Sequence record: PZ386980.1
Reading direction: 5' to 3' (one strand)
Length of the DNA: 64,000 bases
Source of the DNA: a phage
A model generated the notes under the pieces. The model did not search any database, was not told the DNA's origin, and saw nothing but the letters and a program-made list of their open reading frames with translations. A program made the translations under genes and the position numbers. Within the stretch, counting starts at the first letter, position 1, and the number at the start of each line of letters is the position of its first letter. This document shows positions 1 through 64,000 of the stretch, in pieces.

Positions 1-255
1 CTCTAGATATCGATATACACCCTCAAAACCCTCGTTGAATTCGTCGATGAGGGTTTTCTTATCTTCTTGAGTTAATTCAGAAACAATTTTACGGAATGAA
101 TTCTGATTTAATTTTCTACCTTCATGCATTACTCCAATCTCATTCAGAAATGCAATAAAATTAGCACGATTCTCAACAATATCTTCTCTGGAAAATTTAA
201 TCAAAATAGACGCAACAGTAATAATTTCACGAACTGTATCAATATTTTTATTCAT
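1..255 (-). CDS. asiA: AsiA anti-sigma-70 factor, 3' end cut by window edge
   Basis: minus-strand translation from ATG at 253-255 reads MNKNIDTVREIITVASILIKFSREDIVENRANFIAFLNEIG...; matches T4 AsiA from memory; last ~5 codons outside window. Confidence 0.85.
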   Translation of the reverse strand, partial: MNKNIDTVREIITVASILIKFSREDIVENRANFIAFLNEIGVMHEGRKLNQNSFRKIVSELTQEDKKTLIDEFNEGFEGVYRYLE

Positions 256-267
256 TAACTATACCAC

Positions 268-420
268 TCAATTAGTTGACTTTGTTATAATATCATCAGA
301 CGCTTGATTTGTAAACTGGTCTGTGTTATTTTCTTCAAAAATTTTTTCTACGAATTCCTTGAACGACTCACGTTCCTGAGCTACATTATGCTCGATTACT
401 TTTTCAAGATTATGACTCAT
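268..420 (-). CDS. small hypothetical protein (~50 aa)
   Basis: own translation MSHNLEKVIEHNVAQERESF...; ATGA overlap with upstream ORF stop; below ORF-track size cutoff. Confidence 0.35.
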   Translation of the reverse strand: MSHNLEKVIEHNVAQERESFKEFVEKIFEENNTDQFTNQASDDIITKSTN

Positions 421-695
421 TCGAAATAATCTTCAATTTCATAATCATGGACATAAATCATTATAGTTTTTAATACATCATCAATACTTTTTCCTGGTGC
501 TGGAATTACGTAGAAATATCCTGCTTTTGAGAGGTCTTTATAAGTTCCAATCAAGAAATCATTATTCTCAAGATGTAACTCTTCAACTAATTCATTAACA
601 ATTGAGTGGTATAAATTTGGTAGAAACTTATATAGCTTTTCTAGAATATCAATTTTGATTGTGTATTGAACCACAGACTGAGAATCAATAATCAT
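417..695 (-). CDS. arn: probable Arn anti-restriction protein (92 aa)
   Basis: 92-aa ORF MIIDSQSVVQYTIKIDILEKLYKF... with acidic C-terminus, between asiA and motA as in T4. Confidence 0.55.
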   Translation of the reverse strand: MIIDSQSVVQYTIKIDILEKLYKFLPNLYHSIVNELVEELHLENNDFLIGTYKDLSKAGYFYVIPAPGKSIDDVLKTIMIYVHDYEIEDYFE

Positions 696-778
696 AGACC
701 TTCCCCTTATGTTTCTGTTTGCGATTAGATTCTTTAAACGCTTTCTTCTTATCCTTATGAACAGAAGCTTTATTAAAA

Positions 779-997
779 TTATGCTTTGCGACTAAATTGT
801 TCATAGTGCTGAATTACCTCTCTTAAACATTTGCATGTGAATGAAAACTTTTTAGCTACACCGCATTCAAATATATGTTCTCTTAAATCACATGTATCAG
901 TATATCCCATCTCAACAATAAAATGCCTTATTAGATTTTTATCTTTATCATTGAGAGAATTAAAATAATCAGATTTTGAATTAATTTCCCTGGCCAA
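779..997 (-). CDS. hypothetical early protein (72 aa)
   Basis: ORF track; Cys-containing small protein in motA-asiA interval. Confidence 0.45.
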   Translation of the reverse strand: MAREINSKSDYFNSLNDKDKNLIRHFIVEMGYTDTCDLREHIFECGVAKKFSFTCKCLREVIQHYEQFSRKA

Positions 998-1277
998 ATT
1001 GAATCACCTTCAGTTGACGTTTTAATTCTTTTATCATTTCTTCGTTCATCGCAATATAAAGATCGCGTAAAGCAGGTTTTAGCATTCCATTTACCGGAGA
1101 ACTAAATGGGCATACATAATCTTTTCCTACAAGCTTTTTGGTAAATTCCATATCACAAAATTTAAATGCTGGCTCATTCGCATAAATTCCCCAATTAGTT
1201 GACATCATTTTATTGGCATATTCCAGTGCCTGAATTTGATTCATAATTCCATCAATTTGAAACTTTTTAATATTCAT
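981..1277 (-). CDS. hypothetical early protein (98 aa)
   Basis: ORF track; tightly packed with neighbours. Confidence 0.45.
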   Translation of the reverse strand: MNIKKFQIDGIMNQIQALEYANKMMSTNWGIYANEPAFKFCDMEFTKKLVGKDYVCPFSSPVNGMLKPALRDLYIAMNEEMIKELKRQLKVIQFGQGN

Positions 1278-1738
1278 TAGTAAAGGTCCTCAGAGTAAAG
1301 TTCTTTTTCACTGCCACCACGTTCAATACGTACTTGTCCAGCGTAAGTTGCAATAATCATTGCTTCTTCACGTGTCCAATAATTACTGTATTGGTCAATA
1401 AACCCTTGGTCATCATCACAAACTTGTTGAGTAACTAATTGAGGTTTAACTACATCTAAAACTTCTGCCATATCTTTAGAATAATGACGAGCACCTGGAA
1501 CAACGAGAGTTCGTCCATCTTTTAATTTAAAACGGTTGGCTGCACAGACAATTCGTCGTTGATACTTTTGGTTTTCATCCCAATACGCAGTCTGCCAACA
1601 TATTTCAGGAACTTCATCTAAAACATTTTGTTCTGTATATTCACCGCCGTAAGAAGCTAATTTAGCAGCCAGACTTTCCGGAGTCTCACGCAACAAAGCT
1701 TTATCTAACAGAGCTAAACGTTCTTTAAAAGTTTTCAT
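1277..1738 (-). CDS. hypothetical early protein (153 aa)
   Basis: ORF track; stop/start abut neighbouring genes. Confidence 0.5.
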
Positions 1739-2064
1739 TTAAACCATCCTTTAATACGTTGCCACAAAGTTTTCTGTTGAGCTTTGTTAACACCAATTGA
1801 ACGAATAACTGGTTGAGATTCCTGGAATTCTTTATAATCAGCAAGGTAAATTTCATAAGCCACTTGAACAAAAGTACTGATCGCTGCCATAAAGTTCTTG
1901 CGAATTCCCATAGAGGCTTCAGAACCGCCACGGATGATTAAATATTTACCAGTCTTAATCTTTACGATACTTCCAAGATAAGCTCCATGGTACCAGATAT
2001 CCCAACCTTCTTGAGTAGGTTCTGCGCAACGACGAAGTTCATTGATAATTTCTAACTTGTTCAT
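1735..2064 (-). CDS. hypothetical early protein (109 aa)
   Basis: ORF track; ATGA-type overlap with downstream ORF. Confidence 0.5.
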
Positions 2065-2074
2065 TATTTATTCC

Positions 2075-2710
2075 TCACAGTTCAGATGCTACAGTGATTA
2101 CTGCTTCAATGTTTTCTTCCGAGCGTTTAATGTCAAGATACACATTACCGTTTTTAGCAATTTTACATGACATTCCGATATCAGTAAATTTCTGAATATG
2201 ATGTTCCATCATTTTGTATCCAAAAATTCGCATATTTCCATTATTGTTAATTTCAAAATTGCGAATTCCATGAGTACGTTTTTCTAAAATAGCGAGATAG
2301 TTACTACGATAAGTTTCAACCTTTTTAAGAACAAATCCATTTTCATCTAAAAGTTTTAACATGAAGTCTTTATCTTCTTCCATATCAGAAGTAATTTCGC
2401 GAGCTTTACGAGTTGCTCGTTTTTTCAGCAGTTCAGGAGCGTTTTCCTGTGCGTATAAAGTTGCTGCATTTGAAATAATATCCTGAGCTTCACCAGTAAT
2501 GATTAATCCATCACCTGATTTCTCCACCAGGCCTTTTTTAATCAACACCCCAATATTACTATTAACTACTGCGTTACCTAAATCTGGATGCACCTCACGA
2601 ACTTCTGCAGCTGTAATGAAATCTTTCTTAGCAATAGTAATTAAAATCGCAGCAGTTTTTTCATTCAGAACATCGTTAGAAGCTTTGATGATGTAAGTTA
2701 CTTTAGACAT
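2075..2710 (-). CDS. motA: MotA middle-transcription activator
   Basis: 211 aa, MSKVTYIIKASNDVLNEKTAAILITIAKKDFITAAEVREVHPDLGNAV...; matches T4 MotA length and sequence from memory. Confidence 0.9.
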   Translation of the reverse strand: MSKVTYIIKASNDVLNEKTAAILITIAKKDFITAAEVREVHPDLGNAVVNSNIGVLIKKGLVEKSGDGLIITGEAQDIISNAATLYAQENAPELLKKRATRKAREITSDMEEDKDFMLKLLDENGFVLKKVETYRSNYLAILEKRTHGIRNFEINNNGNMRIFGYKMMEHHIQKFTDIGMSCKIAKNGNVYLDIKRSEENIEAVITVASEL

Positions 2711-2739
2711 TTTCTAATCTCCGTAATTCTGTATCAGTA

Positions 2740-2805
2740 GTTGATAGTTGTATAATACCACAGTATGCTTTGGTTGTAAACCGGTTTGTGAAAAAAATTT
2801 TTGAA
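2740..2805 (-). promoter_or_regulatory. early promoter cassette (PeSL-type) upstream of motA
   Basis: minus strand reads GTTTAC - 17 nt - GTGGTATTATAC, flanked by A/T-rich UP-like stretch; same cassette recurs at >10 sites. Confidence 0.5.
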
Positions 2806-2834
2806 ATAAAAAAAGGGAGAGCCGAGGCTCTCCC
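2806..2834 (-). terminator. rho-independent terminator downstream of the small ORF 2840-2989
   Basis: GGGAGAGCC/GGCTCTCCC hairpin followed by a U-run on the minus-strand transcript. Confidence 0.55.
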
Positions 2835-2839
2835 TAAAA

Positions 2840-2989
2840 TTACTGCATGACAGTTATCACAGTCATGATAACACGTTGAATTCCGAACGCAAGAAGACCT
2901 CCTGCTACGGCTGGAACAACACCTAAACCCGTCAGTAAAATGCTACCGGATACTAATGCAGCGCTTGTAATACCTATGAATGGACTCAT
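2840..2989 (-). CDS. small hydrophobic membrane peptide (49 aa)
   Basis: own translation MSPFIGITSAALVSGSILLTGLGVVPAVAGG...; ATGA overlap with gene 52 stop. Confidence 0.4.
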   Translation of the reverse strand: MSPFIGITSAALVSGSILLTGLGVVPAVAGGLLAFGIQRVIMTVITVMQ

Positions 2990-4314
2990 TTGATTTCCTC
3001 TAAATCTTTGGTGTATTCAGTAACTACATCAGTAGTTTTCCAATATTCGTTTTCTTCTTTTTTAGCTTTAGCTTCTTCAGCAAGTTTCTTTGCTTCATCG
3101 GAAGTCATATGAAAAATATTCATTCCAACTAGTTTATCAACATAAGAAGAATACATATCGATTTTCGAAAGTTCTTCGGTCAGTTCTTTACGAGTTTTAC
3201 CTTGAACAACAATTTCACCTGAAATTACTTTCTTAATGAAATGTGCCTTGGCAAAGGCTAAACGAAAAGCTGACTCAGTTTCTTTGATTTTGTTATCAAT
3301 TCGTTTTTGGACATAAGTTTTACGAACTTCAACAAAGTCTTTAATTAAATCGACTACGTTATCGTAAACTTGTAGTTTTCCTTTCTCATTAATAACCGTA
3401 ATATTCTGAGAACGACGCTCAATCAACCCGAAGTCTTTCATAATTTTTGCGTGGCGTTCTTCTTCATTATCGCTCAAAGAATATTCTTTACGGAATTTAA
3501 CTTTGAATCCAAAACCGTGCTCACCGCAAGCATCATCCCATGTAATGAAGCCTTTATCTTCAAGTGGGTCTAAAATTTTACTCACATAAGTTTCACGATC
3601 ATACTTATACGGAATCTCAGTGATATGCATTTGAGTTCGTGAAGTAAACTTATATGTTCCACGAATTTCATATTGCCCATCAATTTCAACGACTTCACCA
3701 CGAAATTCTGGGAATTCTACCTTCGGTTTAGTTACTTTCTTTCCTTGAAGAGCTTGTAATACAGCTTTCTTGACAGAAGAAACACTATGAGGAAGAATGT
3801 AAGTTGCATAACCAGTTGCAATACCGGAAACACCATTAAGAAGAACAGTAGGAATAATAGGCAAATAGAAAGCAGGCGGAATGTGTTCTTTATCTTGATG
3901 TACCGGAGCATATTCAGTATCTTTATATACGTTATAGAAATTTTTACTTACACGAGCAAAAATATAACGACTTGCTGCTGCTTTTTGGACGGTACGAGAA
4001 CCAAAGTTTCCTTGACCATCTAACAGAGGAAAGTTATTATTCCAAGTGTTAGCCATCAAAGCACCTGCGTCTTGTGCAGAGTTTTCGCCATGGTGATATC
4101 CAAGGTCCGCTACACCACCTGCAATAGAAGCGAGTTTGTGAAACTTATCTTTATTTCCTCGTGCCAAATCAAGAGCTCGAGCAATAACAAATCGTTGAAC
4201 TGGCTTAAATCCATCAATCATATTTGGAATAGCACGATTTTCAACCGTGTACATAGCATAAGCCAATGCTTCATTATCAATGATACTTTTTAAATCGCGA
4301 TTATTCAGTTGCAT
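2986..4314 (-). CDS. 52: DNA topoisomerase II medium subunit (GyrA-like)
   Basis: 442 aa; N-terminus MQLNNRDLKSIIDNEALAYAMYTVENRAIPNMIDGFKPVQRF is GyrA-like; length equals T4 gp52. Confidence 0.9.
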   Translation of the reverse strand: MQLNNRDLKSIIDNEALAYAMYTVENRAIPNMIDGFKPVQRFVIARALDLARGNKDKFHKLASIAGGVADLGYHHGENSAQDAGALMANTWNNNFPLLDGQGNFGSRTVQKAAASRYIFARVSKNFYNVYKDTEYAPVHQDKEHIPPAFYLPIIPTVLLNGVSGIATGYATYILPHSVSSVKKAVLQALQGKKVTKPKVEFPEFRGEVVEIDGQYEIRGTYKFTSRTQMHITEIPYKYDRETYVSKILDPLEDKGFITWDDACGEHGFGFKVKFRKEYSLSDNEEERHAKIMKDFGLIERRSQNITVINEKGKLQVYDNVVDLIKDFVEVRKTYVQKRIDNKIKETESAFRLAFAKAHFIKKVISGEIVVQGKTRKELTEELSKIDMYSSYVDKLVGMNIFHMTSDEAKKLAEEAKAKKEENEYWKTTDVVTEYTKDLEEIK

Positions 4315-4318
4315 AAAT

Positions 4319-4459
4319 TTACCATACTAGTGAATGTAGTGCCATAATAACATCAGAAATGAAAAGCACGACTTGAATTAATCCGAACATTATTCCGTAA
4401 TATAACGCTATCAATAAAATAACAAGGGTTAATGAATAGCCCAAGATTTTCTTAATCAT
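4319..4459 (-). CDS. small hydrophobic peptide (46 aa)
   Basis: own translation MIKKILGYSLTLVILLIALYYGIMFGLIQ...; in the position of the T4 ac/stp small genes. Confidence 0.35.
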   Translation of the reverse strand: MIKKILGYSLTLVILLIALYYGIMFGLIQVVLFISDVIMALHSLVW

Positions 4460-4607
4460 TTTTTGAACCGATACAAGCGAATAATGATAAAACTGCTAAT
4501 GTCCCTTGAGCTGTTGACTGCAAAAATACTGAAGTTTCTCCAGTTATTATTGTTCCGGCGAATGAAAAGGACCAACAGAAAAAGGCTATACCATTAACAA
4601 ATTTCAT
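4452..4607 (-). CDS. small hydrophobic peptide (~51 aa)
   Basis: own translation MKFVNGIAFFCWSFSFAGTIITGE...; SD-like GAGG upstream. Confidence 0.3.
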   Translation of the reverse strand: MKFVNGIAFFCWSFSFAGTIITGETSVFLQSTAQGTLAVLSLFACIGSKND

Positions 4608-4694
4608 ATTTTCCTCATTAGCGTCCGAAGACGCCTTTAGTTTTAAAATTATTACGATAGAACTGCATCACATGTTCGTTATGGAAATTACTCA

Positions 4695-5138
4695 TTAATA
4701 TGCCTGCAAAACGAATTTAAAGTTATCAGCCAACATACGGTTCATTTCTTCAAGTGTTTGATACTCAGAATGATGATTACGAGTAAACGCTAAAGCTAAC
4801 TGACCTTTACCAAATCCCGTCGTCAGAGGTTTCATCTTAGAAGCAGGCAGATAAAATACTGTGTATGCCATATTGTTATTTGCAATAGTACGCGCAAGCT
4901 GAGACCGGCGTTGACGAATATGACTTAGAACTGCGCTGAATCCTTGCTTAGAACGCTGATTACCAACATAAAATCGTGCAGACACACATGAACCATCGAA
5001 TTCACTTACTAAAAAGTAAAATCCAGGTTTAGATAAAATGTCTTTATGTGGAGTTCCCAAAAACCACTCACCGCCCTTGATTGTACCAATAACAGTAGCG
5101 CCTGCATTATTCAGATCAGTAACAGTCATATATTTCAT
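4695..5138 (-). CDS. possible Ndd nucleoid-disruption protein (147 aa from MKYMTV)
   Basis: track ORF trimmed to ATG preceded by GAGGAAA; size and position between 52 and denB fit T4 ndd; identity by synteny only. Confidence 0.45.
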
Positions 5139-5198
5139 ATTAATTTCCTCTAAATTATTTTCTACTCCAAGGCCGTATGTATTCATACGGCCATTAAA

Positions 5199-5414
5199 TT
5201 AATCGTCGCAGTCGACGCTCAATTCCCAAAACTCTTCTACAGTATAAGTTTCAGTATCATTTTCAATACAGAAACGTTCATTACTATTATTTTCTAAAGT
5301 AGCATTAACTGTCGGTTTCTCGCTAGTGCTCTTAAGAGGTGAAATACGAATTAACTGATCACCGTTATCTAAACAGAAAATTTCACCAACTTTTACATCT
5401 TTAAAACTTTTCAT
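5199..5414 (-). CDS. hypothetical protein (71 aa)
   Basis: ORF track. Confidence 0.45.
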   Translation of the reverse strand: MKSFKDVKVGEIFCLDNGDQLIRISPLKSTSEKPTVNATLENNSNERFCIENDTETYTVEEFWELSVDCDD

Positions 5415-5529
5415 AATTCACCTCAAGGAGTATAAAATCCAAATGCAGTTGTTGACCATCCCATCCAATATGGAAAATTTGCACCAATGTAAAACATAAG
5501 AATATAAAACCAAATGTTTAGTAAATTCA

Positions 5530-5727
5530 TTATTTTACACCATTCCAAATTGTTTCAACCACAGATTTTAAACCATTTTGATGAATATCAATTCCGACTA
5601 CTGTCATCAAATAGATTCCAACTACAACTGAACCCAAGGCAAAAATCAGCATGAAAATGAATAAAGCCGGAAAAATATTATCGAAAAACCATTCAATAAA
5701 TGTAAAAGCACTGCGTTTACGCTTCAT
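5530..5727 (-). CDS. small membrane protein (65 aa from MKRKRS)
   Basis: ATG at 5725-5727 preceded by GAGGAAAA; hydrophobic core FPALFIFMLIFALGSVVVGIYLMTVVG. Confidence 0.45.
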   Translation of the reverse strand: MKRKRSAFTFIEWFFDNIFPALFIFMLIFALGSVVVGIYLMTVVGIDIHQNGLKSVVETIWNGVK

Positions 5728-5734
5728 ATTTTCC

Positions 5735-5848
5735 TCACATAAATCCAAAGTAAACGTTTAATACATCAATCATTAAAACGATTGGGAATATACTCAAAAC
5801 TATTAGTATTATAACTACATTCCATATAGCTTTAACAATCTTTTTCAT
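5735..5848 (-). CDS. tiny membrane peptide (37 aa)
   Basis: MKKIVKAIWNVVIILIVLSIFPIVLM...; ATG directly after conserved cassette leader ...CAACTACGGAGGAACAGAAA. Confidence 0.35.
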   Translation of the reverse strand: MKKIVKAIWNVVIILIVLSIFPIVLMIDVLNVYFGFM

Positions 5849-5854
5849 TTTCTG

Positions 5855-5910
5855 TTCCTCCGTAGTTGATAGGGTAATAGTACCACGGAAGAACAGTCTT
5901 GTAAACAACT
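5855..5910 (-). promoter_or_regulatory. early promoter cassette (PeSL-type)
   Basis: GTTTAC -35, GGTACTAT -10 region, inverted repeat CTGTTCCTCC/GGAAGAACAG and conserved leader with GGAGG. Confidence 0.5.
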
Positions 5911-6091
5911 TTTTTAAAAATATTCGTAATAAATGTGAATACCAACTACTACCGCTGAAACTTGCACAACCCACCACGCACAAGCAATAAGTACAGAATT
6001 CAAAATTTTCATAATAACCTCATTACAAAAGTAAATGTTAAACAAATTACTGGAATACTAATTAACCAAACAAAACACCACCATAATGAAC

Positions 6092-6355
6092 TCATAGTTC
6101 AATCTCAGCGATTTTCATTTCATTACTATTAATAGCCTCTTTAAGACTATCTGAAAGAATTACATTCCAGTGGTCATTCATATGACCATTAACTAAGCGT
6201 GTAATTTCTTCAGGAGTTGAAAAATAAGGCTGATCAGACTCCCAATGCGATAATCCTAAGCGAGTATAAATCATGCCTTCATCATCACTAGAATATTCAA
6301 CTGACACAAACTCATCAGTTATTTTATGCTTAGCATAATAAAATTTAAATTTCAT
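6092..6355 (-). CDS. hypothetical protein (87 aa from MKFKFYY)
   Basis: track ORF trimmed; the first 33 track codons are read-through of the upstream promoter cassette. Confidence 0.5.
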   Translation of the reverse strand: MKFKFYYAKHKITDEFVSVEYSSDDEGMIYTRLGLSHWESDQPYFSTPEEITRLVNGHMNDHWNVILSDSLKEAINSNEMKIAEIEL

Positions 6356-6364
6356 TTTACTCTC

Positions 6365-6440
6365 CAAATCCGTATCAGTTGATAGTTGTATAGTACCACG
6401 GTCCTTGTGGTATGTAAACTGTTTTGTGAAATTTTTTAAA
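6365..6440 (-). promoter_or_regulatory. early promoter cassette (PeSL-type)
   Basis: minus strand GTTTACATACCACAAGGACCGTGGTACTATACAACTATCAACTGATACGG. Confidence 0.5.
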
Positions 6441-6993
6441 TGGAAAGATACCATCCGTTGTAGTTGCTTTTTCTTACAACCTTACGAAGGTCTTCTCTGT
6501 CACCGATGAACTTCGGAGTGTACTGGATGACACCTGGATGAATTTCTTTAGTGTTGAATATAATTATACAGTCAGCGACTTGATGATTTAGAATGGGCCC
6601 TAGATTTATTCCAGAACCATATGGATACTCTCCGCTGCATCCTGTTGTTACCGAAATCCAACGTGAGTCAGTTTGATGTGTCTTAACTTCTACACGAAGC
6701 CCGCAGTATTTTGGATGCGCCAATACATCCCATGCATATGTGTACGGATCATCGACATCTTCTTGGCCTTTATTGACATATCCGCTTAGCCAATCTGCCA
6801 CAAAAAACTCTGCGTACACAGCAATACGACATCTTTCGATAACTTCTGCCTTATCCTGATTTGGGTTCTGTTTTAAAGAGTATCTTGCAGTATCAGCAAT
6901 TTTGACCTTCATTTCATTGGTTAAATCGCTGTTCGATAGAGTAAATGTCGGAATCTGAAATAGTCTCTGTAACCCAGGATTCGTTTTCTGCAT
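6436..6993 (-). CDS. denB: probable DenB endonuclease IV
   Basis: 185 aa, same length and position (adjacent to rIIB) as T4 denB; sequence itself not recalled. Confidence 0.55.
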   Translation of the reverse strand: MQKTNPGLQRLFQIPTFTLSNSDLTNEMKVKIADTARYSLKQNPNQDKAEVIERCRIAVYAEFFVADWLSGYVNKGQEDVDDPYTYAWDVLAHPKYCGLRVEVKTHQTDSRWISVTTGCSGEYPYGSGINLGPILNHQVADCIIIFNTKEIHPGVIQYTPKFIGDREDLRKVVRKSNYNGWYLSI

Positions 6994-7050
6994 TTAAACT
7001 TTCCTTTATGTCGGAATCACTGATATTCATATAAATCATAATTTCTCTTA

Positions 7051-7075
7051 AAACAAAAGGGCCGAAGCCCCTTAT
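7051..7075 (-). terminator. CUUCGG hairpin with U-run (terminator-like)
   Basis: minus strand GGGGCUUCGGCCC followed by UUUUGUUUU. Confidence 0.45.
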
Positions 7076-7076
7076 T

Positions 7077-7271
7077 TTATTTGAATTGTGCAATTCTTTT
7101 CTCTAAACATTCAGCATAAGATTTCATTGAGATAAACTGCGAAAGTAGCAGTTCTTGCTCAACTGCGCTAACTGTTAGAAACTTTGCGCTTTCTAAAAAT
7201 TTACTCAGTGCATTAATTTTGAGCATTAATTGATCGTATTCTTCTTTTACTCGTGCTTGATAACCTAACAT
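7077..7271 (-). CDS. hypothetical protein (64 aa)
   Basis: ORF track; AAGGA SD upstream. Confidence 0.5.
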   Translation of the reverse strand: MLGYQARVKEEYDQLMLKINALSKFLESAKFLTVSAVEQELLLSQFISMKSYAECLEKRIAQFK

Positions 7272-7299
7272 AATTTTCCTTAGTTAAGGGCCGAAGCCC

Positions 7300-8238
7300 T
7301 TATTTAAATTGTTCAGTAACGTCTTCAACTACTTCGTATTGGCAGGTACGCATTTTAGCATCATTGTAATCAATCGGAATTGATACTACATCACGTGGAT
7401 GTACTTTAACTTTTACAACTCGGCTGGTTGAACCACCGAAGTGACGAATATAAGATTTAGAACACACATGCAGACCACGAGAACAAGTTTGTGTATCATC
7501 GTCATTCACACGAGTACGTGGCATTTTAACTACTTTACCAGGACTGTTATCAAAGGTGTTTGAGTGACAGTCAAAGTAATTGCTGCGAACTACTTTCCAA
7601 GCATAGAAGTAACCATCTTCTGTAATTTCAATATCGTTTGCTACCAAGAAATCAAAAAGTCGAGATACCGCTTTCTGGCTTGGGTTTTCCAGCAGATTTT
7701 CCAAGAACGGAAAATAAAATTCAAAGTTTTCGCCTTTTTCCATCGAATCAAGAATACGATCAACCAAACCAGACCGCAATTCAATATTTTGATAGAATAA
7801 GCTTCCACCTTCAATTCGAACATCGCCGGAAATATATTTTTCAACAGCGCGACGAACATTAATTTTTTGTGCCGCTTCTTCCAGCTTATCCGCTACAAGC
7901 AGATTGAGAATTTCCTGGAAGTTTGAATGAGTATTAGGTGTTGCATTATAAGTTACACCATCGACAGTAATCGAAATGAATTTTTTAGATGCATTCCAAA
8001 TAATGTCAGATTTAGTAACTGGAGCAATAACTGCATCGCTATTAACTTTAACTGTAATATCACCGCTAATAGTAACTTTAGAGCGTTTAGCTTCTTCAGC
8101 ATTTTTCAAAACACGACGGATTGTATCAACCGATACACCTTGCCAATCAGCCAATTCCTGCTGAGTATAATTACCGCTTGAATACAGTTTAACAATTTCA
8201 GCTTGTTCGTTTTTGGTCAGGCATTTAATATTGTACAT
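7300..8238 (-). CDS. rIIB: rIIB rapid-lysis / membrane-associated protein
   Basis: 312 aa, MYNIKCLTKNEQAEIVKLYSSGNYTQQELADWQGVSVDTIRRVL...; length and sequence match T4 rIIB from memory. Confidence 0.9.
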   Translation of the reverse strand: MYNIKCLTKNEQAEIVKLYSSGNYTQQELADWQGVSVDTIRRVLKNAEEAKRSKVTISGDITVKVNSDAVIAPVTKSDIIWNASKKFISITVDGVTYNATPNTHSNFQEILNLLVADKLEEAAQKINVRRAVEKYISGDVRIEGGSLFYQNIELRSGLVDRILDSMEKGENFEFYFPFLENLLENPSQKAVSRLFDFLVANDIEITEDGYFYAWKVVRSNYFDCHSNTFDNSPGKVVKMPRTRVNDDDTQTCSRGLHVCSKSYIRHFGGSTSRVVKVKVHPRDVVSIPIDYNDAKMRTCQYEVVEDVTEQFK

Positions 8239-8249
8239 AATTTTCCTTA

Positions 8250-10427
8250 TTAGGCCGCAAGGGCCTTCATAGTTTTAGCGATTTGGGAAACTTCATCATC
8301 ACTTAAAGAGTTGCGATATCCGATGAAGTCGGAAACAATACGGAATTTCTTGGTAAACTCAGCAACCATTTTATCACTATTTTTTGAAGCATTATTTGAT
8401 AATACATCAAAAAGATTAGTTACTGTCCAGATATCATGACCGATGGTATCTTTTCCACCATTAAAATATACACCGCGCAATGAACTAACTATATTAGCGA
8501 GTCGTGTATATTCTTCAGAAACTTCATCTGTACTGAAGTACTTCATCATAAAATCTAGCTCAGGATACTTGATAATTTTATCAATATATCGTTGAGCTGA
8601 ACTTGAATAACCTACATACTTATCATAATCTACATCATCAAAAGCATCTATATATAAATCACGCAAAGCTTCAAAAATACATTGGCACTGACCGAGTTCT
8701 TTTACCTTTTTCTGTAAAAGCGGACGAATAACATAAAATTCATTAATGCCAATAAGATTAGCCATACGAATCAAAATATTCATAGATGGATGACAAAGAG
8801 ATGTAGTACCATCCATAGAGAAAATATCAGAACGATGCATATACGCTACATAACCAGTAATTTCATCTGCTTCTGACGTAAGTGTAAATAGTTCCTCTTT
8901 TTCCCATCGCCCATCTTTAATTTCAAATTTAAATGCTGTAGCAGCTTTAGGACGAGGAGCTTTACTTTTAACTACCTTTGGAATATAGCTTTTAACTAAA
9001 TTTTCAATTTCTGACAAATAATGAATGTTAACTTCATCACTTTCAAACATTGCCATAATATCAGGTAGTAAATCAATCTGCGATTCTACTTCCGGATTAA
9101 TAAACAGAAGACGCTCATTGTGATGAATATTCAAAGTGTTATTAAATTCACTATCATCTAACGCGTGTGCTAATCCACGGACAATATTAACACGATTTTT
9201 AATATTATCAATAACGATATTAATTTTTGTTGTATTAATACCAAACAGACGATAACTTGATGCAACGGCTGAAGTTTCATGACTTTGCTTAATGCGTTTC
9301 AGTCGAGGGTCAAGATTTACTTCATACACCACGCCTGCATTACATAACTTACTGTCAGGTTCAAACATGCTCTGCATCTTTTTATATGACAGATTTTTAG
9401 TCGTGAATTTGACTGAATTACTAATCATATAATCTCGAGCAGAATACCCCATCTTCATCAATTCACGATATGTGTGACGGGGAGATGTTGATTCTTTAAA
9501 TCGTTTTACATCTTCATTAAATGCTTTCTCACTGAGTTCTTTAACTCGTTCAATAATATTTTTACGAGTACGATCATCCAGCGAAAGAGCCTCGCGAGAT
9601 GGAGCAATATCAAGTGAACCCATTGGAAACTTAATGTAATTCACTTCATTGCGAATGCTTAGCCAGTTACGGTCTCTAATAACACCATCGATAGGATAAA
9701 CAATACCGCCATAGATAGCATATAATCCACCACGATCTGGCCAGTATCTTTCTGGATTTACGCCATAATAATCATCAAAATCCGGAAAATAATCAATTTC
9801 GCGGTCAAGACCATTAATGATAGCCAAATCTTTGAACGGTCGCATGATATAAGAAACTTCATAAGCAAAGTTTCTAAAGTCTTTTTCTTCAACTGGAACT
9901 ACGATTTCAATACCAGTTTTATCATCTGGACCCATTTCTTTTACGAATGTAGGTTTAATCTGTGGGCCATCACCATCCATGTAAGCTACATAACCACGAA
10001 TTTCACCTTTATGATACGAAGTAATACTAAACGTATCAGTATAACTAAACGGAGATTTAGAACCTAAACCAAATCCGCCAATGAAATCGTTAGATTCAGC
10101 TTTAGATGAACTGAAGTATGAATTATACAAACCAGGAGAATTATCATCACCCTGAATATCAAAATCACTCATACCCGGACCAAAATCTCGGCAAACAAAT
10201 CGTGGATCTAAACGTCCAGGAACTTGAATGATAAATTTTTCAGGATTTCCATTGAGAGCATGGGCATCAATCATGTTGGTAATCAATTCACGGACTACTG
10301 CGCGAATTTTGTTTGTATACAAATCAGACGACAGAATTTTAAATACTTTAGGAGATGCTGTGATGCTAAATGCTTTTGATTTAGAACCATTACCAAGAAT
10401 TGTTTCTTTTTCAGTGGTGATAATCAT
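8250..10427 (-). CDS. rIIA: rIIA rapid-lysis protein (GHKL-type ATPase fold)
   Basis: 725 aa, [56 protein letters not shown]...; same length as T4 rIIA. Confidence 0.92.
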
Positions 10428-10437
10428 AATTTCCTCA

Positions 10438-10641
10438 TTAATTCATATTACGCTTAATGACTTCAGCAACTTCTAGTAGTTCATCTTTAGTTGCGGTGTC
10501 GGATTGAATTTTATCTCTAATATCTTTAAAGCGGTTTTTAAATTCTTCGGCTTCTCCCATATCGAAAAAGCGTTGAATGATTCTATATTCTCGATGAACT
10601 GCTTTATCAAAAAGTTCTAAATTTACTCTATATGATTTCAT
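10438..10641 (-). CDS. hypothetical protein upstream of rIIA (rIIA.1 position, 67 aa)
   Basis: ORF track; ATG at 10639-10641. Confidence 0.5.
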
Positions 10642-10654
10642 TTCAATATCCTCA

Positions 10655-10700
10655 TTTGCCCAATTAATTATACCACATCCTTGTGGTAAAGTAAACTACT
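10655..10700 (-). promoter_or_regulatory. early promoter for the rIIA.1-rIIA-rIIB unit
   Basis: minus strand GTTTAC - 17 nt - GTGGTATAATTA; the ~30-bp core recurs at 57689-57720. Confidence 0.5.
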
Positions 10701-12513
10701 GGCTCATCCATTCTTTACGAAGGTCAGCATTATCTCCCATGAGCATTTCAAAAAGCTCTTTCCAGTTCTCAGGAAGTTTAACAACATCATATACTGGATT
10801 TTGAATCATCTCACGATATTCAGATTTTTCCAAAGAGCCAAGTCCCTTAATATAACGGATACTATGTTTAGGTAGAGCATCTTTAGCACTCTCATATTCA
10901 GCGACTGTATAAAACCATTCTTGTTTTTTACCGACCTGAGCGATGATTACAGGAGTTTTGACAAAGCGAATTCGTCCTTGCTCAAACAGTTCTGGCCAAT
11001 TACTAAAAAATCCAAGAAGAGAAGGATAAATGCTTCCTAGACCATCATGGTCAGCATCAGTCATAATAGCAATATTGCGATAATTCAAGTTTTCAGCTTT
11101 TTCACCAAGAACTAGACCAGTGATTGCGCAAATATCAAATAGTTCTTTGTTTTTAAGCATATCGGCATATGACATACCCCAGCTATTAAGAACTTTACCG
11201 CGCAATGGATAACCACCATGAAGTTCTTTATCGCGAACATCAATAAGATATCCGATAGCTGAATCACCCTCAGTCAAGAACAATGTAGTGTCAGCATCTT
11301 TACCGCAAAGATTCGCTTTAATATGTTTATGAACCTTAGCTTTAGAAGCCTTTTTAGCTGCTTTAGTTTCTGCTGCTTTTTCTGCCGCCAATTTACGAGC
11401 CAAAGCAGCTTCAATAATCGGCATTAAAATTGCTTCATTATTTAGAATAGCGCGTGAAATCTTTTTAGCATCAAGCTGAATATGACTACGAATTTCGCCA
11501 AATGGAGAAGTCAAACGCTCTTTAGTTTGAGAATCAAATCGCATGTTTTTCATATCACGAACAAACATAACGATAGTCAAACATTCTTTGACACGTGCTT
11601 TAGTTACATCAATTTTGAATTTACGTTTGATTTGTGGAATAAGGTCTTCACAAATATCATCCATAACGCAGTCAATGTGATGGCCACCATTCTTAGTGTG
11701 AATGTTATTCACGTAAGTTAATTGACGAAATCCATCCGGTGAACGACCAACCGCAATAGAACAATTTTCTTGTTCTTGAACGATAGCATGTTCATCATAC
11801 TGTCGTGCATATTTCTTAAAATTGCCCTGAACCTTTTTACCATTAAAGGTAAATTGAATATCAGGATAAACGACAGCAAGTGTCTGGAGACGATCCAGTG
11901 TAATGTCAAGATAAACCTGGGACAGCTCATTAGTTTCAAATGACATAAAATCAGGAATGAAAGTAACACGAGTTCCTTTCCATTTTCCAGGAATAGTTTC
12001 CCAGGATTTATTTTCCATACCATTTGAACAACGAACTACAATATTATTTTGACCATCGCCAGTTTCACCAACAAACATCACAGAAAAAATGTTTGTCAAA
12101 CTAGAACCAACGCCATTCATACCACCGGTGACGCGTTCTTTATCATCACCGAAGTTACCACCTGCTTTTGGAATAGTCCAGGCAGCAACAGGACCAGGAA
12201 TTTCTTCACCAGTAGGTGTTTTAACCATCGCTTGTGGAATACCACGACCGTTATCTTCAACTGTTACTTGATTGTTTTTGATAGTAACATTAATTTTATT
12301 TGCGAATTTAAACTTAGTACGAATACCTTCATCTACTGAGTTATCGATAATTTCATCAATAAGCTTAACAAGACCAGGTACATACTGAACACTTTCCCAT
12401 TTACCAAACAGAAAGCGCTCATGCATTTCATTAGCAGAAGAGCCAATATACATGCCGCTACGCTTTTTGATATGTTCAATATCGCTCAGAATTTTAATTT
12501 CATTCTTAATCAT
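10696..12513 (-). CDS. 39: DNA topoisomerase II large subunit (GyrB-like), uninterrupted
   Basis: 605 aa from ATG at 12511-12513 (track start is GTG one codon upstream); GyrB-like N-terminus; ...DADHDGLGSIYPSLLGFF... is contiguous. Confidence 0.9.
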   Translation of the reverse strand: MIKNEIKILSDIEHIKKRSGMYIGSSANEMHERFLFGKWESVQYVPGLVKLIDEIIDNSVDEGIRTKFKFANKINVTIKNNQVTVEDNGRGIPQAMVKTPTGEEIPGPVAAWTIPKAGGNFGDDKERVTGGMNGVGSSLTNIFSVMFVGETGDGQNNIVVRCSNGMENKSWETIPGKWKGTRVTFIPDFMSFETNELSQVYLDITLDRLQTLAVVYPDIQFTFNGKKVQGNFKKYARQYDEHAIVQEQENCSIAVGRSPDGFRQLTYVNNIHTKNGGHHIDCVMDDICEDLIPQIKRKFKIDVTKARVKECLTIVMFVRDMKNMRFDSQTKERLTSPFGEIRSHIQLDAKKISRAILNNEAILMPIIEAALARKLAAEKAAETKAAKKASKAKVHKHIKANLCGKDADTTLFLTEGDSAIGYLIDVRDKELHGGYPLRGKVLNSWGMSYADMLKNKELFDICAITGLVLGEKAENLNYRNIAIMTDADHDGLGSIYPSLLGFFSNWPELFEQGRIRFVKTPVIIAQVGKKQEWFYTVAEYESAKDALPKHSIRYIKGLGSLEKSEYREMIQNPVYDVVKLPENWKELFEMLMGDNADLRKEWMSQ

Positions 12514-12534
12514 CACTTATCCTCGTTTGGTTTC

Positions 12535-12566
12535 GGGAATATTATACTCCGGCAATCATAAAGCTA
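12535..12566 (-). promoter_or_regulatory. candidate MotA-dependent middle promoter for gene 39
   Basis: minus strand AGCTTTA - 12 nt - TATAAT immediately after a CUUCGG hairpin. Confidence 0.4.
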
Positions 12567-12582
12567 AAGGCCCGAAGGCCTT

Positions 12583-12852
12583 TTATTTAAAACGAATAGT
12601 TGAATCCTTAAAGAACAGCCCAGAACATACTGTTCCTTCTACTTTCTGCCCAGTAGGTCCAATAGCACGAAATCCAGTATGTTGGAAATCATTTTCAGAG
12701 CAACCGAACCAGTTATATCCAGTGATTTCAATATTCGTAAAACCACTTGATGATAAAATTTTAGTTGCATTATCAGCATCAGTACATCCTACTAAAGATA
12801 CTGCTAATACTAATGCTGCAATAGAACGATTAATATATTTCATAGTTTTCAC
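12583..12852 (-). CDS. predicted lipoprotein (89 aa)
   Basis: signal peptide with lipobox LVGC (MKTMKYINRSIAALVLAVSLVGCTD...). Confidence 0.5.
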   Translation of the reverse strand: MKTMKYINRSIAALVLAVSLVGCTDADNATKILSSSGFTNIEITGYNWFGCSENDFQHTGFRAIGPTGQKVEGTVCSGLFFKDSTIRFK

Positions 12853-13223
12853 TTAAATTTAATGGCTTGAAGGAGACTAATAATTCTCAAACGGCTTCTT
12901 TCATCTTTAACTGTAAAAGAAAGAGGGTCGCCAGATTTCATGGTAATAGTGCATTCAAAATCAAAATCTTCAGTGACTTCTTCGAAGAAGTCAAATTCTT
13001 CATCATAAATTAGAACACTACTTTGCAGACTGTGAAGAGTTTTTCCAGCATTTCTGCTAACTGCTGTACTAATCATTGTAACATTATGACCTTTCATATC
13101 TTCGACGATAAATTCACTAGTCAATATTACAGCATTAATAGAACTATTCCTATTACTAGCAGAAAGTAGAAATTTCTGTTCTTCACCTTCACGAATACGA
13201 TATTTCTTACCAATTTTAAACAT
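12849..13223 (-). CDS. hypothetical protein (124 aa)
   Basis: ORF track; ATGA overlap with upstream gene. Confidence 0.5.
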   Translation of the reverse strand: MFKIGKKYRIREGEEQKFLLSASNRNSSINAVILTSEFIVEDMKGHNVTMISTAVSRNAGKTLHSLQSSVLIYDEEFDFFEEVTEDFDFECTITMKSGDPLSFTVKDERSRLRIISLLQAIKFK

Positions 13224-13225
13224 AA

Positions 13226-13402
13226 TTATCCCTTAAGTAAGTCGTAAAATCCACCATTCACATGCTTAGGAGCAGAAGGCCGACGAGTAGACAAACGATG
13301 ACATTTAGGACAAACATCATTTTCTCGTTCAGAAATCTTTTTAATTTTTTCATATTCATGCCCGCAATCTTTAGATTGGCATTTATAATCATACATCGGC
13401 AT
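13226..13402 (-). CDS. small zinc-ribbon protein (58 aa, two CxxC pairs)
   Basis: own translation MPMYDYKCQSKDCGHEYEKIKKISERENDVCPKCHRLSTRRPSAPKHVNGGFYDLLKG; below track cutoff. Confidence 0.45.
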   Translation of the reverse strand: MPMYDYKCQSKDCGHEYEKIKKISERENDVCPKCHRLSTRRPSAPKHVNGGFYDLLKG

Positions 13403-13404
13403 AA

Positions 13405-13830
13405 TTATTCCTTAAAATGTGCTTTCAACATCTGATACAAGGACCATGCCTGTTCATTATTTTCAATAGTAACTTTCATGACTGGAAATTCTGTGAAATC
13501 TTCTATTTGTTCTTGCTCTTTCTCTTCCTGCTCTTGCTCTTCAGCTGCCTGGTATGGATTTTCCACTTCATCAAAGAACACAGCTTCACTCGTTGAAAGC
13601 CAGATAAAATCTTCATCCAAAATATCTTTACCAGAAGATAACGCCAATTTTCCACTAGATGTCACAAGTTTAGTAGGACGACCAAGATAGTCAATATCTG
13701 TAACTCTAAAAGGTTCCATACCAAGACGTCGTGCATAAATTCCGTTTTCAGTATGGTCCTTGATAAAATCTTCTTGAGCTTGTTTATTTTTAAATTGATA
13801 CCATTTATTAACTTCAAATTTAATAGCCAT
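13405..13830 (-). CDS. hypothetical protein (~142 aa), acidic [11 protein letters not shown] tract
   Basis: ORF track trimmed to second ATG (MAIKFEV) to remove overlap. Confidence 0.5.
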
Positions 13831-14045
13831 TAATAAGTTTCCTTCCAATAAGTTGTACCATCTTCAGTAATTTCGCGAAACACACCATAAATTGGTTGTT
13901 TATCACCAACTTTTTCGTACACATAAACCGAAGTCAAGTGAGTAAACTTATTAGTATGTTCCTTTTGAACTACTACCAGATTTGGATCAAATAATACATC
14001 TTCAAATTCGTCATTAGTGCAATTCTGAACAATTTTACGTTTCAT
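13830..14045 (-). CDS. hypothetical protein (71 aa)
   Basis: ORF track. Confidence 0.45.
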
Positions 14046-14058
14046 TACAATTTCCTCA

Positions 14059-14328
14059 TTAATTGAACAGTGGAGCGATGCGTTTCAGAAGAGTAGCAGC
14101 ACCTTTAGCGAATTTTACATCATGAAAAACAGTTTCTTCTTCCGTTACAACACGAACTTTAATGTTTTCACAATCCCAATTTTTACGAACAATCTTCAAA
14201 AGCTGCAGTAAATCTTTACATTCAGCAATATCGATAACACATCCACGAGAATCTTCCATTATCGCACGATAACCGTAAGCCATACCATAATCGTTGAAAG
14301 ATTGCTCGATGATAATTAAGTTTTCCAT
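14059..14328 (-). CDS. hypothetical protein (89 aa from ATG; track start is TTG)
   Basis: ORF track; ATG at 14326-14328. Confidence 0.5.
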   Translation of the reverse strand: MENLIIIEQSFNDYGMAYGYRAIMEDSRGCVIDIAECKDLLQLLKIVRKNWDCENIKVRVVTEEETVFHDVKFAKGAATLLKRIAPLFN

Positions 14329-14341
14329 TTTATTCTCCAAG

Positions 14342-14400
14342 TTATTTTCTGTATCAGTAGTTGATATTGATATAGTACCATAATCAACTACTGATGTATA
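14342..14400 (-). promoter_or_regulatory. promoter-early-stem-loop element
   Basis: inverted repeat ATCAGTAGTTGAT ... ATCAACTACTGAT enclosing GGTACTATAT. Confidence 0.45.
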
Positions 14401-14435
14401 TAGTTTTATGAAAAAATTTTAAACTTTATGCAAAT

Positions 14436-14855
14436 TTATGCTAAAGCTGCTTCGCACCATTTTTTAATTTGGAATTCAGGAACTACCATGAACTGGCCTG
14501 CAAAAACAATATTGTAGAGCTTGACACCATCTTCTACCCAACGGTCCGAAATAAAACCAGCGACTTGATTCGTTGTCCATGGAGTTCCATCTGTTGCCGC
14601 CGCAATTGTGAATTTATGGTCTTTTACAACTAAAACTGAAGAACAAAGTTTCCATTTAAATGCGCTTTCTTCTGGCTCAATGAACTGACTTGAGACATAG
14701 CCAATGTTACCATCAGCGTCACGAACTTTAACCTCGTTACGACCAAAAACTGGATCACTTACAGAAAGAACTTCAACCAGCTTTCCTGCAACTTTAGAAC
14801 GAGAAGCAACGGATACATATACGTAATCACCAGTAGAGAGATTTACAATATTCAT
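14436..14855 (-). CDS. paralog family member A (139 aa), unknown function
   Basis: shares C-terminal module GFISDRWVEDGVKLYNIVFAGQF and N-terminal SRSKVAGKLVEV with the next ORF. Confidence 0.55.
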   Translation of the reverse strand: MNIVNLSTGDYVYVSVASRSKVAGKLVEVLSVSDPVFGRNEVKVRDADGNIGYVSSQFIEPEESAFKWKLCSSVLVVKDHKFTIAAATDGTPWTTNQVAGFISDRWVEDGVKLYNIVFAGQFMVVPEFQIKKWCEAALA

Positions 14856-14864
14856 AATAATTCC

Positions 14865-15338
14865 TTAAGCTTTACGAGGAGAAGCATAACGAGTGATTTC
14901 AGATTCTTCAACAACCCGGAAGTCACCTAAGAATACGATATTGTAGAGCTTTTCACCATCTTCAACCCATTGGTCTGTGATGAAGCCACACATCCTATCA
15001 GTTTTACTTGGACCAGCGAAATCATCAATATAATCGAATTCTTCATCAGTTACAAATTCAACGCCTTTACACAACGCCCATTTAAATTGTGCATTAGACT
15101 CAGTGGATTCAACTTCTTCAACAGAAGTAAAATGAGAGCTAACACGAGTTTCCAGAAATTTAGGACTTACGTAAGCGTACTGAGTTTCAGTTTTTCCAGA
15201 ACTAGGAATGATTCGAACTTTAACTTCTTTAACACGACCAGTACCATTAGTACGAAGTCCTACCACTTCAACTAGACGACCTGCAGCTTTAGAACGAGAT
15301 GCAGACGATACACGCTTAATTTCACCGATAGTAATCAT
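14865..15338 (-). CDS. paralog family member B (157 aa), unknown function
   Basis: C-terminal GFITDQWVEDGEKLYNIVFLGDF; N-terminal SRSKAAGRLVEV. Confidence 0.55.
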   Translation of the reverse strand: MITIGEIKRVSSASRSKAAGRLVEVVGLRTNGTGRVKEVKVRIIPSSGKTETQYAYVSPKFLETRVSSHFTSVEEVESTESNAQFKWALCKGVEFVTDEEFDYIDDFAGPSKTDRMCGFITDQWVEDGEKLYNIVFLGDFRVVEESEITRYASPRKA

Positions 15339-15410
15339 AATTTTTCTCTCTTTGTTGTTAAGATTTATTCTCCATGAGAGCCATTATAACAGGCTCTCTA
15401 TAAAGTAAAC

Positions 15411-15920
15411 TTAATTAAGGATATTAATTACTGCACTGCGTGGAACTACACTAAAATCACCTGCATGAACAACGTTCAGAAGTTCAACACCATCTTCAAG
15501 CCACTGGTCAGTTACCCAACCACTTACTGGACCAGCAAATGGTCGACGAATTGAAACAGCTTTACACAACAAGTCAGTAGGCTCGATAGGCTTAACCAGA
15601 GTACCGTACATACAAGCAATGTCCATATCAAAGTGGAGACCAGTGCTAACAGGTGCTTCTTCAATCAACAATTCGAAATCTTGTTCTGTAATATAGACCG
15701 TAGATATTGTACCATATAAGTTTTTAATTCTTAAGAATGATACAGATGAAGCTGTGGCAGTTGATGCAAAAATAGGACCAGCATTTACAATAGTGAAACC
15801 TTTACCTTGGGTAACACCAATAAGCTCGCAAAACTTACTATAAGAACCATTATTTGCTTCAAACCAGTTTACTTGCTTTTCGTCTTTCAGGATGTAAGTA
15901 GCTGTAGTACTGATATTCAT
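15411..15920 (-). CDS. paralog family member C (169 aa), unknown function
   Basis: C-terminal GWVTDQWLEDGVELLNVVHAGDF; N-terminus unrelated to A/B. Confidence 0.55.
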   Translation of the reverse strand: MNISTTATYILKDEKQVNWFEANNGSYSKFCELIGVTQGKGFTIVNAGPIFASTATASSVSFLRIKNLYGTISTVYITEQDFELLIEEAPVSTGLHFDMDIACMYGTLVKPIEPTDLLCKAVSIRRPFAGPVSGWVTDQWLEDGVELLNVVHAGDFSVVPRSAVINILN

Positions 15921-15932
15921 GATGTTTTCCCC

Positions 15933-16436
15933 TTAATCTAAGGTAATAAAGCCTTTTAATTCGGCATGTGACTTGCGGAACATTACTTGATGACCGCCAA
16001 TGATAACTTGGTCATCAGGTACTTCGTATACAGCGAGATAAAATCCTTTAGAAGCTAATTCTTCGCGCTCTTCTCGTGTGAACCATCTCATCATATCATA
16101 TTCGCTAGCGAAAGCAAAATGATAAAGAGCTATAAACCATCCTGGAATATAGTGATCTACGCCTACATATTCTTCTTTCTCAAAATTAGTATTAATTGCT
16201 ATATTAGCATTTTTAACTAATAATTTGTCTTCATGCGGCACAGGAATTCTTTTATTATCATTACTATGATGCATAAAATTGGGTCTGTCATAACCTACGC
16301 GTAATAACCACTCTTCGCTCCATGAATCTATTATACTCCTGTATGGCGTTATTTGAACACAAAGATCTCGACGTATTGTTATAGCATCTTCATAATTAAG
16401 AATACTAAATGATGATTCAACACGATAAATTTTCAT
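15933..16436 (-). CDS. hypothetical protein (167 aa from MKIYRV)
   Basis: track start is TTG; ATG at 16434-16436 preceded by GAGGA. Confidence 0.5.
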   Translation of the reverse strand: MKIYRVESSFSILNYEDAITIRRDLCVQITPYRSIIDSWSEEWLLRVGYDRPNFMHHSNDNKRIPVPHEDKLLVKNANIAINTNFEKEEYVGVDHYIPGWFIALYHFAFASEYDMMRWFTREEREELASKGFYLAVYEVPDDQVIIGGHQVMFRKSHAELKGFITLD

Positions 16437-16454
16437 TTTATTATCCTCAGTAGC

Positions 16455-16495
16455 TATGGTGTTATAATACCACAACTAACCGAGGAAGTAAATAA
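16455..16495 (-). promoter_or_regulatory. candidate early promoter
   Basis: minus strand ATTTAC ... GTGGTATTATAAC. Confidence 0.4.
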
Positions 16496-16499
16496 CTTT

Positions 16500-17183
16500 T
16501 TATCGTTTTGTTGGAAGAGATAGAGGATCGCATTCTTCCTCTGATGGAGCGTCTTCAAGACCCATAGCATAGCGCAAAGCATACTTCATCATCAGGATGT
16601 CTTTCGCACAGTCATGAATAGAATCATGCGCAACGAATCCATCTAAAGTTCCTTTTGGAAGAGGACACGTGGTCATATCACGAACAAGGAGAAGTGCTTC
16701 AATTCTGGTACGAATATCACGCTGATTCCAGAATTTACATGGTTCTAACTTAAATGTGTCAAGCTCATTCTCGGAAACGCCGTTAAGACGTTGAATATCG
16801 CGAATGAGATCGACTAAAATTGGAAAATCAAACGACATTCCACGGCACCAGCCTTGAGATTTCCAAGGATCGATATTATGCGCATTGATGTAATCATTAA
16901 ATTTTGCAATACCATCGATAGTGCTTACATCTTCATCTGATGGCGCAATATTTTTTCGAGCTTCAGGAGATTGATTCTTCCACCATTCGATAGTGCTTTT
17001 AGTAAAAAGACGATGTCCTTTTTGGCTTTTTAAATCAAATTTGATTTTAATGCCACGTGAAACTAATTCATCAAATGTTTCAACGACTTCTGGATTAGGG
17101 TCAAAAGCAATTACAGCCAAATCAATAACAGCTGCTTTTTCACCGCTTCCCATTGTTTCAAAATCTATAATAAAATCAAACAT
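16500..17183 (-). CDS. dexA: DexA 3'-5' exonuclease A
   Basis: 227 aa, MFDFIIDFETMGSGEKAAVIDLAVIAF...; matches T4 DexA from memory. Confidence 0.9.
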   Translation of the reverse strand: MFDFIIDFETMGSGEKAAVIDLAVIAFDPNPEVVETFDELVSRGIKIKFDLKSQKGHRLFTKSTIEWWKNQSPEARKNIAPSDEDVSTIDGIAKFNDYINAHNIDPWKSQGWCRGMSFDFPILVDLIRDIQRLNGVSENELDTFKLEPCKFWNQRDIRTRIEALLLVRDMTTCPLPKGTLDGFVAHDSIHDCAKDILMMKYALRYAMGLEDAPSEEECDPLSLPTKR

Positions 17184-17440
17184 TAAATTTTCCTTGCTAA
17201 ATCGCGAATTTGACCTACAGTATAATCTTGGATATAAACTTTATTAATAGGCTCATCAATAAATTTTGCCATAGATTCAATATCTTTTTGTATCTCTTCA
17301 AGACTGTATACTATCTTTAAAGCTTTTTCGCGAATAGTAACATTATCAGGTCCTGGATTTTCTTGAATGACAGCTTTAACATTTGTCATAAGAGATTTAA
17401 ACTGGTACCAACTTAATTCAATCATTAATAATCGCCTCAT
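17183..17440 (-). CDS. small protein, tandem paralog 1 (85 aa)
   Basis: ORF track; shares LEEIxxDL ... DYxxGxI pattern with the next two ORFs. Confidence 0.45.
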   Translation of the reverse strand: MRRLLMIELSWYQFKSLMTNVKAVIQENPGPDNVTIREKALKIVYSLEEIQKDIESMAKFIDEPINKVYIQDYTVGQIRDLARKI

Positions 17441-17678
17441 AAAGATAGCTAATTTCGCCTAAAACGTAATCATTGATTGTAACAGTTTTCACTTCACCAC
17501 AAAAGAATTCTAACGCAATTAAATCTCGTTCAATTTCTTCTAATTGAAGCATCAACTTACTAGATTCAATTTTTACAGTTTCACGATTTTTACCATGAGC
17601 AATTTCATAAATTTCGCTCACTTTATCTTGAAGCAGATAAAACTGGTCTTTAGTTATTTCCACGAATAGCTTCCTCAA
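17418..17678 (-). CDS. small protein, tandem paralog 2 (86 aa)
   Basis: ORF track; same pattern. Confidence 0.45.
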   Translation of the reverse strand: MRKLFVEITKDQFYLLQDKVSEIYEIAHGKNRETVKIESSKLMLQLEEIERDLIALEFFCGEVKTVTINDYVLGEISYLYEAIIND

Positions 17679-17910
17679 ATTTAATTAGTAATTTACAGAC
17701 ACTTTCATCTAGTGTAATTACCGTATCTGTATTACTGTGATATGATTGTTTTTCAATTCGTTTAATTGCTAATATAGTATCACTTATAAGATAAAGCTTA
17801 TGAAGGAGCTCAGCTCCTGTTACCATAACATCGAGATTATCTTGCTTATTAGTATGCTTCCTTATACCATCTATTAGACGATTTAAATATTTTGAATTGA
17901 TGTTAATCAT
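17650..17910 (-). CDS. small protein, tandem paralog 3 (86 aa)
   Basis: ORF track; weaker similarity. Confidence 0.4.
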   Translation of the reverse strand: MININSKYLNRLIDGIRKHTNKQDNLDVMVTGAELLHKLYLISDTILAIKRIEKQSYHSNTDTVITLDESVCKLLIKFEEAIRGNN

Positions 17911-17916
17911 ATAGCC

Positions 17917-19236
17917 TCACACATAAAACACATCATAACGACCACGTGTTACACCAACATAAAGAAGCTGCTGAGCTAGTTCAGCATCTGCATAATGAAT
18001 ACAAGGCGTATAAATGAAAGCACGGTCTACAGACATACCCTGAGCTTTATGGAATGTTGATGCAGGAAGTGCTTTCACTTTACTAAACTGTGATTTAGCA
18101 TCCCAAAAATCACTCCACGGAGCCTTTCCGCCTTTATTCCAATTTTTATAAGTTTCTGCTGTTTTACCTAAAAACAGGTTAAACTTATATAGCTCTTCAT
18201 CAGATGAAATTATTTTAATCTTTTCACGATAATATTCATCATCGCCGTAAGTTTCTACTGTTAAATCCCAATGACGAATTAAGTATTCTCCAGGAACACC
18301 ACGAGCTTTAACAAACGTCGATGTATACTCTGCTTCTATAATACGAACTAATTGTCCATTATTAAAAATAATTTCTGATACAGGCTTTCCATCAATTTTA
18401 TATGTTTTAATTAACGGTTCTTGCATTACAATAATTTCACCGACAATAAAGTCTTTATCAGTTTCAAAAATCTTTTTACGAATAATGCTATTTAACTTGT
18501 CAACAGATTTATTCGTAAATGCCATTACGCGATTTTCAAACAAATCATCTAGTGATTTGACGATTGAAAAATAATTTACCATAAAATCGCGTAAAGCGGT
18601 ATCACCAGTAAATCCACGTACTCCATGCCCATCAACAACTTTATCATAAATCCATTTACCGTTGCGAACATCAGTAGCTACATCAATAATAGGAGCATTA
18701 CTGCGTTTAACTTCAGTAAGTTCACACTGATAAAAATCTTTGTGTGTAAAGAATGGACTGATATAAGCAGTATTTTCTCCTGGGTCAACAGGTCTAATTT
18801 GCTTATTATCGCCTATTCCAATTATAGTACACCACGGTGGGATAGTTGAAAGCAAAATTTTGAAGAGCTTTCTATCATACATTGACACTTCGTCGCAGAT
18901 TAATACCCTGCATTTAGCTAAATCTGGTACTTCTTTTTGTTCAAAAAGAACGTTTTCTTCATATGTTACTGGGTTAATTTTAAGAATACTGTGAATAGTA
19001 CTCGCTTCTTTCCCCGACAGTTTTGAAAGAATCTTTTTAGCTGCATGTGTAGGAGCTGCCAAAATGATACCAGTTTCACCCGTAGATATTAAAGCTTCAA
19101 TGATGAACTTAGTAAGAGTAGTCTTACCAGTACCAGCAGGTCCATTAATAGTTACATGATGTTTCTTTTCTTTAATAGCCCTCATAGCGATGTTAAAGGC
19201 GTTTTTCTGGCCTTCTGTCAAATCATCAAATGTCAT
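17917..19236 (-). CDS. dda: Dda DNA helicase (SF1)
   Basis: 439 aa, MTFDDLTEGQKNAFNIAMRAIKEKKHHVTINGPAGTGKTT (Walker A); matches T4 Dda. Confidence 0.92.
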   Translation of the reverse strand: MTFDDLTEGQKNAFNIAMRAIKEKKHHVTINGPAGTGKTTLTKFIIEALISTGETGIILAAPTHAAKKILSKLSGKEASTIHSILKINPVTYEENVLFEQKEVPDLAKCRVLICDEVSMYDRKLFKILLSTIPPWCTIIGIGDNKQIRPVDPGENTAYISPFFTHKDFYQCELTEVKRSNAPIIDVATDVRNGKWIYDKVVDGHGVRGFTGDTALRDFMVNYFSIVKSLDDLFENRVMAFTNKSVDKLNSIIRKKIFETDKDFIVGEIIVMQEPLIKTYKIDGKPVSEIIFNNGQLVRIIEAEYTSTFVKARGVPGEYLIRHWDLTVETYGDDEYYREKIKIISSDEELYKFNLFLGKTAETYKNWNKGGKAPWSDFWDAKSQFSKVKALPASTFHKAQGMSVDRAFIYTPCIHYADAELAQQLLYVGVTRGRYDVFYV

Positions 19237-19544
19237 CGGAAAGTCCCTGCAATTGGAATACTAACAATACGCCCAGTATCTAGAATTCGTTGATATAATC
19301 TTTGTGTATCTACATCAGGCTTAACATGTTTAACTTCTATTTTATTAAACCAAAACTTGCGTGGAGTCTCAACTAGTCTTGGAATTCCCATACCTAAAGC
19401 TAGTTTATATTGGTCTTTGAGAGTAGTAAAAACTCTATCAGCAATCTCTCTTTCAAAAAACACAGCAGGACGATGTTCATCAAGTGGAACTGGCGCCGTA
19501 AATCCGTCTTTGTCTCGGTAAACTATCGCATATACATAAACCAT
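19233..19544 (-). CDS. hypothetical protein (103 aa; dda.1 position)
   Basis: ORF track; ATGA overlap with dda. Confidence 0.5.
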   Translation of the reverse strand: MVYVYAIVYRDKDGFTAPVPLDEHRPAVFFEREIADRVFTTLKDQYKLALGMGIPRLVETPRKFWFNKIEVKHVKPDVDTQRLYQRILDTGRIVSIPIAGTFR

Positions 19545-19545
19545 A

Positions 19546-20292
19546 TTATCCTCGGATAAGTTTAAAAATTGAACAATTTAGCGGGTATCCTCTTTTCAGT
19601 TTAAGTTTATCAATAAAAGACAAGTTTTGATACCGCTCTACACCTTGAATAATTTTATCACACATATCATATTGCATTTCTGCTTCTGACAACTTTTTCA
19701 CAATTTTCCAATCCGAGCCTTTAAGAAGAACGTTCAGTTTAACAACTTCAGCGCCTTCTGCTATGCGAGAACCATCAATACGAGCTTTAAGTGCTATAAT
19801 CCTTAGCTTAATGTCAGAGGTCTGTTTTGATTTAGAAAGCTGAGAAATGTGTTCAATTCGATTTTCACGCTTTTTCTGTATAGCTTTAATTTGATTATAA
19901 GTCTTTTTGATTTTAGCCCATTTCTTTTCATCTAAATTTAGTTTATGAACTTTTTTCGCAGATGAACGACCAATTCGCAAAGCAAATAAATCCCGTTTTT
20001 CAATCAACTCTTCTAAAGTATAATCAGAACGAAATGTATTATACTTTTTCTTTACTGCAATAACATTCCCTTTAATGTATCCAATGTTATTATCAAAACG
20101 TTCTAATGATAATTTCTCTCCTTCAATACGATTATCAAAAGGTTCTCCTGAATAGGCACAAACTTTTTGATCTAAAATGTTCTTAATGTAATTGAAGTCT
20201 AAGTTAAAATCTTTAGAACGTCTTTTTGCAGATGCCTGAGTGTGCTCTAAACGACGTTTAATTTTACGAATTTGATTATTAGACAGTTTCAT
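19546..20292 (-). CDS. Srd-like protein (248 aa), by position and size
   Basis: lies between dda.1 and modA as srd does in T4; basic K/R-rich; sequence identity not verified. Confidence 0.4.
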   Translation of the reverse strand: MKLSNNQIRKIKRRLEHTQASAKRRSKDFNLDFNYIKNILDQKVCAYSGEPFDNRIEGEKLSLERFDNNIGYIKGNVIAVKKKYNTFRSDYTLEELIEKRDLFALRIGRSSAKKVHKLNLDEKKWAKIKKTYNQIKAIQKKRENRIEHISQLSKSKQTSDIKLRIIALKARIDGSRIAEGAEVVKLNVLLKGSDWKIVKKLSEAEMQYDMCDKIIQGVERYQNLSFIDKLKLKRGYPLNCSIFKLIRG

Positions 20293-20414
20293 ATTTTTCT
20301 CACATCTTACGGACGATTGACTACTATACTATAACATTTTTACCTTAGCTTGTAAACAACTTTATGTAAAAATGCTTTAAAAATTTCATGGTATAATGAA
20401 TCTAAGTCCTTCCA

Positions 20415-21017
20415 TTATAGATTAAATCCTTCAAAATCAAGAGTATAGATAGTGTATGTTGAATACTTTTTATACTCATATCTATCCGCAATTCTAAATA
20501 CACTTCCAGCTGGTATCATTACTTCTTGTTCATCTGAAACTAATTCCATATTACGATAACGATGGCTATCCGGAAACTTAAAGTTTGGATTGTATTCTTT
20601 ACAGCGTAGAGCTTTTATAGCATACTCCTGGAAATTGAATACCATAGGAGCTTTGAATTCAAAAATAACCTGTGTGTTATACTCTAAACCGGAAGCAAAA
20701 TGTAGAGCTATATTTTTATCATATGAAGCTGATACTACTTTATCAAATGTAATAATATCAATTCCTTGATTTAACACTTGCTTAGTCTCGACTGGAACAC
20801 CTCTCCAAAGAGGTTTATCGTTTGGAACCAAACGAGATTTGATTATTTCATTTAACCAAGAATGGTCATCTGGTTTGTTGGTAATACAATGAATTAAAAG
20901 TTCAATTTCAGATAAATTAAACCCTTCAGAAAGCAATTCTTCACGAATAGAAGCACGCACCGATGCATCCATTGATTTTATTTTAAAATCTTTTAGTTGC
21001 ATTACTGAGTATTTCAT
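20415..21017 (-). CDS. modA: ModA ADP-ribosyltransferase
   Basis: 200 aa; R-S-E ART signature (LWRG, SAS, EQEVMIP); size and order match T4 modA. Confidence 0.8.
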   Translation of the reverse strand: MKYSVMQLKDFKIKSMDASVRASIREELLSEGFNLSEIELLIHCITNKPDDHSWLNEIIKSRLVPNDKPLWRGVPVETKQVLNQGIDIITFDKVVSASYDKNIALHFASGLEYNTQVIFEFKAPMVFNFQEYAIKALRCKEYNPNFKFPDSHRYRNMELVSDEQEVMIPAGSVFRIADRYEYKKYSTYTIYTLDFEGFNL

Positions 21018-21637
21018 TCAACTACCTCAATATCATAAACTTTAAATGTTCCAAATGAATCGTGTAATTTTTCTTTTGAAATAGAATTTATTTTATACTT
21101 TCCAATTGGAATCATCCATTCTTGTTCATGTACAATCATCATTAAGTTATCAGTTCTTTCTGAATCTAACCCATCAGTATCTTCATACGTGTACTTAAAC
21201 TCAGTATTAGGAGAAGAAAGTATAATATCGCTGATATGGTCAGAATAATTAAAAGCTTTATCAGTTTTTAAACGAAGTATTGTTTCAGTGAAATATTCAG
21301 CATAAGAAAAAGAACACGCTGTATGCAAACTAGTAGTAAATGAATCTACCCTGTTCGTTGAAAACACTTCTCCAACCTGTAAATCTTTAATAAGTTCTTT
21401 TGTCGATTTTGATATACCACGATATAATTGATAAGGCGATTTAGTTAAATGCTTTTTAATGATTTTATTCAACTGTCTGTGAAGAGCTTCATTCTTTTTG
21501 GCTTCCATACATTGCCAAAGAACAGACTGCTCAAAGTCAGTAAATTTTTCACAGACTTTTTTATACATATCATATTGAAAATCAACGCTTTCAGCTTTTA
21601 TAGATAACTGTTCAACATCTGCAGGATTAATAATCAT
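21014..21637 (-). CDS. modB: ModB ADP-ribosyltransferase
   Basis: 207 aa; ART-like (LYRG ... STN ... EQEWMIP); immediately upstream of modA. Confidence 0.8.
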   Translation of the reverse strand: MIINPADVEQLSIKAESVDFQYDMYKKVCEKFTDFEQSVLWQCMEAKKNEALHRQLNKIIKKHLTKSPYQLYRGISKSTKELIKDLQVGEVFSTNRVDSFTTSLHTACSFSYAEYFTETILRLKTDKAFNYSDHISDIILSSPNTEFKYTYEDTDGLDSERTDNLMMIVHEQEWMIPIGKYKINSISKEKLHDSFGTFKVYDIEVVE

Positions 21638-21704
21638 GATAGCCTCCGTATACTTCAGAAGCTATCATATCATCGTTAGAAAGGAAAGTAAACAACTTTT
21701 TGAA

Positions 21705-21887
21705 TTATTTTGCCCAGGGAGCCCAAGGCGGAGGGTCAAGATGGTATGAAGCTAGTTCTTCTAGAAGAGCATCTGGGGCTTCAATTCCATAATTCTGTAA
21801 TACTATACGGTACTCTTTCTTATAATCACTAGAATCATTCTGGATATTCGTAGAATGATTATCTTCTAACATCTCAAATAAATCCAT
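21705..21887 (-). CDS. hypothetical protein (60 aa)
   Basis: ORF track. Confidence 0.4.
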   Translation of the reverse strand: MDLFEMLEDNHSTNIQNDSSDYKKEYRIVLQNYGIEAPDALLEELASYHLDPPPWAPWAK

Positions 21888-21895
21888 ATTAATTC

Positions 21896-22378
21896 CTAGC
21901 GATAAAAACCAAATTGACGATTAGCTTCAATAATCTTTCTTTCTTCTTCGGACATTCTCCAGCGTAGTCCAACATCAAAATGAGCCCAGACCATCTTAAC
22001 AAATGCATTTATATCTTTAATATCTTCAATAATGAATGTTTTACTTTTAGAAGGTTGACCTGCTAAATTAAGTGCTAATTTAACGTTATCATCTTCAAAC
22101 AAGTCAAAAAGACCATATTCATGAGCTCTTTTATAGCCTTTAATAGTTAAAGCTTCGGAAGAAGAAAACGGTGAATCAGTATTCTGTAAAATATCTTCAG
22201 TATGCTTTATAATTAGAATAACATTTTCTGGATATTTTCTTTCTTTTATATCTTTAATTAAAAAATCCGGATTTTCTGCTAAAGGAATAATTAATGAGCA
22301 TTTTTTATCAAGTGTATTTACTGATTTACCTTCTTTGGACATAAATTCTATTGAATAATGTTTTGCTACTTCAATCAT
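21896..22378 (-). CDS. hypothetical protein (160 aa)
   Basis: ORF track. Confidence 0.5.
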
Positions 22379-22535
22379 GTGATTTCCTTTTGCCTACTAA
22401 TGGACCGTCAGGAATTTTATTTTCCTGGATATACTTCTCATTTTCTTCCATCATTTTACTGCCAATTTTAAGAAGCAAATCCAAGGCTTCATTTGCTTTA
22501 GCCTTTGCCTCTTCTAACGTCATATCTTTGGTCAT
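22371..22535 (-). CDS. small hypothetical protein (~54 aa)
   Basis: own translation [31 protein letters not shown]...; ATGA overlaps both neighbours. Confidence 0.3.
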
Positions 22536-22735
22536 GATTTATCACCATAGATGTCTCTCATCAATTTAAGCGCTGAGCGTTCTAATTTCTTTTCTTTCTC
22601 AGCACTAATCATTGATTTCATCCATTCTTCCGATTCGTTCTGCATTTCTTTATTTGCTTGTTCAACCCAACCATCATCAATATACATTGAGTTTGGTCTA
22701 TTGAACCATTCAAGAATCTTCTTGAGAGCTTTCAT
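22532..22735 (-). CDS. hypothetical protein (67 aa)
   Basis: ORF track. Confidence 0.45.
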
Positions 22736-23207
22736 TTATTTTACCTAAAACAATAGTATGGACACCGTCAAATTCATGAATTTTTAGCAAATTTGGATTT
22801 AAATTATTCCATAAAGAAGTAATAAAATATGATAACGCACTTTCGTCCGTAATTATAAATTTATTTCCTTTATCTATTTTCCAATCATATATTGAATCAT
22901 ATGAATAGAAGGATAACGGTTTATTATTATAATATGCTTCAGCAACATCAATATAGTTAGATTTAGTAAATGCTTGAATTGCCATAAATGGAGAATTTTG
23001 TACAGTTTCAATAATTCCGATCTTTTTAAGTTTTATTTCAACATCTTCTGGAACTGGCATTGAAATAAAATCTTCTACTAGATACATGTTATTGTCATAT
23101 CTTTTGTCAATCATTACTGCTACGGTAATTGGAACATCCTTGACAAACGCCATACTAATACTATTGATAGACATTTCAAACAAAATCGCTTCCATAATTT
23201 TCCTCAA
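22710..23207 (-). CDS. hypothetical protein (165 aa)
   Basis: ORF track; start may be a downstream Met. Confidence 0.5.
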
Positions 23208-23548
23208 TCACAAGATGTAGATGAACAACTAGAATCACAAGAACTTCCACATGAATCGCCCGTCCATACATGAACAGGAACATTAGTATCATATGAATCA
23301 GAACTAGATTGTGTATTCTGTGTGTTAGATGATGTAGTAGGTGTTGACCAGCGCCAAGGATTTTTATAATATTCTTGGGCTTCTTCATAAGTCATAGTAA
23401 CTGCTTCTACTGTTCCATCTCCCATATAAACATACTCAACTACAGTTAAAGGAAGGTAGTTATTTGAAATAGGAACTACACCTTCCCCAGGAGTCGTAGA
23501 GAAAAAATCCGTAAAGAATCTTTTAAACCATTTAAAGATAAACATCAC
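23204..23548 (-). CDS. hypothetical protein with Cys/Ser-rich tail (114 aa)
   Basis: ends ...[20 protein letters not shown]. Confidence 0.5.
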
Positions 23549-23757
23549 AAAAATCCTCTTTGAAATTCGACTCTTTGAAATCCATCCCAGTCAGTATATC
23601 GCATTTCAGCATTGAACTCGACTGAACCATCCGCATGCATCATGAATGAATGCGTGACAACATCACAATCCCAGCTTTTCATACCCCATTTATCAGAGAT
23701 AGCTTTATCAAGAACCTTCTGAAGGTCTTCATTTGGTTTAATCCAACGATTTAACAT
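23545..23757 (-). CDS. hypothetical protein (70 aa)
   Basis: ORF track. Confidence 0.45.
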   Translation of the reverse strand: MLNRWIKPNEDLQKVLDKAISDKWGMKSWDCDVVTHSFMMHADGSVEFNAEMRYTDWDGFQRVEFQRGFL

Positions 23758-23821
23758 AGTGTTCTCCTCTATAAGATATTTTTATTATACCACACTCATT
23801 TTGACATGTAAACCATAAAAT

Positions 23822-23848
23822 GAAAAAAGGAATCCCGAAGGATTCCTT
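23822..23848 (-). terminator. rho-independent terminator downstream of soc
   Basis: GGAAUCCUUCGGGAUUCC hairpin plus U-run on the minus transcript, 8 nt past the soc stop. Confidence 0.55.
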
Positions 23849-23855
23849 AAATTAT

Positions 23856-24113
23856 TTAACCACCTACACCTGGTGTAGGTGTAACAGTCCAAAGACCTTC
23901 ATTAGCAGTGATCCATTCAGTACGCTGATTTTCTTCATATACTGTAGAATATGCTGCTTTTTCAGAAGGGAATGTCTGATAATGAGCACCAGAAATTTTG
24001 TGAACATCAGAATAAAGAGGGAAAGCTACAGAAATTTCTTTACCCTGAATTGTACCACCATCAACTGTTTGGTCAAATGTTTTAATATTAACATAACCGC
24101 GAGTACTAGCCAT
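23856..24113 (-). CDS. soc: Soc small outer capsid protein
   Basis: 85 aa, MASTRGYVNIKTFDQTVDGGTIQGKEISVAFPLYSDVHKISGAHYQTFPSEKAAYSTVYEENQRTEW...; matches T4 Soc. Confidence 0.85.
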   Translation of the reverse strand: MASTRGYVNIKTFDQTVDGGTIQGKEISVAFPLYSDVHKISGAHYQTFPSEKAAYSTVYEENQRTEWITANEGLWTVTPTPGVGG

Positions 24114-24181
24114 GTAATTCTCCTTTTATTTAAATTACATGATTATTTATAATAAATTCTCGCGGCTTTTAAGACGAGCTG

Positions 24182-24700
24182 TTAATAACCTCGGTCTTGA
24201 CGTGCGAAATTTTCAGCATTTTTCAGGTAATAAAGTTTAAAGATTTCTTCAGCTGTAAGACCAAGACCCTGGAACATATTCAGAACGAAATGGAGAATAT
24301 CAATCATTTCAAATTTAATTTCCAATTGGTCTTGTGGAGACAAATCAGTAATCAGAGTTTCACGGCGTTCACCATGCTGCGACTTCCAAGGCTTCCATAC
24401 AGCAGATGCATCTTTTTCACCATTGCTCATACCACCAAGAGAAGTCAGAAGTTCGCGGAATTCATCATCAATATAATCTTTCTGATTACGCAGCCAATCA
24501 ACAACTTCACCTGCGGTAGCCAAATCATCAGGATGACGGTTATATTCAGGTTTATCTTTAGCTAAACGAACCTGTAGAGATTTCTGCATATCAAGCATAA
24601 CCTGCAGCGGGTCTTTTTCATCACCAAGAATATCCCAGTATTCATTTTGAGCTTTATCAGCGCCTTCAATCAGTTGTGAACATTCGTTAAAGTAAGCCAT
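24182..24700 (-). CDS. 56: dCTPase/dUTPase (MazG-like)
   Basis: 172 aa from MAYFNECSQLIEG (track ORF over-extended upstream); matches T4 gp56. Confidence 0.88.
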   Translation of the reverse strand: MAYFNECSQLIEGADKAQNEYWDILGDEKDPLQVMLDMQKSLQVRLAKDKPEYNRHPDDLATAGEVVDWLRNQKDYIDDEFRELLTSLGGMSNGEKDASAVWKPWKSQHGERRETLITDLSPQDQLEIKFEMIDILHFVLNMFQGLGLTAEEIFKLYYLKNAENFARQDRGY

Positions 24701-24729
24701 TATTTTTCCTTTCAATTCATGGGTTAGTA

Positions 24730-24762
24730 GATTAATTATACAATAAATATATAAAGCAATAA
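24730..24762 (-). promoter_or_regulatory. candidate MotA-dependent middle promoter for gene 56
   Basis: minus strand ATTGCTTTAT - spacer - TATAAT. Confidence 0.45.
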
Positions 24763-24771
24763 GGAGGACAT

Positions 24772-24972
24772 ATGGTACAAAAATTAATGGCACTTGTTAA
24801 TGCCATCAAAGGTAATAAAAAGCGTATAGCTTTTACTATTTCTGCTATGGTAGGAATTTTACTCTGGAACTTTATTTTATCACCAATTGCAATTGCGCAT
24901 GGTGTTAATATTCCAGTAGTTACTCTTGATACATTTGTAGATTTAGCATTTGCTTTAGTTGGGTTAATTTAA
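24772..24972 (+). CDS. candidate plus-strand small membrane protein (66 aa)
   Basis: ATG 4 nt after AAGGAGGA; two hydrophobic segments; sits in the 56-61 gap, convergent with gene 61. Confidence 0.4.
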   Translation: MVQKLMALVNAIKGNKKRIAFTISAMVGILLWNFILSPIAIAHGVNIPVVTLDTFVDLAFALVGLI

Positions 24973-25997
24973 ATCTTAGCATATTTAGATAACCGCATTT
25001 TAGCCATCAACCCCTGTGCAATATTATTTTTCATATATTCCATAATTTGTTCAGGGGTTGCACCTTCCTTTCTAATCATATCATTAACATCTTTTGATTT
25101 CCAGGGAGATTTATCCCAAAACATAACCCTTTCTCCTGCATCAACTAATTTAGTCATTCGTTTGATAGTGTCAGGGTGACGAGGTTCATTATCTAAAACC
25201 CACACACGTCTATCTTTAAATGGAACAACTTCTAGGTCTAATTGACCACCTGTAATAGCTATACCATTTTCAATAAAAAGTGAATCTATAGGTCCTTCTA
25301 GAACATATACATCACCATCTTTAACTCGTTCGACTCCATAGATTTTTGTTGCTTCAGGATAAGCTTTGATAGTGATATATTTTTGGGGAGCATCTTTCTT
25401 TAATGCACGTCCTTGAAAAGACTCGGCTTTTCCATTAGCATTATAAATTGGAATAACAAGACGAGGCTCAGAAATTTCCTTTTTGTATGTTCCCGGTGCT
25501 ATGCTATTAACTAATTTAGGCCATTCAGTTGTAAACCAAAGATATTTCCATTTATCCTTTGGAATACAACGAGCTTTTACATATTTTATAATTGGATGGT
25601 CTTCCGCCAGTTTATCTAATCTAACACATGACGGAAGAGATTTAATCATTTTCTTCTCAGGTTGTTTAGGAAGTTCTTTAGGTTTTTCTACTGGACGACT
25701 TTTACCTTTTTCTTTTCTTATTTCAAAGATATACTCACGATATAAATCAGGTTCAAACTCCTTTAAATATATTCCGATTGGTGCATGATAGTTACAGTTA
25801 TAACAATGAATATTTCCTTCATTATTATCACCATAATACCATCCACGAGCTTTATTCTGGTCGGTTTTTGAATCTCCGCAAACAGGGCATCTAAACCGTA
25901 ATTTAAAAGTTGAACTATTATTTACTTGTGTGAATTTAGGTAAATGAGCCAATGCACGATACGCAAACTCATTATCAATCCAAGGTATTGATGACAT
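24969..25997 (-). CDS. 61: DNA primase
   Basis: 342 aa, MSSIPWIDNEFAYRALAHLPKFTQVNNSSTFKLRFRCPVCGDS (zinc ribbon); matches T4 gp61. Confidence 0.9.
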   Translation of the reverse strand: MSSIPWIDNEFAYRALAHLPKFTQVNNSSTFKLRFRCPVCGDSKTDQNKARGWYYGDNNEGNIHCYNCNYHAPIGIYLKEFEPDLYREYIFEIRKEKGKSRPVEKPKELPKQPEKKMIKSLPSCVRLDKLAEDHPIIKYVKARCIPKDKWKYLWFTTEWPKLVNSIAPGTYKKEISEPRLVIPIYNANGKAESFQGRALKKDAPQKYITIKAYPEATKIYGVERVKDGDVYVLEGPIDSLFIENGIAITGGQLDLEVVPFKDRRVWVLDNEPRHPDTIKRMTKLVDAGERVMFWDKSPWKSKDVNDMIRKEGATPEQIMEYMKNNIAQGLMAKMRLSKYAKI

Positions 25998-25999
25998 TT

Positions 26000-26164
26000 T
26001 TACTCTTCTTTTTCTTTAGATTCCTCTTTTTTCTTTTTAGGAATCTGTTCAGGACCTTTATTTACTACAGCACCTGATGTTGTTCCAGTAGAGATATTTT
26101 CAGGATTACCACCTGAATCTCCAGCTACCATATCTTCTTTAATAAATTCTTTATATGTTTTCAT
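26000..26164 (-). CDS. small hypothetical protein (54 aa)
   Basis: own translation MKTYKEFIKEDMVAGDSGGNPENISTGTTSGAVVNKGPEQIPKKKKEE... Confidence 0.4.
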   Translation of the reverse strand: MKTYKEFIKEDMVAGDSGGNPENISTGTTSGAVVNKGPEQIPKKKKEESKEKEE

Positions 26165-26165
26165 A

Positions 26166-26522
26166 TTAACCTCTATTCATAAAAGCATTAAAAATTTGGT
26201 CATCAATAGATGGAATAGCAACCTTTTCGGCATCATTTAGCAAATCATTAATTTCATCAGATAACATAACACATGTGCCTTTATTTCCTGTAATTGTTAC
26301 TGCACAATTACGAACGTTTTCTTTATCAAATTTTAGGTTAATATTTTCGTAGTGAAAATCCTTTAATGCCGAATATATCTTTAAAATGAAATTGTCTTTT
26401 ACTACAATAAACCCAACCTCACTATTAAAACATGGTTCATGGAAACTGTAATAAACCTTTTCATCTATAAAATCGTATGAAATTTTTTCCATTTTTAAAT
26501 ATGAAAATTCAGAACTATACAT
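26166..26522 (-). CDS. hypothetical protein (118 aa) with shared C-terminal cassette
   Basis: C-terminus ...SIDDQIFNAFMNRG almost identical to the next ORF. Confidence 0.5.
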   Translation of the reverse strand: MYSSEFSYLKMEKISYDFIDEKVYYSFHEPCFNSEVGFIVVKDNFILKIYSALKDFHYENINLKFDKENVRNCAVTITGNKGTCVMLSDEINDLLNDAEKVAIPSIDDQIFNAFMNRG

Positions 26523-26523
26523 A

Positions 26524-27165
26524 TTAACCTTTATTCATAAAAGCATTAAAAATTTGATCGTCAATAGAAACATTTACTTTAGACTGTTCTTCAAACGGTA
26601 ATTCATATCCACATATTACAATTTTGTGATCGATACCAAAATACACAGAAGCAATATGATTAATATTATTTTCAGTGAAATCTAAATCAACATCAATATC
26701 TTTTTGACTAACGCTCAAAGGATAATTAATACGAATAATTCGATTATCTTTAACAAAGATTCCACCGACATACTCTGTGTTGCGTTTAAAGTTTACACGT
26801 TTCCTAAATGAAAAATATTCAGGTTCTTTATGAGCCCGACTCATAGGACACAATGAGTAGCTAGAATAAGAGATGTCAAATCCTACACCTTCAATATGAG
26901 CCAACGTGTCATGATTAAACCAATTATAATCATATGCCAAATCCATTATATTGTAATATGTGAAAGGCACCGGATTAACATCATGTGTTGTACCTTTAAA
27001 ATCTGCCCAGGCAACGATTTCGTTATCTTTAACAATTACAAAAATTGTGCCAATAAGATATCCACGGTTATTTTCATCAGGCGTTATATTATAACATTGC
27101 GCATCAGGAAATTTACCGTATTTAAACGGTGGATTTTTGTGCATATAATAAATCATATTATTCAC
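26524..27165 (-). CDS. hypothetical protein (213 aa) with shared C-terminal cassette
   Basis: C-terminus ...SIDDQIFNAFMNKG. Confidence 0.5.
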   Translation of the reverse strand: MNNMIYYMHKNPPFKYGKFPDAQCYNITPDENNRGYLIGTIFVIVKDNEIVAWADFKGTTHDVNPVPFTYYNIMDLAYDYNWFNHDTLAHIEGVGFDISYSSYSLCPMSRAHKEPEYFSFRKRVNFKRNTEYVGGIFVKDNRIIRINYPLSVSQKDIDVDLDFTENNINHIASVYFGIDHKIVICGYELPFEEQSKVNVSIDDQIFNAFMNKG

Positions 27166-27451
27166 CTGTGATTTCGGTTACGATATTTTTGTTATTAAAG
27201 TTTTTATCGCAATACAGAACATAATTATACTGCATTACACCACCAGACTTAAGTTGTTTTTGCACTTCAGCTTTCATTTTAGGACGATCGCGCTCAACAA
27301 TATTCATAATATCCGCTTCAATTTGAGTTTCAACTTCAGTCTGATCTGCAGTCATAGACCATTCACACAAGTCTTTATCATATCCTGCCATAGCAGGCTG
27401 AGCAGCACAAGAAGCCAAAGTAAAAATTGTAGCAAAAATAAATTTTTTCAT
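27158..27451 (-). CDS. periplasmic or lipoprotein, possible Spackle (61.3 position)
   Basis: 97 aa; signal peptide MKKFIFATIFTLASCAAQPAMA; same size and location as T4 sp, identity by synteny only. Confidence 0.45.
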   Translation of the reverse strand: MKKFIFATIFTLASCAAQPAMAGYDKDLCEWSMTADQTEVETQIEADIMNIVERDRPKMKAEVQKQLKSGGVMQYNYVLYCDKNFNNKNIVTEITGE

Positions 27452-27459
27452 GATAATCT

Positions 27460-27512
27460 CCTCAGTAGTTTATGTTTATATAGTATCTCAATTTCCAACA
27501 AAAGTAAACAGC
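27460..27512 (-). promoter_or_regulatory. early promoter
   Basis: minus strand GTTTAC - 17 nt - GATACTATATAAAC. Confidence 0.45.
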
Positions 27513-27811
27513 TATTTTAAAACTTCTGCGTAATCACATGTTACAAACTGTTTCTCTAGCTTAACGATTTTACGAAAATACCTTTTATACTGACGAATCT
27601 GCCTCTTCGTAGGACGTACAGCAAACTTAATAAATTCCACTCGACCAAATGGAGGACTTTCTTCTGCTGGAATATCTAACACCAATTCCCATGTATCCGC
27701 AATAAGTGCTTTGAATTGAGTATTTTTCCTGACGTTATACGGAGTAGGTTTAAATAAAACAATATGCATATTATCCTCGGCAATCCACTTCGCACACTTT
27801 CTTGTCATCAA
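27512..27811 (-). CDS. hypothetical protein (99 aa)
   Basis: ORF track. Confidence 0.45.
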   Translation of the reverse strand: MMTRKCAKWIAEDNMHIVLFKPTPYNVRKNTQFKALIADTWELVLDIPAEESPPFGRVEFIKFAVRPTKRQIRQYKRYFRKIVKLEKQFVTCDYAEVLK

Positions 27812-27953
27812 TGAAAGCTTTAACTAATGCTTTATTAACTTCAGCATATTGAGTAGTAGCCCATTGAACGTCATCTTTCATCATTGTGATTTCTTTAGTA
27901 AACATGCTTTCATTCTTAAACCACCCCATAAAAACTACCTTTACCAATTCCAT
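27771..27953 (-). CDS. 60-aa protein at the dmd (61.5) position, possible Dmd antitoxin
   Basis: exactly 60 aa, immediately downstream of gene 41; assignment by size and synteny only. Confidence 0.4.
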   Translation of the reverse strand: MELVKVVFMGWFKNESMFTKEITMMKDDVQWATTQYAEVNKALVKAFIDDKKVCEVDCRG

Positions 27954-27974
27954 AACAATCTCCTCATTTAACCA

Positions 27975-28012
27975 ACAAGACTACTATACCATAGTCTTGT
28001 CAGCTTGTAAAC
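27975..28012 (-). promoter_or_regulatory. early promoter overlapping gene 41 stop
   Basis: minus strand GTTTAC - 17 nt - GGTATAGTAG. Confidence 0.45.
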
Positions 28013-29439
28013 TAAAATTTTAATTCATTTGCCAAAGCATCTAACTGAGCTCGAGCTGATTCATTTCTTTGATAGCGATTCTGTTCAGCCTGAATCTGTT
28101 GTGAACCTGCTACTTCACTCACTTCGGTTGGAGTAGAATCTTGTTCAATTTCTACCCATTTTTGATTTCCTTTTTGAACACCCATCAAAAACTTATTCCA
28201 CTTATTCTTATCACCATATCGTGATTTGATTTGCTTAATAAGTTGTTGTTCAGCAGCTGCTAGCTCCTCGGTTTCAATGACCGCAAGCATAAAATCAGCT
28301 GTTGCTGGAAGACCAGCAGATTCTGCAATATCGCTCATGTTAACATCGGAAGAGTCCCAAGCTTGTTTACCGACCTGTGCTGCAGTCCAAAGAACAGTTT
28401 CGGTTTCAACAGCCAGAGCACGCAATTCCTCTGCGATAGCTTTAACAGTTGTGTAACTATTTTCTGAATAAACTCTAATGCGGCAAGATTTACAAATACC
28501 TAGATAGTCGACAATAATGATTGTTGGAACAAAATTCTTTTTGAGCTTTAATTCATTTAAAAGTGATCGAAATGTATTAGCGTCTGCTCCACCAGTAGGA
28601 TATTGCTTAACGATTAAACGACCAAGGGTAGATTTCTCACGCCATTTTTCCATTTTTCCTTTATATTCAGCGTAAGAAATATGCCCATCATCAATGTCAT
28701 CAAGAGAAACATCAAGCATGTTAGCGTCAATACGCTTAGCACAGACTTCTTCTGCCATTTCCATGGAAATGTAAAGAACATTATGTCCGAGCTGTAAATA
28801 ATCTGCTGCTAATGAACACAATCCTAATGATTTACCAACGTTAACGCCAGCCATTAAAACGTTCAGTGTTCCAGTTTCAGCTCCGCCTTTCGTAATTTTG
28901 TTTAGAATTCTGAGTTTAAATGGAACTTTACGAGCTTTATTCATATAAGATAGCCAGCGTGCTTCGTAGTCATCCATCCAATCATGACCAACGTAGCTAT
29001 CAAATGAAATTGATAATGCTTGACGCATGATGTCAGGAATAGCACCAACATCCGGCATTTTCTTATTTCGTTTTTCCGGAGGAAGCTCAGCATTAGTTTG
29101 AATTTCGATTATTTTAGACGTAGCATTAAACATCGCCCTTTGCTGAACATATTTTTCTGTTTCTTTTACTAACCAGCTGTGGTCTTCTGGAGAATCGGCT
29201 AGTTTTGAAATAAGTGTTTTTACACCAGAATATTCCGTTTCAGTAAATGAACTATTTTCTAATGCAACATTTAACGCATTAATAGATGGAACGCTATGAT
29301 ACTCATTAACATGAGATTTAATTAATTTGAACGTATTTTTAGCTGGACCACTTTCAAAATATTCTGAATCCATATATGGCCAAACTTTTGAAAAATAAGC
29401 TTGATCAAATATAAGATGAGAAAGAATAATTTCTACCAC
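28012..29439 (-). CDS. 41: replicative DNA helicase (DnaB-like)
   Basis: 475 aa, MVEIILSHLIFDQAYFSKVWPYMDSEYF...; Walker A GVNVGKS; matches T4 gp41. Confidence 0.92.
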   Translation of the reverse strand: MVEIILSHLIFDQAYFSKVWPYMDSEYFESGPAKNTFKLIKSHVNEYHSVPSINALNVALENSSFTETEYSGVKTLISKLADSPEDHSWLVKETEKYVQQRAMFNATSKIIEIQTNAELPPEKRNKKMPDVGAIPDIMRQALSISFDSYVGHDWMDDYEARWLSYMNKARKVPFKLRILNKITKGGAETGTLNVLMAGVNVGKSLGLCSLAADYLQLGHNVLYISMEMAEEVCAKRIDANMLDVSLDDIDDGHISYAEYKGKMEKWREKSTLGRLIVKQYPTGGADANTFRSLLNELKLKKNFVPTIIIVDYLGICKSCRIRVYSENSYTTVKAIAEELRALAVETETVLWTAAQVGKQAWDSSDVNMSDIAESAGLPATADFMLAVIETEELAAAEQQLIKQIKSRYGDKNKWNKFLMGVQKGNQKWVEIEQDSTPTEVSEVAGSQQIQAEQNRYQRNESARAQLDALANELKF

Positions 29440-29448
29440 ACTTACTCC

Positions 29449-29811
29449 TTAAAAGAATTTAAACTTTTTCTTTGACCTTTTATTAAATGCATCTTGTAGT
29501 TGCATTGTAATACATTTTTCTACATGAGGAGCTAACTCAGCTTTTCTTTCTTGGTCAAGAACAGCAAAGTCCATTACGACTTTTCCATCAACCCAATCTA
29601 ATTTTGTCACATACACAATGTGTGTAGAACCATCTTCTAGTTTAATGACAATCTCCTGGATAACATTTTCCATGGCAGATTTAATTATCTTAAGAGATTC
29701 ATTAAAAAGACGTTCTTTTCTTTCTTCTTCCCCCTCCGAAGAGGGGGATTCATCGATAATTTCTAGATCTAAATCTAAATCATCTTTATTCATTAAATTC
29801 TTCCATATCAC
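29449..29811 (-). CDS. 40: probable gp40 head-vertex assembly protein
   Basis: 120 aa between uvsX and 41 as in T4; start may be the second Met. Confidence 0.5.
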   Translation of the reverse strand: MIWKNLMNKDDLDLDLEIIDESPSSEGEEERKERLFNESLKIIKSAMENVIQEIVIKLEDGSTHIVYVTKLDWVDGKVVMDFAVLDQERKAELAPHVEKCITMQLQDAFNKRSKKKFKFF

Positions 29812-30967
29812 TTAACTGCTCGAGGTCAGTTTCTAAATCAGCAGCTGATTTACTTTTACTTTCTGGAGATTTAAATTTTTCAACCTTTGAGTTAATCAAT
29901 TCATCAACTTCAGCTTCAACAATTTCATTACTATCAATAGCACCTAACTGATAAGCACGTTTAATAGCATCTCGGAATGGTTGATGCTTAAATAAAGGAC
30001 CCCAGAATGTGGTGCAGTTGGTATCTTTTGCACGCCAAGATTTTTCTTCGCGAATCATCTCACCGGTTTCTTCATCAAGAAATTCACGAGCATACCAACC
30101 ATTTTTAGGTTTTACCACGAATCCTAATTCTAGAGCCATATCTAACAATCCAGAATAAGGATCGATACCGCCGTCAAATTTAACATCAATAAAGAATTTA
30201 CTTTTTTCTTTAACGGTACGAGATTTTTCTACATTTAGAACAAATTGATACCCTTGAAGATCAGAACCATCTTTAATCTGACGTTTACCGATAATGAATA
30301 CGGTATCAGCCGAATACATTACGCCTGTACCACCTGTCATCACGGTTTTACTAAACATTTCAATTGTTTCAATTGTATGGTTAACCGCAACACATGGAAT
30401 ATTTTTAATGCTAAAGTAAGGAGTAACAATACGGAATAATGACTTCAGTGATTTAGCACGAGTCATATCTGCCACAGATTTTTCATTCAAGGCATCTTCC
30501 GTTTCTTTCTTAGAAGCCATATTACCAATTGAGTCGATGAATACAATAACCTTTTCACCACGCTCAATAGCTTCAAGCTGGTTCACCATATCAATTTTCA
30601 GCTGTTCAACTGACTGAATCGGCGTATGAATTACTCGTTCCGGGTCAACTCCCATGGATCGCAAATAAGCTGGAGTAATACCAAATTCACTATCATAGAA
30701 TAGACAAACCGCGTCAGGATATTTGTTCAAATATGCCGCAACCATAGTCAAAGACATATTTGATTTAAAGTGTTTAGAAGGCCCTGCGAAAATAGTTAAA
30801 CCAGACTGCATGCCGCCATCAATCGCACCAGAAATAGCAATATTAAGCATTGGAATTTTTGTACGAATTACATCCTTTTCATTAAAGAATTTAGATGTAG
30901 TCAGTTCAGCAGTCATTTTAGAAGTGGAAGCTTTAATCAAACGGGATTTTAAATCTGCAATAGACAT
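29786..30967 (-). CDS. uvsX: UvsX RecA-like recombinase
   Basis: 393 aa, MSIADLKSRLIKASTSK...GLTIFAGPSKHFKS (Walker A); matches T4 UvsX. Confidence 0.92.
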   Translation of the reverse strand: MSIADLKSRLIKASTSKMTAELTTSKFFNEKDVIRTKIPMLNIAISGAIDGGMQSGLTIFAGPSKHFKSNMSLTMVAAYLNKYPDAVCLFYDSEFGITPAYLRSMGVDPERVIHTPIQSVEQLKIDMVNQLEAIERGEKVIVFIDSIGNMASKKETEDALNEKSVADMTRAKSLKSLFRIVTPYFSIKNIPCVAVNHTIETIEMFSKTVMTGGTGVMYSADTVFIIGKRQIKDGSDLQGYQFVLNVEKSRTVKEKSKFFIDVKFDGGIDPYSGLLDMALELGFVVKPKNGWYAREFLDEETGEMIREEKSWRAKDTNCTTFWGPLFKHQPFRDAIKRAYQLGAIDSNEIVEAEVDELINSKVEKFKSPESKSKSAADLETDLEQLSDMEEFNE

Positions 30968-31044
30968 TCATTTTTTCCATAGGCATCATTATATTTTCCT
31001 CACTGGTTAAAGATAGAGTAATTATAACACAATAAATTTAGGCA

Positions 31045-31893
31045 TTAATCAACTGCTATTGGATGAATAGCATTAAACTTATGAAATGCTTCTGATTTTT
31101 CTTTACGTGAAACGCACATGCGAAGAACCTTTAATGGTTCGTCTTCTTCACCCAACGATTTTCGTTTTTCAATATTAGAAGTTTTCCAACGAGCTTGCTC
31201 TGGAAACTCTCTATTAATCTGCTCAAGCGCTCTATTATGTTTAGAATTACTACGAATTGAACTGCACCCGCCAGGAGCTTGTGCTTTTCCAGATACAACT
31301 AGATATTTGAACAAGGCCAAATGCGGATAACCTTGATTAATTAAATTGAGAAATGCATACATATCTTCGCATAAATCAATTTTTCCATACCCAATTTGTT
31401 CTGTCGTAAGTTTTCCGAGGTCATACCATGTATTCGTGAATCCATATGAATTTTCACGATAATTACCCCAAGATGAAGTAATTTTAAAAATAGGTAGACG
31501 AGCATGGCCATGATAATACCCGCAATCCATGGCATCCTCAACATATTGAATCAATTCATAGAACTGTTCACGAGTCAATTGATTGACTTTATCTACGCAA
31601 CGACGATCATCTCTTTTTCGCATTGAACTCATACGAATAGTAGTATCATCGTCAATCATCCAGATTCGTTGACCTGCATACATATCGGTAATTGCTTTAC
31701 GAGTACCGGCAATTCCGTTTACATCATCAGGAATAGTTATAATTTTAGCTCTAGACCCATAAGCGTCATGATAAGCTTTTTCTTCATGTTCACGCACTAC
31801 AATATGCGGTTCATAATCAGTCGGAAACATATCAAGGGCAGAAACTGCCCTGACACGCTGATAACTTGGAATTACGAATTGAATCATTTCCAC
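31045..31893 (-). CDS. GT-A-like glycosyltransferase at the beta-gt locus (possible T2/T6-type beta-alpha-gt)
   Basis: 282 aa with DxD-like motif RIWMIDDDTTI; sits between uvsX and 42 where T4 has beta-gt but does not resemble T4 beta-gt. Confidence 0.5.
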   Translation of the reverse strand: MEMIQFVIPSYQRVRAVSALDMFPTDYEPHIVVREHEEKAYHDAYGSRAKIITIPDDVNGIAGTRKAITDMYAGQRIWMIDDDTTIRMSSMRKRDDRRCVDKVNQLTREQFYELIQYVEDAMDCGYYHGHARLPIFKITSSWGNYRENSYGFTNTWYDLGKLTTEQIGYGKIDLCEDMYAFLNLINQGYPHLALFKYLVVSGKAQAPGGCSSIRSNSKHNRALEQINREFPEQARWKTSNIEKRKSLGEEDEPLKVLRMCVSRKEKSEAFHKFNAIHPIAVD

Positions 31894-32624
31894 TCACCTT
31901 TATAGTCTTTTTTCACAATATGAGTTTCGCCAGTATTCCACCAATGATCAACCAAGTAAAAATGACGAGAATATACATGAAGACTTCCGACATTCCATAT
32001 AATAGAACCTGCTTTATACTGACGAGATGAATCGCCGGCATTCAAATCAGATACTAATTTATCTAATACGTATTTTTGCCATGCATAATCATTACGGAAT
32101 CCGAAGACCACGTCATTTGAGCGCATGCTTACTACTGCATTGACTTTCTTATCACGAATCAGGTACTGTACTGTATTAGTACACATGAAATCTGACATAC
32201 CATCTTTATTGTAGTCAAATTGCATGGATGGACGAGTATAAATCATGATACCACGTCGAGAATCAGGATTTTGACCAAGTTCAGCTAAACACATATCATA
32301 CTGGGCATAGTTATCTTCTGACCAAATAGCCCAACCATAATTCGAGTTAATTTCGCCTTTAGAAGATGCTACCTGCTGCCAAATCTTTGGTGTTTCACCT
32401 GGAATATCTTTAACAAACAAGCTCTTAGATTTATACCATTCAAGTTCACGTTGAATGTATTCATCATTAAGAGCGCCAAAAATAAACGGTTCATCTGCTA
32501 CAAATGATGCGCCAATAATTTCAATAGTTTTAACACCAGTTTTATCAACTACGAAATCTTTTTCTTTTAATGCAAGCCCCAAATGAAGACGGATTTCTTC
32601 AACTGTCATAGAGTCACTAATCAT
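31884..32624 (-). CDS. 42: dCMP hydroxymethylase
   Basis: 246 aa, MISDSMTVEEIRLHLGLALKEKDFVVDKTGVKTIEIIGASF...; matches T4 gp42. Confidence 0.9.
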   Translation of the reverse strand: MISDSMTVEEIRLHLGLALKEKDFVVDKTGVKTIEIIGASFVADEPFIFGALNDEYIQRELEWYKSKSLFVKDIPGETPKIWQQVASSKGEINSNYGWAIWSEDNYAQYDMCLAELGQNPDSRRGIMIYTRPSMQFDYNKDGMSDFMCTNTVQYLIRDKKVNAVVSMRSNDVVFGFRNDYAWQKYVLDKLVSDLNAGDSSRQYKAGSIIWNVGSLHVYSRHFYLVDHWWNTGETHIVKKDYKGEWK

Positions 32625-32631
32625 TTAAACC

Positions 32632-32781
32632 TCAATTGATACATTCATATTTAACTTGTAACAGTAATAAACCCCAACCTAAAATAATAGTTGGAATCAT
32701 AAGAGGAACCGTTACACTATAGTATATACTTATTATAATCATCAAGATTAAAAGCAACACTGTTATAATTTTGCTTTTCAT
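32632..32781 (-). CDS. tiny membrane peptide (49 aa)
   Basis: own translation MKSKIITVLLLILMIIISIYYSVTVPLMIPTIILGWGLLLLQ...; ATGA overlap with imm stop. Confidence 0.35.
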   Translation of the reverse strand: MKSKIITVLLLILMIIISIYYSVTVPLMIPTIILGWGLLLLQVKYECIN

Positions 32782-33029
32782 TCCTTCTCTCTGATGATAA
32801 TTACCTGATTTGGTTGTGCAGACTTTTTAGTTTCACCCGCAATTGACCAAATAAATGTAATAAACCAACCAATAATTGACCAGTTAAACAGTAAAGATGT
32901 GAAAAAGATTCCTACTGTCGATTTTGACCCACGCATCAAGGCGATAAACCATGGAAGCATGTATATAATAATAGCCAACACACCTGAAACTAAAACCATA
33001 AAAATTGAACCTGCTACTAAAGTTTCCAT
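32778..33029 (-). CDS. imm: Imm superinfection immunity membrane protein
   Basis: 83 aa, two hydrophobic helices; matches T4 Imm size, position and sequence. Confidence 0.8.
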   Translation of the reverse strand: METLVAGSIFMVLVSGVLAIIIYMLPWFIALMRGSKSTVGIFFTSLLFNWSIIGWFITFIWSIAGETKKSAQPNQVIIIREKE

Positions 33030-33036
33030 GTTTTCC

Positions 33037-33417
33037 TCACTTAGTCAAATTTTTTACGCATGAATTATAAGAATTCACTACATACTCCATCGGAGCATTT
33101 TTACCAGTACGCCATTGGTAATTATTAGCCCAATTAGCCCAAAGCTCGGCGCAGTAATTTTCAATTTTTTCTTCGCGTGTAATTACATCCGAATTACGAT
33201 ATGCTTGAGCAGATTCATCTGGACGAATAGCTTCGTCAAAATTCGCCTGCATTTGTTCTACTGTTTGCTTTGGAGCTTCTTTATAACACTTGACATTAGG
33301 ATTATAAAATTTGCTTGAACAGTTTACAATTTTTCCTACATCAGACTGATTTACTACCGGTCCTTGAGCTACACAACCAGTAAGACCTAATGCAATAACC
33401 AAAATAGCGATTTTCAT
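33037..33417 (-). CDS. predicted lipoprotein (126 aa)
   Basis: signal peptide with lipobox LTGC (MKIAILVIALGLTGCVAQG); several Cys in the mature part. Confidence 0.5.
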   Translation of the reverse strand: MKIAILVIALGLTGCVAQGPVVNQSDVGKIVNCSSKFYNPNVKCYKEAPKQTVEQMQANFDEAIRPDESAQAYRNSDVITREEKIENYCAELWANWANNYQWRTGKNAPMEYVVNSYNSCVKNLTK

Positions 33418-33429
33418 AATAATTTCCTC

Positions 33430-33681
33430 TTAAAACTTAACAAATAACTTTAAAGCATCTTCAATTTTAATTCCTTTTCTTACACCCATAACAGAAATTG
33501 GCTGTGACTGAAATTTTCCTTTACCATTATAAATTTCTAATCCAGTCACCATTCCATTTTGTTCTATAATACCGTAAGTGTTGCCTTCATTTTCAAATTC
33601 TTTAACTTTAAAGAGTTTATTAGCTTTTTCTGCGTTAATAACTTTTAAATTTTGAATAAAATTAGTTTGAATATTTTTCAT
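33430..33681 (-). CDS. hypothetical protein (83 aa)
   Basis: ORF track; ATG follows conserved cassette leader with GGAGG. Confidence 0.5.
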   Translation of the reverse strand: MKNIQTNFIQNLKVINAEKANKLFKVKEFENEGNTYGIIEQNGMVTGLEIYNGKGKFQSQPISVMGVRKGIKIEDALKLFVKF

Positions 33682-33689
33682 TTTCGGTT

Positions 33690-33745
33690 CCTCCGTAGTT
33701 GATAGTTGTATAGTACCATGGAAGAACAGTCTCGTAAACAGTTTT
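33690..33745 (-). promoter_or_regulatory. early promoter cassette (PeSL-type)
   Basis: minus strand GTTTACGAGACTGTTCTTCCATGGTACTATACAACTATCAACTACGGAGGAA. Confidence 0.5.
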
Positions 33746-33855
33746 GTGAAAATTTTTTAGGGAATTCTAAAGGTCCAGAATCATCTGTTTTTCATAAGTA
33801 TAGATTTATATTACTTGTATGAAAAGGGGACCCGGAGGTCCCTAGATTTATTCTA

Positions 33856-36552
33856 TCAGCCAAACAGGAAGTCTAACGAAGCTTTTTCTTCATAGTCCAT
33901 ACCAGCCGATTCACACATGCCTGCAAGCGGTTTAACAAACGATTTTTGGAACAAAGTTGAGTAGTCAATCCAAGACAATACGTCAGAACGAATTTCTTTT
34001 GGAAGTTCTGTGCCCGACGGCCAAGCAATGCACTTGTCACCAAATGGATTTCCTTCACGCAATGGAAGAACCATTACTTTATTTCCATCCAAAATTGGAG
34101 CTACACCCAGACCACTAACAGCTCGACGATAAGTTAGCACACCACGAATATGGAACGGACATTTAAATCCTGGCCAACCTTTATCATCATATTTCGCTAT
34201 ATCGTTCGCAGTTTTTACTTCAGCAATAACTTTATAGTCAAGTTGACGATATTCTTTCTCAAAGTTCTTATAATATTCTTGAACAGACTCTTCGCCTTCT
34301 TGAAGAATACGACGAATACTTTCTTCAAGAGCTTCTTGAACTGCTTTAGGCGTTGAACTTTGCTGAGTTTCCATACCCATGATTTTTAGATGCGGTTCAG
34401 CAAAACGCTTATCTTCCATATCATATACGTTCAGAGCATAACGCTTTTTCGCTTTCCAAAATCCACCAACGCCCTTTGAACCAAGTGGAGGGCAAGAAAT
34501 AGCTTCACGGTCCATATGCATCAGATGCTCGCGGTTATTCATATAATCACATAACTCACGATATGCAACATCAATCATAGGTTCCATCTTTTTCTTACCG
34601 AACTGATTCATGAATTCAACTAAATCGTTCTGCTCTTTGAATCGGTCAAGACCAACTTTTTCAATAACTTTATCTACACAAACATATACCGAATCAGTAT
34701 CACCTGCTGCAATGAAATCTTCGCCATTAGTTCCGCACACTTTATTCAGATACTCATTAATTTTACGAGCAATCCACTGAATACCAACTTGGCCGAAAAT
34801 TGTGATAGCAGTAGCATTTCGCAAATCATAGTAACGGAAATGAATATTACCAAGAGCACCGTAAAGGCTGTTAATAAGAATTTTACGGTTCAGCTGATTT
34901 GTATTAGCAAGTGTAGCCGCTTTTTCACATTCTTCAATCAAACTATTGAGAACAGATTCAGTATAATTCGATAGTTCATTTAAGAAATCATCACTGAACT
35001 TAACATATCGTTCAACTTCAGGTTTAGTTGAACAAGACCCTGCGCCTTTCATAATAATCTTTTTAATAGCTTCGGCATTCATTTCTTCAGCGAACATTTT
35101 CTTTTTCCAATCTTTACGCTGGAAAAATACTTTAGCGATTTCCTTTGGAATGATACCTTCTTGATGCTTATCGTACATCCATCCATTCGGAGAACAAGAA
35201 TATTCATCACTCGGTTTAGGAGCTGTTCCTGCGATATATTCATGAATTGGATGAACTTTAAACTGACCACGAATAGTCTCAGGACTAATGTTAACCTGAC
35301 GAATAATGCTCGGATACAGAGACGTCAAGTCAAAACTCATAATATATCGACGAGCAATTGGTTTAGGTTCAAATACAAATGCACCCGGAAAACTCTGTTT
35401 AACATGCGAACCTTGTTGAGGAATAACCTTGTGTTCACCTTTCAATGAGTTAAAAATAATAGCATCCCAGGTTTTAATAGGACTCATTACACCAGAAAAA
35501 GGCATTTTAGCGTAATAAGACATACTTAAAACTAGATCGATAAACCCGCGAATTTTATCAATTGCTTGAACTGATTCTACGTCAATGATGTTATAACTAA
35601 TGTATCGTTGATGATTAGTCTCACGAAGTTTATTAATAGGACCGTCGTATGGTAATTTACCTTTTTTGGTTTCATGCTGAGCAACTGATTCCAAAGAGAA
35701 TGACGGCAAATTAGTAAATGCGAATTTCTTATACAAATCTAAATAATCAAGAATAGATACGCCATCAATAGAATAAATTTCTTTGCTACCGTACATATTT
35801 TGGATAAGTTTAGATTTTACTCGACCGATTGGAGAGAAGCGTTTCATACTACGTTCACCGAGAACCATTTTAACGCGATTCATGATATACGGAACGTCAA
35901 ATCCCTCAATATTCCAACCAGTAAAAATAGCAGGTCGTTTCTGTTCCCAGAGATTGATATATTCCATGAGCATATCACGCTCATTATCGAATGGCATATA
36001 AATTACTCGGTCAAGAATTTCTTGAGGAACTTCATCACCACCTTCACAGTCAAGCTTAGCAGCTAACTTTGCATCCCATTTTGATACTGAACCATACATT
36101 GAATTCAAAAGGTCGAAAACATAAAAACGATCATCAATTGAATCGTAATGAGTGATAGCATCAATTTCATATTCAGCTTTCATTGGGTCAGGAAATTTAT
36201 CACCAGTAACCTCAATGTCACAGTTAGCTACACGAACAAATTTTCGGTCATAAACAATTTCTGAACCGTATGTATCACTGATATAAGCGAGTTTAAAATC
36301 GTTCATACCGAGAGCTTCGAGACCGATGTCTTCCATTCGTTTCATCCAATCTCGAGCATCTTTCATTGATGGAAATTTTTGAGGAGCGCAGTTTTTACCA
36401 TAGATGTCTTTGTATTTTGACTCTTCCTTACAATGCCTAAACATAGTCGGAAGATATTCTACTTCACGAGTACGTTCCTTTCCGTTTTCATCAATATAAC
36501 GTTCAACAATGTTATTTCCAACTGTTTCGATAGAGATATAAAATTCTTTCAT
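33856..36552 (-). CDS. 43: DNA polymerase (family B)
   Basis: 898 aa, MKEFYISIETVGNNIVERYIDENGKERTREVEYLPTMF...; same length as T4 gp43. Confidence 0.95.
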   Translation of the reverse strand: MKEFYISIETVGNNIVERYIDENGKERTREVEYLPTMFRHCKEESKYKDIYGKNCAPQKFPSMKDARDWMKRMEDIGLEALGMNDFKLAYISDTYGSEIVYDRKFVRVANCDIEVTGDKFPDPMKAEYEIDAITHYDSIDDRFYVFDLLNSMYGSVSKWDAKLAAKLDCEGGDEVPQEILDRVIYMPFDNERDMLMEYINLWEQKRPAIFTGWNIEGFDVPYIMNRVKMVLGERSMKRFSPIGRVKSKLIQNMYGSKEIYSIDGVSILDYLDLYKKFAFTNLPSFSLESVAQHETKKGKLPYDGPINKLRETNHQRYISYNIIDVESVQAIDKIRGFIDLVLSMSYYAKMPFSGVMSPIKTWDAIIFNSLKGEHKVIPQQGSHVKQSFPGAFVFEPKPIARRYIMSFDLTSLYPSIIRQVNISPETIRGQFKVHPIHEYIAGTAPKPSDEYSCSPNGWMYDKHQEGIIPKEIAKVFFQRKDWKKKMFAEEMNAEAIKKIIMKGAGSCSTKPEVERYVKFSDDFLNELSNYTESVLNSLIEECEKAATLANTNQLNRKILINSLYGALGNIHFRYYDLRNATAITIFGQVGIQWIARKINEYLNKVCGTNGEDFIAAGDTDSVYVCVDKVIEKVGLDRFKEQNDLVEFMNQFGKKKMEPMIDVAYRELCDYMNNREHLMHMDREAISCPPLGSKGVGGFWKAKKRYALNVYDMEDKRFAEPHLKIMGMETQQSSTPKAVQEALEESIRRILQEGEESVQEYYKNFEKEYRQLDYKVIAEVKTANDIAKYDDKGWPGFKCPFHIRGVLTYRRAVSGLGVAPILDGNKVMVLPLREGNPFGDKCIAWPSGTELPKEIRSDVLSWIDYSTLFQKSFVKPLAGMCESAGMDYEEKASLDFLFG

Positions 36553-36570
36553 AGATATTCCTTAGTTTAT

Positions 36571-36589
36571 AGCCCGAGTTATTAGGCTC
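36571..36589 (-). promoter_or_regulatory. gp43 translational operator hairpin
   Basis: mRNA reads GAGCC-UAAUAACUC-GGGCU about 20 nt upstream of the gene 43 AUG, as recalled for the T4 gp43 operator. Confidence 0.6.
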
Positions 36590-36632
36590 TTGATATATTA
36601 TACTCCAAATAAGGGGCCGAAGCCCCTTTGCT

Positions 36633-36920
36633 TTAAATTTCTATTGTACAACGCGATATAACGGACTTGCCATCTTTATTTGTGGTTTTGATAATCGCAT
36701 GAAATGCGCGTTGGCGTGGGTAAACTAATCGTTGGAATTCTTTTTGGAATTCTATTTGTTTATCTTCCGGGAGGTCAAAAACCAGTTGGGTAGAAGACAG
36801 ACCATATGTTTGTTTTAGATTTTCGAATATTAGAAAAGCTTCGGTAAACTGAATCTCTGATTGTGTCATATAATTTACCTTAATTACCAATCGTATATTT
36901 AGGAACGAGTTTCCATTCAT
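36633..36920 (-). CDS. hypothetical protein between regA and 43 (95 aa, or 78 aa from second Met)
   Basis: ORF track; overlaps the regA 3' end. Confidence 0.4.
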   Translation of the reverse strand: MNGNSFLNIRLVIKVNYMTQSEIQFTEAFLIFENLKQTYGLSSTQLVFDLPEDKQIEFQKEFQRLVYPRQRAFHAIIKTTNKDGKSVISRCTIEI

Positions 36921-37248
36921 GTTTTTGTTTAAAAGAAATAACTCGGAAGTTATTAGTTAAATCTTTCATAAAAGTTCTTTGACCAGGAACGATTTCAATC
37001 AGTCCCCAATCTTCTAACAGCCATGCAATCGAATCACGACGAACTTCATCTTCTTCTGTCATTTCAACTTGACGGCCATCCATACGAAGCATTTCTTTAA
37101 AATGAACGATATAGTATAGTCCTTTTTTCTGAAGAATATGACAGGACTGATACAGAACTTTATCTTTATTATTAGCAATTCCCATACGAGTCAAAGTTTC
37201 TTTTACTTTCAGAAAATCTTCAGGTTTTTTAAGAGTAATTTCAATCAT
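36880..37248 (-). CDS. regA: RegA translational repressor
   Basis: 122 aa, MIEITLKKPEDFLKVKETLTRMGIANNKDKVLYQSCHILQKKGLYYIVHFKEM...; matches T4 RegA. Confidence 0.88.
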   Translation of the reverse strand: MIEITLKKPEDFLKVKETLTRMGIANNKDKVLYQSCHILQKKGLYYIVHFKEMLRMDGRQVEMTEEDEVRRDSIAWLLEDWGLIEIVPGQRTFMKDLTNNFRVISFKQKHEWKLVPKYTIGN

Positions 37249-37249
37249 T

Positions 37250-37813
37250 TTACCATTCCAATGCTAGTTTTTTGAGTTGTTTCTGTTCTTTTACGTTCTT
37301 AGTCACTTCTTTCAAAAAATCATCCGTGACTAATCCTTTAAGTTCTTTTAATACTAAAGGTAGTTTTCCATTTTTAGTAAGAATTGATTTATAGTTAATT
37401 GCATCATTTGTGTTAACTTGATACCGCTTAGCAAGTAACTTAATAATCAATACTTCGGTGGAATCTTCAACTAGTTTTGCCCATTTACCATATCTTTTAC
37501 CACGAGGAACTGCAGCCATCAGATAATTAAAATGGGCTTCATCGCTTAAACCTGATCCAATTAAATTCATAGCATATACAGCTGGCATGCACTCCGGAAA
37601 TTGTGATAATGCATTTTCAACCATGAATTTTGAATAATCTTTTTGAGCAATAGAGCATTTAGTTTTATTATTAATAGCTCCAATTATTTCAAAAAACTCA
37701 TTTTCAGCTTTTTCTTTAAAAGAATCAGCAGCGGATTGGACAGCTGTCCAATCTTTTGAATACCAAGCAACTTGATGCTCGTTTAATTGAATATCATCTT
37801 CAAATAAGCTCAT
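37250..37813 (-). CDS. 62: clamp-loader small subunit
   Basis: 187 aa from [22 protein letters not shown]; ATGA overlap with gene 44. Confidence 0.88.
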
Positions 37814-37814
37814 A

Positions 37815-38774
37815 TCACTTCCACTGCATTTCACATGCTAACTGAATGAAAAGATAAGCTAAATGCAATTCAGTATTAGCTGCAATACCATGATACTGAT
37901 TATTTTCGCCGACAATTTCGTACATACGAATAATACTCTGTGGAGTTACACGTGAATAGATTTCTTCGGCAAGTTTACCCACGAACCACGAATAATCGGC
38001 TGCATATTTTGGTGCTAAAGCTCTGAGTTGTTTAACATCTTTATTTTTGAGAGACTCAAGAACATCATCAATAGCACCACGATCGTTAGTAACCAGTGAT
38101 AAAATACCAGCATCCAAAACACCTTTAGATGAATAACTATCGAGCTCGCCAATAGTTTTACGAAAATCAGGAAAATTCTTTTTAACCAAAGCTGCTACAA
38201 CTTTCATATCAGCTATAGCAATTCCTTCATGCTTGCAGATTTCAGTCAATCGACGAATCATCTGCTTCATCATTTCAATTTTATCTTCATCGGTCGGTTG
38301 ACCGAACGTAATAACTCGGCAGCGTGACTGAAGCGGTTTAATAATACCATCAATATTGTTAGCAGTAATAATAATACTACAGTTTGAACTATAAGCTTCC
38401 ATAAAGGAACGAAGATGTCGCTGAGACTCTGCTAATCCTGAGCGGTCAAATTCATCAATAACGATTACTTTTTGACGACCATCAAATGAAGCGGCGCTGG
38501 CAAAATTAGTCAAAGGACCACGAACGAAATCAATTTTACAGTCTGATCCATTCACAAACATCATATCAGCATTTACATCATGACACAATGCTTTTGCTAC
38601 AGTTGTTTTACCTGTTCCTGGAGAAGGAGAATGAAGAATAATATGTGGAATCTTACCTTTACTTGTAATAGATTTAAAGGTTTCTTTATCAAAGGCGGGA
38701 AGAATACATTCATCGATAGTAGATGGACGATATTTCTGTTCAAGAATGTGTTCTTTTTCATTTACGGTAATCAT
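37815..38774 (-). CDS. 44: clamp-loader large subunit (AAA+)
   Basis: 319 aa from [17 protein letters not shown]; Walker A GTGKTT; matches T4 gp44. Confidence 0.9.
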
Positions 38775-38825
38775 AATTTCCTCATTCAAGTTTTAGTGTA
38801 AATTATAAAGGGCCGAAGCCCTCTA

Positions 38826-39512
38826 TTAAAAATCGTGGGTAGAATCAGCTTCAAGAGCTACTACATAATTCGCGTGTTCACCTTCAAATTTAGCAGCGCC
38901 TTGTTTACCTTTTGCCCAGAGCAGAAGTTTATAATTTCCTGGTTGCATTTTCATATTTGCCATATTGATAATGAAATTAAATGTATTTTCACCATCATAA
39001 TCACCAAGAGTCAAAGAATATTTAACACGGGTAAGAGCAGAATCTTCTACTTTATTAAAACCATTAATTACGATTTTACCTTCTTTTACCGTGATAGCAA
39101 TTGTATCAATTTGCAGACCACGAGATACACGCAACAGTTGTTGAAGGTCTTCAGCTTTAATTTCAGTAACAACAGATGCTACCGGGAATGGAATTGGTTT
39201 ATTAGGAGCAACTACTGTACTCGGATCGGCTGCTGGCCAAAAAATTGTTGAGCGGGCATCAGCAATTTTAATATTTCCATCTTCTGACTGGGAAATTTCT
39301 GCATCATCATTAACTAGAGACAGAATACCGAGAAAACCGTTCAAATCGTAAATTGCTACATCAAAATCAATAACGTCAGAAATATTTGCTTCCGCGTAAG
39401 TTGTACCATTAACTGCGCGAGTCATAATAAATTGACCGGATTTAAGCATAATGCCAGAGTTAATAGTAGCGAAATTTTTAAGCAGAGCAGTAGTATCTTT
39501 AGACAGTTTCAT
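38826..39512 (-). CDS. 45: sliding clamp
   Basis: 228 aa, MKLSKDTTALLKNFATINSGIMLKSGQFIMTRAVNG...; matches T4 gp45. Confidence 0.92.
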   Translation of the reverse strand: MKLSKDTTALLKNFATINSGIMLKSGQFIMTRAVNGTTYAEANISDVIDFDVAIYDLNGFLGILSLVNDDAEISQSEDGNIKIADARSTIFWPAADPSTVVAPNKPIPFPVASVVTEIKAEDLQQLLRVSRGLQIDTIAITVKEGKIVINGFNKVEDSALTRVKYSLTLGDYDGENTFNFIINMANMKMQPGNYKLLLWAKGKQGAAKFEGEHANYVVALEADSTHDF

Positions 39513-39539
39513 GTAATTTCCTTCAATTCAAATGAGATT

Positions 39540-39570
39540 TAATTTTATAACTAATTTAATAAAGCAATTA
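39540..39570 (-). promoter_or_regulatory. candidate MotA-dependent middle promoter for gene 45
   Basis: minus strand ATTGCTTTA - 10 nt - TATAAA. Confidence 0.35.
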
Positions 39571-39957
39571 ACGATTAAAATCAGTTGCGATTGTTTCGGC
39601 AACAATTTGTGCAGCAACAATTAGACGTTCATCTGCATTACCGCAATAATCATCTTCAAGGCGTTCACCACATGAAGTCATAATAAATTTAGCACCGGCG
39701 TTTAGGGATTCTGTAGTATGTTTGCGCATTAGTTCAATCCATTTATTACTTACTTCACGATCGATAGCTTCATAATACGCATGACGAGCAGGTGCAGATT
39801 TAATTTTGTTCTGAATAACTTCCATTGCGTTATCAGAAAGAGACAAAACCCATGCGCGACGAATTTTATTTTGGTTTTGTGGATTTGATTCAGAACGCAC
39901 GTGTTTTGGCTGAATATCTTTTACATCAACAGTATAATTCACAGTAATTTTAGTCAT
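39568..39957 (-). CDS. rpbA: RpbA RNA-polymerase-binding protein
   Basis: 129 aa, directly upstream of gene 45 as in T4. Confidence 0.75.
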
Positions 39958-39966
39958 AATACACCT

Positions 39967-40158
39967 TTAGTCATAATAATCAGTAACAGTCCAAGCTTCA
40001 TTTCTATTGGACATTATTTTTGTATATTCTGCTTTAAATGCATTCCTAAGCATAGATTCAGTAACTATATGCTCTTCATTAGAAAAATTATTTCTCAGAA
40101 TATATCGTTTTATTTCAGGAAAAGTTAATAAATGCTGTCCAGTTGAATATTCTGCCAC
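39967..40158 (-). CDS. hypothetical protein (63 aa; 45.2 position)
   Basis: ORF track. Confidence 0.5.
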   Translation of the reverse strand: MAEYSTGQHLLTFPEIKRYILRNNFSNEEHIVTESMLRNAFKAEYTKIMSNRNEAWTVTDYYD

Positions 40159-40168
40159 AGTTCCTCCG

Positions 40169-40176
40169 TATAAATA
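40169..40176 (+). promoter_or_regulatory. candidate late promoter (TATAAATA) for the HNH gene
   Basis: exact TATAAATA on the plus strand 34 nt upstream of ATG 40210; AAAAGGA SD in between. Confidence 0.45.
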
Positions 40177-40209
40177 TGTTTATCACTCGCTGTATCAAAA
40201 GGATATGTT

Positions 40210-40923
40210 ATGAATTATAAACTAATTTATGAAAAGTTAATCTCTAATGCTAAATCTCGAAAACTTGATTGCTATACTGAATCTCATCACATTATACCAC
40301 GCTGTTTAAATGGCAGCGATGATGCTTCAAACTTAGTAGATTTAACACCGGAAGAGCACTATGTAGCTCATCAACTTTTAGTAAAAATTTATCCTTCTGA
40401 ACCAAAATTAATCTATGCTGCTAACATGATGACAGTTTCCACGAAATACGCTAAACGTAACAATAAAACTTTCGGTTGGATTCGTCGTAAACTCTGGGAA
40501 ATAGAAAAGAATAAAGAATTCTCCCAGGAGACACGAAAGAAAATGTCTGATGCAGTAGCTAATAAAGCAAGACTAACTTGTCCACATTGCGGTAAGTCCG
40601 GATTAAGCGGGAATATGAATCGATGGCATTTTGATAACTGCCCGAATCACCCTAATCCTAAAGTTAGACCACCGATGTCTAAAGAACACAGAAATAATAT
40701 CTCAAACGGGCTTAAAGCAATCATTCTTGAAGAAACATCCTGCGAATTCTGCGGAATGATAGGCAAGAAATGCGTTATTGCAGCGCATAGAAATTTCTGC
40801 AAGAAAAATCCAAATGGACGCAAGAAAACTGAAAAGACTGGTACTTGCGTCCATTGTGGTAAAGTTACCACTTTCGGAAATTTATCAAGGTGGCATAATG
40901 ATAACTGTAAGCACAAACATTAA
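40210..40923 (+). CDS. free-standing HNH homing endonuclease (237 aa), plus strand
   Basis: HNH motif ESHHIIPRCLNGSDDASNLVDLTPEEHYVAH; two C-terminal repeats CPHCGK...NMNRWHFDNC / CVHCGK...NLSRWHNDNC. Confidence 0.75.
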   Translation: MNYKLIYEKLISNAKSRKLDCYTESHHIIPRCLNGSDDASNLVDLTPEEHYVAHQLLVKIYPSEPKLIYAANMMTVSTKYAKRNNKTFGWIRRKLWEIEKNKEFSQETRKKMSDAVANKARLTCPHCGKSGLSGNMNRWHFDNCPNHPNPKVRPPMSKEHRNNISNGLKAIILEETSCEFCGMIGKKCVIAAHRNFCKKNPNGRKKTEKTGTCVHCGKVTTFGNLSRWHNDNCKHKH

Positions 40924-42608
40924 TTAATAGTGGCAACACTAAATCTACCAACTTTTTCCATTTTAATATGCTGTCCATAATCCTGCGGATCATGGTCTTT
41001 ATGCGAAATTATGAAGAAGTTGGTATCCTTCAAACCATCTAAAATTTTAGCTACATTTTTAATGCCTTCAGCATCAAATGCACCGTCATACACTTCATCA
41101 AGAAATAAACAACTTATTTTAACACCTGAAACTTTTTCAGCAATATCACGCCAAGTAAATAAAAGAGCAATATCAATTCGCGCTTTTTCACCTTGACTGA
41201 ATGAAGCATAACTAAAATCTTCACGACCACGGGATTTAATTGTCTCATTAAATTCTTCATCTAATGTAAACACATAATCCGCTTCCATTATTTTAAGATA
41301 ATGGTTAATCTGCTTATTAAATAATGGAATGTACTTTTTAATAATAGCACCTTTAATACCAGAATCTTTGAGCATATCAGTCAAAATTCCTCGGTGGTAT
41401 TTTTCCATTACTAAATTAGTTTTTGTCTTAACAATTTTATCAAGTTCTTCTTGAAGCAGTGCTATTTCATCAGCATGGTCAATAAACTCAGAAGATGCTT
41501 TTTCTATAGCTGCTTTAACTTTTTTAGCTTTATCTACCGTCGTGATTAGAGATTGCTTTTTATTGCGAATATCATTTGCCAACGACTGCTGAGTTTTAAT
41601 ATTATCTCGGTATTCATCAACAAGAACTTTTAAATTATCACGGTGTGTTGAAAGCTGTTCAAACGAATGCGTACATTCAGAAACTTTATCTTTAATTTTA
41701 GAAACAACTTTATCACCGGAACTTAATTGTGACAAACAGGTTGGACATAATCCACCTTCGTGATACATATTAATGACTTTATTATACGAGTCAATTTTTG
41801 ATTTAATTAAAACTGCTTCTTGACCGATTTTATTAAACGCATCAGTCGGATCTTCATCCAAAACAATATTAACTAATCTTTCATTAGCTTCTTCTATTTC
41901 CGATTTTAGCGTTCTAGCTTCTTTTGCCAAATCATCATACATATTTTGCAGACGAGTAAGATTGTCACCCGTTAATTTTTTCTGGCGTTCAACGTTATCA
42001 TTATATATTTTAATTTGTTGGATAATACTATCTTTTTTAACATCAAGCACTTGGTTCTGCGAATTTAATTCACGTATTAGTGCTTTATTAAGCTTATCCA
42101 TTTCAGCTAATGTTCCTACCTCAAGCAGGTCTTCCACAAGCTTTCTTCGTGCAGGGGTCGACAAACCCATGAAAGGGGTATACCCTGCTGTACCAAGGAC
42201 AACAATCTGCTTGAAACTGGCATATGACATTCCGATAAGCTGTTCAAATTCTGCTTGGAAATCTTTACTGCTGGCAGATTCATTAAGACGTGTACCGTTA
42301 ACGGTGATTTCGAAAACGTTTGGTTTTTGTCCTCTTTTGATATAGTACTTTTTCTCATCATATTCCATCCACAGTTCAACTAAAAGTTCTTTCTTATTTG
42401 TGCTGTTTATTAATTGACCTTTCTTTACATCACGAAATGGCTTACCAAAAAGCCCAAATGTGATGGCTTCTAACATAGTAGACTTACCACCGCCATTTCG
42501 TCCAGTAATAAGAGTTTTTTGAACCTTATCTAATTGAATGTCAACTCCATTTTGACCAACTGACATTATATTTTTATATTTTACTCTATTAAGTTTAAAT
42601 GATTTCAT
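40920..42608 (-). CDS. 46: recombination nuclease ATPase subunit (Rad50/SbcC-like)
   Basis: 562 aa; Walker A GRNGGGKST, long coiled coil, CPTC hook, C-terminal ABC signature; matches T4 gp46. Confidence 0.9.
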   Translation of the reverse strand: MKSFKLNRVKYKNIMSVGQNGVDIQLDKVQKTLITGRNGGGKSTMLEAITFGLFGKPFRDVKKGQLINSTNKKELLVELWMEYDEKKYYIKRGQKPNVFEITVNGTRLNESASSKDFQAEFEQLIGMSYASFKQIVVLGTAGYTPFMGLSTPARRKLVEDLLEVGTLAEMDKLNKALIRELNSQNQVLDVKKDSIIQQIKIYNDNVERQKKLTGDNLTRLQNMYDDLAKEARTLKSEIEEANERLVNIVLDEDPTDAFNKIGQEAVLIKSKIDSYNKVINMYHEGGLCPTCLSQLSSGDKVVSKIKDKVSECTHSFEQLSTHRDNLKVLVDEYRDNIKTQQSLANDIRNKKQSLITTVDKAKKVKAAIEKASSEFIDHADEIALLQEELDKIVKTKTNLVMEKYHRGILTDMLKDSGIKGAIIKKYIPLFNKQINHYLKIMEADYVFTLDEEFNETIKSRGREDFSYASFSQGEKARIDIALLFTWRDIAEKVSGVKISCLFLDEVYDGAFDAEGIKNVAKILDGLKDTNFFIISHKDHDPQDYGQHIKMEKVGRFSVATIN

Positions 42609-42623
42609 TTTGTATCCAATTGT

Positions 42624-42944
42624 TCACAATGAAGAAAATTCTTTAACTAAAGCCTGTAATGAAGCCTCTATTGGATATCCATTCTTAACTAACATTTTCC
42701 TAAACATTACATGTTTAGGACGATTATATGATATCCACAATTCATACAATTTATCTTTATTATCCCAATGATAGCCTTTTCGTCGAGATGCTATATGAGC
42801 TTTTCTAATCTCCGGATTTTTCCAACTAGCAGCTACTGAATTTGATATAGCTATTTTATATTCAGGTTTTGATAAAGCAGCACGAACAGCCTTTTGGTGT
42901 TTAATTTTATTTTCTTCGTTATTAAACCATTCCCTTGAAGCCAT
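42624..42944 (-). CDS. NUMOD-like DNA-binding repeat module, out of frame with the upstream HNH ORF
   Basis: 106 aa with repeated K/R-rich motifs (KHQKAVRAALSKPEYK, RKAHIASRRKG); overlaps 42851-43477 by 94 nt in another frame. Confidence 0.4.
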   Translation of the reverse strand: MASREWFNNEENKIKHQKAVRAALSKPEYKIAISNSVAASWKNPEIRKAHIASRRKGYHWDNKDKLYELWISYNRPKHVMFRKMLVKNGYPIEASLQALVKEFSSL

Positions 42945-43477
42945 TGAAATTTTTGTTTTGTTTTAAAATTATTTAATCTTTCTTTATTATCTTTCCTATT
43001 TTTTGCTACTGAAAAATATTTTAATGCCCTTTCTCTAGCAGCATTTCTATTTTGCGGATTTGAATAATACTGTTGAAGCCTTTTTGATATTGTGTCACTT
43101 ACATCTTGTTTTATAAAACTATATTCAGCAGCTATTAAATCAACTTCGGCTAAAGATAAATTTTTATATGTTTTTCCTGACATCATTCTATTTAAAGCAT
43201 TTAGCATTTTTCCATTTTTACCTTTTGCTAATAAGAAGTGTGCTTTAAAATGATTAAAATGACTTAAATTAACTAAATTCCATGTAGATTTTAAATATTC
43301 AGGAAATATTGATTTAGGAAGCACGTGGTGTGCTTCCGTTTTACCTGGAGTTTTAACAGTTGAATTCACAGAAATAAAATTAATGTAAGACTTGGCGTCT
43401 TCTTCACTCAACGCTAATTTTTCAACTAATTCCTTTATTAAAAATTCATCATTAATGTCAAGTTTAAAATTCTTCAC
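42851..43477 (-). CDS. HNH homing endonuclease, catalytic part (208 aa)
   Basis: HNH motif EAHHVLPKSIF...NLVNLSHFNHFKAHFLL; track start is GTG. Confidence 0.6.
   Translation of the reverse strand: MKNFKLDINDEFLIKELVEKLALSEEDAKSYINFISVNSTVKTPGKTEAHHVLPKSIFPEYLKSTWNLVNLSHFNHFKAHFLLAKGKNGKMLNALNRMMSGKTYKNLSLAEVDLIAAEYSFIKQDVSDTISKRLQQYYSNPQNRNAARERALKYFSVAKNRKDNKERLNNFKTKQKFQWLQGNGLITKKIKLNTKRLFVLLYQNLNIK
43443..43477. repeat. 35-bp direct repeat, copy 1 (encodes the KNFKLDINDEF start of the HNH gene)
   Basis: aattcatcattaatgtcaagtttaaaattcttcac; 29/35 identical to 43646-43680. Confidence 0.6.
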
Positions 43478-43737
43478 AAAAGATTCCTTTTAATGTATCT
43501 TTTAGACCATTCTATCATATCATCATAATCTAAAAAGTATTCATCAAATTCAGCCATGCAAACAACGCCTTGTGCTGTTTTTGATGTAATATAAATTATT
43601 CCAACATATCTAGAATCTTCTTCGGTATAATCAATATTTGCTATAAATTCATCATTAATGTCAAATGTCGAAAACTTCACAGTATGCATCCTTAATACAA
43701 GATACAGCCATATCTCGTAATGATTTAGGTGTGTCAT
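43474..43737 (-). CDS. hypothetical protein (87 aa; likely shorter, from MHTVKF)
   Basis: contains KFSTFDINDEF, encoded by repeat copy 2. Confidence 0.4.
   Translation of the reverse strand: MTHLNHYEIWLYLVLRMHTVKFSTFDINDEFIANIDYTEEDSRYVGIIYITSKTAQGVVCMAEFDEYFLDYDDMIEWSKRYIKRNLL
43646..43680. repeat. 35-bp direct repeat, copy 2
   Basis: aattcatcattaatgtcaaatgtcgaaaacttcac. Confidence 0.6.
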
Positions 43738-43924
43738 TATCTAAAATGTTGAAGTTAAAAGATACAGCCCAGTCAGTGCAGACCGTAACCTTTTTAATAC
43801 AATTATCTTCAACCTCTAACGGTTCAAACCAATATTCAATAATTTCTTTATGCCCAATATCATCTTTTACTTCGCATTCAAAATGCTGACTCATCATAAC
43901 ATTTTTAAATTCATCAAAAGTCAT
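43661..43924 (-). CDS. hypothetical protein (87 aa)
   Basis: ORF track; ATGA overlap with gene 47. Confidence 0.45.
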   Translation of the reverse strand: MTFDEFKNVMMSQHFECEVKDDIGHKEIIEYWFEPLEVEDNCIKKVTVCTDWAVSFNFNILDNDTPKSLRDMAVSCIKDAYCEVFDI

Positions 43925-44940
43925 TGTGTTGCCTCTACATATAACTGATTTGCATATTGAATAAGTGCTTCGCGGTCAGAATCAGTGATGTCTGGAATTG
44001 CATTAATGTATTCTTCCATCAACGTCTGAAGAGATTGAACTTCAACTTCTTCGCTTTCATCTGACTCGACAGAGTTATCAATTTTTGACACAACTCGTAA
44101 TGAATGCACAACTTTTTCTAGTTCAGATTCGAACTTCGTCAGATTTTTGTCTACCTCAGTTACTATAACACGTACTGATAGATTTGTAAAATCTTTATAG
44201 TCAATTTTTCCTTTAAATGGATAATGAATTCTACGATGCCAGGTAGTATTGTTTGGAATAAATTCCATTCGTTCTGTTTCTGTATCAAACATCCAGAACC
44301 CGCGAGGGTCATTCTCGTCACCTGCAGTTAGTGTCCATGGTGTCCCAATATATCTGACGTTTGCAGCCTCAGAAATAGTATGGAAGTGACCAGACCACAC
44401 TTCTTTATAAGTCTTAAGGAAATCAGGTTCAAGACCGTGAGATTTCATTCCTTTATAAAAATAAAATCCATTCAGTTCCCAGTGACCAACACAAAAAGAA
44501 GCAGATGAAGTTTTTATGTGCTCGAGAATTTCACCAGTATTTTCTTCACACATCCAAGGAATTAAATCAATTAAACATCCGTCAAAATCTACTGTAGTAG
44601 GCTTATCATATACTTTAACATTAGGATATTTAGCCAAAAGCTCAGTAGAGGCATTTGGAGTTAAAGTATTTTTAAAGTGCATATCATGGTTTCCTACAAC
44701 AGTATGTAGGGTAATACCAGCATCATCAAGCATTTGAACTATTTCACGAGCGAACTCCATAGTTTTATGCGTGATTGCTTTTCGCACATCAAAAATATCG
44801 CCATATTGAATCCAGGTAGTAATTCCATTTTTCTTAGAATATTCTATTGCTTGTTTAATTCCATCCAACTGAATGGATTGAACCCACTCGTCATCGGCTT
44901 TAACGCCTAAATGCCAATCACCTAAATTTAAAATTTTCAT
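43921..44940 (-). CDS. 47: recombination nuclease (Mre11/SbcD-like)
   Basis: 339 aa, MKILNLGDWHLGVK...GNHDMHF phosphoesterase motifs; matches T4 gp47. Confidence 0.9.
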   Translation of the reverse strand: MKILNLGDWHLGVKADDEWVQSIQLDGIKQAIEYSKKNGITTWIQYGDIFDVRKAITHKTMEFAREIVQMLDDAGITLHTVVGNHDMHFKNTLTPNASTELLAKYPNVKVYDKPTTVDFDGCLIDLIPWMCEENTGEILEHIKTSSASFCVGHWELNGFYFYKGMKSHGLEPDFLKTYKEVWSGHFHTISEAANVRYIGTPWTLTAGDENDPRGFWMFDTETERMEFIPNNTTWHRRIHYPFKGKIDYKDFTNLSVRVIVTEVDKNLTKFESELEKVVHSLRVVSKIDNSVESDESEEVEVQSLQTLMEEYINAIPDITDSDREALIQYANQLYVEATQ

Positions 44941-45069
44941 ATATCAAGAACCGTCATTGAAATGCAAAATAAAATTATTGAAATAAACCCATCTGGTGTG
45001 CTAAAGAACCCAATCCAACATGCTCTAGTGAATAGATAAAATGCAAGAAAAAGTATCACATATCCAAGA

Positions 45070-45100
45070 AATATCATTATATCAAACTCCGTATAAAGCT
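45070..45100 (-). promoter_or_regulatory. candidate MotA-dependent middle promoter for gene 47
   Basis: minus strand AGCTTTA - 12 nt - TATAAT right after a CUUCGG hairpin at the agt stop. Confidence 0.4.
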
Positions 45101-45116
45101 AAAGGGCCGAAGCCCT

Positions 45117-46319
45117 TTATTTTGTAATAATGTCAAACTGTTCTTTAAAGCAGAAGCTTGAATCTTGATGCTGATACAAAAATTCATAAGCTTTTTCGCG
45201 TTCGCGGTCATAAAGAGTTCGGTCAGATGACAGTTCTTTAATACGTTCAAATGTTGATTCCATGTCATTTTCATCAAACCAAATGATACCGCTATCATGC
45301 GAGGTCAAAGGAGTATTATCAACACGGAATTTTAAATTTTCGCCAGTAGATTTCCAAAATACCGGAATTGTTCCACATGCACCAAGCTCGAGATGAGTAT
45401 ATTCTAAAGAACGTTGTAGATATTTTTTATCCAACTTACTCAACTGATAACCAAAACCGGATTTACTCATACGTTCAAGCATTTCGCTATTTACATAACG
45501 GTCAAGAATTTGCGTTGGCAAATTAGGAGCAATTTTAATTTGGTCTACTTGATGAAGACGATAATACTCGTATGGAATTCCTTTTTCTTTAATAGGAATG
45601 AACGCTGGAGAACGTTCCAGACCTTCCATAATAGTACTTAGTCCTGCAGGTTTAAGATGTTTTTCGTGAAAATCAAACATCTGATAAAAACCTTTCCATG
45701 TAGTCGTACGACCAATCCAACGGTTGATATTCATGTTAATTTCAGAAACATCTTTCCAGTAAGTTGACCGAACCTTCGCAATATCCATAGGAGGCTGAAA
45801 GTTATATACGGTCGGTGCTTCTTCAATATCATCAAACAGAGAAACAGTTTCTGGATACCACTCTTTCATCAGAACTTTATTAAAATCACCATTATCAGAA
45901 TGGCTAAAAATAACATCAGCTCGACGAACAGTTTCTTCTAATCCCAAATTTCGACGCAAAGAAAGAGAAGAATGGTCATGCTGATAAACTACAACACGAA
46001 CAGAAGGTTTAATATTATCAATAATTTTTTTATAGTTATTAATAGTGTCTTCTTCAACCGAAGTAGCAGGAACTGAATTGATAATTAGAATATCACAATC
46101 ATTTACCAGCTTAAGTGTTTTATCGTATTCTTTTGCCAATAAAACCGGAATTGAAAATGATTTATAATCATGCGCGCAATTACGAGTAAATGATTTATCT
46201 TTAGCATAAACCAAAGTCACTTCATGACCATTTTTAATAAACCAATCACGTTGCTCGAGTGAGAATTTTGTTACACCACAACCTTCAAGACCTCGAGCCA
46301 TAAAAATACATACTTTCAT
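45117..46319 (-). CDS. agt: alpha-glucosyltransferase
   Basis: 400 aa, MKVCIFMARGLEGCGVTKFSLEQRDWFIKNGHEVTLVYAKDKSF...; matches T4 alpha-gt. Confidence 0.9.
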   Translation of the reverse strand: MKVCIFMARGLEGCGVTKFSLEQRDWFIKNGHEVTLVYAKDKSFTRNCAHDYKSFSIPVLLAKEYDKTLKLVNDCDILIINSVPATSVEEDTINNYKKIIDNIKPSVRVVVYQHDHSSLSLRRNLGLEETVRRADVIFSHSDNGDFNKVLMKEWYPETVSLFDDIEEAPTVYNFQPPMDIAKVRSTYWKDVSEINMNINRWIGRTTTWKGFYQMFDFHEKHLKPAGLSTIMEGLERSPAFIPIKEKGIPYEYYRLHQVDQIKIAPNLPTQILDRYVNSEMLERMSKSGFGYQLSKLDKKYLQRSLEYTHLELGACGTIPVFWKSTGENLKFRVDNTPLTSHDSGIIWFDENDMESTFERIKELSSDRTLYDREREKAYEFLYQHQDSSFCFKEQFDIITK

Positions 46320-46339
46320 TTAATATCCTCTTTGTTTTG

Positions 46340-46370
46340 GTTTATTTTACCAAAAATTTATAAAGCAATA
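46340..46370 (-). promoter_or_regulatory. candidate MotA-dependent middle promoter for agt
   Basis: minus strand ATTGCTTTA - 11 nt - TAAAAT preceded by GGAGCUUCGGCUCC hairpin. Confidence 0.45.
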
Positions 46371-46385
46371 TAGGAGCCGAAGCTC

Positions 46386-46559
46386 CTATCCACATAATAC
46401 GCCATACAGAGGCTCATTAGAACTTTTAAATTTTATACGCTTATATGTTATAGTTCCTTCTGCTTTAGCTTTATCATGAGACTCTTTAAAGCGTCTCATC
46501 ATTTCCTCTTTAGAGGAACGAATTTTATTATAATCTATTTCAGAAGTCTGGATGTTCAT
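46386..46559 (-). CDS. small hypothetical protein (57 aa)
   Basis: own translation MNIQTSEIDYNKIRSSKEEMMRRFKESHDKAKAEG... Confidence 0.35.
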   Translation of the reverse strand: MNIQTSEIDYNKIRSSKEEMMRRFKESHDKAKAEGTITYKRIKFKSSNEPLYGVLCG

Positions 46560-46562
46560 CTT

Positions 46563-46769
46563 TCATAACTGCCACCATTTTTTGACTTGATAAGAATCAA
46601 CCCACACTTTCATATTAGGGTCTGCTCTTACAATAGGAGGATTAACTTCTTTAATTGAACTATCATGGTATTCTTTTTCAGAAATTTTCACACAAAGATG
46701 ACCATTCAAAGATTCAGTAAATCCTGCATTAATTTTAAGACGCTTGAATTTTACGTGTGTAAGCATCAA
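46563..46769 (-). CDS. hypothetical protein (68 aa)
   Basis: ORF track. Confidence 0.45.
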   Translation of the reverse strand: MMLTHVKFKRLKINAGFTESLNGHLCVKISEKEYHDSSIKEVNPPIVRADPNMKVWVDSYQVKKWWQL

Positions 46770-47052
46770 TCATATCCTCAATCTGCGATCTAGTAGTCTT
46801 CCAAAGAATACTGATAAGTTCATCGTTATATGGCTGTTTTAGAATATCCCGACTTTTCTTGATAGCATATTCGTATTGAGCAAAATTATTATTTTCAGCC
46901 GCAATCTGAGCATGCTTATAAAGACGATTCAGTTCGCGTTTGTTTTTAGACAATAACTTATTTGCTTTTCTTTCTGCTTCAAGACGGTTCTTTTCTTCAA
47001 TAGAAGAAATAAGCTTTTCCACTTCATCATTAATTTCGGGTTTATCAGTCAT
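46735..47052 (-). CDS. hypothetical protein (105 aa)
   Basis: ORF track. Confidence 0.5.
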   Translation of the reverse strand: MTDKPEINDEVEKLISSIEEKNRLEAERKANKLLSKNKRELNRLYKHAQIAAENNNFAQYEYAIKKSRDILKQPYNDELISILWKTTRSQIEDMIDAYTRKIQAS

Positions 47053-47053
47053 A

Positions 47054-47272
47054 TTATTTCTCTAATATAAAATAAAAATCATCATCTGTTAAATGATACC
47101 GATAGTTTAATTCTACACCATTAGATTTAAAAGCGGTATCATACGGATTTTCTGGATCAATATCAATGTCAAGAGCTAAAACTTCCCTGAGATACATTTT
47201 AAGTAAATAGGGAATAGCTTCAACTTCAGGTATTTCTTCCAAGAATCCGGAGAGGTTAATCGTTAGCCTCAT
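47054..47272 (-). CDS. hypothetical protein (72 aa)
   Basis: ORF track. Confidence 0.5.
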
Positions 47273-47813
47273 ATAAAAAATCCAAACTAGGAGAATCGTC
47301 TACAACACTTTTCTTTTCAGCCCCCGGTGTTCTATAGGTTGATTCTTCGTAATGCGTCATTTTATCATAGATGTCTTGAATAAAAGTTTCATCTACTAAC
47401 GCAACCATATCGTCGTCACGACTGTCATAGACATTGTGAACGAAGTAACTATATTTCTTTGCAACTTCCTTACGTTCTTTTTTAATACGTTGGACGAATG
47501 CATTAAAACAAGCTTGAGTTATATACGCATGTGGGTTTTTATATTTCGTTTCATCAAAATTGTGAAGCCCCTTAATAGAAGCTTCTATACCATCTGCAAT
47601 CATTTCTTGTTTCCAAGACTGGGTGTATCCTGAAAAGTTGAAACGTTTAGATAAGCCTTCTGCAATAAGCATAATGGCTAATCCGATAGTATCATTCTGA
47701 CGAACTACTTTATTTGGGTCTTTATTATTTGCTAATTCTGTTTTCCAATCAATAATAGCTTGTAAAAGCTCTTTATTGTTTACGTAATTATATTTAGGCT
47801 TAGTTTCTGACAT
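47256..47813 (-). CDS. 55: late sigma factor gp55
   Basis: 185 aa from [35 protein letters not shown]...; matches T4 gp55. Confidence 0.9.
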
Positions 47814-47891
47814 TTTCACCTCTTAGCTCAATTCATAGATCTATTATATCATAATATTTGAAGATCTATCTTAAAGCATAGAGGATATCAG

Positions 47892-48161
47892 TTATCTAAG
47901 TAAACAGTATGCTTGGAACACTTTCTCCATCATCTTTTTAAATTCATGAATATCTATGTAATGACTAGTTAGTTCAGCATGATATAAAAAGTCTAAAAAC
48001 TTTTCATGTGTACTAACATATTCACTTTCATTTAATTCAGAAACATGGCTTTCCCAGTATCCAACACCAGTCTTATTTGGGAAAAATGAAATTTTCATGT
48101 ATTGGTCAACATAGAAAATGCCATAATTTTCAATAGTAATAGAAATATTAATAAATTTCAT
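47892..48161 (-). CDS. hypothetical protein (89 aa)
   Basis: ORF track. Confidence 0.5.
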   Translation of the reverse strand: MKFINISITIENYGIFYVDQYMKISFFPNKTGVGYWESHVSELNESEYVSTHEKFLDFLYHAELTSHYIDIHEFKKMMEKVFQAYCLLR

Positions 48162-48373
48162 ACATTCATCAACTTAGCCGCTTCAAGAGCTGCATCTAGT
48201 GAATCAAATTGGTCAACGTATTCAATCAATTCGCCGTAATTGGCATATAACCACCATTGGCTAAATTCATACTCAAGGATGAATCCATTTCCTTCAATTT
48301 GAGTTAAACCATTGCCGTTTGTATTTACTTCATATCCGGCAAGACGCAAATCGTTAATAAGAGCTTCGTTCAT
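48158..48373 (-). CDS. hypothetical protein (71 aa)
   Basis: ORF track; ATGA overlap. Confidence 0.5.
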   Translation of the reverse strand: MNEALINDLRLAGYEVNTNGNGLTQIEGNGFILEYEFSQWWLYANYGELIEYVDQFDSLDAALEAAKLMNV

Positions 48374-48375
48374 AA

Positions 48376-48702
48376 TTATACCTTAGTAATTTTCAGGTCT
48401 GCAAATTTTTTCTTGCGTTGATTTTTCATGCGACGAATAGTTTTATCGGAAATTTCATGCTTTTGATAAGCTTTAGATTCTACACCAAAAGCTTTAACAT
48501 CAAATTCTGACAAGATATATTGAACCAACAATTCACGGACAGTATTGCGTCCAATTTTCTGATCATTCTGTTTCATCGTCTGATGAAGTTCTTTTTCCCA
48601 TTTATCCAAAATTTGAGGAGTTACAATATCGCCTTTTTCTAGCAAAGAAACTACTTTATCATATGCATAAGAATTAATGACGTTTTTAATCTGAATAGTC
48701 AT
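48376..48702 (-). CDS. hypothetical protein (108 aa)
   Basis: ORF track. Confidence 0.5.
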   Translation of the reverse strand: MTIQIKNVINSYAYDKVVSLLEKGDIVTPQILDKWEKELHQTMKQNDQKIGRNTVRELLVQYILSEFDVKAFGVESKAYQKHEISDKTIRRMKNQRKKKFADLKITKV

Positions 48703-48754
48703 ACATTATCCTCAATTACGTTAAAATTTTATTATCCAAAAAGGGCCGAAGCCC

Positions 48755-48955
48755 TTAGCTAAACTTTTTGGCACCCTTCCAGCCTTCATACATCATTGCG
48801 GCTGATATTAATATTGCTCCTGAGCAACTTGAATATTTGTGATTCCAAAACCAGTTTAGAAAAACTTCGTCATCAATACCTTGGGCTATCATATTTTCAA
48901 AGAACTGACGACGAGCTTCGGCAATTCGCTGCGATAATTTAGATTCAGGATTCAT
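48755..48955 (-). CDS. hypothetical protein (66 aa)
   Basis: ORF track. Confidence 0.5.
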   Translation of the reverse strand: MNPESKLSQRIAEARRQFFENMIAQGIDDEVFLNWFWNHKYSSCSGAILISAAMMYEGWKGAKKFS

Positions 48956-49087
48956 TTAAATTTCCCAATTGCCATTTTCATCAATAAATTTAATCCAGTC
49001 ATTTACTGACCACTTAGTTGTATCGCCTTTTGGAGTAACATTTAAAGTGTATAACCCCTGCTTAAAAAGCATTCGTTTAATATTCAT
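48956..49087 (-). CDS. small hypothetical protein (~43 aa from MNIKRM)
   Basis: track ORF trimmed to remove overlap with the next gene. Confidence 0.3.
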   Translation of the reverse strand: MNIKRMLFKQGLYTLNVTPKGDTTKWSVNDWIKFIDENGNWEI

Positions 49088-49094
49088 ATTTTCC

Positions 49095-49388
49095 TCAGCT
49101 GTAACGATAACATTCGTTTGATTTGCGCTTAGCAACTCGTTGAGATGTATTATAATCAAAATCATCGTCAATGTAAACTGATTTTTTCAACTTTCTTACT
49201 TCACCACGCAGTTGACGATTCAATTCATTCTTAACCTCTGAATCAACACCTCGCATACGTCGCCATTTATCTGAACGAAAAATGTTTTCAACCATATCTT
49301 TATGACTTACCCCATCAGGAGCTTTACGCTTTCCGAAATAGTCATAATCACGAACTTTCAAGTCTTTACGACGATACGTTTTACCCAT
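49095..49388 (-). CDS. basic hypothetical protein (~97 aa from MGKTYRR)
   Basis: track ORF trimmed; K/R-rich. Confidence 0.4.
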   Translation of the reverse strand: MGKTYRRKDLKVRDYDYFGKRKAPDGVSHKDMVENIFRSDKWRRMRGVDSEVKNELNRQLRGEVRKLKKSVYIDDDFDYNTSQRVAKRKSNECYRYS

Positions 49389-49563
49389 GGAGTTTAATTT
49401 CCTTAGCAACTGAACTAAATACAGCACGATCACAAATCATGTGTTTATGTAACTTAAGTATAAGATAATAAACATCATAACCATTTACGTAAGTAACACG
49501 AACAACATTACCATTAATAAAATAATATTGTCCCTTTTTAATTTCTTTATCAATCATAACCAT
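49381..49563 (-). CDS. hypothetical protein (60 aa)
   Basis: ORF track; ATG at 49561-49563. Confidence 0.45.
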   Translation of the reverse strand: MVMIDKEIKKGQYYFINGNVVRVTYVNGYDVYYLILKLHKHMICDRAVFSSVAKEIKLHG

Positions 49564-49584
49564 ATCAATTCCTCAAAGGCAATT

Positions 49585-49625
49585 CATGTGTTAATAATAC
49601 CACAGTTTGAGCTTGTTGTAAACAA
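49585..49625 (-). promoter_or_regulatory. early promoter
   Basis: minus strand GTTTAC - 17 nt - GTGGTATTATTAAC. Confidence 0.45.
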
Positions 49626-49721
49626 CTTTGTGAAAATTATTTTAGGGAATGATAAGAAGGGAACGATAGCTTAGAATGGTAATATACAGAATGTGAGAAA
49701 GAAAGGCCCAGAGGGCCCGTC

Positions 49722-50045
49722 TTAGTCTTCTATGATATCTCTATCATATCCAAGTGAAATGAGAGTTTCTTTGAAGTGTTTAATGTTCTTTTGTCTAGAA
49801 TCATTAATGAAAATGACTGGATAACGAATGTTAAGAGATGTGAATCCAGCGCGTTTAGCAAGAGATACAATCAGTGGGCGATCATACTCAATCTTACCAT
49901 TATTTGTAAGAACTTTATAGAAAGTAAAAGGAGCATTAAGCTCCTTTAGAAGTTTTGTAACTGATTGACATCCAGGACAACGACCTACTTCATCTGGAAT
50001 TCCATAGACTTCAATCTTATTCTTTAAGTTCGAGTTTTGTTCCAC
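49722..50045 (-). CDS. glutaredoxin-like protein (NrdH-like), probable GTG start
   Basis: KIEVYGIPDEVGRCPGCQSVTKLLKE (CPGC redox motif); no in-frame ATG near the N-terminus. Confidence 0.5.
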   Translation of the reverse strand: MEQNSNLKNKIEVYGIPDEVGRCPGCQSVTKLLKELNAPFTFYKVLTNNGKIEYDRPLIVSLAKRAGFTSLNIRYPVIFINDSRQKNIKHFKETLISLGYDRDIIED

Positions 50046-50328
50046 GAGAAATAATTCCTTGGTAAGCCCAATAAGGAGGATTAACAGAATCCTCACCAGA
50101 GTTTTCTTCAGGAAAATAAACCTGGATAACGAAGCCGGATTCATCAAAGGTGAAATAAGTAGTAGGCAGTTCACCTAACAAATCGGCACGAGCGTTGATT
50201 TCTTCGAGGTCTTGTTCACGTCCAGCCCAGAAGCTTGGGTTCAGACTACATTCATAGAAATAATAGTCATTACCGAACATATCAAAACCATTCCAACTCT
50301 CTACTACATACCGCTCAAAACTAATCAT
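50017..50328 (-). CDS. hypothetical protein (103 aa)
   Basis: ORF track. Confidence 0.5.
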   Translation of the reverse strand: MISFERYVVESWNGFDMFGNDYYFYECSLNPSFWAGREQDLEEINARADLLGELPTTYFTFDESGFVIQVYFPEENSGEDSVNPPYWAYQGIISRGTKLELKE

Positions 50329-50330
50329 AA

Positions 50331-50546
50331 TTAAGCCTTTTTATCAAGAACAGCATTCAGCTTGTTAGTAATTTTATCCAGACGCTTATTGAACTCACTA
50401 GAAGATAAGCCCTTTTCTGGAGAAATTAAACTAATCACGAAAAATATAGCAATAAAAGGAATAAGGAAAATAGCTCCAACTGCCATAAACAGAAAGAATG
50501 TTACAGTTGTAAGAAAATCAGCTAAACCTTTACGAAATTTATACAT
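50331..50546 (-). CDS. small membrane protein (71 aa)
   Basis: hydrophobic core FFLFMAVGAIFLIPFIAIFFVISLI. Confidence 0.5.
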   Translation of the reverse strand: MYKFRKGLADFLTTVTFFLFMAVGAIFLIPFIAIFFVISLISPEKGLSSSEFNKRLDKITNKLNAVLDKKA

Positions 50547-50661
50547 ATTTTACCCTTAATTGATTAACCAAGCATTGATAAGCACTAAACTATATTGCGA
50601 ATAAAATTCTGGACCAAAATGAAAAATCATATCATTTATAGTATCCATAATGTAATTCAAT

Positions 50662-51132
50662 TTAATCATGTGTCCACACCCCATCGGTATTTGACCAAAG
50701 TCGCTGATTATCTGATCCTCGCCACAGCTTTTTGGTCGGAAGATTTTTCTCATACTTCCCATCAATAATAACATCAACATATTTAAGCATTTCTAGTTGT
50801 TTAATATCTTCAAACTTATATCCTGTCCACAACCAAATGCTTTTATTGGGATAAAGATTTTTAATAGTTTGAACCACAGAGTGAATCACGTCTCTGTTAT
50901 CAGGATAAAGAGGGTCACCTCCGGTTATAGTTAATCCTTCTATATAATCATTATTCAAACATTCAATCAATTGTTCTAGTGTTTCACCAGTGAATGGAAT
51001 ACCATTTCTAGCATTCCATGTTGATTTATTATAACACCCTTCGCATTTATGCAAACAACCTGTAACGAAAAGAACGACCCTGCATCCAGGGCCATTCACA
51101 AAATCACAGGGATAAAATCTATCGTAATTCAT
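50662..51132 (-). CDS. nrdG: anaerobic ribonucleotide reductase activase (radical SAM)
   Basis: 156 aa; CxxxCxxC motif GCLHKCEGCYN; ATGA overlap with nrdD. Confidence 0.88.
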   Translation of the reverse strand: MNYDRFYPCDFVNGPGCRVVLFVTGCLHKCEGCYNKSTWNARNGIPFTGETLEQLIECLNNDYIEGLTITGGDPLYPDNRDVIHSVVQTIKNLYPNKSIWLWTGYKFEDIKQLEMLKYVDVIIDGKYEKNLPTKKLWRGSDNQRLWSNTDGVWTHD

Positions 51133-52946
51133 TGGTGTTTAACCCTATGCATGATTTCTTTATTTTTACCGAGATTAAATCCGCGCTCGTTCGGATTTCC
51201 CAAATAACCACATGTTCTTCTTATTGTGTTCATCTTTTTAGGATCAGTTTCTCCACAAATAGAACAAACAAATCCGTTTTCAGTAGGAGTCATTTCATGG
51301 GTACTTCCACATGTAAAACATTTATCTACTGGCATATTAACACCAAAATAATCTAAATGTTGTGCGGCATAATCCCATACAGCCTCAAGACCTTTTAAGT
51401 TATTTTTCATATCAGGAAGTTCAACATAAGAAATGTGACCACCTGTCGCAATGAAATGATATGGCGCTTCACGAGAAATCTTTTCAAACGGAGTAACATT
51501 TTCTTCTACTGAAACGTGGAAACTGTTAGTGTACCAGCCTTTATCAGTAACATCCTTTACACTTCCATATTTTTCTGTATCAAGTTTACAGAAGCGATAG
51601 CAAAGGTTTTCAGCAGGAGTAGAATACAAACTAAAAGCAAACCCAGTTCTTTCAGTCCACTGTTTAAGATGAGCATTCATTTTAGTTAAAATTTCTTGTC
51701 CAATATCACGACCGATAAGAATATTCAATTCGTGAATACCAATGTATCCTAAAGACACTGAACTTCTACCGTTTTTAAATAACTCAATTATATCGTCATC
51801 GGGTTTAAGACGAACCCCGAATGCACCTTCTTGGTAAAGAATAGGAGCAACAGTAGCTTTAACTCCTTTTAAGGAACTAATTCTACACATCAAAGCTTCA
51901 AAACATAAATCCATTCGTTCATTGAACAATTCGATAAATTTCTGTTCATTGAGCTGTGTTCCAATATAAGAATCTAATGCGATACGAGGAAGATTCAGTG
52001 TTACAACACCGAGATTATTACGTCCATCAAGAATTTCATTGCCAGTCGAATCTTTCCATACGCTCAAGAAACTACGACAACCCATTGGAGAAACAGGAAC
52101 AGATGAACCAGTGATAGCTTTATTGTTCTTAGCTGAAATAATATCAGGATACATCCTTTTGCTTGCACACTCTAAAGCAAGCTGCTTAATATCATAGTTC
52201 GGATCGTCTTTATAAAGATTAACACCTTCTTCAACAAACATAACAAGCTTAGGGAAAATAGGAGTTATCCCATCACGACCAAGACCTTTAATACGATTTT
52301 TCAGAATTGCTTTCTGAATCATTCGTTCAGTCCAGTCAGTTCCTGTACCAAATGTAATTGTTACAAAAGGTGTTTGTCCGTTTGAACTAAAGAGAGTATT
52401 TACTTCATATTCATAAGCTTGGAATGCATCGTATACATCTTTTTCTGTTTTAGATTGAGCATAATTTAACGCATCAGCGATTTGCCATTTTTCTGCATCC
52501 TCAATATGTTTTGCATAGGTGCGTTTAACATAAGGAGAAAGTACTTTATCTACATTAGCAAAAGTCGTTCCGCCGTATTGATGGGAAGCAACCTGTGCAG
52601 TAATTTGTGCCATAATTGCAGTAGCAACACCGATTGATTTAGGAGTTTCAATCTGTGCATTACCAAGCTTAAATCCGTTCTCAAGCATTCCTTTTAAATC
52701 TACTAAACAACAATTAGTAAATGGAAGAGCAGGGGAATAATCAATATCATGGAAATGAATAATTCCGCTTTCATGCGCTTTCATAATAAAAGACGGGACC
52801 ATATTTTTGGCAATGTGTTTAGACACAATACCAGCCATAAGGTCCCGTTGAGTTGGAAAAACACGAGAATCTTTATTAGCATTCTCGTTTAAAAGGTCTT
52901 TATTAGTTTTATGAATCAATCCTTCAATTTCTTTTTCAATTGTCAT
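51129..52946 (-). CDS. nrdD: anaerobic ribonucleotide reductase, intronless
   Basis: 605 aa; C-terminal glycyl-radical motif RTCGYLGNP; single continuous ORF. Confidence 0.92.
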   Translation of the reverse strand: MTIEKEIEGLIHKTNKDLLNENANKDSRVFPTQRDLMAGIVSKHIAKNMVPSFIMKAHESGIIHFHDIDYSPALPFTNCCLVDLKGMLENGFKLGNAQIETPKSIGVATAIMAQITAQVASHQYGGTTFANVDKVLSPYVKRTYAKHIEDAEKWQIADALNYAQSKTEKDVYDAFQAYEYEVNTLFSSNGQTPFVTITFGTGTDWTERMIQKAILKNRIKGLGRDGITPIFPKLVMFVEEGVNLYKDDPNYDIKQLALECASKRMYPDIISAKNNKAITGSSVPVSPMGCRSFLSVWKDSTGNEILDGRNNLGVVTLNLPRIALDSYIGTQLNEQKFIELFNERMDLCFEALMCRISSLKGVKATVAPILYQEGAFGVRLKPDDDIIELFKNGRSSVSLGYIGIHELNILIGRDIGQEILTKMNAHLKQWTERTGFAFSLYSTPAENLCYRFCKLDTEKYGSVKDVTDKGWYTNSFHVSVEENVTPFEKISREAPYHFIATGGHISYVELPDMKNNLKGLEAVWDYAAQHLDYFGVNMPVDKCFTCGSTHEMTPTENGFVCSICGETDPKKMNTIRRTCGYLGNPNERGFNLGKNKEIMHRVKHQ

Positions 52947-53416
52947 TTTAAACTCTTTCTAAGCTGCTTCTTAAATGAAGCTATTAATTGTGTTTTAGTG
53001 TCAGATTCATTATATTCAAATCCTCTTTGAAGCATCTCAGCCATCATTTCCTCTTTTCCTAAACGAGAAAATTCCTTTGATTTATCTCCAACAAAGTTAG
53101 GGTGAATATTATTTTGGGTGTAATCGGATTTTAAATAAGTAAGTAAATTTTCTAACCATTCAAGATAATCAACACCCTGTCCCTTTAAGCCAGAACGATT
53201 AAATTTATGCTTCATTTGACCTTCTGCGGCATTGCAGAGATTACAAAGCAATCCACGTACCTTTCCTGCTTTTGGTCCATTTAATTCATGGTCATGATCA
53301 AGATGATTAGCTTGAACATCAGGATTTAGTTCTCGTTGGCAAATTAAACATTTACCATTTTGTGCATCATAAAATTTCTGTTTTTCTTCTTTATATAATT
53401 TGCCAGTCAATAACAT
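52943..53416 (-). CDS. 49: endonuclease VII (Holliday junction resolvase)
   Basis: 157 aa; CLICQRELN...HLDHDH...CNLCN motifs; matches T4 gp49. Confidence 0.85.
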   Translation of the reverse strand: MLLTGKLYKEEKQKFYDAQNGKCLICQRELNPDVQANHLDHDHELNGPKAGKVRGLLCNLCNAAEGQMKHKFNRSGLKGQGVDYLEWLENLLTYLKSDYTQNNIHPNFVGDKSKEFSRLGKEEMMAEMLQRGFEYNESDTKTQLIASFKKQLRKSLK

Positions 53417-53457
53417 AATAAACCCTTACCTTAAATAGATAAGGGTATTTATTATTT

Positions 53458-53943
53458 TCAAGTATTGTAAAACATTTGATTCAATCGCTTATATTGCCGA
53501 ATCTTTTGGTCAGAAAAAGAAATTTGGGTTTCAAGCCATTCAATATATTCTGCCGCAGCTTGCATCAAATTTCCTTCATAGCCATCGTTATTTTCTTGTG
53601 CAGCTAATTTAGCTAATGCGTATGAAATACGTTCACCTTGAAAATCAGCTTTAGGCTTCTGAACAACTTGATTAGTTCTCTCTACAACTTCTTCAATTTC
53701 GCCATTTTCTACTGATTCAGTATTCCACAAGCACCAATACGTAATTGGCTTATCGTAGATGTTAATAATCTTTCCATCAGAAAGTTCAATTTCAATAATT
53801 CCAGTATCAGGCTCTATATCATCTTCACATTCTTTTGCAAGTTCACGAACTTTAAAGACAGTACCTGCACTAAGTTCCGGCCAGTAATTACACAGCCCTA
53901 TATCAGCACGATTAATTCTAAACCACTTATCTACTGTAATCAT
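53458..53943 (-). CDS. possible Pin protease inhibitor (161 aa from second Met)
   Basis: size and position next to gene 49 match T4 pin; sequence not verified. Confidence 0.4.
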   Translation of the reverse strand: MITVDKWFRINRADIGLCNYWPELSAGTVFKVRELAKECEDDIEPDTGIIEIELSDGKIINIYDKPITYWCLWNTESVENGEIEEVVERTNQVVQKPKADFQGERISYALAKLAAQENNDGYEGNLMQAAAEYIEWLETQISFSDQKIRQYKRLNQMFYNT

Positions 53944-54066
53944 GTCCCATCTCCATATCAATTAAGTCATTTATCGTCGGTTCATTATATATTGTTTCTT
54001 CATCAGTGTAAACCGGTTCTTCCGGCTCTGGCTCTACAGTTTCCCATCTAGCCGCCCACCAAGGTT

Positions 54067-54387
54067 TTATAGCGTAATCCATTCTCGTACTGTCTGAGTT
54101 ACTACACGTTCATGGGGCTCGACTAGTTCAACAGTCGGAACTGCATAATACCAGTCAGAATGATAAGAACCTGACCGAGATTCATTTACCGCTACATGTA
54201 CATTATGTTTTGGACTAAAGTAAACACACTGACGATATTGACATTTACCATCTTGCACCCAGTCTTCTATTTCGACAGGTTTAAGATAATCGGAAAAATC
54301 GAAATCATAGTTTTCCGAAAATGCATCATGGTCTTCAATGATTTCGCTCAGAACTGCATCAACATCTAATTTATTTTCAATAGTCAT
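54067..54387 (-). CDS. hypothetical protein (106 aa)
   Basis: ORF track. Confidence 0.5.
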   Translation of the reverse strand: MTIENKLDVDAVLSEIIEDHDAFSENYDFDFSDYLKPVEIEDWVQDGKCQYRQCVYFSPKHNVHVAVNESRSGSYHSDWYYAVPTVELVEPHERVVTQTVREWITL

Positions 54388-54400
54388 TTTTCACCAATTA

Positions 54401-54568
54401 ATTTCGCAATTTATTAAGTTCTTCATCATCAATCCAGGATTCTAGTCCTGATGGCAGGGCACATTCAATTTCCCAAAGAAGTTCTTCAATTTTCTGAAGA
54501 CGATCTAGTTCTTCGGCTGGAATAGTAACCATTGACGGAGCTCGTGATACATTAATATCGTAAATCAT
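54401..54568 (-). CDS. small hypothetical protein (~55 aa)
   Basis: own translation MIYDINVSRAPSMVTIPAEELDRLQKIEELLWEIECALPS... Confidence 0.3.
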
Positions 54569-54570
54569 AT

Positions 54571-54786
54571 TTACCCCAATTTAACCATACAATCGCCGTA
54601 TTTCCACTTAGAAATAGACTTTTCACCATTAGAATAATAAACTTCGAGTTTAGCACGATTATTTTTAATTTGAATAACCTTGGCTGTCATCAAAGTTCCA
54701 TACCCATAATAAACTGCAACTTCATCACCTACATATACCGCGCTTCCGCGGTAATCATGAATATAGTCAGTTCCTTCGAGCATCAT
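54571..54786 (-). CDS. hypothetical protein (71 aa)
   Basis: ORF track. Confidence 0.45.
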   Translation of the reverse strand: MMLEGTDYIHDYRGSAVYVGDEVAVYYGYGTLMTAKVIQIKNNRAKLEVYYSNGEKSISKWKYGDCMVKLG

Positions 54787-55046
54787 TTAAAATATTCTCG
54801 CAGTTGGTCAAATCCACCAATATGACTTCCATCAGGAGCAAATACCTGGGGCATTGTCAAGCCGATTTGAGTATCACGACCTAGTTTAGTCAGAAGCTCA
54901 GCGATTTTCTCATCATCAAAAACACCTTTTTCCGGCATAATGTTGATAAATTCAAACGGCTGTTTCTTCACGGTCAAAAGACGTTTTGCATTATCGCAAT
55001 ACACACATTTATGAATGTTGCTATCATAACCATATACTTTAAACAT
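54783..55046 (-). CDS. nrdC: NrdC thioredoxin/glutaredoxin
   Basis: 87 aa, MFKVYGYDSNIHKCVYCDNAKRLL (CVYC active site); matches T4 NrdC. Confidence 0.85.
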   Translation of the reverse strand: MFKVYGYDSNIHKCVYCDNAKRLLTVKKQPFEFINIMPEKGVFDDEKIAELLTKLGRDTQIGLTMPQVFAPDGSHIGGFDQLREYFK

Positions 55047-55047
55047 A

Positions 55048-55290
55048 TTATTCCTTAATTCCTAGTACTTGTTTAAAAGTCTCGTCGTAATCAAGACTTT
55101 GGCCTGTTTGTTCTTTATGTTTGTATATAATATCACTTACTTCTGATAGCATATTTTTATATGAACGAGTTAAAGCAGATTTAAGTACGCTGTACCTATC
55201 AGGAAATTTACCATGTTCATTATAATAAGCTATTGCTAATTCACGGACTGCCTTTTCAGCAGCCTCCATATATTCTTTACGCTTGGTCAT
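55048..55290 (-). CDS. hypothetical protein (80 aa)
   Basis: ORF track. Confidence 0.5.
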
Positions 55291-55292
55291 TT

Positions 55293-55682
55293 TTAATCCA
55301 AAATATTATTAGGCATTGGTTGAACACTCACAAGTTCTTTAAAGAACTCAGTAGAGTCAGGCAATTTAACCATTTCCGGAGCATGCTTACTGAATTTATG
55401 TTTACATTGACGGCATTTATATTCAAGCTCTGGTTTACGCCAGTTAATCAATTGAACTTGTTCAGTACCGCATTCAGGGCAATTAGGAACGTTTTTAGAA
55501 GCTCTTTCACGTCGTTCAACCATAGCCATAATAGCATCCCATGCTGGAGGTTTAAAATCTAAATCGTCGCAGCCGTGAATCTTTCCACGCATTTCCAAAT
55601 CGTCTTCTTCACCAGCCATAATAATTTTAATTAGACTAGAATTACTTGAAGCTGCAATGTCTTCTAATAAACGCTTTTTCAT
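55293..55682 (-). CDS. zinc-ribbon protein (129 aa)
   Basis: CPECGTEQ ... CRQCKHKF motif pairs. Confidence 0.5.
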
Positions 55683-56605
55683 TTCAATACCTCAATAGCA
55701 TTACGTAAACCATTTGCTTTGGCGGTTAAAGCCTTAAGAACTTTAGTATGCTCTTCAATCTGTTTTTCAACTTCAATCAAACGGGCACTGAGATATTCGC
55801 GTTCTTCTTTCATAGTATCATTTCCATGATTGGATTTTGGTGTAGGTTTAAATTCACTAGGGTCCTTTAATTTAATAACAAATTTAGTTTCAAACAGTGA
55901 AAGACCATAATTCGTATTATCATCAAAGGATTTGACTACATCCATATCAGATAATAACACGCGCAAATTATAAGCCAAAGAACTAATAGTTTCATTGTGT
56001 TTATTAGCTTCGCGTGGTTTCATATACGGAAGATTTTTATATATCTCATGCGGAGCGCAAACGATAATTGACAATTCAAATTGTCCATTCTGGGACGATG
56101 GAGTGAATTTAGCCGTAACCCAGTCTTTTACATTCACATTAATAGTACGGTTATCACCATGACAAAACAGTCTACGAGAATGCTTAAAAAGCATATTCAC
56201 GTTATTATTGAATTCGTGTGAAAATTCACTAGCAAATTTTTCTTTACTATCTTTAGAAAACCATTCTTCTAAATAAGTTCTTTTCACGTCGTTAATAATA
56301 TTAAATGTAACAACACTAGCATTTGATACATTAGTCTCAATGTAGCTTGGATACATAAATTTTTTAATATTATTAACAGCTATCACAGAAGATAGTAATC
56401 GGGAACGTTTGAACCACTCGAGCAAAGAACCAAGAGAATGTGAATACGCATTTTGTGTATCTTTACAAATATGGTTTTCCCATCCAATATAGTCTAAAAA
56501 ATCACGAAGAATATTATTGATTACTTCTCTATGTCCTTTCTGATAATCACGATGTTTAGTAATAAGACTGTCAAAATAATCAATATAATGTTTACGAGTT
56601 TTCAT
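55679..56605 (-). CDS. coiled-coil-tailed family member 1 (308 aa)
   Basis: N-terminus MKTRKHYIDYF; C-terminal ~45 aa predicted coiled coil. Confidence 0.55.
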   Translation of the reverse strand: MKTRKHYIDYFDSLITKHRDYQKGHREVINNILRDFLDYIGWENHICKDTQNAYSHSLGSLLEWFKRSRLLSSVIAVNNIKKFMYPSYIETNVSNASVVTFNIINDVKRTYLEEWFSKDSKEKFASEFSHEFNNNVNMLFKHSRRLFCHGDNRTINVNVKDWVTAKFTPSSQNGQFELSIIVCAPHEIYKNLPYMKPREANKHNETISSLAYNLRVLLSDMDVVKSFDDNTNYGLSLFETKFVIKLKDPSEFKPTPKSNHGNDTMKEEREYLSARLIEVEKQIEEHTKVLKALTAKANGLRNAIEVLK

Positions 56606-56659
56606 GTTCTTCTCACTTGGTTAATGATTTATACTCCGAGCCATCCTTGGCTTTAAATT

Positions 56660-57661
56660 TTACTTAATTAACTGTAAAGCTTGTTCCAGACGATCAAGAC
56701 GATTAACAGATTCTTCCCAAATCCTTTTAGCCTGCTCATATTCTTTCTGTGCTTTATTAGAAATTTCTAGAACTTCTTTATAAGCTTTTTCTAGTGCAAT
56801 AACTTCTGGACGAATTTCTATCGGTTCAGGTGAATCATCAAGATTATCCATTAGTTCCTCAAGGGTAGTTTCTTCTTTAGGAGTATTCACAATTTCATCA
56901 CATTTTTGTTGATAAATTTCTTTATCAGTAGGTGAGTACGCGCACTTTACTTCACGAAGACTAATTACAATTTTATATCCTTCCCAACCACCCATATTTT
57001 TGAAAGGATATGTATGAATACTTTTTACAGTTTCCATACAATCCAAAGCCGTCTCTAATTGATGAGTTATAGTGCTAGCAATTGAGAAAAATTTATTAAT
57101 ATTCTTTTGGTTAGCTTCTGGTGTAAAAAATTCGTAATTCACAAAAATAGCTACTTTATTTTTATCAAGCTCATATTCTTTTACGATAATCATATCAGAA
57201 GCCAAAGGATGAATTTGACGATAATCGCCATAACATAATTTAGAAGCTGATTTTAGAATTTGTCCTTTAAAAAGTCTGAAATTGCTAATCCAACGACGAG
57301 TAAAAATATTCTTAGGGTCTTCTTTGATATTAAGATGATAAGAATTAACATCACCGAACCAATTGTATCCTATTACACCTTTAGTTCGTTTAATTTCTTT
57401 CCCAAAATTACCAAGAATATCCCGATTAACCAAATATGAAAGAAGACGAGACCCTTTAAAGATTATCTTAATATCATCTTTATCTACACGGCTAGAAATT
57501 TCACGAACTTCATGAATAAATTTACTGGAAGAAACAATACTTGCATCAATACTGCTGAGCCATTGATTGATAATAGAAAGAACAGCGTTCTGACTAGACA
57601 TGGGTTTAACTTTATCATCAATAACACTATTGAATGATTTGATATATTCGTTACGAGTCAT
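56660..57661 (-). CDS. coiled-coil-tailed family member 2 (333 aa from MTRNEYIKSF)
   Basis: track ORF over-extended into the promoter; ATG at 57659-57661 with GAGGAG SD. Confidence 0.55.
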   Translation of the reverse strand: MTRNEYIKSFNSVIDDKVKPMSSQNAVLSIINQWLSSIDASIVSSSKFIHEVREISSRVDKDDIKIIFKGSRLLSYLVNRDILGNFGKEIKRTKGVIGYNWFGDVNSYHLNIKEDPKNIFTRRWISNFRLFKGQILKSASKLCYGDYRQIHPLASDMIIVKEYELDKNKVAIFVNYEFFTPEANQKNINKFFSIASTITHQLETALDCMETVKSIHTYPFKNMGGWEGYKIVISLREVKCAYSPTDKEIYQQKCDEIVNTPKEETTLEELMDNLDDSPEPIEIRPEVIALEKAYKEVLEISNKAQKEYEQAKRIWEESVNRLDRLEQALQLIK

Positions 57662-57688
57662 AATAATCTCCTCAGTAGAAAGTAAGAA

Positions 57689-57720
57689 CATTATACCACA
57701 TCCTTGTGGTAAAGTAAACT
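57689..57720 (-). promoter_or_regulatory. early promoter, near-identical copy of the rIIA.1 promoter
   Basis: CATTATACCACATCCTTGTGGTAAAGTAAACT matches 10665-10697; CCACA/TGTGG stem between -35 and -10. Confidence 0.5.
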
Positions 57721-58744
57721 AGTTCAGTGCATTTAATGCATTGTTCAGTTTAGAACGTTGCTTCGTGAGATTTTTGACTTTTTCTTGTGCTTTTTCTAGC
57801 ATCTTTTCAGCTTCTAACACTTCATTGGTCGCTTTAACGAGTTCATCATCTACTGCCTTGATAGACTTCTCAATCGCATCCGCGTGCCATTTTTCAACAG
57901 GTTTAAGACTCGGATTTTCAATAGGAAGAAAATTCACTTTATTGAATTTCCATGCATCCTTATTACCTGAACTATACATCCAAAATTTAGGATCGTTTGA
58001 TGAGTAATTGGATAAATTTAAATTTAAGTTATCTTGCACTTCCTGCTTCTTCTCTTGCGTGACTTCGTCCTTTCTCAAAAAATCATATTTAAATGAAACA
58101 ATCATATCAAGTTCATATGTTGTTGTGTCTAATTTAAATCGTTCGAAATGCTGTGAAATCTTAGACTGAACAGCGGCAACAACATCCATATACTTAAATG
58201 CTTCTGTCAACTGTGATTTAAGGCATTCACAAATTGAAAGAGAATTTTTTGTATTAGGTTTAAAGCTAATTCGTGCAGTTCTATTATTTTCTTTTAATGG
58301 TCTTACTTCCATCTGAAGAGTATAACCATCAAATTTCAAGTTCTTTAAGTTAATATCAGAACCTTTTAATCGACTAGCAGTTGATAAAATTTGCTTTAAT
58401 TGTCTACGGAACAGAGCAATAAATCTCCATTCAATACGATAATGATTTGGATTGAAAAATCCAGATGATAAATCGACCTTACTCTGACCAACACCTTGAA
58501 CAAATAGAGGATTTTTATAATCAATAGTTTTACAGAAATCGGTGAGCTGCTCACGAGCAGTCATTTGTGTAATATATCCCGCTTTACTAAAATGACGTAA
58601 CCATTCACTGCTATTCATATACTTAAAGTGAATGGAACTATTAACTCTATCAGGGTCTAAATTATTTTGGCACAAAAATGTCATAACATCACGAGTATAG
58701 CTGGCATTACGAACCATATCTTCAATTTGAGAACGAGTTTTCAT
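57719..58744 (-). CDS. coiled-coil-tailed family member 3 (341 aa)
   Basis: N-terminus MKTRSQIEDMV; coiled-coil C-terminus. Confidence 0.55.
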   Translation of the reverse strand: MKTRSQIEDMVRNASYTRDVMTFLCQNNLDPDRVNSSIHFKYMNSSEWLRHFSKAGYITQMTAREQLTDFCKTIDYKNPLFVQGVGQSKVDLSSGFFNPNHYRIEWRFIALFRRQLKQILSTASRLKGSDINLKNLKFDGYTLQMEVRPLKENNRTARISFKPNTKNSLSICECLKSQLTEAFKYMDVVAAVQSKISQHFERFKLDTTTYELDMIVSFKYDFLRKDEVTQEKKQEVQDNLNLNLSNYSSNDPKFWMYSSGNKDAWKFNKVNFLPIENPSLKPVEKWHADAIEKSIKAVDDELVKATNEVLEAEKMLEKAQEKVKNLTKQRSKLNNALNALN

Positions 58745-58752
58745 AGTGTTCC

Positions 58753-59658
58753 TTAAGATTTAAGTAAATCAACAATTTTAATTAATTTTTCACGCTCAGA
58801 TTTAGCTTTATTACTCAATCCAGATAGTCTGAAAATTTCATCGTCATACTGTTGAATAGAAATATTCAGCTCTTCAATTTGCTTATTAAAATAATCAATT
58901 TGCTCAGAATGTTTTTCGTTACTACGAACTGGTACAGGGTTTGTAGGCAATTTAGTTAAACTGGATTCATCCGGGCGATAAATTAAAATGCAATTTGAAC
59001 CAATCGGGCATTTAGCACCAGATGAATATTCTAACGTTCCAGCTTCTTTTAAAACTTCAAAAGCTAAACAGAGATGATGCCCCATATTAACATAATCTGT
59101 AGAGTGAGCTCTGACGTAATAATCATCTCCACGAGTACTAAATTTAAAGCATTTAAGGTCTTCTGTATTATTAGTTTTAAAAATCATTTGTTTATCTAGA
59201 CCTTTAGCCAATCGAGCACCTAATGCTAATAATCGTCGTTGATTTTCCCACAAATCCGCAATCATTTGATCGAATGACAATTTCGGCATTAGTCGACCAT
59301 AAAGGTCATATCCTTTATTATAATTGCGAAGAATTTCACTCGCGTTAATGCGAGACAATGCTCCAATTTTATTAAGGGCTTTCATGATGCGATTAGATAA
59401 ACTCATTCCAGACCCATTTGTTCGCTGTAAATGTTTTTCTAATCCAAACCCAATATCAACTTTAAATTTATCTAAAATTTCAGCATGAACATCTCTGTCA
59501 ATAACATTCAAATCCAAAGTTGGGTTAAATCTATGAAAAAATTTATCTGGCTCTCCACGACGAAATACAGTCCATTCATTCATCATTTTTTTATTAACTA
59601 AAGATTTAATTACTGCATTGACATTATTAATTACTACTGACATATTTTTCTCACTCAA
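58753..59658 (-). CDS. coiled-coil-tailed protein 4 (301 aa)
   Basis: coiled-coil C-terminus. Confidence 0.55.
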   Translation of the reverse strand: MSEKNMSVVINNVNAVIKSLVNKKMMNEWTVFRRGEPDKFFHRFNPTLDLNVIDRDVHAEILDKFKVDIGFGLEKHLQRTNGSGMSLSNRIMKALNKIGALSRINASEILRNYNKGYDLYGRLMPKLSFDQMIADLWENQRRLLALGARLAKGLDKQMIFKTNNTEDLKCFKFSTRGDDYYVRAHSTDYVNMGHHLCLAFEVLKEAGTLEYSSGAKCPIGSNCILIYRPDESSLTKLPTNPVPVRSNEKHSEQIDYFNKQIEELNISIQQYDDEIFRLSGLSNKAKSEREKLIKIVDLLKS

Positions 59659-60059
59659 TTTTCAATTTTACTAAATACACAGAATATGATGGAAAAGACT
59701 ATATAAGCACCGCACACAGATTGAACTAATACCATTCCAAAGAACCAAATAATATTATCAAACAGTGTCTGTTTTACGTCGAAAGGACGTAAACTTACAG
59801 TAATATTATCACCTTTTTCTATTGAAGAATACATCTCTGGTGAAATATATTCACTAAATCTATAACCGTCTTTGAGTTCATATACAGCAATAAACGATAA
59901 ACTAGACCCCTTTCCTTGAGTTCCTGTAAGGGTATTAACTACAGTAACATCATAATCTTTATAATGCATATAATCATTAATTGCGTAATAACCATATGCA
60001 ACTACTACACATAAACAACATATCAATAAATTCAATCTTTTAATTATCAACTGTTTCAT
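59655..60059 (-). CDS. membrane protein (134 aa)
   Basis: N- and C-terminal hydrophobic segments. Confidence 0.5.
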   Translation of the reverse strand: MKQLIIKRLNLLICCLCVVVAYGYYAINDYMHYKDYDVTVVNTLTGTQGKGSSLSFIAVYELKDGYRFSEYISPEMYSSIEKGDNITVSLRPFDVKQTLFDNIIWFFGMVLVQSVCGAYIVFSIIFCVFSKIEN

Positions 60060-60084
60060 AATAATCTCAATTAAAAGGGCTTAG

Positions 60085-60115
60085 AACCATTATACCATCC
60101 TTGGTATAAAGCGGT
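60085..60115 (-). promoter_or_regulatory. candidate middle/early promoter with stem-loop
   Basis: minus strand GCTTTA - 12 nt - GGTATAATGG; TACCA/TGGTA inverted repeat. Confidence 0.4.
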
Positions 60116-60642
60116 TATGCGAGTACCGTCTTTAACCGTTCTTCAAACTTCCGAAGAGTATTCTGGCGTTCAGCTCTTTGCTTTTTGTAAGTTTCAATAC
60201 GCTCTGAAATGAGATTGTATCGTTCATTTACTGTTTCTTTCATAAAATCAGGAATTTCACGAGAAGCTTTAATCTCGTCAAATTTATCAATAACAGCTTG
60301 CTCTTCAGCAATTAAGTTATCATACATCAAAATATCTTTCTTGATGAACTCAATATCTTCTTGAGTTACACGAGATAACTTAGATGCTTTATCCTTTTTG
60401 TACTGTTCGTTAGTATCACGAGACCAGTGTAATGTACGATTTTTATTCGTATTCTTGTAAATTTCTACAATACCAATCTCATCGATAATAACGATCCAAT
60501 TCCAACGGGATTTGTAAATTTGTCCTCCATCAACAGTGATTTCACCACCGATTGAGACATCATTAAAGAACTTGCTTTGAGCTTCAGATTTAAATTTACC
60601 ATCATTGTAGTTTACCAAGTTGAAAATATCTTTAGCATTCAT
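60115..60642 (-). CDS. coiled-coil-tailed protein 5 (175 aa)
   Basis: coiled-coil C-terminus; ATG after the conserved cassette leader. Confidence 0.55.
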   Translation of the reverse strand: MNAKDIFNLVNYNDGKFKSEAQSKFFNDVSIGGEITVDGGQIYKSRWNWIVIIDEIGIVEIYKNTNKNRTLHWSRDTNEQYKKDKASKLSRVTQEDIEFIKKDILMYDNLIAEEQAVIDKFDEIKASREIPDFMKETVNERYNLISERIETYKKQRAERQNTLRKFEERLKTVLA

Positions 60643-60644
60643 TT

Positions 60645-60702
60645 TCTGTTCCTCCGTAGTTGATAGTTGTATAGTATCACAGAGGAACAGTCTTGTAAAC
60701 CA
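60645..60702 (-). promoter_or_regulatory. early promoter cassette (PeSL-type)
   Basis: GTTTAC -35, GATACTATAC -10, 9-bp inverted repeat CTGTTCCTC/GAGGAACAG enclosing the -10. Confidence 0.5.
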
Positions 60703-61017
60703 CTAAAAGAAACTTCTTTCACAATTTTTTCCACTGAACCACGCGCTCACTGCTTTCTTAGTCTCAGGAGCAGTGTTATCCATAAACCATTCAAAGGCAG
60801 CCTTTTTATGATTCTGGAGGGCTTCTCGGGCTTTAATCTGCTCACGGTCTATTAACACTAACATATGAGCCTTTCTTGTCACCAGGGGCTTCTTATGATT
60901 TTTTGAATATTCCCAATCATTTGTCCATCGCATTGTTGTTGCGAACTGAAATACTGCTTCTTTAATTTTAGTTTCATAAATTTCACGAGCCTTTGAGTAT
61001 AACATCATTACCTCCAT
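60703..61017 (-). CDS. hypothetical protein (104 aa)
   Basis: ORF track. Confidence 0.5.
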   Translation of the reverse strand: MEVMMLYSKAREIYETKIKEAVFQFATTMRWTNDWEYSKNHKKPLVTRKAHMLVLIDREQIKAREALQNHKKAAFEWFMDNTAPETKKAVSAWFSGKNCERSFF

Positions 61018-61087
61018 TTACCAGTTTAATTCTAGTCATCTTTTTGATGGCAGTCCATATAATCTATTTCTGAACTGCCTTTTTGTC

Positions 61088-61807
61088 TTAGGATTCTTCT
61101 AAATGTCTTTTCTGAAAAGTTGATACCATACTACGATACGGTTCATTTGGATATCCGTGTTTTATAGCTTCCTTTGTAAATTTTCTCCATCCATATTTAG
61201 TTTCTTTCCAAAGCTCGAATAATTCATCTTCATATTGCCATATAGTTAAATGAGAACGCTTTGCAGCTTTAATTCCATTAATATGCTTTTCTTTTACTAC
61301 AGGATTGCTTAGTTTCTTTTTAATAATATTACTAACTTTTCTAACAAAAACTGGGTCCTTATATCGTTGCGAAGTTTTTATTGAAGTGTTTAATTTAGCT
61401 TCCGGCGTGGATGTGACCTCTTTCATCTTTTTCTTCATATGCTGTATATGATTAGGATTTTTCCATAAATTTATAGAATGCTTTTTGCATTTTATCCTAG
61501 TTTCATCTGCAACCTTTCCTCCTTCACCCCCGTATGACAGGTTAACACAGTTTTTTCCATATTTCAATTTACCTGCCATGATATATAATATTTCAGCTTG
61601 TACCATTTTATCATAATTATCAAAAACTTCTAAAACCGTTTTTGATAATATGTGGTCATTTGACACTTTTACACGTTCTATATAATTTCCACTACCAACA
61701 TACGAATCATTGATGTTATTAGTTATATGTCGACCATAATAGTATTTCTTAATACCTGTCTTTAAATTTAATATTTCAGTTTTATAGATAGTAAAATATT
61801 TTTTCAT
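61088..61807 (-). CDS. GIY-YIG homing endonuclease (Seg-like, 239 aa)
   Basis: N-terminal FTIYKTEILNLKTGIKKYYYGRH (GIY-x11-YIG-like); K-rich repeats in the C-terminal half. Confidence 0.55.
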   Translation of the reverse strand: MKKYFTIYKTEILNLKTGIKKYYYGRHITNNINDSYVGSGNYIERVKVSNDHILSKTVLEVFDNYDKMVQAEILYIMAGKLKYGKNCVNLSYGGEGGKVADETRIKCKKHSINLWKNPNHIQHMKKKMKEVTSTPEAKLNTSIKTSQRYKDPVFVRKVSNIIKKKLSNPVVKEKHINGIKAAKRSHLTIWQYEDELFELWKETKYGWRKFTKEAIKHGYPNEPYRSMVSTFQKRHLEES

Positions 61808-62772
61808 TTTAATAATACCGTTTCAGCGATTTCTTCCCAACCGTTTTTGTCGGTCATAATAAAGTCAGCAAGATAAAGTGCAGTACGCAGTGAAACATTA
61901 CGTAAACGATTAACATTGACTTTCATCCATGATAATGCTTTATAAGTTTCTTCATCAGAAAGACCGCGCTTTTGCATCATGTCGGTTGAAAGAATAACAT
62001 CTTCAACCCTGACCATAATTTCTTCATTAGTGTGAACACCCAAATCCAAATAAACTGAGCGGGACACTAATGCTTGTAAATGTGGAGCAAGTTTAGTACC
62101 ACGGTCTAATTCGCGGTCAATGTCAACGTTTGTGATAAAAACAATCGTTCCTTTAAATTCAAACTCACGCTCAATGCCTTTTTCTTCTAAGTAAGAAGAT
62201 GCGGTGCTCCAGCAGACTTTACGGGTCTCTCCAGTGTCCAGAGCAGCTTTCAGAAGATTAAGAATGTCCATATCAGAGAAAACATCCACATCATCAATCA
62301 AAAGGACAGAATTCTCTTCACGATTATTCCAAAGCTGTTCATAAAGACCAATACCAGAGATTTTACCATTAATGCTTTTATACTCAATGTATCCAATATC
62401 ATTTGCTTTATTTAAAGCTTTATCTAAAGAATACGTTTTACCAATACCTGCTGCTCCCGAGATAATTAATGAACGAATGTTTCCGTTAATAATACCATTC
62501 GTCATCATTCCCATAACATTAAATCTTTTATTAATGCGGGTTTTCATATCTTCATACGATTCTTTAACTTCTTCAACTTTTACACCATCATATGAAATGT
62601 CTGATTTGTAAACCCAAACACCGCGACGCTTACCGTCAATTTCAACAAAAACTTTACCATCTCCTTGTGCATCTACCGGAGCATTATCTGGGAACCATTC
62701 GCCTAAGAGCTCAAAAGTTCCAGAGATTTCTTTACCGAAGTAGATACCCTTATTGATAGTTACAGTTTTCAT
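61804..62772 (-). CDS. AAA+/P-loop ATPase (322 aa from MKTVTINKG)
   Basis: Walker A GAAGIGKT, Walker B VLLIDDVD; first 22 track codons are promoter read-through. Confidence 0.65.
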   Translation of the reverse strand: MKTVTINKGIYFGKEISGTFELLGEWFPDNAPVDAQGDGKVFVEIDGKRRGVWVYKSDISYDGVKVEEVKESYEDMKTRINKRFNVMGMMTNGIINGNIRSLIISGAAGIGKTYSLDKALNKANDIGYIEYKSINGKISGIGLYEQLWNNREENSVLLIDDVDVFSDMDILNLLKAALDTGETRKVCWSTASSYLEEKGIEREFEFKGTIVFITNVDIDRELDRGTKLAPHLQALVSRSVYLDLGVHTNEEIMVRVEDVILSTDMMQKRGLSDEETYKALSWMKVNVNRLRNVSLRTALYLADFIMTDKNGWEEIAETVLLK

Positions 62773-62774
62773 TT

Positions 62775-62840
62775 TATTCTCCAAATCTGTATCAGTTGAT
62801 AGTTGTATAGTACCATAAAGCTTTATGCTTGTAAACAACT
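62775..62840 (-). promoter_or_regulatory. early promoter cassette (PeSL-type)
   Basis: minus strand GTTTACAAGCATAAAGCTTTATGGTACTATACAACTATCAACTGATACAG. Confidence 0.5.
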
Positions 62841-62857
62841 TTGTGAAAAATTTTTGA

Positions 62858-62885
62858 AATAAAAAAGGGAGCCCGAAGGCTCCCT
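62858..62885 (-). terminator. rho-independent terminator downstream of the 337-aa gene
   Basis: GGGAGCCUUCGGGCUCCC hairpin plus U-run; same terminator-UP-promoter arrangement as 2740-2834. Confidence 0.5.
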
Positions 62886-62886
62886 A

Positions 62887-63900
62887 TCATTTATAATAAC
62901 TTCGATGGTTTTCGAGATACACCTTCTCAAGGAAGTCATCCCAGAAACCCATGTCTACTTTTTGCTGCATACCGTTCTTAGAAGCTTCAGTAGATGCTGC
63001 TTCTACTTGATCGACCACATCTTCCAAAAACTCTTGAACTGTTTTAAATGGATGTTTACCCAACTTCACGTCGAGAATAAATGGAGCATCTTGGAGTGGA
63101 TAAATCAAGTCGCCAGTTTTGTAAATTTCCAATAGTTGAAGTCCACCACGACAAGCATGACTTAGTGCTTTCCAATCAATGCCTTCATTGGCTTCGGCCT
63201 TACGAGCACGTTCACCATATTCAGCATCTAATTTGTTCAGTGACTGCTTAAGCTCAATAAGAGAAAGCGTTGTCTGATATTTACGACCCAACACAGTGTA
63301 GAACGTTTGCGGGCCTGTTTTCTCGTGATTATGGAACACCCATTCACAGAATTCGTTTTCTGGAAGACGATGCTTAATATCTTCAATTTTAGTGCGACGT
63401 TGTCCTTGTGTTCCATCTTCTCGGTAGACATTCCGTTGATCAGGAATTTGATTAACTACTTTCAATACATCACGTAATGCAGCCAAACGAGAACCCTTGA
63501 CACCGTATTTAGAAGCTTGCTTGCGAACATATCCTAAATAGGATTTCATGTTAGTCGTATAAAAACGAGAACGGTTGTCTTGAATAAACTTCCACACATC
63601 AGGCAAATCTGATTTAACTACTAGCTCAGGTGGAGTGTGAAGCATATCCAATGCTACGGTTTCACCATCTGCTGCTAATTTAAAGAAATATTTAAGACTG
63701 TATAGTTCATGGTCAATATCATCTTTAGTGTTTTTAGATGATGTGTTGTTAGTGTTTTTACTCATGTGCTCTTTGACATTTCCGATAAGAATATCACGAG
63801 CAGGAGGAACAAAGATTTCTTTAAAATCTACATCAGATTCTGGGGTAGAAGTTCCATAAAGATGACTACCAAAATAGCTTTTCATTACTGTTTTCATCAT
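62887..63900 (-). CDS. predicted nucleotidyltransferase-fold protein (337 aa)
   Basis: N-terminal FGSHLYGTSTPESDVDF (GS ... DxD, Pol-beta-type NTase signature). Confidence 0.5.
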   Translation of the reverse strand: MMKTVMKSYFGSHLYGTSTPESDVDFKEIFVPPARDILIGNVKEHMSKNTNNTSSKNTKDDIDHELYSLKYFFKLAADGETVALDMLHTPPELVVKSDLPDVWKFIQDNRSRFYTTNMKSYLGYVRKQASKYGVKGSRLAALRDVLKVVNQIPDQRNVYREDGTQGQRRTKIEDIKHRLPENEFCEWVFHNHEKTGPQTFYTVLGRKYQTTLSLIELKQSLNKLDAEYGERARKAEANEGIDWKALSHACRGGLQLLEIYKTGDLIYPLQDAPFILDVKLGKHPFKTVQEFLEDVVDQVEAASTEASKNGMQQKVDMGFWDDFLEKVYLENHRSYYK

Positions 63901-64000
63901 TCAGCCTTATATTCAATAACAGGACATACTTTAGCTTTACGAGCTTTTAAAAATTCAACGATAATCGATTTCTTGGGTTGAATAGGAGGTAAACCTTTAT
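63901..64000 (-). CDS. 3' end of a gene that starts beyond the window
   Basis: in-frame ...KGLPPIQPKKSIIVEFLKARKAKVCPVIEYKAE*; stop overlaps the start of the downstream gene. Confidence 0.5.

Follow-up and report, generated by a model that had tools for sequence, protein, structure and literature searches.

Repeated T4-type early promoter cassettes in a T4-like phage, with embedded hairpins that probably gate translation

The window that we analyzed, a stretch of 64,000 nucleotides (PZ386980.1), comes from a T4-like phage (Tequatrovirus) and carries many dispersed copies of a short repeat in its variable regions. These repeats are very probably immediate-early promoters with their 5' leaders, forming PeSL-type cassettes of 90-130 bp. 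In about one third of them, embedded hairpins probably gate translation, and the copies may occasionally serve in recombination. Most aligned blocks of the window are 94-98% identical to T4 and keep the T4 gene order, with synteny to T4 160,896-168,903 plus 1-56,449. The genes of the window lie on the minus strand.

We identified 19 T4-type early promoters in the window, all on the minus strand and built on the same plan: an A/T UP block, GTTTAC, a spacer of 16-17 nt, a TAYWAT -10 that is usually TG-extended, a leader, a GGAG Shine-Dalgarno sequence (SD) and the ATG. Within the window, GTTTAC-N15-19-TACTATAC occurs four times (0 expected from shuffles) and GTTTAC-N15-19-TAYWATAC six times (0.03 expected), while the 16-mer TATACAACTATCAACT has five exact copies, all on the minus strand. 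The repeat search returned a 74-nt family of eight copies that are 62-74% identical to the reference, as well as 88-nt subfamilies with 63-84% identity. Exact words common to pairs of cassettes reach 29 nt. A previous sequence-only reading had listed ten near-identical blocks. All ten are real, lie on the minus strand and place a T4-type early promoter immediately before a start codon, and the alignment of the copies extends from the UP block through the ATG. The near identity holds for seven of them, which share the leader (ACAACTATCAACT..., containing ...CTATCAACT...) and have the -35 G at 2781, 5906, 6419, 14401, 33739, 60700 and 62836. The other three are early promoters of other subfamilies. 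Two of these, upstream of rIIA.1 (10639-10720) and nrdC.4 (57659-57745), form a second subfamily with an identical 32-mer (TAGTTTACTTTACCACAAGGATGTGGTATAAT; 10667-10698 and 57690-57721), the -10 GGTATAAT and different leaders, that of rIIA.1 being unlike the main family's. The third, at sp (27449-27540, -35 G at 27509), is a more divergent copy with the leader ATAAACATAAACTACTGAGGAG. As the same reading had proposed, the N-terminus GTIQLSTDTDLE shared by the ORFs at 6092-6454 and 61804-62838 is false, and corresponds to translated promoter and leader.

Nine promoters of the same type add to these ten. They lie upstream of asiA (253-345, -35 G at 316, shared leader absent), the motB homologue (15336-15440, -35 G at 15410), motB.2 (16434-16520, 16493), modB (21629-21725, 21693), mrh.2 (23755-23847, 23813), dmd (27951-28040, 28012; -10 TATAGT) and 55.6 (49561-49655, 49623), the last belonging to the 74-nt family through its UP block and promoter and having a different leader. 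Two more are predicted for srd (20290-20385, 20357; -10 TATAGT) and 55.4 (49085-49210, 49178; long leader), and folding of these two regions gave no significant hairpin.

The cassettes correspond by orthology to early promoter regions of T4, which itself has nearly identical copies at the orthologous locations asiA, motA, rIIA.1, motB, motB.2, modB, mrh.2, sp, dmd and nrdC.x. T4 early promoters combine UP, -35, TGn and -10 elements with further consensus regions (PMC2988021), and their GTTTAC sits at -36 to -31 (PMC1524935). The window copies likewise have GTTTAC, an A-rich UP element, TGn with the -10 hexamer and extra conserved positions, with no essential difference from those described (Hinton 2010, PMC2988021; Nolan et al. 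2006, PMC1524935). Host sigma-70 RNA polymerase would read the A/T UP block, GTTTAC as -35 and, after the 16-17-nt spacer, the TAYWAT -10, with the TG extension in most copies. Judging from spacing alone, the first transcribed nucleotide should be the A of ATCAAC, seventh past the -10, and the predicted starts include 2746, 5871, 6384, 14366, 16458, 21658, 33704, 60665 and 62801. The motif nCYTATCAAC after the -10 is recurrent in three genera.

Unlike T4, where they are absent or remnants, the window phage has extra ORFs behind three promoters. ORF87 (6092-6355), of which T4 keeps an 8-codon remnant, is driven by a cassette at 6353-6450 with the leader ...CAACTGATACGGATTTGGAGAGTAAAATG. ORF89 (14059-14328), internally deleted in T4, lies upstream of cef and behind a cassette at 14326-14435 with the variant -35 ATATAC. 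ORF83 (33430-33681), absent from T4, is driven by a cassette at 33679-33770 between gene 43 and imm.1. The expectation of mostly small ORFans downstream of the cassettes is half right: these three ORFs have no Pfam family, while motA, sp, nrdC.4, nrdC.8 and nrdC.10 belong to the conserved genes.

A terminator hairpin lies directly upstream of only 3 of the 19 promoters. The terminator and A/T block reported as shared by two sites are confirmed at motA (2708-2835; AGGGAGAGC-CTCG-GCTCTCCCT and a T-run at 2814-2835) and nrdC.10 (62770-62885; AGGGAGCC-TTCG-GGCTCCCT and a T-run at 62866-62885), and the third is found at mrh.2 (AGGAATCC-TTCG-GGATTCCT and a T-run at 23826-23847). All three are canonical intrinsic terminators. 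The motA cassette continues with the UP block TTTTTTTCACAAA, GTTTAC (2776-2781), a 17-nt spacer, a TG-extended TATTAT, the leader ACAACTATCAACTACTGATACAGAA, the RegB-type SD GGAGATTAGAA and the ATG at 2710, and has a T4 orthologue. That of nrdC.10 has GTTTAC, the palindromic spacer CATAAAGCTTTATG, TACTAT, the shared leader and the ATG at 62772. The three UUCG-loop terminators would insulate their cassettes from upstream transcription.

The 3' part of the leader fits the published RegB/S1 nuclease target GGAGRAYARAA, in which, as in T4 early mRNAs, GGAG in the SD is followed by an A-rich sequence (Durand et al. 2006, PMC1702504). The minus strand of the window has only two perfect matches, both in cassette leaders (GGAGAATAAAA at 14328-14338 and 62772-62782), and five of its seven matches with at most one mismatch also lie there. 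The T4 optimum GGAGAAUAAAA is exact in two cassette leaders and has one mismatch in three more, including motA, and the motB homologue has the RegB-like site GGAGAATAAAT. The short leader would provide the GGAG SD, in several copies inside this 11-nt target, so that early mRNAs could be translated at once and inactivated afterwards. RegB cleaves the motA, motB, motB.2 and nrdC.8 RNAs, and the motB.2 and nrdC.8 sites are cut in vivo (PMC1702504). These cuts are consistent with cleavage of an open promoter-proximal transcript and do not by themselves demonstrate gating. The hairpin-type leaders (GGAGGAACAG, GGAGGCTATC) deviate from the A-rich consensus.

About one third of the promoters have a spacer or -10 region that can base-pair with the leader or the SD. 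The short spacer stems noticed previously are present at 6419 (TACCAC-AAGGACC-GTGGTA), 10696 (CCACA-AGGA-TGTGG), 57719 and 62836, but the strong stems pair the spacer with the leader. Predicted hairpins have z scores from -4.6 to -6.0 at five cassettes (5906, 14401, 16493, 21693 and 60700), whose own transcripts fold at about 0 kcal/mol. At ndd.4 (5846-5935, ATG at 5848; z -5.0), the spacer arm 5882-5896 (CTGTTCTTCCGTGGT) faces 5852-5866 (ACTACGGAGGAACAG, with the SD). The arms are 16469-16486 (TCCTCGGTTAGTTGTGGT, spacer) and 16444-16460 (ACCATAGCTACTGAGGA, including the SD) at motB.2 (z -6.0), and 60679-60690 (CTGTTCCTCTGT) and 60646-60657 (ACGGAGGAACAG, with the SD) at nrdC.8 (60640-60730; z -5.3). 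At modB (z -5.0), the 5' arm 21656-21674 (GATGATATGATAGCTTCTG) is the -10 with the next 8 nt, and the 3' arm 21629-21648 (CGGAGGCTATCATGATTATT) covers the SD, the AUG and codons 2-4. Other hairpins enclose the -10: at ORF89 (14376-14395 with 14353-14372; z -4.6), where the SD is free, and at dmd (27991-28005 with 27970-27984; z -3.8). At the motB homologue (GAGAGCC / GGCTCTC; z -2.5) the loop TGTTATAAT is the -10. Spacer/SD pairing is weaker at ORF83 (33715-33727 with 33687-33699; z -1.75 to -2.2). Loops are long, with 15-21 nt in the CTGTTC family.

Controls support these predicted structures. In the window, z scores below -3 occur at 4 of 14 gene starts with an early promoter and at 3 of 96 without (P-value = 0.005, Fisher test); one of the latter three is the known gene 49 hairpin, recovered as a positive control, and another is an early promoter not yet counted as such. 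Across 42 promoters from three genomes, spacers form stronger duplexes with their own leaders than with non-cognate leaders (permutation P-value = 5e-5). Orthologous promoters from four genera keep the hairpin architecture with stems that differ in sequence: at motB.2, Tequatrovirus, Mosigvirus, Dhakavirus and Kanagawavirus each have their own stem that contains the SD, and the same holds at modB (T4 and RB69) and nrdC.8 (T4 and IME540). Since in other phages some copies (L129, L152, L155) have the CTGTTCTTCC spacer together with leaders to which it does not pair, and pairing is weak at 33739, the pairing is not always maintained.

Because the 5' arm lies upstream of the predicted start site, the hairpin could form only on RNA begun further upstream. 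On such read-through RNA it would make both the ribosome-binding site and the RegB site inaccessible, while the cassette's own transcript, devoid of the 5' arm, would stay open. The embedded hairpin therefore probably confines translation to promoter-proximal, immediate-early transcripts, and the hairpin-bearing genes would be tied to early-only expression. A similar layout controls T4 e, soc, 49 and I-TevI, where SD or AUG is paired in upstream-started transcripts and a proximal promoter starting between the two arms yields open RNA (Uzan and Miller 2010, PMC3014915). There the inner promoter is late (gp55, TATAAATA) and translation late-only; in the window it is a sigma-70 early promoter, with putative early-only translation.

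Alternatively, the embedded stem-loops may be terminators or attenuators for polymerase arriving from upstream, as proposed for PeSLs, rather than translational controls. We regard this as rather unlikely. One RB49 stem-loop acted on lacZ as a strong terminator would, lowering its expression (PMC2839356), and the embedded stem-loops may hence attenuate transcription; also in RB49, the hairpin at 3202 has the -10 inside it and runs into a T-run, and the upstream hairpins of the window are themselves canonical terminators. The embedded hairpins of the window, however, run into A-rich sequence (..GGAGGAACAGAAAATG, ..GAGGATAATAAAATG) in place of a U-tract, and it is the SD or the AUG itself that forms their 3' arm. 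Across genera, pairing with the SD is the part that is kept.

The identification of the cassettes as PeSLs is supported, and since such cassettes have been described in T4/PST and RB49/phi1, that part of the finding is already known. T4/PST PeSLs have TTTACW-N17-TAYWAT, an upstream A/T region, a 3' SD with start codon and an AGNA-loop-TCNT stem-loop (Comeau 2014, PMC4122927), all found here. RB49/phi1 stem-loops lie between -35 and -10 or overlap the -10 (Arbiol 2010, PMC2839356), positions also seen in the window. The published cassettes and those of the window both occur as many dispersed copies in variable regions beside small ORFs of unknown function (PMC2839356, PMC4122927), with crossovers between the -10 and the ATG. 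They differ in the rarity of adjacent terminators in the window, and in the many embedded hairpins with the SD as 3' arm and no U-tract. Pairing of spacer or -10 to leader or SD is mentioned neither in these papers nor in the T4 reviews consulted, and the words translation and ribosome appear nowhere in the 2010 paper.

The mobile role suggested for the cassettes gains modest support only. A replacement junction at the imm.1 locus falls within the shared leader (ATCAACTAC), but only 3 of 23 indels relative to T4 end at a cassette leader, about the expectation from the share of cassette-bearing gene junctions, and in two of the three T4 simply has an internal deletion. Unlike in PeSLs, indels are thus not enriched at cassettes, and cassette shuffling accounts for few differences from T4. 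Similarity between copies is mosaic: motA resembles nrdC.10 upstream and ORF89 in the leader, while ndd.4 resembles ORF83 in the spacer and nrdC.8 in the leader. Since the copies share exact words of up to 29 nt in this pattern, recombination and gene replacement may also occur at them from time to time. That they are alike merely through independent selection for strong promoters, with no common descent, gene conversion or mobility, appears improbable. Selection on the UP, -35, TGn and -10 elements is strong in T4 (PMC2988021), and the recurrence of nCYTATCAAC implies that part of the leader may be functional consensus; yet identity reaches positions without known polymerase contact (spacers, leader words of 27-29 nt, the 32-mer), and neither the mosaic pattern nor the junction inside the leader fits this view. 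It is very improbable that the inverted repeats work in DNA, as cruciforms or targets of recombination or nucleases: they are symmetrical in DNA and PeSL crossovers map in or near stem-loops in RB49/phi1 (PMC2839356), but in 16 of 17 cases the sense RNA folds more stably than the antisense RNA (by a mean of 6.1 kcal/mol), owing to G-U pairs that would be A-C mismatches on the other strand, and the loops are long for cruciform extrusion.

Repeats at T-even internal-protein loci, as far as they are described in later papers (Repoila et al. 1994, as cited in PMC2839356 and PMC4122927), are likewise based on T4 early promoters, have A/T-rich stem-loops and flank variable small genes, at loci different from those of the window. 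In Dhakavirus IME08, the homologue of ORF83 is found at a different locus, where it too follows a terminator and an early promoter.

Every site that the sequence-only reading had listed carries GTTTAC on the minus strand (ATATAC in one case), a 17-nt spacer, TAYWAT (TG-extended in most cases), a short leader containing a Shine-Dalgarno (SD) sequence of the GGAG type and an ATG. All ten of these supposedly near-identical sites are real, but the shared leader is present at seven only; two form a second subfamily, in which an identical 32-mer (10667-10698 and 57690-57721) is followed by other leaders, and the copy at 27509 is divergent. The repeats are less uniform than described and their family is larger. 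A pattern scan followed by a filter for downstream SD, ATG and ORF returned 19 promoters, none of them on the plus strand, and those beyond the original list include asiA, motB, motB.2, srd, modB, mrh.2, dmd, 55.4 and 55.6. The promoter at 14401 (we name each promoter by the position of its -35 G) was considered for cef and rejected, as it drives ORF89, which lies upstream of cef.

The pattern GTTTAC-N15-19-TACTATAC occurs four times and GTTTAC-N15-19-TAYWATAC six times, compared with 0.00 and 0.03 expected from shuffled sequences. The 16-mer leader TATACAACTATCAACT has five exact copies in the window, all on the minus strand. A repeat search grouped eight copies over 74 nt, with subfamilies of 88 nt and 63-84% identity, and pairs of cassettes have exact words of up to 29 nt in common. 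When 11 copies were aligned (alignment A2), conservation spanned the block AAAAATTTTTCACAAAGTTG, the promoter and the leader, and the A/T block AAAAATTTTTCACAAA was kept in six of them; the A/T content of the 30 nt upstream of the promoters ranges from 0.53 to 0.83. Only the T4-specific pattern is informative, since a generic sigma-70 scan of the window showed no enrichment (66 found, 80 expected from shuffles). Similarly, the loose 14-base pattern GTTTAC-N17-TACTATAC gave only single chance matches in unrelated viral contigs, unlike the scan with the 16-mer leader, which worked. No Rfam family was found in the window.

The promoter-early stem-loop (PeSL) cassette was defined in RB49 and phi1 and later extended to the pair T4/PST (PMC2839356, PMC4122927), where TTTACW-N17-TAYWAT follows an A/T region, is accompanied by AGNA-loop-TCNT stem-loops, and the cassette ends 3' with the SD and start codon (PMC4122927). 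The 19 minus-strand sites conform to this sigma-70-type early promoter consensus. The cassette closes on its 3' side with the SD and start codon of the gene downstream, and the copies are many, dispersed and similar over approximately 100 bp. T4 early promoters are composed of UP, -35, TGn and -10 elements plus additional consensus regions (PMC2988021), with GTTTAC at -36 to -31 (PMC1524935). The promoters described here have the GTTTAC -35, the TGn-extended -10, the UP element and T4-orthologous positions, and in T4 itself these cassettes occupy the same loci with almost identical sequences. The near-identity of the T4 copies and the published T4/PST consensus (PMC4122927) bear out the identification made in the sequence-only reading, and support the view that these are T4-type early promoter or PeSL cassettes already published for T4 and PST. 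As such, they only confirm a known design in one more T4 relative. A dRNA-seq dataset of T4 has been published with a preprint on NAD caps (bioRxiv 10.1101/2024.04.04.588121).

The conserved leader is largely composed of a start-site consensus and a RegB/S1 target. In its 5' part, ACAACT-ATCAACTAC, an A occupies the seventh nucleotide after the -10, where the start site is expected. Of 18 promoters in the window, 7 have ATCAAC after the -10, as do 2 of the 11 RB69 promoters and 6 of the 13 from the Dhakavirus IME540, with 0.004 expected per site; given its recurrence in the three phages, it is therefore part of a subfamily-wide consensus around the start site. The 3' part is explained by predicted targets of the RegB/S1 nuclease, which recognizes GGAGRAYARAA, with GGAGAAUAAAA as the optimum in T4 (PMC1702504; PMC3014915). 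The minus strand of the window contains only two perfect matches to this motif, at 62772-62782 and 14328-14338, and both lie in cassette leaders. When one mismatch is allowed, five of seven sites are in cassette leaders (the two perfect and three with one mismatch), including the leader of motA, a classical RegB substrate. The own transcripts of the cassettes are predicted by RNA folding to be unstructured, matching the requirement of RegB for a single-stranded target.

PeSL stem-loops have been described between -35 and -10, over either box, upstream, or just 3' of the -10 (PMC2839356). Canonical terminators with a UUCG loop and the form AGGGAG...CTCCCT immediately precede only 3 of the 19 promoters (2814-2835, 23826-23847 and 62866-62885), and two further terminators are located 80-86 nt upstream of their promoters. 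The first and last of the three adjacent terminators, together with the A/T block, are indeed common to the motA and nrdC.10 copies, as had been noticed from the sequence. A significant embedded hairpin is present in six to eight copies and a short spacer hairpin in four; the remaining copies show no structure beyond that of shuffled sequence. A second repeat family is formed by GC-rich hairpins AAGGGCCGAAGCCCTT with a UUCG loop on the minus strand (7057-7084, 7286-7313, 12559-12588, 36604-36633, 38808-38835, 45102-45129 and 48741-48768), which are probably intrinsic terminators at gene ends.

The embedded hairpins, commoner than adjacent terminators, have a predicted layout in which the promoter spacer or the -10 region forms the 5' arm and the leader forms the 3' arm. 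We folded the RNA from the -35 to ATG+9, as made by a polymerase coming from upstream, and compared it with 200 dinucleotide shuffles. The strongest signals were found at 16493 (motB.2, z = -6.0), 60700 (nrdC.8, -5.3), 5906 (ndd.4, -5.0), 21693 (modB, -5.0) and 14401 (ORF89, -4.6), followed by 28012 (dmd, -3.8 in a fixed 70-nt scan), 15410 (motB, -2.5) and 33739 (ORF83, -1.75). The SD is inside the 3' arm at 5906, 16493, 21693, 33739 and 60700, and the modB arm at 21693 also holds the AUG. The transcript that begins at the predicted start of the cassette is without the 5' arm and folds at approximately 0 kcal/mol.

Over all minus-strand gene starts of the window, z < -3 was reached by 4 of 14 with an early promoter and by 3 of 96 without (Fisher p = 0.005). 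One of the three starts counted as promoterless is the known hairpin of gene 49 and another is the dmd promoter, missed by the first pattern. The recovery of the SD-sequestering hairpin upstream of gene 49 (approximately 53,416-53,474, z = -3.1) was an unplanned positive control. For 42 predicted early promoters from the window, RB69 and IME540, duplexes between the pre-start region and its cognate leader are stronger than non-cognate ones (means -10.7 and -8.3 kcal/mol, respectively, permutation p = 5e-5). Their strength is bimodal, with approximately 12 of the 42 promoters at or below -15 kcal/mol. In 16 of 17 cases the sense RNA folds more stably than the antisense, owing to G-U pairs; the mean difference is 6.1 kcal/mol, and this asymmetry points to RNA rather than DNA. 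Strict co-inheritance of spacer and SD pairing was rejected, as the CTGTTCTTCC spacer occurs in other phages next to leaders that do not pair with it; pairing is weak in the 33739 copy.

The architecture recurs at the orthologous motB.2, modB and nrdC.8 promoters across four genera, with its own stem sequence in each. At the motB.2 promoter the SD-containing stem differs in every genus: its 5' and 3' arms are TCCTCGGTTAGTTGTGGT and ACCATAGCTACTGAGGA in Tequatrovirus (T4, PST and this phage), TTCTCCTCTGGTT and AACCAGAGGAGAA in Mosigvirus (RB69, from which the sequences are taken, and 348Ecol098PP), TTCTCCTCATG and CATGAGGAGAA in Dhakavirus (IME540 and IMG/VR contigs), and TGATGACCTC and GGAGGTCATCA in Kanagawavirus (CIP9). 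At modB, GATGAT...ATGATAGC pairs with GCTATCAT.GATTATT in T4 and CATGTTATGATAGGC with GGTCTATCATGACATG in RB69; changes in the first codons are matched by changes in the spacer. At nrdC.8, the pairing is between CGTTCCTCTGT and ACGGAGGAACA in T4, and between TCTCCAGTAG and CTACTGGAGG in IME540. MAFFT and RNAalifold recovered only five pairs from the motB.2 promoters of the four genera (alignment A1). Since the stems are in different registers, we compared the lineages singly rather than through column covariation. A different arrangement is seen in RB49, the first PeSL phage: there the -10 lies in the loop, the stem closes immediately past it, a T-run comes after one such hairpin, and the hairpins seldom take in the SD. 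Pairing with the SD is thus a mark of the T-even group, distinct from the terminator activity demonstrated for RB49.

These hairpins may be read, tentatively and with less than even confidence, as a gate that would restrict translation to the early period at approximately one third of Tevenvirinae early promoters, namely those lying inside an RNA hairpin between a spacer or -10 arm and an arm with the SD or start codon. In RNA reading through from upstream, the gated gene would be translationally silent and protected from RegB. Only the transcript of the promoter itself would be translated, and the gene would stay silent on read-through and on middle-mode RNA that still crosses it. A precedent is offered by T4 e, soc, 49 and I-TevI, whose SD is buried in transcripts started upstream, while a late promoter inside the hairpin gives an open, translatable RNA (PMC3014915). 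The hairpin geometry around an inner promoter is the same here, as a prediction with shuffle, non-cognate and antisense controls. The inner promoter of those genes is late (TATAAATA), whereas here it is a sigma-70 early promoter, and the same geometry would therefore produce the opposite timing, early-only as the mirror of late-only.

RegB cuts the motB.2 site during T4 infection, and the nrdC.8 site moderately (PMC1702504), which is compatible with cleavage of the open proximal transcript and is no proof of gating. No early-promoter example of such a gate was found in the 2010 T4 reviews or the PeSL papers, although older T4 literature may mention one, and the 2010 PeSL paper (PMC2839356) never mentions translation. 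The SD-sequestering hairpin around early promoters may thus be the one element that is new here. It is a statistically solid sequence feature whose architecture is kept across four genera, and its function is predicted. According to T4 reviews, the shut-off of early expression is not fully explained. If the hairpins work as predicted, they would provide a simple cis-acting reason why some early proteins, among them the toxic ADP-ribosyltransferase ModB, stop being made while transcription continues across their genes. Gating, if true, would also explain why the same GGAG is sensitive to RegB in one transcript and resistant in another.

Cassettes had also been proposed to act as mobile elements, and the window lends this modest support. 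At the junction between gene 43 and imm.1, the promoter is common to T4 and this phage up to ATCAACTAC; past this point T4 has TGATACGGATTTGGAGAATGAAATG and imm.1, and the window has GGAGGAACCGAAAATG, ORF83 (33430-33681) and a new SD for imm.1. The same promoter has yet other leaders in further phages (L129, L152, L155 and L183). Only 38 phage records contain ORF83. Its coordinates are similar in T2, RB51 and related Tequatroviruses (approximately 25 kb where the record starts as that of T4), and in the Dhakavirus IME08 a homologue is found between rI.-1 and mobD.3, where it directly follows a terminator and an early promoter that has a CCTATCAAC leader. The copies are mosaics: the upstream part of motA resembles that of nrdC.10 and its leader that of ORF89, and the spacer of ndd.4 resembles that of ORF83 and its leader that of nrdC.8.

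ORF83, ORF87 (6092-6355) and ORF89 (14059-14328) directly adjoin cassettes. The indels at 6350 and 14321 leave ORF87 and ORF89 intact in this phage, directly behind a cassette, and at both loci of T4 the promoter, leader, ATG and two to three codons run straight into the last part (3' end) of the ORF. Both indels are internal deletions in T4 at short A-rich repeats, with no exchange between cassettes. The T4 regions annotated as intergenic upstream of ndd.6 and cef (AF158101, approximately 166,997-167,030 and 6,483-6,560) are the remnants of the deleted ORF87 and ORF89, an example being the mini-ORF MKIAEIEL*. Overall, only 3 of the 23 indels relative to T4 end at a cassette leader, which is not above the share of gene junctions that bear cassettes, and the block of replication genes at 34-47 kb, from gene 43 to gene 47, has no cassette. 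Exchange at cassettes does occur, but in this comparison only a minor part of the differences is due to it, and it is not enriched over other junctions.

Gene finders that run through cassettes produce false N-terminal extensions, a lesson for annotation. The suspected fake peptide GTIQLSTDTDLE is confirmed as common to the over-long ORFs at 6092-6454 and 61804-62838. Two annotated starts in other phages also appear to lie inside a cassette. That of T4 ndd.4 (AF158101, 166,636-166,764) is probably too long: it uses a leader ATG (ACTATGGAGG), ACG in this phage, which precedes the ATG behind the SD by five codons. For IME08 orf92 (1462-1722 in the sequence L215), the start comes immediately after the promoter's -10 hexamer.

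The window covers the half of a Tequatrovirus genome that holds the early and middle genes. Its first 20 kb matched 969 phage records by megablast, mostly T4-like phages of Escherichia and Shigella with approximately 95-97% identity, which have the rIIA-topoisomerase-dda gene set in common. By blastn against AF158101, the window is collinear with T4 160,896-168,903 and then 1-56,449, with 94-98% identity in most blocks but 69-87% around cef and motB. The conserved order of minus-strand genes is asiA ... motA ... rIIB, rIIA, 39, dda, modA/B, 61, 41, uvsX, 43, 45, 46, 47, 55, nrdD and nrdC.x; a small number of inserted ORFs occupy the plus strand. Most of the 23 indels that break the alignment are homing-endonuclease genes or the T4-only nrdD intron, a lost dam, or additional ORFs at cassette-free junctions. 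The T4-only items are mobA with the split of gene 60, segF, segA with b-gt, mobB, mobC, I-TevII and the nrdD intron. Compared with T4, this phage is without mobA, segF, dam, mobB, mobC and the nrdD intron with I-TevII, and T4-only genes are missing at 10696-12516, 24151-24182, 24740-24761, 46310-46335, 51112-51132 and 52408-52411. Gene 39 is unsplit (606 aa), mobA being missing, and the gene 60 bypass is therefore absent.

Three ORFs of 208-239 aa that are not in T4, at 40210-40923 (plus strand), 42851-43477 and 61088-61807 (both minus strand), may be homing endonucleases; the first, which lies between 45.2 and 46, matches HNH only weakly (E = 0.007, under the Pfam cut-off). In place of T4 segA and b-gt, a 282-aa ORF (31045-31893) matches the TET-associated glycosyltransferase family (PF20691, E = 1e-10). 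Three tandem motB-like paralogues (14436-14855, 14865-15338 and 15411-15920) correspond to motB and motB.1 of T4; they form a repeat family (D4) with 60-71% identity over 93 nt, and their region is only 69-79% identical to T4. Finally, a 49-nt direct repeat with 94% identity (26162-26210 and 26520-26568), which contains the start codon and first codons, flanks an extra 118-aa ORF (26166-26522) missing in T4. This ORF looks like an insertion or duplication through recombination between gene starts, with no promoter cassette involved.

Follow-up and report, generated by a model that had tools for sequence, protein, structure and literature searches.

The undivided topoisomerase gene 39 of phage RB51 at the place where T4 carries the MobA cassette

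The DNA topoisomerases of T2 and T6 have two subunits, and that of T4 has three (PMC11461880). The T6 gp39 protein corresponds to T4 gp39 plus gp60, according to Huang, Wei and Casjens (1985, J Biol Chem 260:8973) as cited in PMC11461880. In the T4 annotation, gene 39 (516 aa) is followed by a mobA pseudogene, by gene 60.1 and by a gene 60 whose two annotated pieces are separated by a 50-nt 'translational bypass region'. The insert is a mobile element, the MobA cassette, which is able to home into T2, as the work of Bonocora et al. (2011, PNAS 108:16351) is summarised in bioRxiv 2022.08.31.505936, and reviews agree on both the undivided gene 39 of T2 and T6 and the MobA insert (PMC2988022; PMC5009743).

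The 'parental' genomes and the map of the MobA element have been described (bioRxiv 2022.08.31.505936). The element is about 1.1 kb long, 55-75 nt of the gene are deleted upon its insertion, and the insert encodes a diverged copy of the deleted part that is 67-81% identical to it. The insert of the T4 clade carries 9 further diverged nucleotides past the gap, and the cassette is reported from six phage clades (same source). The position of the MobA nick is taken here second-hand from that preprint.

The genome and its gene 39

The DNA under study is a stretch of 64,000 nucleotides, referred to below as the window. It matches phage RB51 (FJ839693.1) at 64000/64000 bases (record positions 160146..168394 followed by 1..55751), the RB51 sequence having been reassembled from fetched pieces for this comparison. 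Over window positions 10300-13000, RB51, RB68 and Ac3 all show 100% identity in megablast. The genome is that of RB51, or of its near-identical siblings RB68 and Ac3. The window crosses the conventional start of the RB51 record at 8249/8250, at the rIIB/rIIA junction (the end of the rIIB region, then rIIA), so database matches to its first 25 kb are split between two locations in any record that begins at rIIA. The features that make up the topoisomerase genes are the following:

10696..12513, minus strand: gene 39 ('60plus39' in RB51), large subunit of the type II DNA topoisomerase, undivided (ORF list, identity to RB51, Pfam, match to 8ylu_C)
12521..12583, minus strand: putative signals upstream of gene 39, read directly from the sequence
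12106..12255, minus strand: GHKL ATPase motifs DNGRGIP (residues 87-93) and GGMNGVG (residues 130-136), from the motif positions and Pfam HATPase_c
11257..11271, minus strand: EGDSA, motif of the TOPRIM catalytic glutamate (residues 415-419), computed from the translation
11041..11058, minus strand: DADHDG, TOPRIM acidic motif (residues 486-491), from the codon listing
2986..4314, minus strand: gene 52, GyrA-like partner subunit of the same topoisomerase (RB51 annotation 163131..164459; Pfam DNA_topoisoIV, E 9e-77)

The original prediction described gene 39 as one ORF of 605 codons at 10696-12513. The ORF list contains exactly this frame, a single one of 605 codons plus TAA; the coordinates were right, and the strand, which the prediction did not give, is minus. 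Given that 6.7% of the triplets in the window are stop triplets, a run of 605 open codons has a chance of about 5e-19. The gene is identical at 1818/1818 nucleotides to RB51 '60plus39' (FJ839693.1 2447..4264, RB51ORF003, ACP30921.1), with no difference, and the RB51 record annotates it as 'gp60plus39 DNA topoisomerase subunit'. A GTG at 12516, one codon 5' of the ATG at 12513, also opens the frame. It was rejected as the true start, because the ATG is the annotated start in T4, T2, T6 and RB51, and the spacing of the GAGG found 7 nt before it fits the ATG.

Upstream of gene 39, all on the minus strand, lie the hairpin AAAGGCCTTCGGGCCTTT (12583-12566), GCTTTA (12564-12559), TATAAT (12546-12541) and the Shine-Dalgarno sequence GAGG (12524-12521). 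The GGCC-TTCG-GGCC hairpin is followed by T residues and then by the GCTTTA, 12 nt before the TATAAT. These elements probably represent a terminator, a MotA-type middle promoter and a ribosome-binding site; a consensus sigma-70 scan did not list the putative middle promoter. The neighborhood on this side contains a 124-aa ORF, RB32ORF005c (window 12849-13223, minus strand), which lies between 39.1 and 39.2 and is present in RB51 and T6, whereas the T4 annotation passes directly from 39.1 to 39.2 with no annotated counterpart. The annotated length of gene 39.1 is 261 nt in RB51, T2 and T6, as against 198 nt in T4.

The product contains a GHKL ATP-binding domain (Pfam HATPase_c, residues 47-149, E 1.9e-9, above the cut-off) and a transducer, the second domain of GyrB (Pfam DNA_gyraseB, residues 250-384, E 1.5e-13), in which QTK occupies residues 329-331. 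The EGDSA motif and the acidic DxDxD cluster (DADHDG) of TOPRIM are found in one continuous chain, followed by Pfam TOPRIM_C at residues 519-604; the Pfam Toprim model itself is absent from the matches of this product at E <= 0.001. The chain matches that of the solved T6 gp39 structure (8ylu_C, and related entries) over its full length, and it matches the structure of an engineered T4 gp39-gp60 fusion in two stretches. With its GHKL ATPase, transducer and TOPRIM, the product is the GyrB-like large subunit of a T-even type IIA topoisomerase. The GyrA-like breakage-reunion partner, gene 52, is present in the same genome. ATP-dependent DNA relaxation has been shown for the T6 enzyme (PMC11461880) and, by analogy with that report, is to be expected of the RB51 product, which differs from T6 by 2 residues in this subunit.

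The junction in RB51, T4, T2 and T6

Residues 1-473 of the product align with residues 1-473 of T4 gp39 without gaps, 465/473 being identical (98%). Residues 472-605 align with residues 27-160 of T4 gp60, again without gaps (128/134 identical, 96%, local alignment), the true homology to gp60 beginning at residue 477 (gp60 residue 32). No gap or insertion is found at the junction in these BLASTP alignments. At the DNA level, gene 39 is 96.0% identical to T4 over the shared part. Homology extends from window position 12600 to 11096 at 96.4%, and then from 11031 to 10600 at 98.4%. Between 11096 and 11031 only 46 nt align to T4, at 76%, and these correspond to the part of gene 60 that lies just before the gap. 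The two break points bracket the site of the T4 cassette, and their positions agree closely with the published map of the insert (bioRxiv 2022.08.31.505936). They delimit one more feature:

11032..11094, minus strand: codons 474-494, the 63-nt 'parental' segment replaced in T4 by the MobA cassette of about 1.1 kb (putative empty homing site; T4 homology break points)

The hop site of T4 reads GAT GGA TAG, 50 nt, TTA GGT TCT. The window reads GAT GGT CTA GGA AGC. The position of the T4 gap falls here on the boundary 11041|11040, after the final Gly codon of DADHDG, and nothing is inserted there: codon 491 is GGT (window 11041-11043), and CTA GGA AGC comes directly next, in frame and with no stop. 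The peptide that the original prediction had quoted for this place, DADHDGLGSIYPSLLGFF, corresponds to residues 486-503, and the prediction that the sequence runs on uninterrupted through the bypass point is borne out.

The alignment to T4 shows one further difference. In codons 326-328 (window 11530-11538), the T4 reference (NC_000866) reads MRLIRQTK, as against MRFDSQTK in the window, T6 and T4T. The change from FDS to LIR, which adjoins the conserved QTK loop, results from a compensating -1/+1 indel pair, and T4T lacks it. Either an old sequencing error or a variant of the laboratory strain may account for the indel pair.

In T2 (AP018813) and T6 (MH550421), gene 39 occupies 2447..4264 (1818 nt, 605 aa), at the same place as in RB51, between rIIA.1 and 39.1. 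The window gene aligns to both without gaps and at the same length. At the DNA level it is 96.5% identical to the T2 gene and 96.3% identical to the T6 gene, and the products differ by three and two residues, respectively. RB51 has R479 where both T2 and T6 have H479; it further has F70 and T173 where T2 has L70 and D173, and Q526 where T6 has H526. Over codons 477-491, the 45 nt before the hop point, there are 2 nucleotide differences from T2, all in codon 479 (CGC vs CAT). This codon is CGC (Arg) here and CAT/CAC (His) in T2/T6, and the MobA nick is reported to fall in the segment to which it belongs. The identity of the RB51 site with the tested T2 target of MobA is thus incomplete.

Absence of the cassette and its distribution

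No part of the T4 cassette was found at the locus. The 43 C-terminal residues of T4 gp39 and the 30 N-terminal residues of gp60 have no significant match anywhere in the window, and the gene is a single ORF, not a split pair with cassette-encoded C- and N-terminal extensions. A pattern search of the whole window found no match to the T4 bypass hairpin within 3 mismatches, and Rfam at gathering thresholds reports nothing in the window. Neither a take-off GGA followed by UAG nor a 50-nt gap with hairpin and landing GGA is present around codon 491. The nascent-peptide signal KYKLQNNVRRSIKSSS is also missing 5' of the take-off site, where the window reads ...GEKAENLNYRNIAIMTDADHDG. There is no mobA between the gene halves, in agreement with the original prediction: by tblastn, intact T4T MobA matches the window only at 40210-40557 and 43166-43393, far from gene 39.

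Matches to the gene 39 region come from 582 phage records; identity is 90% or more in 501 of these, and coverage of the region is 80% or more in 494. The cassette (T4 2794-3910) occurs in 43 of the 582 records that hold the region, among them T4 isolates, RB55, RB59, HY01, vB_EcoM_112 and several Salmonella and Shigella phages. Among close relatives the gene is intact in about nine of every ten, so that the undivided form is the rule and the split form the exception. The split and the 50-nt hop are indeed absent from this locus, but calling them T4-specific was too narrow, the cassette being present in 43 phage records.

Since the undivided gene is the norm among relatives, an intact gene 39 is no specific sign of T2 or T6. 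Its DNA identity was likewise rejected as a proof, on its own, of T2/T6 over T4 (96.3-96.5% vs 96.0%). The genome is not T4, as predicted, and a second gene supports the T2/T6-like affiliation:

31045-31887, minus strand: T2/T6-type beta-glucosyl-HMC-alpha-glucosyltransferase (98.9% identity to the T6 ggt product)

The gene is flanked by uvsX and gene 42, a place that segA and beta-gt occupy in T4. It is an independent marker that supports a T2/T6-like, not a T4, genome.

Other homing endonuclease genes or remnants noticed in the window are the following:

40210-40923, plus strand: mobB-like HNH homing endonuclease, between genes 45.2 and 46 (phrog_655, E 2e-68; 38% identity to the MobA N-terminus)
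42624-43477, minus strand: Mob-family HNH homing endonuclease, broken, between genes 46 and 46.1 (phrog_655, E 4e-36; 40% identity to the MobA N-terminus)
61088-61807, minus strand: seg-like putative homing endonuclease RB32ORF093c, between nrdC.9 and nrdC.10 (RB51 annotation)

The mobB-like gene is among the very few plus-strand genes of the window. The broken gene is split into overlapping ORFs of 208 aa and 106 aa. It aligns over 881 nt here with 882 nt in Aplg8, CM8 and PhiZZ23, where it is annotated as one homing endonuclease, and this copy therefore appears to carry a 1-nt frameshift. Pfam assigns no family to either half of the frameshifted gene (42.6-43.5 kb), and PHROGs matched. The element is found in only 71 phage records, and in the RB51 record it is unannotated, the ORF numbers 059/060 being skipped.

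RB51 beside T2, T6 and T4

By combining these results, it is possible to describe the expression of the locus and its relation to the cassette. It can be stated with great confidence that 10696-12513 is the undivided gene 39 of RB51, translated colinearly, that its product would pair with gp52, and that the site of the MobA cassette is empty; no result of the analysis speaks against this. The sequence identity, the colinearity, the absence of every part of the cassette, the domain content and the partner gene are all directly observed. The gene is translated as one chain of 605 residues with no recoding; there being no take-off GGA, no UAG stop, no 50-nt gap and no nascent-peptide signal, ribosomal bypass is neither needed nor possible. 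Together with gp52, this chain would form an enzyme of the two-subunit type, like those of T2 and T6, and the literature suggests its assembly into a heterotetramer. The locus itself is an empty site for the MobA cassette, with the parental 63-nt segment in place and, going by what has been published on MobA, probably susceptible to nicking and homing.

An intact gene could also be a secondary restoration, if the lineage had once carried the cassette with its bypass and had lost it by recombination with an uninvaded relative. T-even phages recombine freely, homing elements come and go (bioRxiv 2022.08.31.505936), and a loss of this kind would bring back the parental sequence without trace. However, the 63-nt segment is of the parental type, as in T2 and T6, and is distinct from the diverged copy carried by the cassette (76% identical), neither the gp39 tail nor the gp60 leader nor mobA has left a remnant in the window, and the undivided state is that of the large majority of relatives. 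As the state is the common one and no remnant is left, a lineage that was never invaded is the simpler explanation, and an earlier loss is very unlikely. That the continuity of the gene is an artefact of assembly or annotation, or that some cryptic recoding is still needed, is more improbable still, to the point of being negligible. Nothing was found in its favor, and it would have to accommodate the separate records of RB51, RB68 and Ac3, which are identical in sequence, the 494 records that cover at least 80% of the region, a frame whose 605 open codons would hardly arise by chance, and a product whose match to the solved T6 gp39 chain is full-length.

Within the preferred reading, in which the cassette never entered this lineage, R479 deserves a comment. 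Its codon, CGC, would be a natural variant of the MobA target that could alter recognition by MobA and so help to explain why the lineage is uninvaded. Judged from the sequence of the site, this is a long shot, if a somewhat better one than the loss of a former cassette.

The observation from which this analysis started is correct and was rightly interpreted, and it is already known from the RB51 annotation and from the literature on gene 39 of T2 and T6 and on MobA. The empty site in the window helps to place the genome and adds nothing beyond these sources. The comparison with T4 can be drawn as follows. In place of a 63-nt segment of the RB51 gene, T4 has an insert of about 1.1 kb, which adds a tail of 43 residues to gp39, the mobA (pseudo)gene and a leader of 30 residues that includes the nascent-peptide signal, as well as a diverged copy, 15 codons long, of the segment it replaced, the UAG stop and the 50-nt gap, all of them absent in RB51. 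Outside the cassette, the T4 protein is the same protein as the RB51 product. The undivided gene is thus the reference 'before' state for the 50-nt hop of T4 gene 60, which ranks among the best-known cases of recoding, and for the cassette that created the hop.

Follow-up and report, generated by a model that had tools for sequence, protein, structure and literature searches.

Three neighbouring genes in a 64-kb stretch of phage DNA (sequence record PZ386980.1, 64,000 nucleotides, called the window in the following) encode small proteins that resemble each other at their C-terminal ends. An earlier note on this DNA had seen in them a pattern known from host-interaction or anti-defence families, but had assigned no function. 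The locus raises the question to which family the three genes belong, how far the resemblance extends, and what the shared end might do behind differing N-terminal parts.

Identity of the three genes and extent of the shared domain

The 2.8-kb stretch around the triplet shows 100% identity to phages RB51 and RB68 (Tequatrovirus, Straboviridae) and 94-98% identity to many further T4-like phages. The triplet is located on the minus strand in the early region that extends from gene 39 (topoisomerase subunit) to dda. In RB51 the genes follow each other, in ascending coordinates, as 39, 39.1, RB32ORF005c, 39.2, goF, cef, RB51ncORF009c, RB51ncORF010c, motB, motB.1, motB.2 and dexA. According to GenBank/RefSeq, ORF1 is RB51ncORF010c ('similar to motB and RB32ORF010c'), ORF2 is motB and ORF3 is motB.1. 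The early non-essential region of Tevenvirinae between cef and dexA is also where the annotations of RB51, T4, RB69 and HX01 place the MotB family. The three genes and their parts are as follows.

14436-14855, minus strand: ORF1 (RB51ncORF010c), second MotB-type paralog, 139 aa, from the ORF list and the RB51 annotation
ORF1, aa 1-60, minus strand: KOW-like head, net charge -1
ORF1, between head and shared C-terminal domain, minus strand: linker, very short
14439-14660 (ORF1, aa 66-139), minus strand: shared C-terminal domain
14865-15338, minus strand: ORF2 (motB), 157 aa
ORF2, aa 1-63, minus strand: KOW-like head, basic, net charge +7, pI 10.4
ORF2, aa 64-83, minus strand: linker, disordered and acidic
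14868-15089 (ORF2, aa 84-157), minus strand: shared C-terminal domain, acidic, net charge -7
15411-15920, minus strand: ORF3 (motB.1), intact form, 169 aa
ORF3, aa 1-90, minus strand: head, beta-rich with two helices
15588-15629 (ORF3, aa 98-111), minus strand: conserved motif DMDIACMYGTLVKP in a linker modelled with low confidence
15414-15584 (ORF3, aa 113-169), minus strand: shared C-terminal domain

All three proteins score above the gathering threshold (25 bits) of the Pfam family PF17613 ('motB, modifier of transcription'), ORF2 with 141.2 bits over its full length, ORF1 with 72.1 bits and ORF3 with 33.7 bits, where the match is limited to the C-terminal 69 aa (aa 96-164). In PHROGs, ORF1 (E=9.8e-51) and ORF2 (E=2.7e-68) match phrog_1671 (MotB-like transcriptional regulator) over their full length. 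ORF3 belongs over its full length (aa 1-169) to phrog_2333 (E=6.7e-77), with a secondary C-terminal match to phrog_1671, and shares 46-76% identity with full-length relatives. The architecture of a KOW-like head followed by the conserved C-terminal domain was found for ORF2 in the AlphaFold2 model and for ORF1 through its full-length alignment to ORF2 and to PHROG 1671. The head of ORF3 differs from the KOW-like head of the MotB family in both sequence comparison and AlphaFold2 model, and therefore ORF3 is a MotB.1-type member and not a MotB orthologue. The triplet consists of motB-family early genes of phage RB51, namely motB, an intact motB.1 and a further paralog of the MotB type. The gene family has been named, curated and published, in a group of phages that is well studied, and is thus already known. 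The statement that no function can be assigned is outdated, since the proteins are members of PF17613 and are named in the RB51 record.

The ORFs of 139, 157 and 169 aa, together with the peptides quoted for them earlier, were all found on the minus strand. In BLASTP, ORF1 and ORF2 align over essentially their full length with 40% identity (E=1e-29). The matches of ORF3 to ORF2 (50% over 42 aa, E=2e-11) and to ORF1 (57% over 30 aa, E=1e-10) are confined to the C-terminus. In hhalign, the profiles of the two C-terminal subtypes matched each other along 52 columns with a probability of 99.3% (E=1.3e-20). When the entire 64-kb window was searched in six frames with tblastn, there were exactly three copies of the module, namely those of ORF1-3 (cross-hits with E 4e-8 to 1e-9), and no further copy below E~0.6. 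The C-terminal similarity is far above chance and the module is genuine; the earlier note had left open that alignment might find it not significant, and pairwise and profile alignment both found the opposite. The true domain is longer than the ~30 aa first reported. Alignment with relatives places it from the 'LCKAV/LCKGV' strand to near the C-terminus. It measures ~57 aa in ORF3; in ORF1 and ORF2, which have an insertion (13 columns in the hhalign alignment, 15-17 aa in the module alignment), it measures ~74 aa.

ORF1 and ORF2 are, as their alignment indicates, tandem full-length duplicates, and ORF3 is an unrelated head on a MotB-type shared C-terminal domain. MotB-type genes occur in 778 records (tblastn of ORF1 against 50,697 phage records), and 208 of these carry an ORF1-type copy (at least 80% identity) besides motB. 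With ORF3 as query 748 records were matched, 311 of them over 80% or more of the protein, while in many others only residues ~108-169 are matched, with 70-84% identity and behind other heads. With a profile of the module alone, an exhaustive HMMER search of 1.84 billion representative proteins yielded no more than 34 hits (E <= 0.001). About 26 of them are credible, and in all of these the module is C-terminal in a protein of 101-251 aa. Six matches of 774-1544 aa, each made up of 4-7 short stretches, were rejected as spurious because P0246, the one that was inspected, consists of Ig-like repeats and contains the motif 'GYQWQKNGV'. Among 254 retrieved members, KOW-like heads were counted on 113 MotB-type and 10 MotB.1-type C-terminal domains, and the other heads fall into at least four length classes, some of them apparently doubled. 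Such varied heads on a constant C-terminal module point to domain shuffling and not to divergence of one head alone. The proposal of duplication followed by head divergence thus stands for the duplication of ORF1 and ORF2 but has to give way to shuffling for ORF3.

The linker also contains a recurring element. The motif D-x-D/N-x3-4-M/L/A-Y, represented by DMDIACMYGTLVKP in ORF3 and often followed by TLxKP, was found in 30 retrieved MotB.1-type proteins. It recurs with different heads, KOW heads included, is absent from T4-type MotB.1, and may be a short linear interaction motif. Separately, a metagenomic protein of 43 aa (P0245, MKIYRVESSFSILDYEDGVELLNVVHAGDFSVVPRSAVVAILN) matches the start of motB.2 with its first ~16 residues and the end of the MotB.1 C-terminal domain with the remainder. 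This two-part match looks like a deletion fusion across a 'YED/EDG' junction in some phage (compare 15933-16475 and 15411-15500 of the window).

Much of this agrees with published work. From an alignment of 102 phage homologues, Patterson-West et al. (2021, PMC7827196) distinguished four categories: proteins MotB-like in both domains, two groups that share the C-terminal domain behind other N-terminal domains, and a 29-aa RB69 peptide. 'Category 2' includes MotB.1. A duplication origin of motB and motB.1 is proposed there, and extra copies are described in some genomes, with two motB, one motB.1 and the 29-aa peptide in RB69. As the shared domain, the differing heads, the proposed duplication and the extra copies were all published in 2021, the core of the finding is already known.

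Putative expression signals and interrupted motB.1 genes in reference genomes

Each of the three ORFs is preceded by a Shine-Dalgarno-like sequence (AAGGA for ORF1). The start codon of ORF1 follows the motB stop after 9 nt, and given this spacing ORF1 is probably co-transcribed with motB. Three further elements were noted between the genes.

15383-15410, minus strand: T4-early-type promoter-like element GTTTAC-16 nt-TATAAT directly upstream of motB, read from the sequence as a consensus match only
15376-15398, minus strand: inverted repeat GAGAGCC/GGCTCTC overlapping the motB promoter-like element
14353-14395, minus strand: perfect 13-bp inverted repeat ATCAGTAGTTGAT - 17 nt - ATCAACTACTGAT in the 95-nt gap from the ORF1 stop to RB51ncORF009c

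At the same position T4 keeps GTTTAC...TATAAT, and its repeat arms are GGGACC/GGTCCC. These arms differ from those in the window yet are complementary, so pairing is kept by different bases. The repeat upstream of motB may form a hairpin in the RNA where the motB.1 message ends (3' end), or it may be regulatory. A generic sigma-70 scan of 13300-17400 found 18 promoter-like sites, which is not above the 15.8 +/- 4.2 obtained in shuffles, and did not list the GTTTAC-type element upstream of motB; a terminator scan of the same interval found none.

The intact length of ORF3 deserves attention, as motB.1 is interrupted in two reference genomes. In the T4 reference (NC_000866.4) MotB.1 stops after 119 aa, within the shared domain ('GWVTDQWI|GRWR*'). 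The frameshift is caused by a 1-nt insertion, an extra G in TGGATTGGAAGATGG, and the remainder of the domain, LEDGVELLNVVHAGEYSVVPRSAVVAILN*, is intact in the next frame (locus 4143-4330, record ~7142-7329; compare window 15411-15560). The extra G is missing from T4T (HM137666) and T4 'wild' (KJ477684), in which MotB.1 has 143 aa, and a 143-aa protein whose C-terminal domain is identical to the out-of-frame remainder of T4 (P0016) was seen on 256 contigs. In the RB69 reference (NC_004928.1, locus 4877-5373) motB.1 (132 aa) and RB69p012 (29 aa) appear to be one motB.1 gene split by single-base insertions unlike that of T4. This would account for the 29-aa peptide that was listed as 'Category 3' in 2021. 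In HX01 (Mosigvirus) motB.1 is intact with 164 aa. Programmed frameshifting was considered for the split genes of T4 and RB69 and rejected, because the lesions differ, the sites are non-slippery and two T4 records lack the T4 insertion.

Since the T4 reference frameshift lies inside the conserved domain, functional studies that used the 119-aa form may have overlooked what this domain does. In PMC12152347 the size of MotB.1 is given as 13.8 kDa, corresponding to the 119-aa form, and no frameshift is mentioned. That motB.1 is intact in two other T4 genome records and in most relatives may be of use for work on T4 early genes. Next to the proposed division of labour between heads and shared domain, this frameshift is the residual value of the present analysis, which carries little weight as a discovery.

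Predicted folds, charge and a possible division of labour

AlphaFold2 with family alignments produced two-domain models with disordered linkers, with a mean pLDDT of 79.6 for ORF3 and 81.2 for ORF2. The model of ORF2 consists of two beta domains, and the C-terminal domain reaches a pLDDT of about 83-94 in the models of both proteins. This domain is modelled with five strands, of which strands 4 and 5 are separated by a short helical turn; its first hairpin is longer in ORF2, which agrees with the sequence insertion. For MotB a KOW-like N-terminal domain and an OB-fold C-terminal domain were predicted in PMC7827196. An OB topology is defined by a five-stranded barrel with a helix between strands 3 and 4. 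In the models the shared domain looks like an SH3/Tudor-like five-stranded barrel rather than an OB-like one, both being small beta-barrels; we base this assignment on the topology and on the overlap of two hit lists. SH3-like small beta-barrels (Tudor, chromo, PWWP, BAH and KOW; e.g., the 53BP1 tandem Tudor 3lgf/5zcj) show only 6-24% identity, and the likeness is one of fold class, no evidence of homology or of methyl-lysine reading. PDB sequence searches with the MotB profile and the module profile returned chance-level matches only (E >= 0.47). The module did not turn out to be a well-known structural domain of trivial function, which the earlier note had named as an outcome that would refute its reading.

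Foldseek against predicted viral structures returned relatives of MotB.1 and MotB as well as a KOW-domain protein from Serratia phage PS2; GoF was matched weakly. For the head of MotB.1, a predicted LSm-like fold common to GoF and Frd.2 was described by Kim et al. (2025, PMC12152347). The Foldseek match of the ORF3 model to a GoF protein has a probability of 0.99 but E=0.03, and hhalign of the MotB.1 head profile against GoF of the 64-kb window was not significant. As a side observation, RB32ORF005c (124 aa, 12849-13223, minus strand) weakly matches Pfam FRD2 (E=0.061) and aligns weakly in hhalign with the full MotB.1 head profile (E=0.0033, probability 9.8%), with which it has the motif I-Y-D/E-E-D/E-F-x-L/F-x-E-E in common. 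RB32ORF005c may therefore also belong to the GoF / Frd.2 / MotB.1 head family.

Charge and selection separate the parts of these proteins. In ORF2 the whole protein is acidic (pI 5.4), and in ORF3 every part is. Over 57 MotB-type proteins the mean charge is +5.4 for the head and -2.5 for the C-terminal domain; over 49 MotB.1-type proteins it is -3.3 for the C-terminal domain and -7.4 for the whole protein. All three genes are under purifying selection, with dN/dS of 0.14 for ORF1 and 0.23 for ORF2 against RB69, and of 0.28 for ORF3 against HX01, where the head reaches 0.33 and the shared C-terminal domain only 0.035. The SH3/Tudor-like barrel model, the split between acidic and basic parts and the strong constraint on the shared domain are what is new here.

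Function is established for T4 MotB alone, to which the published reports on tight DNA binding, toxicity and an altered H-NS footprint refer (PMC6070864, PMC7827196). It is described there as an abundant early protein that binds DNA nonspecifically and tightly, is toxic on overexpression and alters H-NS binding. According to PMC7827196, it changes the DNase I footprint of H-NS and up-regulates 75 host genes, about a third of which are in the H-NS regulon. The idea of a host-interaction family is borne out by these properties.

Taking all this together, the explanation that we favour, with slightly more confidence than doubt, is a MotB-family triplet with heads that would bind nucleic acid and a shared barrel that would contact protein. 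From composition and selection, DNA binding is more plausibly assigned to the basic KOW-like head, which would be the main site of nonspecific binding. The shared C-terminal barrel would most likely mediate a conserved contact with protein: the paralogs may associate with themselves or with one another, or they may bind a common host or phage partner. In each protein a flexible linker joins the N-terminal head to the family-defining C-terminal domain, and the three genes would put differing heads on one interaction platform. ORF2 would be the DNA-coating, H-NS-remodelling member, whereas ORF1, with a head charge of -1, and ORF3, acidic in all its parts, would have specialised or modulating roles and not be redundant DNA binders.

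A narrower form of this explanation, in which the barrel would be a dedicated docking or hetero-oligomerisation module that brings basic KOW, charge-neutral KOW and LSm-like heads to a common target or to each other, is tentative and in our view rather unlikely. If it were true, the triplet would be a combinatorial nucleoid-remodelling set instead of three redundant DNA binders. The negative results with T4 MotB.1 may then stem from a module-less protein, provided that the clone followed the 119-aa annotation.

The alternative closest to the published structure prediction takes the shared C-terminal domain, as an OB-fold, for the DNA-binding domain. All paralogs would then coat DNA nonspecifically, much like nucleoid-associated proteins, and the heads would tune the choice of partner or the DNA preference. 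We consider this doubtful, because the shared domain is on average acidic and is the most constrained part, which fits a protein contact better than nonspecific DNA binding. A set of anti- or counter-defence proteins, in which each head-swapped paralog neutralises a different host immunity or silencing factor, seems improbable. The genes are early, non-essential in the laboratory and located in a variable region, their copy number varies (the second ORF1-type copy is present in 208 of the 778 matching records), the family has many head architectures, and H-NS silencing of foreign DNA, which MotB alters (PMC7827196), may be regarded as a defence. However, literature searches found nothing that ties these genes experimentally to a defence system, the sole mention in an anti-defence paper being a speculative DNA occlusion by MotB, and the T4 motB.1 deletion is reported with wild-type burst size and latent period (PMC12152347). 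For the anti-defence role that the earlier note had thought possible, no evidence was found.

Still less probable is an action of ORF3, and possibly of the others, on RNA. In this case RNA, or else the machinery of transcription and translation, would be bound by the LSm-like head in MotB.1 and by the KOW-like head in MotB, so that elongation or the stability of mRNA would be modulated. Against this idea stand the lack of an effect of MotB.1 in the mCherry reporter assay of PMC12152347, the T4 transcriptome, which is barely altered upon motB knockdown (PMC6070864), and the sequence-profile comparison of the ORF3 head with GoF given above.

Comparison with T4, RB69 and HX01

ORF2 is the positional orthologue of T4 MotB (NP_049626; 162 aa), to which it aligns end to end with 46% identity (E=6e-48). 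Like its T4 counterpart, it is located directly downstream of motB.1, above cef and below dexA in coordinates. T4 MotB, ORF2 and ORF1 have the same architecture of KOW-like head, linker and C-terminal domain. However, T4 MotB is basic (pI 9.2) whereas ORF2 is acidic overall, and ORF1 departs from the family in that the positive charge of the head is lost (-1 compared to a mean of +5.4) and the linker is almost gone. T4 has no counterpart of ORF1 or of its small neighbour RB51ncORF009c. Like T4 MotB.1 (NP_049627), ORF3 is encoded upstream of motB and has a C-terminal domain related to that of MotB. In difference to the truncated T4 reference protein it is the intact form of 169 aa, and it has the extra linker motif DMDIACMYGTLVKP, which T4-type MotB.1 lacks. 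Elsewhere in the window, gene 39 (10696-12516, minus strand) encodes an unsplit 606-aa topoisomerase II large subunit, the T4 equivalent of which is split into gp60 and gp39, the gene for the latter having 1551 nt in the T4 record.

The closer likeness is to phages of another genus. RB51 is classed as a Tequatrovirus, RB69 and HX01 as Mosigvirus; nevertheless RB69 MotB is 85% identical to ORF2 and RB69p010 is 87% identical to ORF1. RB69 and HX01 have the same triplet order of MotB.1, MotB and a 139-aa MotB-like protein, whereas motB.2 is found downstream of the triplet in these phages and upstream of it in RB51. Within 14059-15338 of the window, motB and the extra MotB-like gene are of the RB69/HX01 type, with 85-87% identity compared to 46% and ~37% to T4 MotB, and where RB51 carries RB51ncORF009c and ORF1, T4 (locus 3483-3654) has only a 170-bp gap. 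The pattern of sequence identity suggests an exchange of cassettes between the genera in the variable motB region.

Follow-up and report, generated by a model that had tools for sequence, protein, structure and literature searches.

The window, the whole stretch of 64,000 nucleotides of phage DNA that was analysed (sequence record PZ386980.1), contains three consecutive small open reading frames (ORFs) on the minus strand between dda and dexA, at positions 17183-17910. The dexA-proximal copy is dexA.1 (17183-17425; 80 aa, 9.4 kDa, pI 5.4), the middle copy is dexA.2 (17418-17663; 81 aa, 9.5 kDa, pI 4.4) and the dda-proximal copy is RB14ncORF017c (17650-17910; 86 aa, 9.9 kDa, pI 7.9), further referred to as ORF3. 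All three small genes carry an annotation in phage RB51. The array is flanked upstream by the DNA helicase gene dda (17917-19236) and downstream by the exonuclease A gene dexA (16500-17183), both on the minus strand. Over the 3-kb stretch around the array, identity is 100% to phages RB51 and RB68 (genus Tequatrovirus), and many other T4-type phages match it at 97-98%.

The preliminary description of this locus, made from the letters alone, reported three back-to-back ORFs with overlapping stops and starts between dexA and dda, and both observations were confirmed. ORF3 and dexA.2 overlap by 14 nt, the 3' end of dexA.2 extends 8 nt onto the start of dexA.1 (ATGATTGA), and the TAA stop codon of dexA.1 overlaps the ATG of dexA by 1 nt (TAATG), dexA being translationally coupled to dexA.1. 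In T4, dda.1-dda-dexA.2-dexA.1 is reported to be a single middle-phase transcript (bioRxiv 10.1101/2024.04.04.588121). Scans for promoters, terminators and MotA boxes gave no signal within the array. The array is a set of three translationally coupled minus-strand genes, encoding products of ~9-10 kDa, within the dda.1-dda-…-dexA transcription unit.

The lengths of 85, 86 and 86 aa given previously apply to the maximal ORFs; for the products, the Shine-Dalgarno (SD) sequences favour 80, 81 and 86 aa. The gene dexA.1 starts with an ATG at 17425 (GAGG at 17438-17435) and dexA.2 with a GTG at 17663 (GAGG at 17676-17673), both with a spacing of 9 nt. ORF3 starts with an ATG at 17910, in a GAGG-N4-ATG arrangement that overlaps the dda stop codon. 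No GAGG is present at the matching position of the longer alternative starts (ATG at 17440, TTG at 17678). Because the SD positions favour the annotated starts over these longer ones, the products of dexA.1 and dexA.2 are most likely 80 and 81 aa long, as annotated.

The co-oriented units have start-to-start spacings of 247, 238 and 242 nt. ORF3 and dexA.2 also end alike (…KFEEAIRGNN and …YLYEAIIND before the stop codon), following the pattern …(F/Y)E(E)AI…N(N/D), and the Glu codon(s) of both endings supply the GAGG that lies 9 nt before the start of the next gene. The 3' end of ORF3 (17650-17684, minus strand), consisting of the last 11 codons (IKFEEAIRGNN) and TAA, houses the SD sequence and GTG start of dexA.2. 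A tandem duplication of a unit comprising a gene plus the downstream translation start would leave such a repeat anatomy. At the DNA level no repeat is left among the three units, and homology among them is clear for units 1 and 2 and remote for unit 3.

Sequence comparison clearly identifies DexA.1 and DexA.2 as paralogs (pairwise BLASTP, E 2e-10 with 30% identity over 83 aa). Both belong to phrog_1700 (E 4e-44 for dexA.1), and cluster representatives identical to the 80- and 81-aa proteins of the window carry a precomputed match to Pfam PF26837. Their T4 orthologs, DexA.1 (Y00G_BPT4) and DexA.2 (Y00H_BPT4), show 95-96% amino-acid identity and are alike in position, lengths, overlaps and SD architecture, with no notable difference. 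For dexA.1, pN/pS was 0.12-0.33 in most pairs and reached 0.71 in two low-divergence pairs. A loose pattern, LEEIxxDL…DYxxGxI, had been proposed for all three ORFs. It is indeed present in dexA.1 (SLEEIQKDI…QDYTVGQI) and dexA.2 (QLEEIERDL…NDYVLGEI), but ORF3 does not contain the motif LEEI(x)2D…(S/N/Q)DYxxGxI and reads KLYLISDTI…LDESVCKL at the aligned positions. A search of 1.84 billion representatives with a DexA.1/DexA.2 profile yielded no more than 10 proteins, each a close relative or a fragment, so HMMER cannot bridge to ORF3 or to other genera at that database scale.

ORF3 is intact in 309 phage records with an amino-acid identity of 80-100% (tblastn) and matches a PHROG family of its own, phrog_4967 (E 8e-59). 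Members of this family are annotated as hypothetical in RB51, RB68, RB14, Sf25, KNP5 and others, those of RB51 and RB68 being 100% identical to ORF3; in the databases it is an orphan family with no link to any other. Among five phages compared, pN/pS of ORF3 was 0.03-0.53 and mostly ≤ 0.37 in the pairs that exclude RB14, which is the range of dexA.1 and dexA.2, and synonymous changes exceed non-synonymous ones. Judged from this coding signature, ORF3 is a real gene.

The relation of ORF3 to its neighbours is visible at the profile level only. Pairwise BLASTP of ORF3 against dexA.1 or dexA.2 revealed no similarity (E 21), no precomputed Pfam match exists for ORF3 homologs, and a local Pfam copy, apparently lacking the PF26837 model, returned no match for any of the three proteins. 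All three ORFs match the small family phrog_5263 (E 0.0019, 2e-7 and, for ORF3, 1.8e-5). A family HMM was built from 15 members of eight genera, with ORF3 left out; members were added from the dda-dexA interval of Yersinia phage P8, Bp7, WG01, CkP1, Merlin, CC31, KP179 and LilPanda. This HMM scores ORF3 at 16.5 bits with an alignment from Met1 to residue 52. This score was never attained in 20,000 composition-matched shuffles, the best shuffle (16.0 bits) coming close to ORF3. Among the 374 ORFs of the window (stop-to-stop, ≥ 50 aa), the HMM ranked dexA.2 and dexA.1 highest, followed by ORF3 (rank 3, E 1.3e-4), and the next-best ORF scored 6.1 bits.

Profile alignment, proposed at the outset as a check on the kinship, gave a divided outcome. 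Using hhalign, residues 1-86 of the ORF3 alignment were matched to positions 1-83 of the wider family (P 3.6e-5 to about 5e-5) at a reported probability of only 45-63%, with six residues inserted into the α2-β2 loop as the one sizeable gap. Against a shallow profile of eight DexA.1/DexA.2 sequences from Tequatrovirus only, the match was not significant (E 0.21); significance was reached only once members from other genera had been added.

Predicted structures point in the same direction. The AF2 model of DexA.2 (pLDDT 93) is composed of β(2-4)-α(5-24)-α(28-55)-β(60-62)-α(65-79) and that of ORF3 (pLDDT 85, with only two of five models above pLDDT 80) of β(2-5)-α(6-21)-α(26-52)-β(64-67)-α(69-84), so that the order of elements, β-α-α-β-α in a three-helix bundle, is identical in both predictions. 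When the ORF3 model was searched against BFVD with Foldseek, its own ortholog came first, followed almost exclusively by T4-like phage proteins of 76-92 aa. The TM scores were 0.69-0.77 for DexA.2-like proteins in general and 0.69/0.73 for a DexA.2 ortholog (probability 1.0); CC31 protein E5DI27 (TM 0.72) and a fused DexA.2-DexA.1 protein were also matched. The DexA.2 model retrieved largely the same set of matches, and the ORF3 ortholog was not found among its top 50. Two of the BFVD matches were checked for genomic position and both are located between dda and dexA, namely CC31p016 (80 aa, equal in length to E5DI27) and the adjacent Acj9p021/022 (71 and 92 aa, matching E5EPF5/E5EPF6) of Acj9, an Acinetobacter phage from another subfamily.

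The three-helix bundle is very widespread among protein folds, and the likeness between ORF3 and DexA.2 could be convergent. Generic antiparallel three-helix bundles such as the designed sc-apCC3, the CheA P1 domain and the myosin VI lever-arm extension have no sequence relation to the phage proteins and no functional site in common with them, and this resemblance is functionally uninformative. Unlike these generic bundles, the phage proteins have an added two-stranded β-bridge from the N-terminus to the α2-α3 loop. The check for coiled coils, also suggested beforehand, came out negative, as the long heptad-repeat helices of an intermolecular coiled coil were not found. Overall, ORF3 is likely a remote homolog of DexA.1 and DexA.2, and we infer with good support that it belongs, in much more diverged form, to their β-α-α-β-α three-helix-bundle family. 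The initial view of a triplet of paralogs is upheld by BLASTP for DexA.1/DexA.2, where the similarity is well above chance; for ORF3 the kinship is detectable by profiles and predicted structure only.

Small ORFs at the same locus were identified in other T4-like genera, comprising Bp7 gp116, WG01 ORF14, CC31p016, Merlin gp16, CkP1_0014/0015, LilPanda gp124, Acj9p021/022 and a protein of KP179. They are 71-92 aa long with a like predicted fold and occur in one or two copies, not three. Where sequences were compared, identity was 40% between the Bp7 protein and DexA.1 and 32% between YenP8 ORF199 and DexA.2. ORF3 has no close ortholog among these proteins, its best match being YenP8 ORF199 with a weak 27% identity over 81 aa. 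In total, the number of copies between dda and dexA varies from zero (RB69, where dda directly adjoins dexA) over one (Bp7, WG01, Yersinia phage P8, Merlin, CC31, KP179, LilPanda) and two (CkP1, Acj9, T4) to three (RB51). Of the 11 genomes that have a copy, 10 show an overlap of 1-10 nt between the dexA-proximal copy and the start of dexA; the genes of KP179 abut, and those of Acj9 are separated by 11 nt. By these counts, the array has expanded over the T4-like family as a whole, and in this respect the preliminary proposal of an expansion is retained. Relative to T4 it does not stand, as the comparison suggests that T4 lost a gene.

As stated beforehand, the T4 genome carries just two small genes here, dexA.1 and dexA.2, and the window phage has one more; neither a general lack of pairwise similarity nor the ORF count of T4 was found. 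According to the RB51/T4 alignment and the T4 sequence, T4-type genomes miss the 232 nt at 17685-17916, which removes codons 1-75 of ORF3 and its ribosome-binding site. At the T4 junction (TGA, then TTAAATTTGAGG), TTAAATTTGAGGAAGCTATTCGTG… comes immediately after the dda stop codon; these are the last 11 codons of ORF3, unchanged. This retained stretch carries the SD sequence and start of dexA.2, and the 11 codons align to the C-terminal end of family helix 3 (hhalign). A 51-nt probe over the T4 junction detected 188 records, all sharing one junction. Together with the 309 records of ORF3, this equals the 497 records that have dexA.2 at ≥ 80% identity, so there are just two alleles at this locus in Tequatrovirus. 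The three-gene form is the commoner allele (62% of Tequatrovirus records). The dexA.2 of RB51 is closer to that of T4 than to those of other ORF3-bearing phages, so recombination has shuffled the indel. ORF3 of RB14 is frameshifted by an 8-nt tandem duplication (AAATATTT) in codons 6-8, which is a second, independent route to its loss. A two-step loss in T4 (an in-frame deletion of 222 nt between ATTAA repeats plus 10 nt) was considered and rejected, as a single 232-nt deletion explains the junction. Because T4 keeps the last 11 in-frame codons of ORF3, which fit family helix 3, the difference between the RB51-type phages and T4 is likely a loss in T4 rather than a gain in the window phage. 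The polarity of the deletion is inferred, and none of the outgroups carries a recognisable ORF3 ortholog.

Other accounts of ORF3 have to be weighed against this reading. It is missing from T4 and frameshifted in RB14, and proteomic evidence for it was not found, as would be expected of a spurious ORF; such an ORF would hardly combine a GAGG-N4-ATG start, a frame open in 309 records at 80-100% amino-acid identity, a synonymous excess with pN/pS down to 0.03-0.2 and a confident predicted fold, which makes this account highly improbable. Alternatively, ORF3 may be an unrelated orphan that entered the dda/dexA.2 junction by illegitimate recombination, the array then being a paralog pair plus a passenger. 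Its separate PHROG, the lack of BLASTP similarity to either neighbour, the missing motif and Pfam match, the modest profile statistics and the failure to find relatives below 80% identity in phage genomes and 5.8 billion proteins are all compatible with such an origin. We nevertheless regard it as improbable, given that ORF3 is the sole other ORF in the 64-kb window that is found by the family HMM (16.5 vs 6.1 bits), aligns end to end from Met1, has two short predicted β-strands in matching order, and resembles dexA.2 in unit length and in gene-end and SD architecture, while its BFVD neighbours are nearly all small T4-like phage proteins, those checked for position lying at this very locus. 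The direction of the indel can also be reversed, with the two-gene arrangement of T4 as the ancestral state in Tequatrovirus and the third gene as a later gain in the RB51-type lineage. The other genera sampled mostly have one copy, some have two, RB69 has none and none has three, and no ORF3 ortholog was seen outside Tequatrovirus, all of which agrees with a gain. However, a 232-nt insertion would then have had to continue in frame over 11 final codons that were already there, and precisely those 11 residues fit the end of family helix 3 and resemble the DexA.2 C-terminus (…YEAIIND vs …FEEAIRGNN). Moreover, ORF3 is far too diverged from dexA.2 for a recent duplicate, with the flanking DNA of RB51 and T4 being ~96% identical, all 188 two-gene records have one common junction, and the frameshift in RB14 shows ORF3 in the process of being lost. 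A late gain is accordingly judged unlikely, and loss of an existing third family member in T4 remains the preferred reading.

With respect to function, an NCBIfam scan and a PDB sequence search with the three proteins gave no usable matches (PDB noise only), the proteins contain no catalytic motif, and sequence and fold do not point to an enzyme. Charge differs strongly among the three proteins (pI 5.4 for DexA.1, 4.4 for DexA.2 and 7.9 for ORF3). A literature search on dexA.1, dexA.2, Y00G and Y00H found no functional study, and the searchable papers describe no phenotype for dexA.1, dexA.2 or ORF3. The DexA.2 protein was detected in T4 infection, conjugated to cGAS at Lys5 (PMC10097602), and expression of DexA.1 (Y00G) and DexA.2 (Y00H) in E. 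coli yields soluble protein (PMC8076793). In the latter study, an E. coli protein of ~9 kDa, not named in the text or the supplement, co-eluted with His-tagged Y00G; this protein could be a routine Ni-column contaminant. The small proteins may be accessory or regulatory partners of the Dda helicase and the DexA exonuclease instead of host-directed modulators. They keep their place in the dda-dexA interval in phages from Tequatrovirus through to Acj9 of Acinetobacter, they are co-transcribed with dda (bioRxiv 10.1101/2024.04.04.588121), and the dexA-proximal copy mostly overlaps the dexA start (1-10 nt). They are not obligatory Dda/DexA partners, because RB69 has dda next to dexA with no small gene in between; the copy number ranges from 0 to 3, and in sequence the small proteins change much more quickly than either enzyme. 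Genes whose starts and stops overlap are usual across T4-type genomes, which also counts against a specific partnership with these enzymes. Finally, what co-eluted with His-tagged DexA.1 was an E. coli protein, phage proteins being absent (PMC8076793). A role as enzyme partners is considered unlikely on this balance. Our preferred suggestion, that the proteins are small, non-enzymatic binders of host proteins, serving as dispensable accessories in host takeover or counter-defence, is put forward weakly and tentatively.

In the explanation that we consider best, one small gene in the dda-dexA interval, found across the sampled T4-like phages, would have been duplicated in tandem to give the array, and T4-type genomes would have lost the third copy in one 232-nt deletion that spared only the piece with the dexA.2 translation start; both steps have good support. 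The products are predicted to be soluble helical bundles of small size, produced in the early to middle phase of infection, with a putative action of binding and modulating other proteins, probably those of the host. Duplication followed by divergence (pI 4.4, 5.4 and 7.9) may widen the range of targets. Taken as a whole, from the coupled array and its duplication to the T4 deletion and the putative binders, this explanation is moderately probable. A further extension, in which the dda-dexA interval is a fast-evolving cassette of putative host-binding three-helix bundles whose presence and copy number reflect an arms race with the host and its defences, with paralogs of distinct charge neutralising different targets, is conceivable but rather doubtful.

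The locus is an ordinary, already annotated variable accessory region. All three genes were annotated before, the paralogy of DexA.1 and DexA.2 is captured by a Pfam family, and the RB14 and RB51 genome entries have marked ORF3 as not conserved in T4 from their deposition onwards. New here are the remote family link of ORF3, the likely direction of the indel together with its frequency in the population, and the survey of copy numbers. These genes are widely misannotated as 'dextranase' or 'exonuclease', and the significance of the results beyond annotation is small. An orphan family of ~300 sequenced T4-type phages, phrog_4967, is now tied, remotely, to the DexA.1/DexA.2 fold family, and the reference phage T4 most likely represents the deletion allele at this locus. 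If the proteins do bind host factors, the natural variation from zero to three copies would offer a handy route to their targets.

The proteins encoded by the dexA.1 and dexA.2 genes (window 17183-17663) are listed in the databases under several functional names. In RefSeq and UniRef, DexA.2 is frequently labeled 'dextranase' and both proteins frequently carry the labels 'exonuclease' or 'Phage exonuclease', and one T6 entry is named 'tail sheath stabilizer'. Neither the sequence nor the fold of DexA.1 and DexA.2 backs any of these designations, which appear to have been copied from the gene symbol dexA. Near-identical proteins are also found in deposits named after bacteria, namely Enterococcus faecalis, E. 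coli, Shigella sonnei and Salmonella (protein entries P0005, P0013, P0031, P0034 and P0049, among others). The Enterococcus faecalis deposit is a 2.2-kb contig and some of the proteins lie on contigs of approximately 165 kb; these bacterial-named deposits are T4-type phage genomes or contaminants within bacterial assemblies.

The Pfam family PF26837 is assigned to DexA.1 and DexA.2 homologs in precomputed annotations, whereas a local Pfam-A scan of the same proteins returned no match, even at E ≤ 1. Because the local scan was empty and the precomputed annotations were positive, the PF26837 model seems to be missing from the local library. The phrog_1700 profile (160 positions) covers both proteins, with DexA.2 at positions 1-80 and DexA.1 at positions 77-159. 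In at least one phage record, that of Escherichia phage ime09 (BFVD entry G1FHL1), dexA.2 and dexA.1 are annotated as one 159-aa protein, which may be a frameshift fusion across the 8-nt overlap of the two genes or an error.

In RB14, an 8-nt tandem duplication (AAATATTT) near the beginning of ORF3, the third gene of the dda-dexA array, causes a frameshift (RB14 record L017, ~790-810, corresponding to window ~17885-17895), which is due either to genuine decay of the gene or to an error in sequencing. All that the record annotates of ORF3 is a 58-aa remnant whose first residue is an internal Met. In the record of Shigella phage sb1 (L013), ORF3 has a premature stop (KFE*AIRGNN), dda is annotated as three CDS and the dexA.2 annotation is truncated, a combination that looks like the product of an error-prone assembly and not like a biological feature. 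In T4, the deletion junction creates a 12-codon mini-ORF on the minus strand (T4 record L002, 3375-3412; ATG ATT AAA TTT GAG GAA GCT ATT CGT GGA AAT AAC TAA, MIKFEEAIRGNN*). The start codon of this mini-ORF overlaps the stop of dda (gtATGA). Although probably without meaning, the mini-ORF exactly covers the ribosome-binding site of dexA.2.

Three neighboring MotB-like paralogs are located on the minus strand (window 14436-15920), presumably the first triplet of the preliminary description. The 139-aa ORF (14436-14855) shares 40% identity with MotB (14865-15338; E 1e-29), and motB.1 (15411-15920) matches MotB with an E-value of 2e-11, both having the C-terminal motif GxxTDQWxEDGxxLxNxV in common. 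The whole window contains 11 MotA-box-like middle-promoter patterns (TGCTTYA-N11-13-TANNNT) versus 2.2 expected, an excess that is usual for a T4-type genome; none of the 11 is located in the dda-dexA array.
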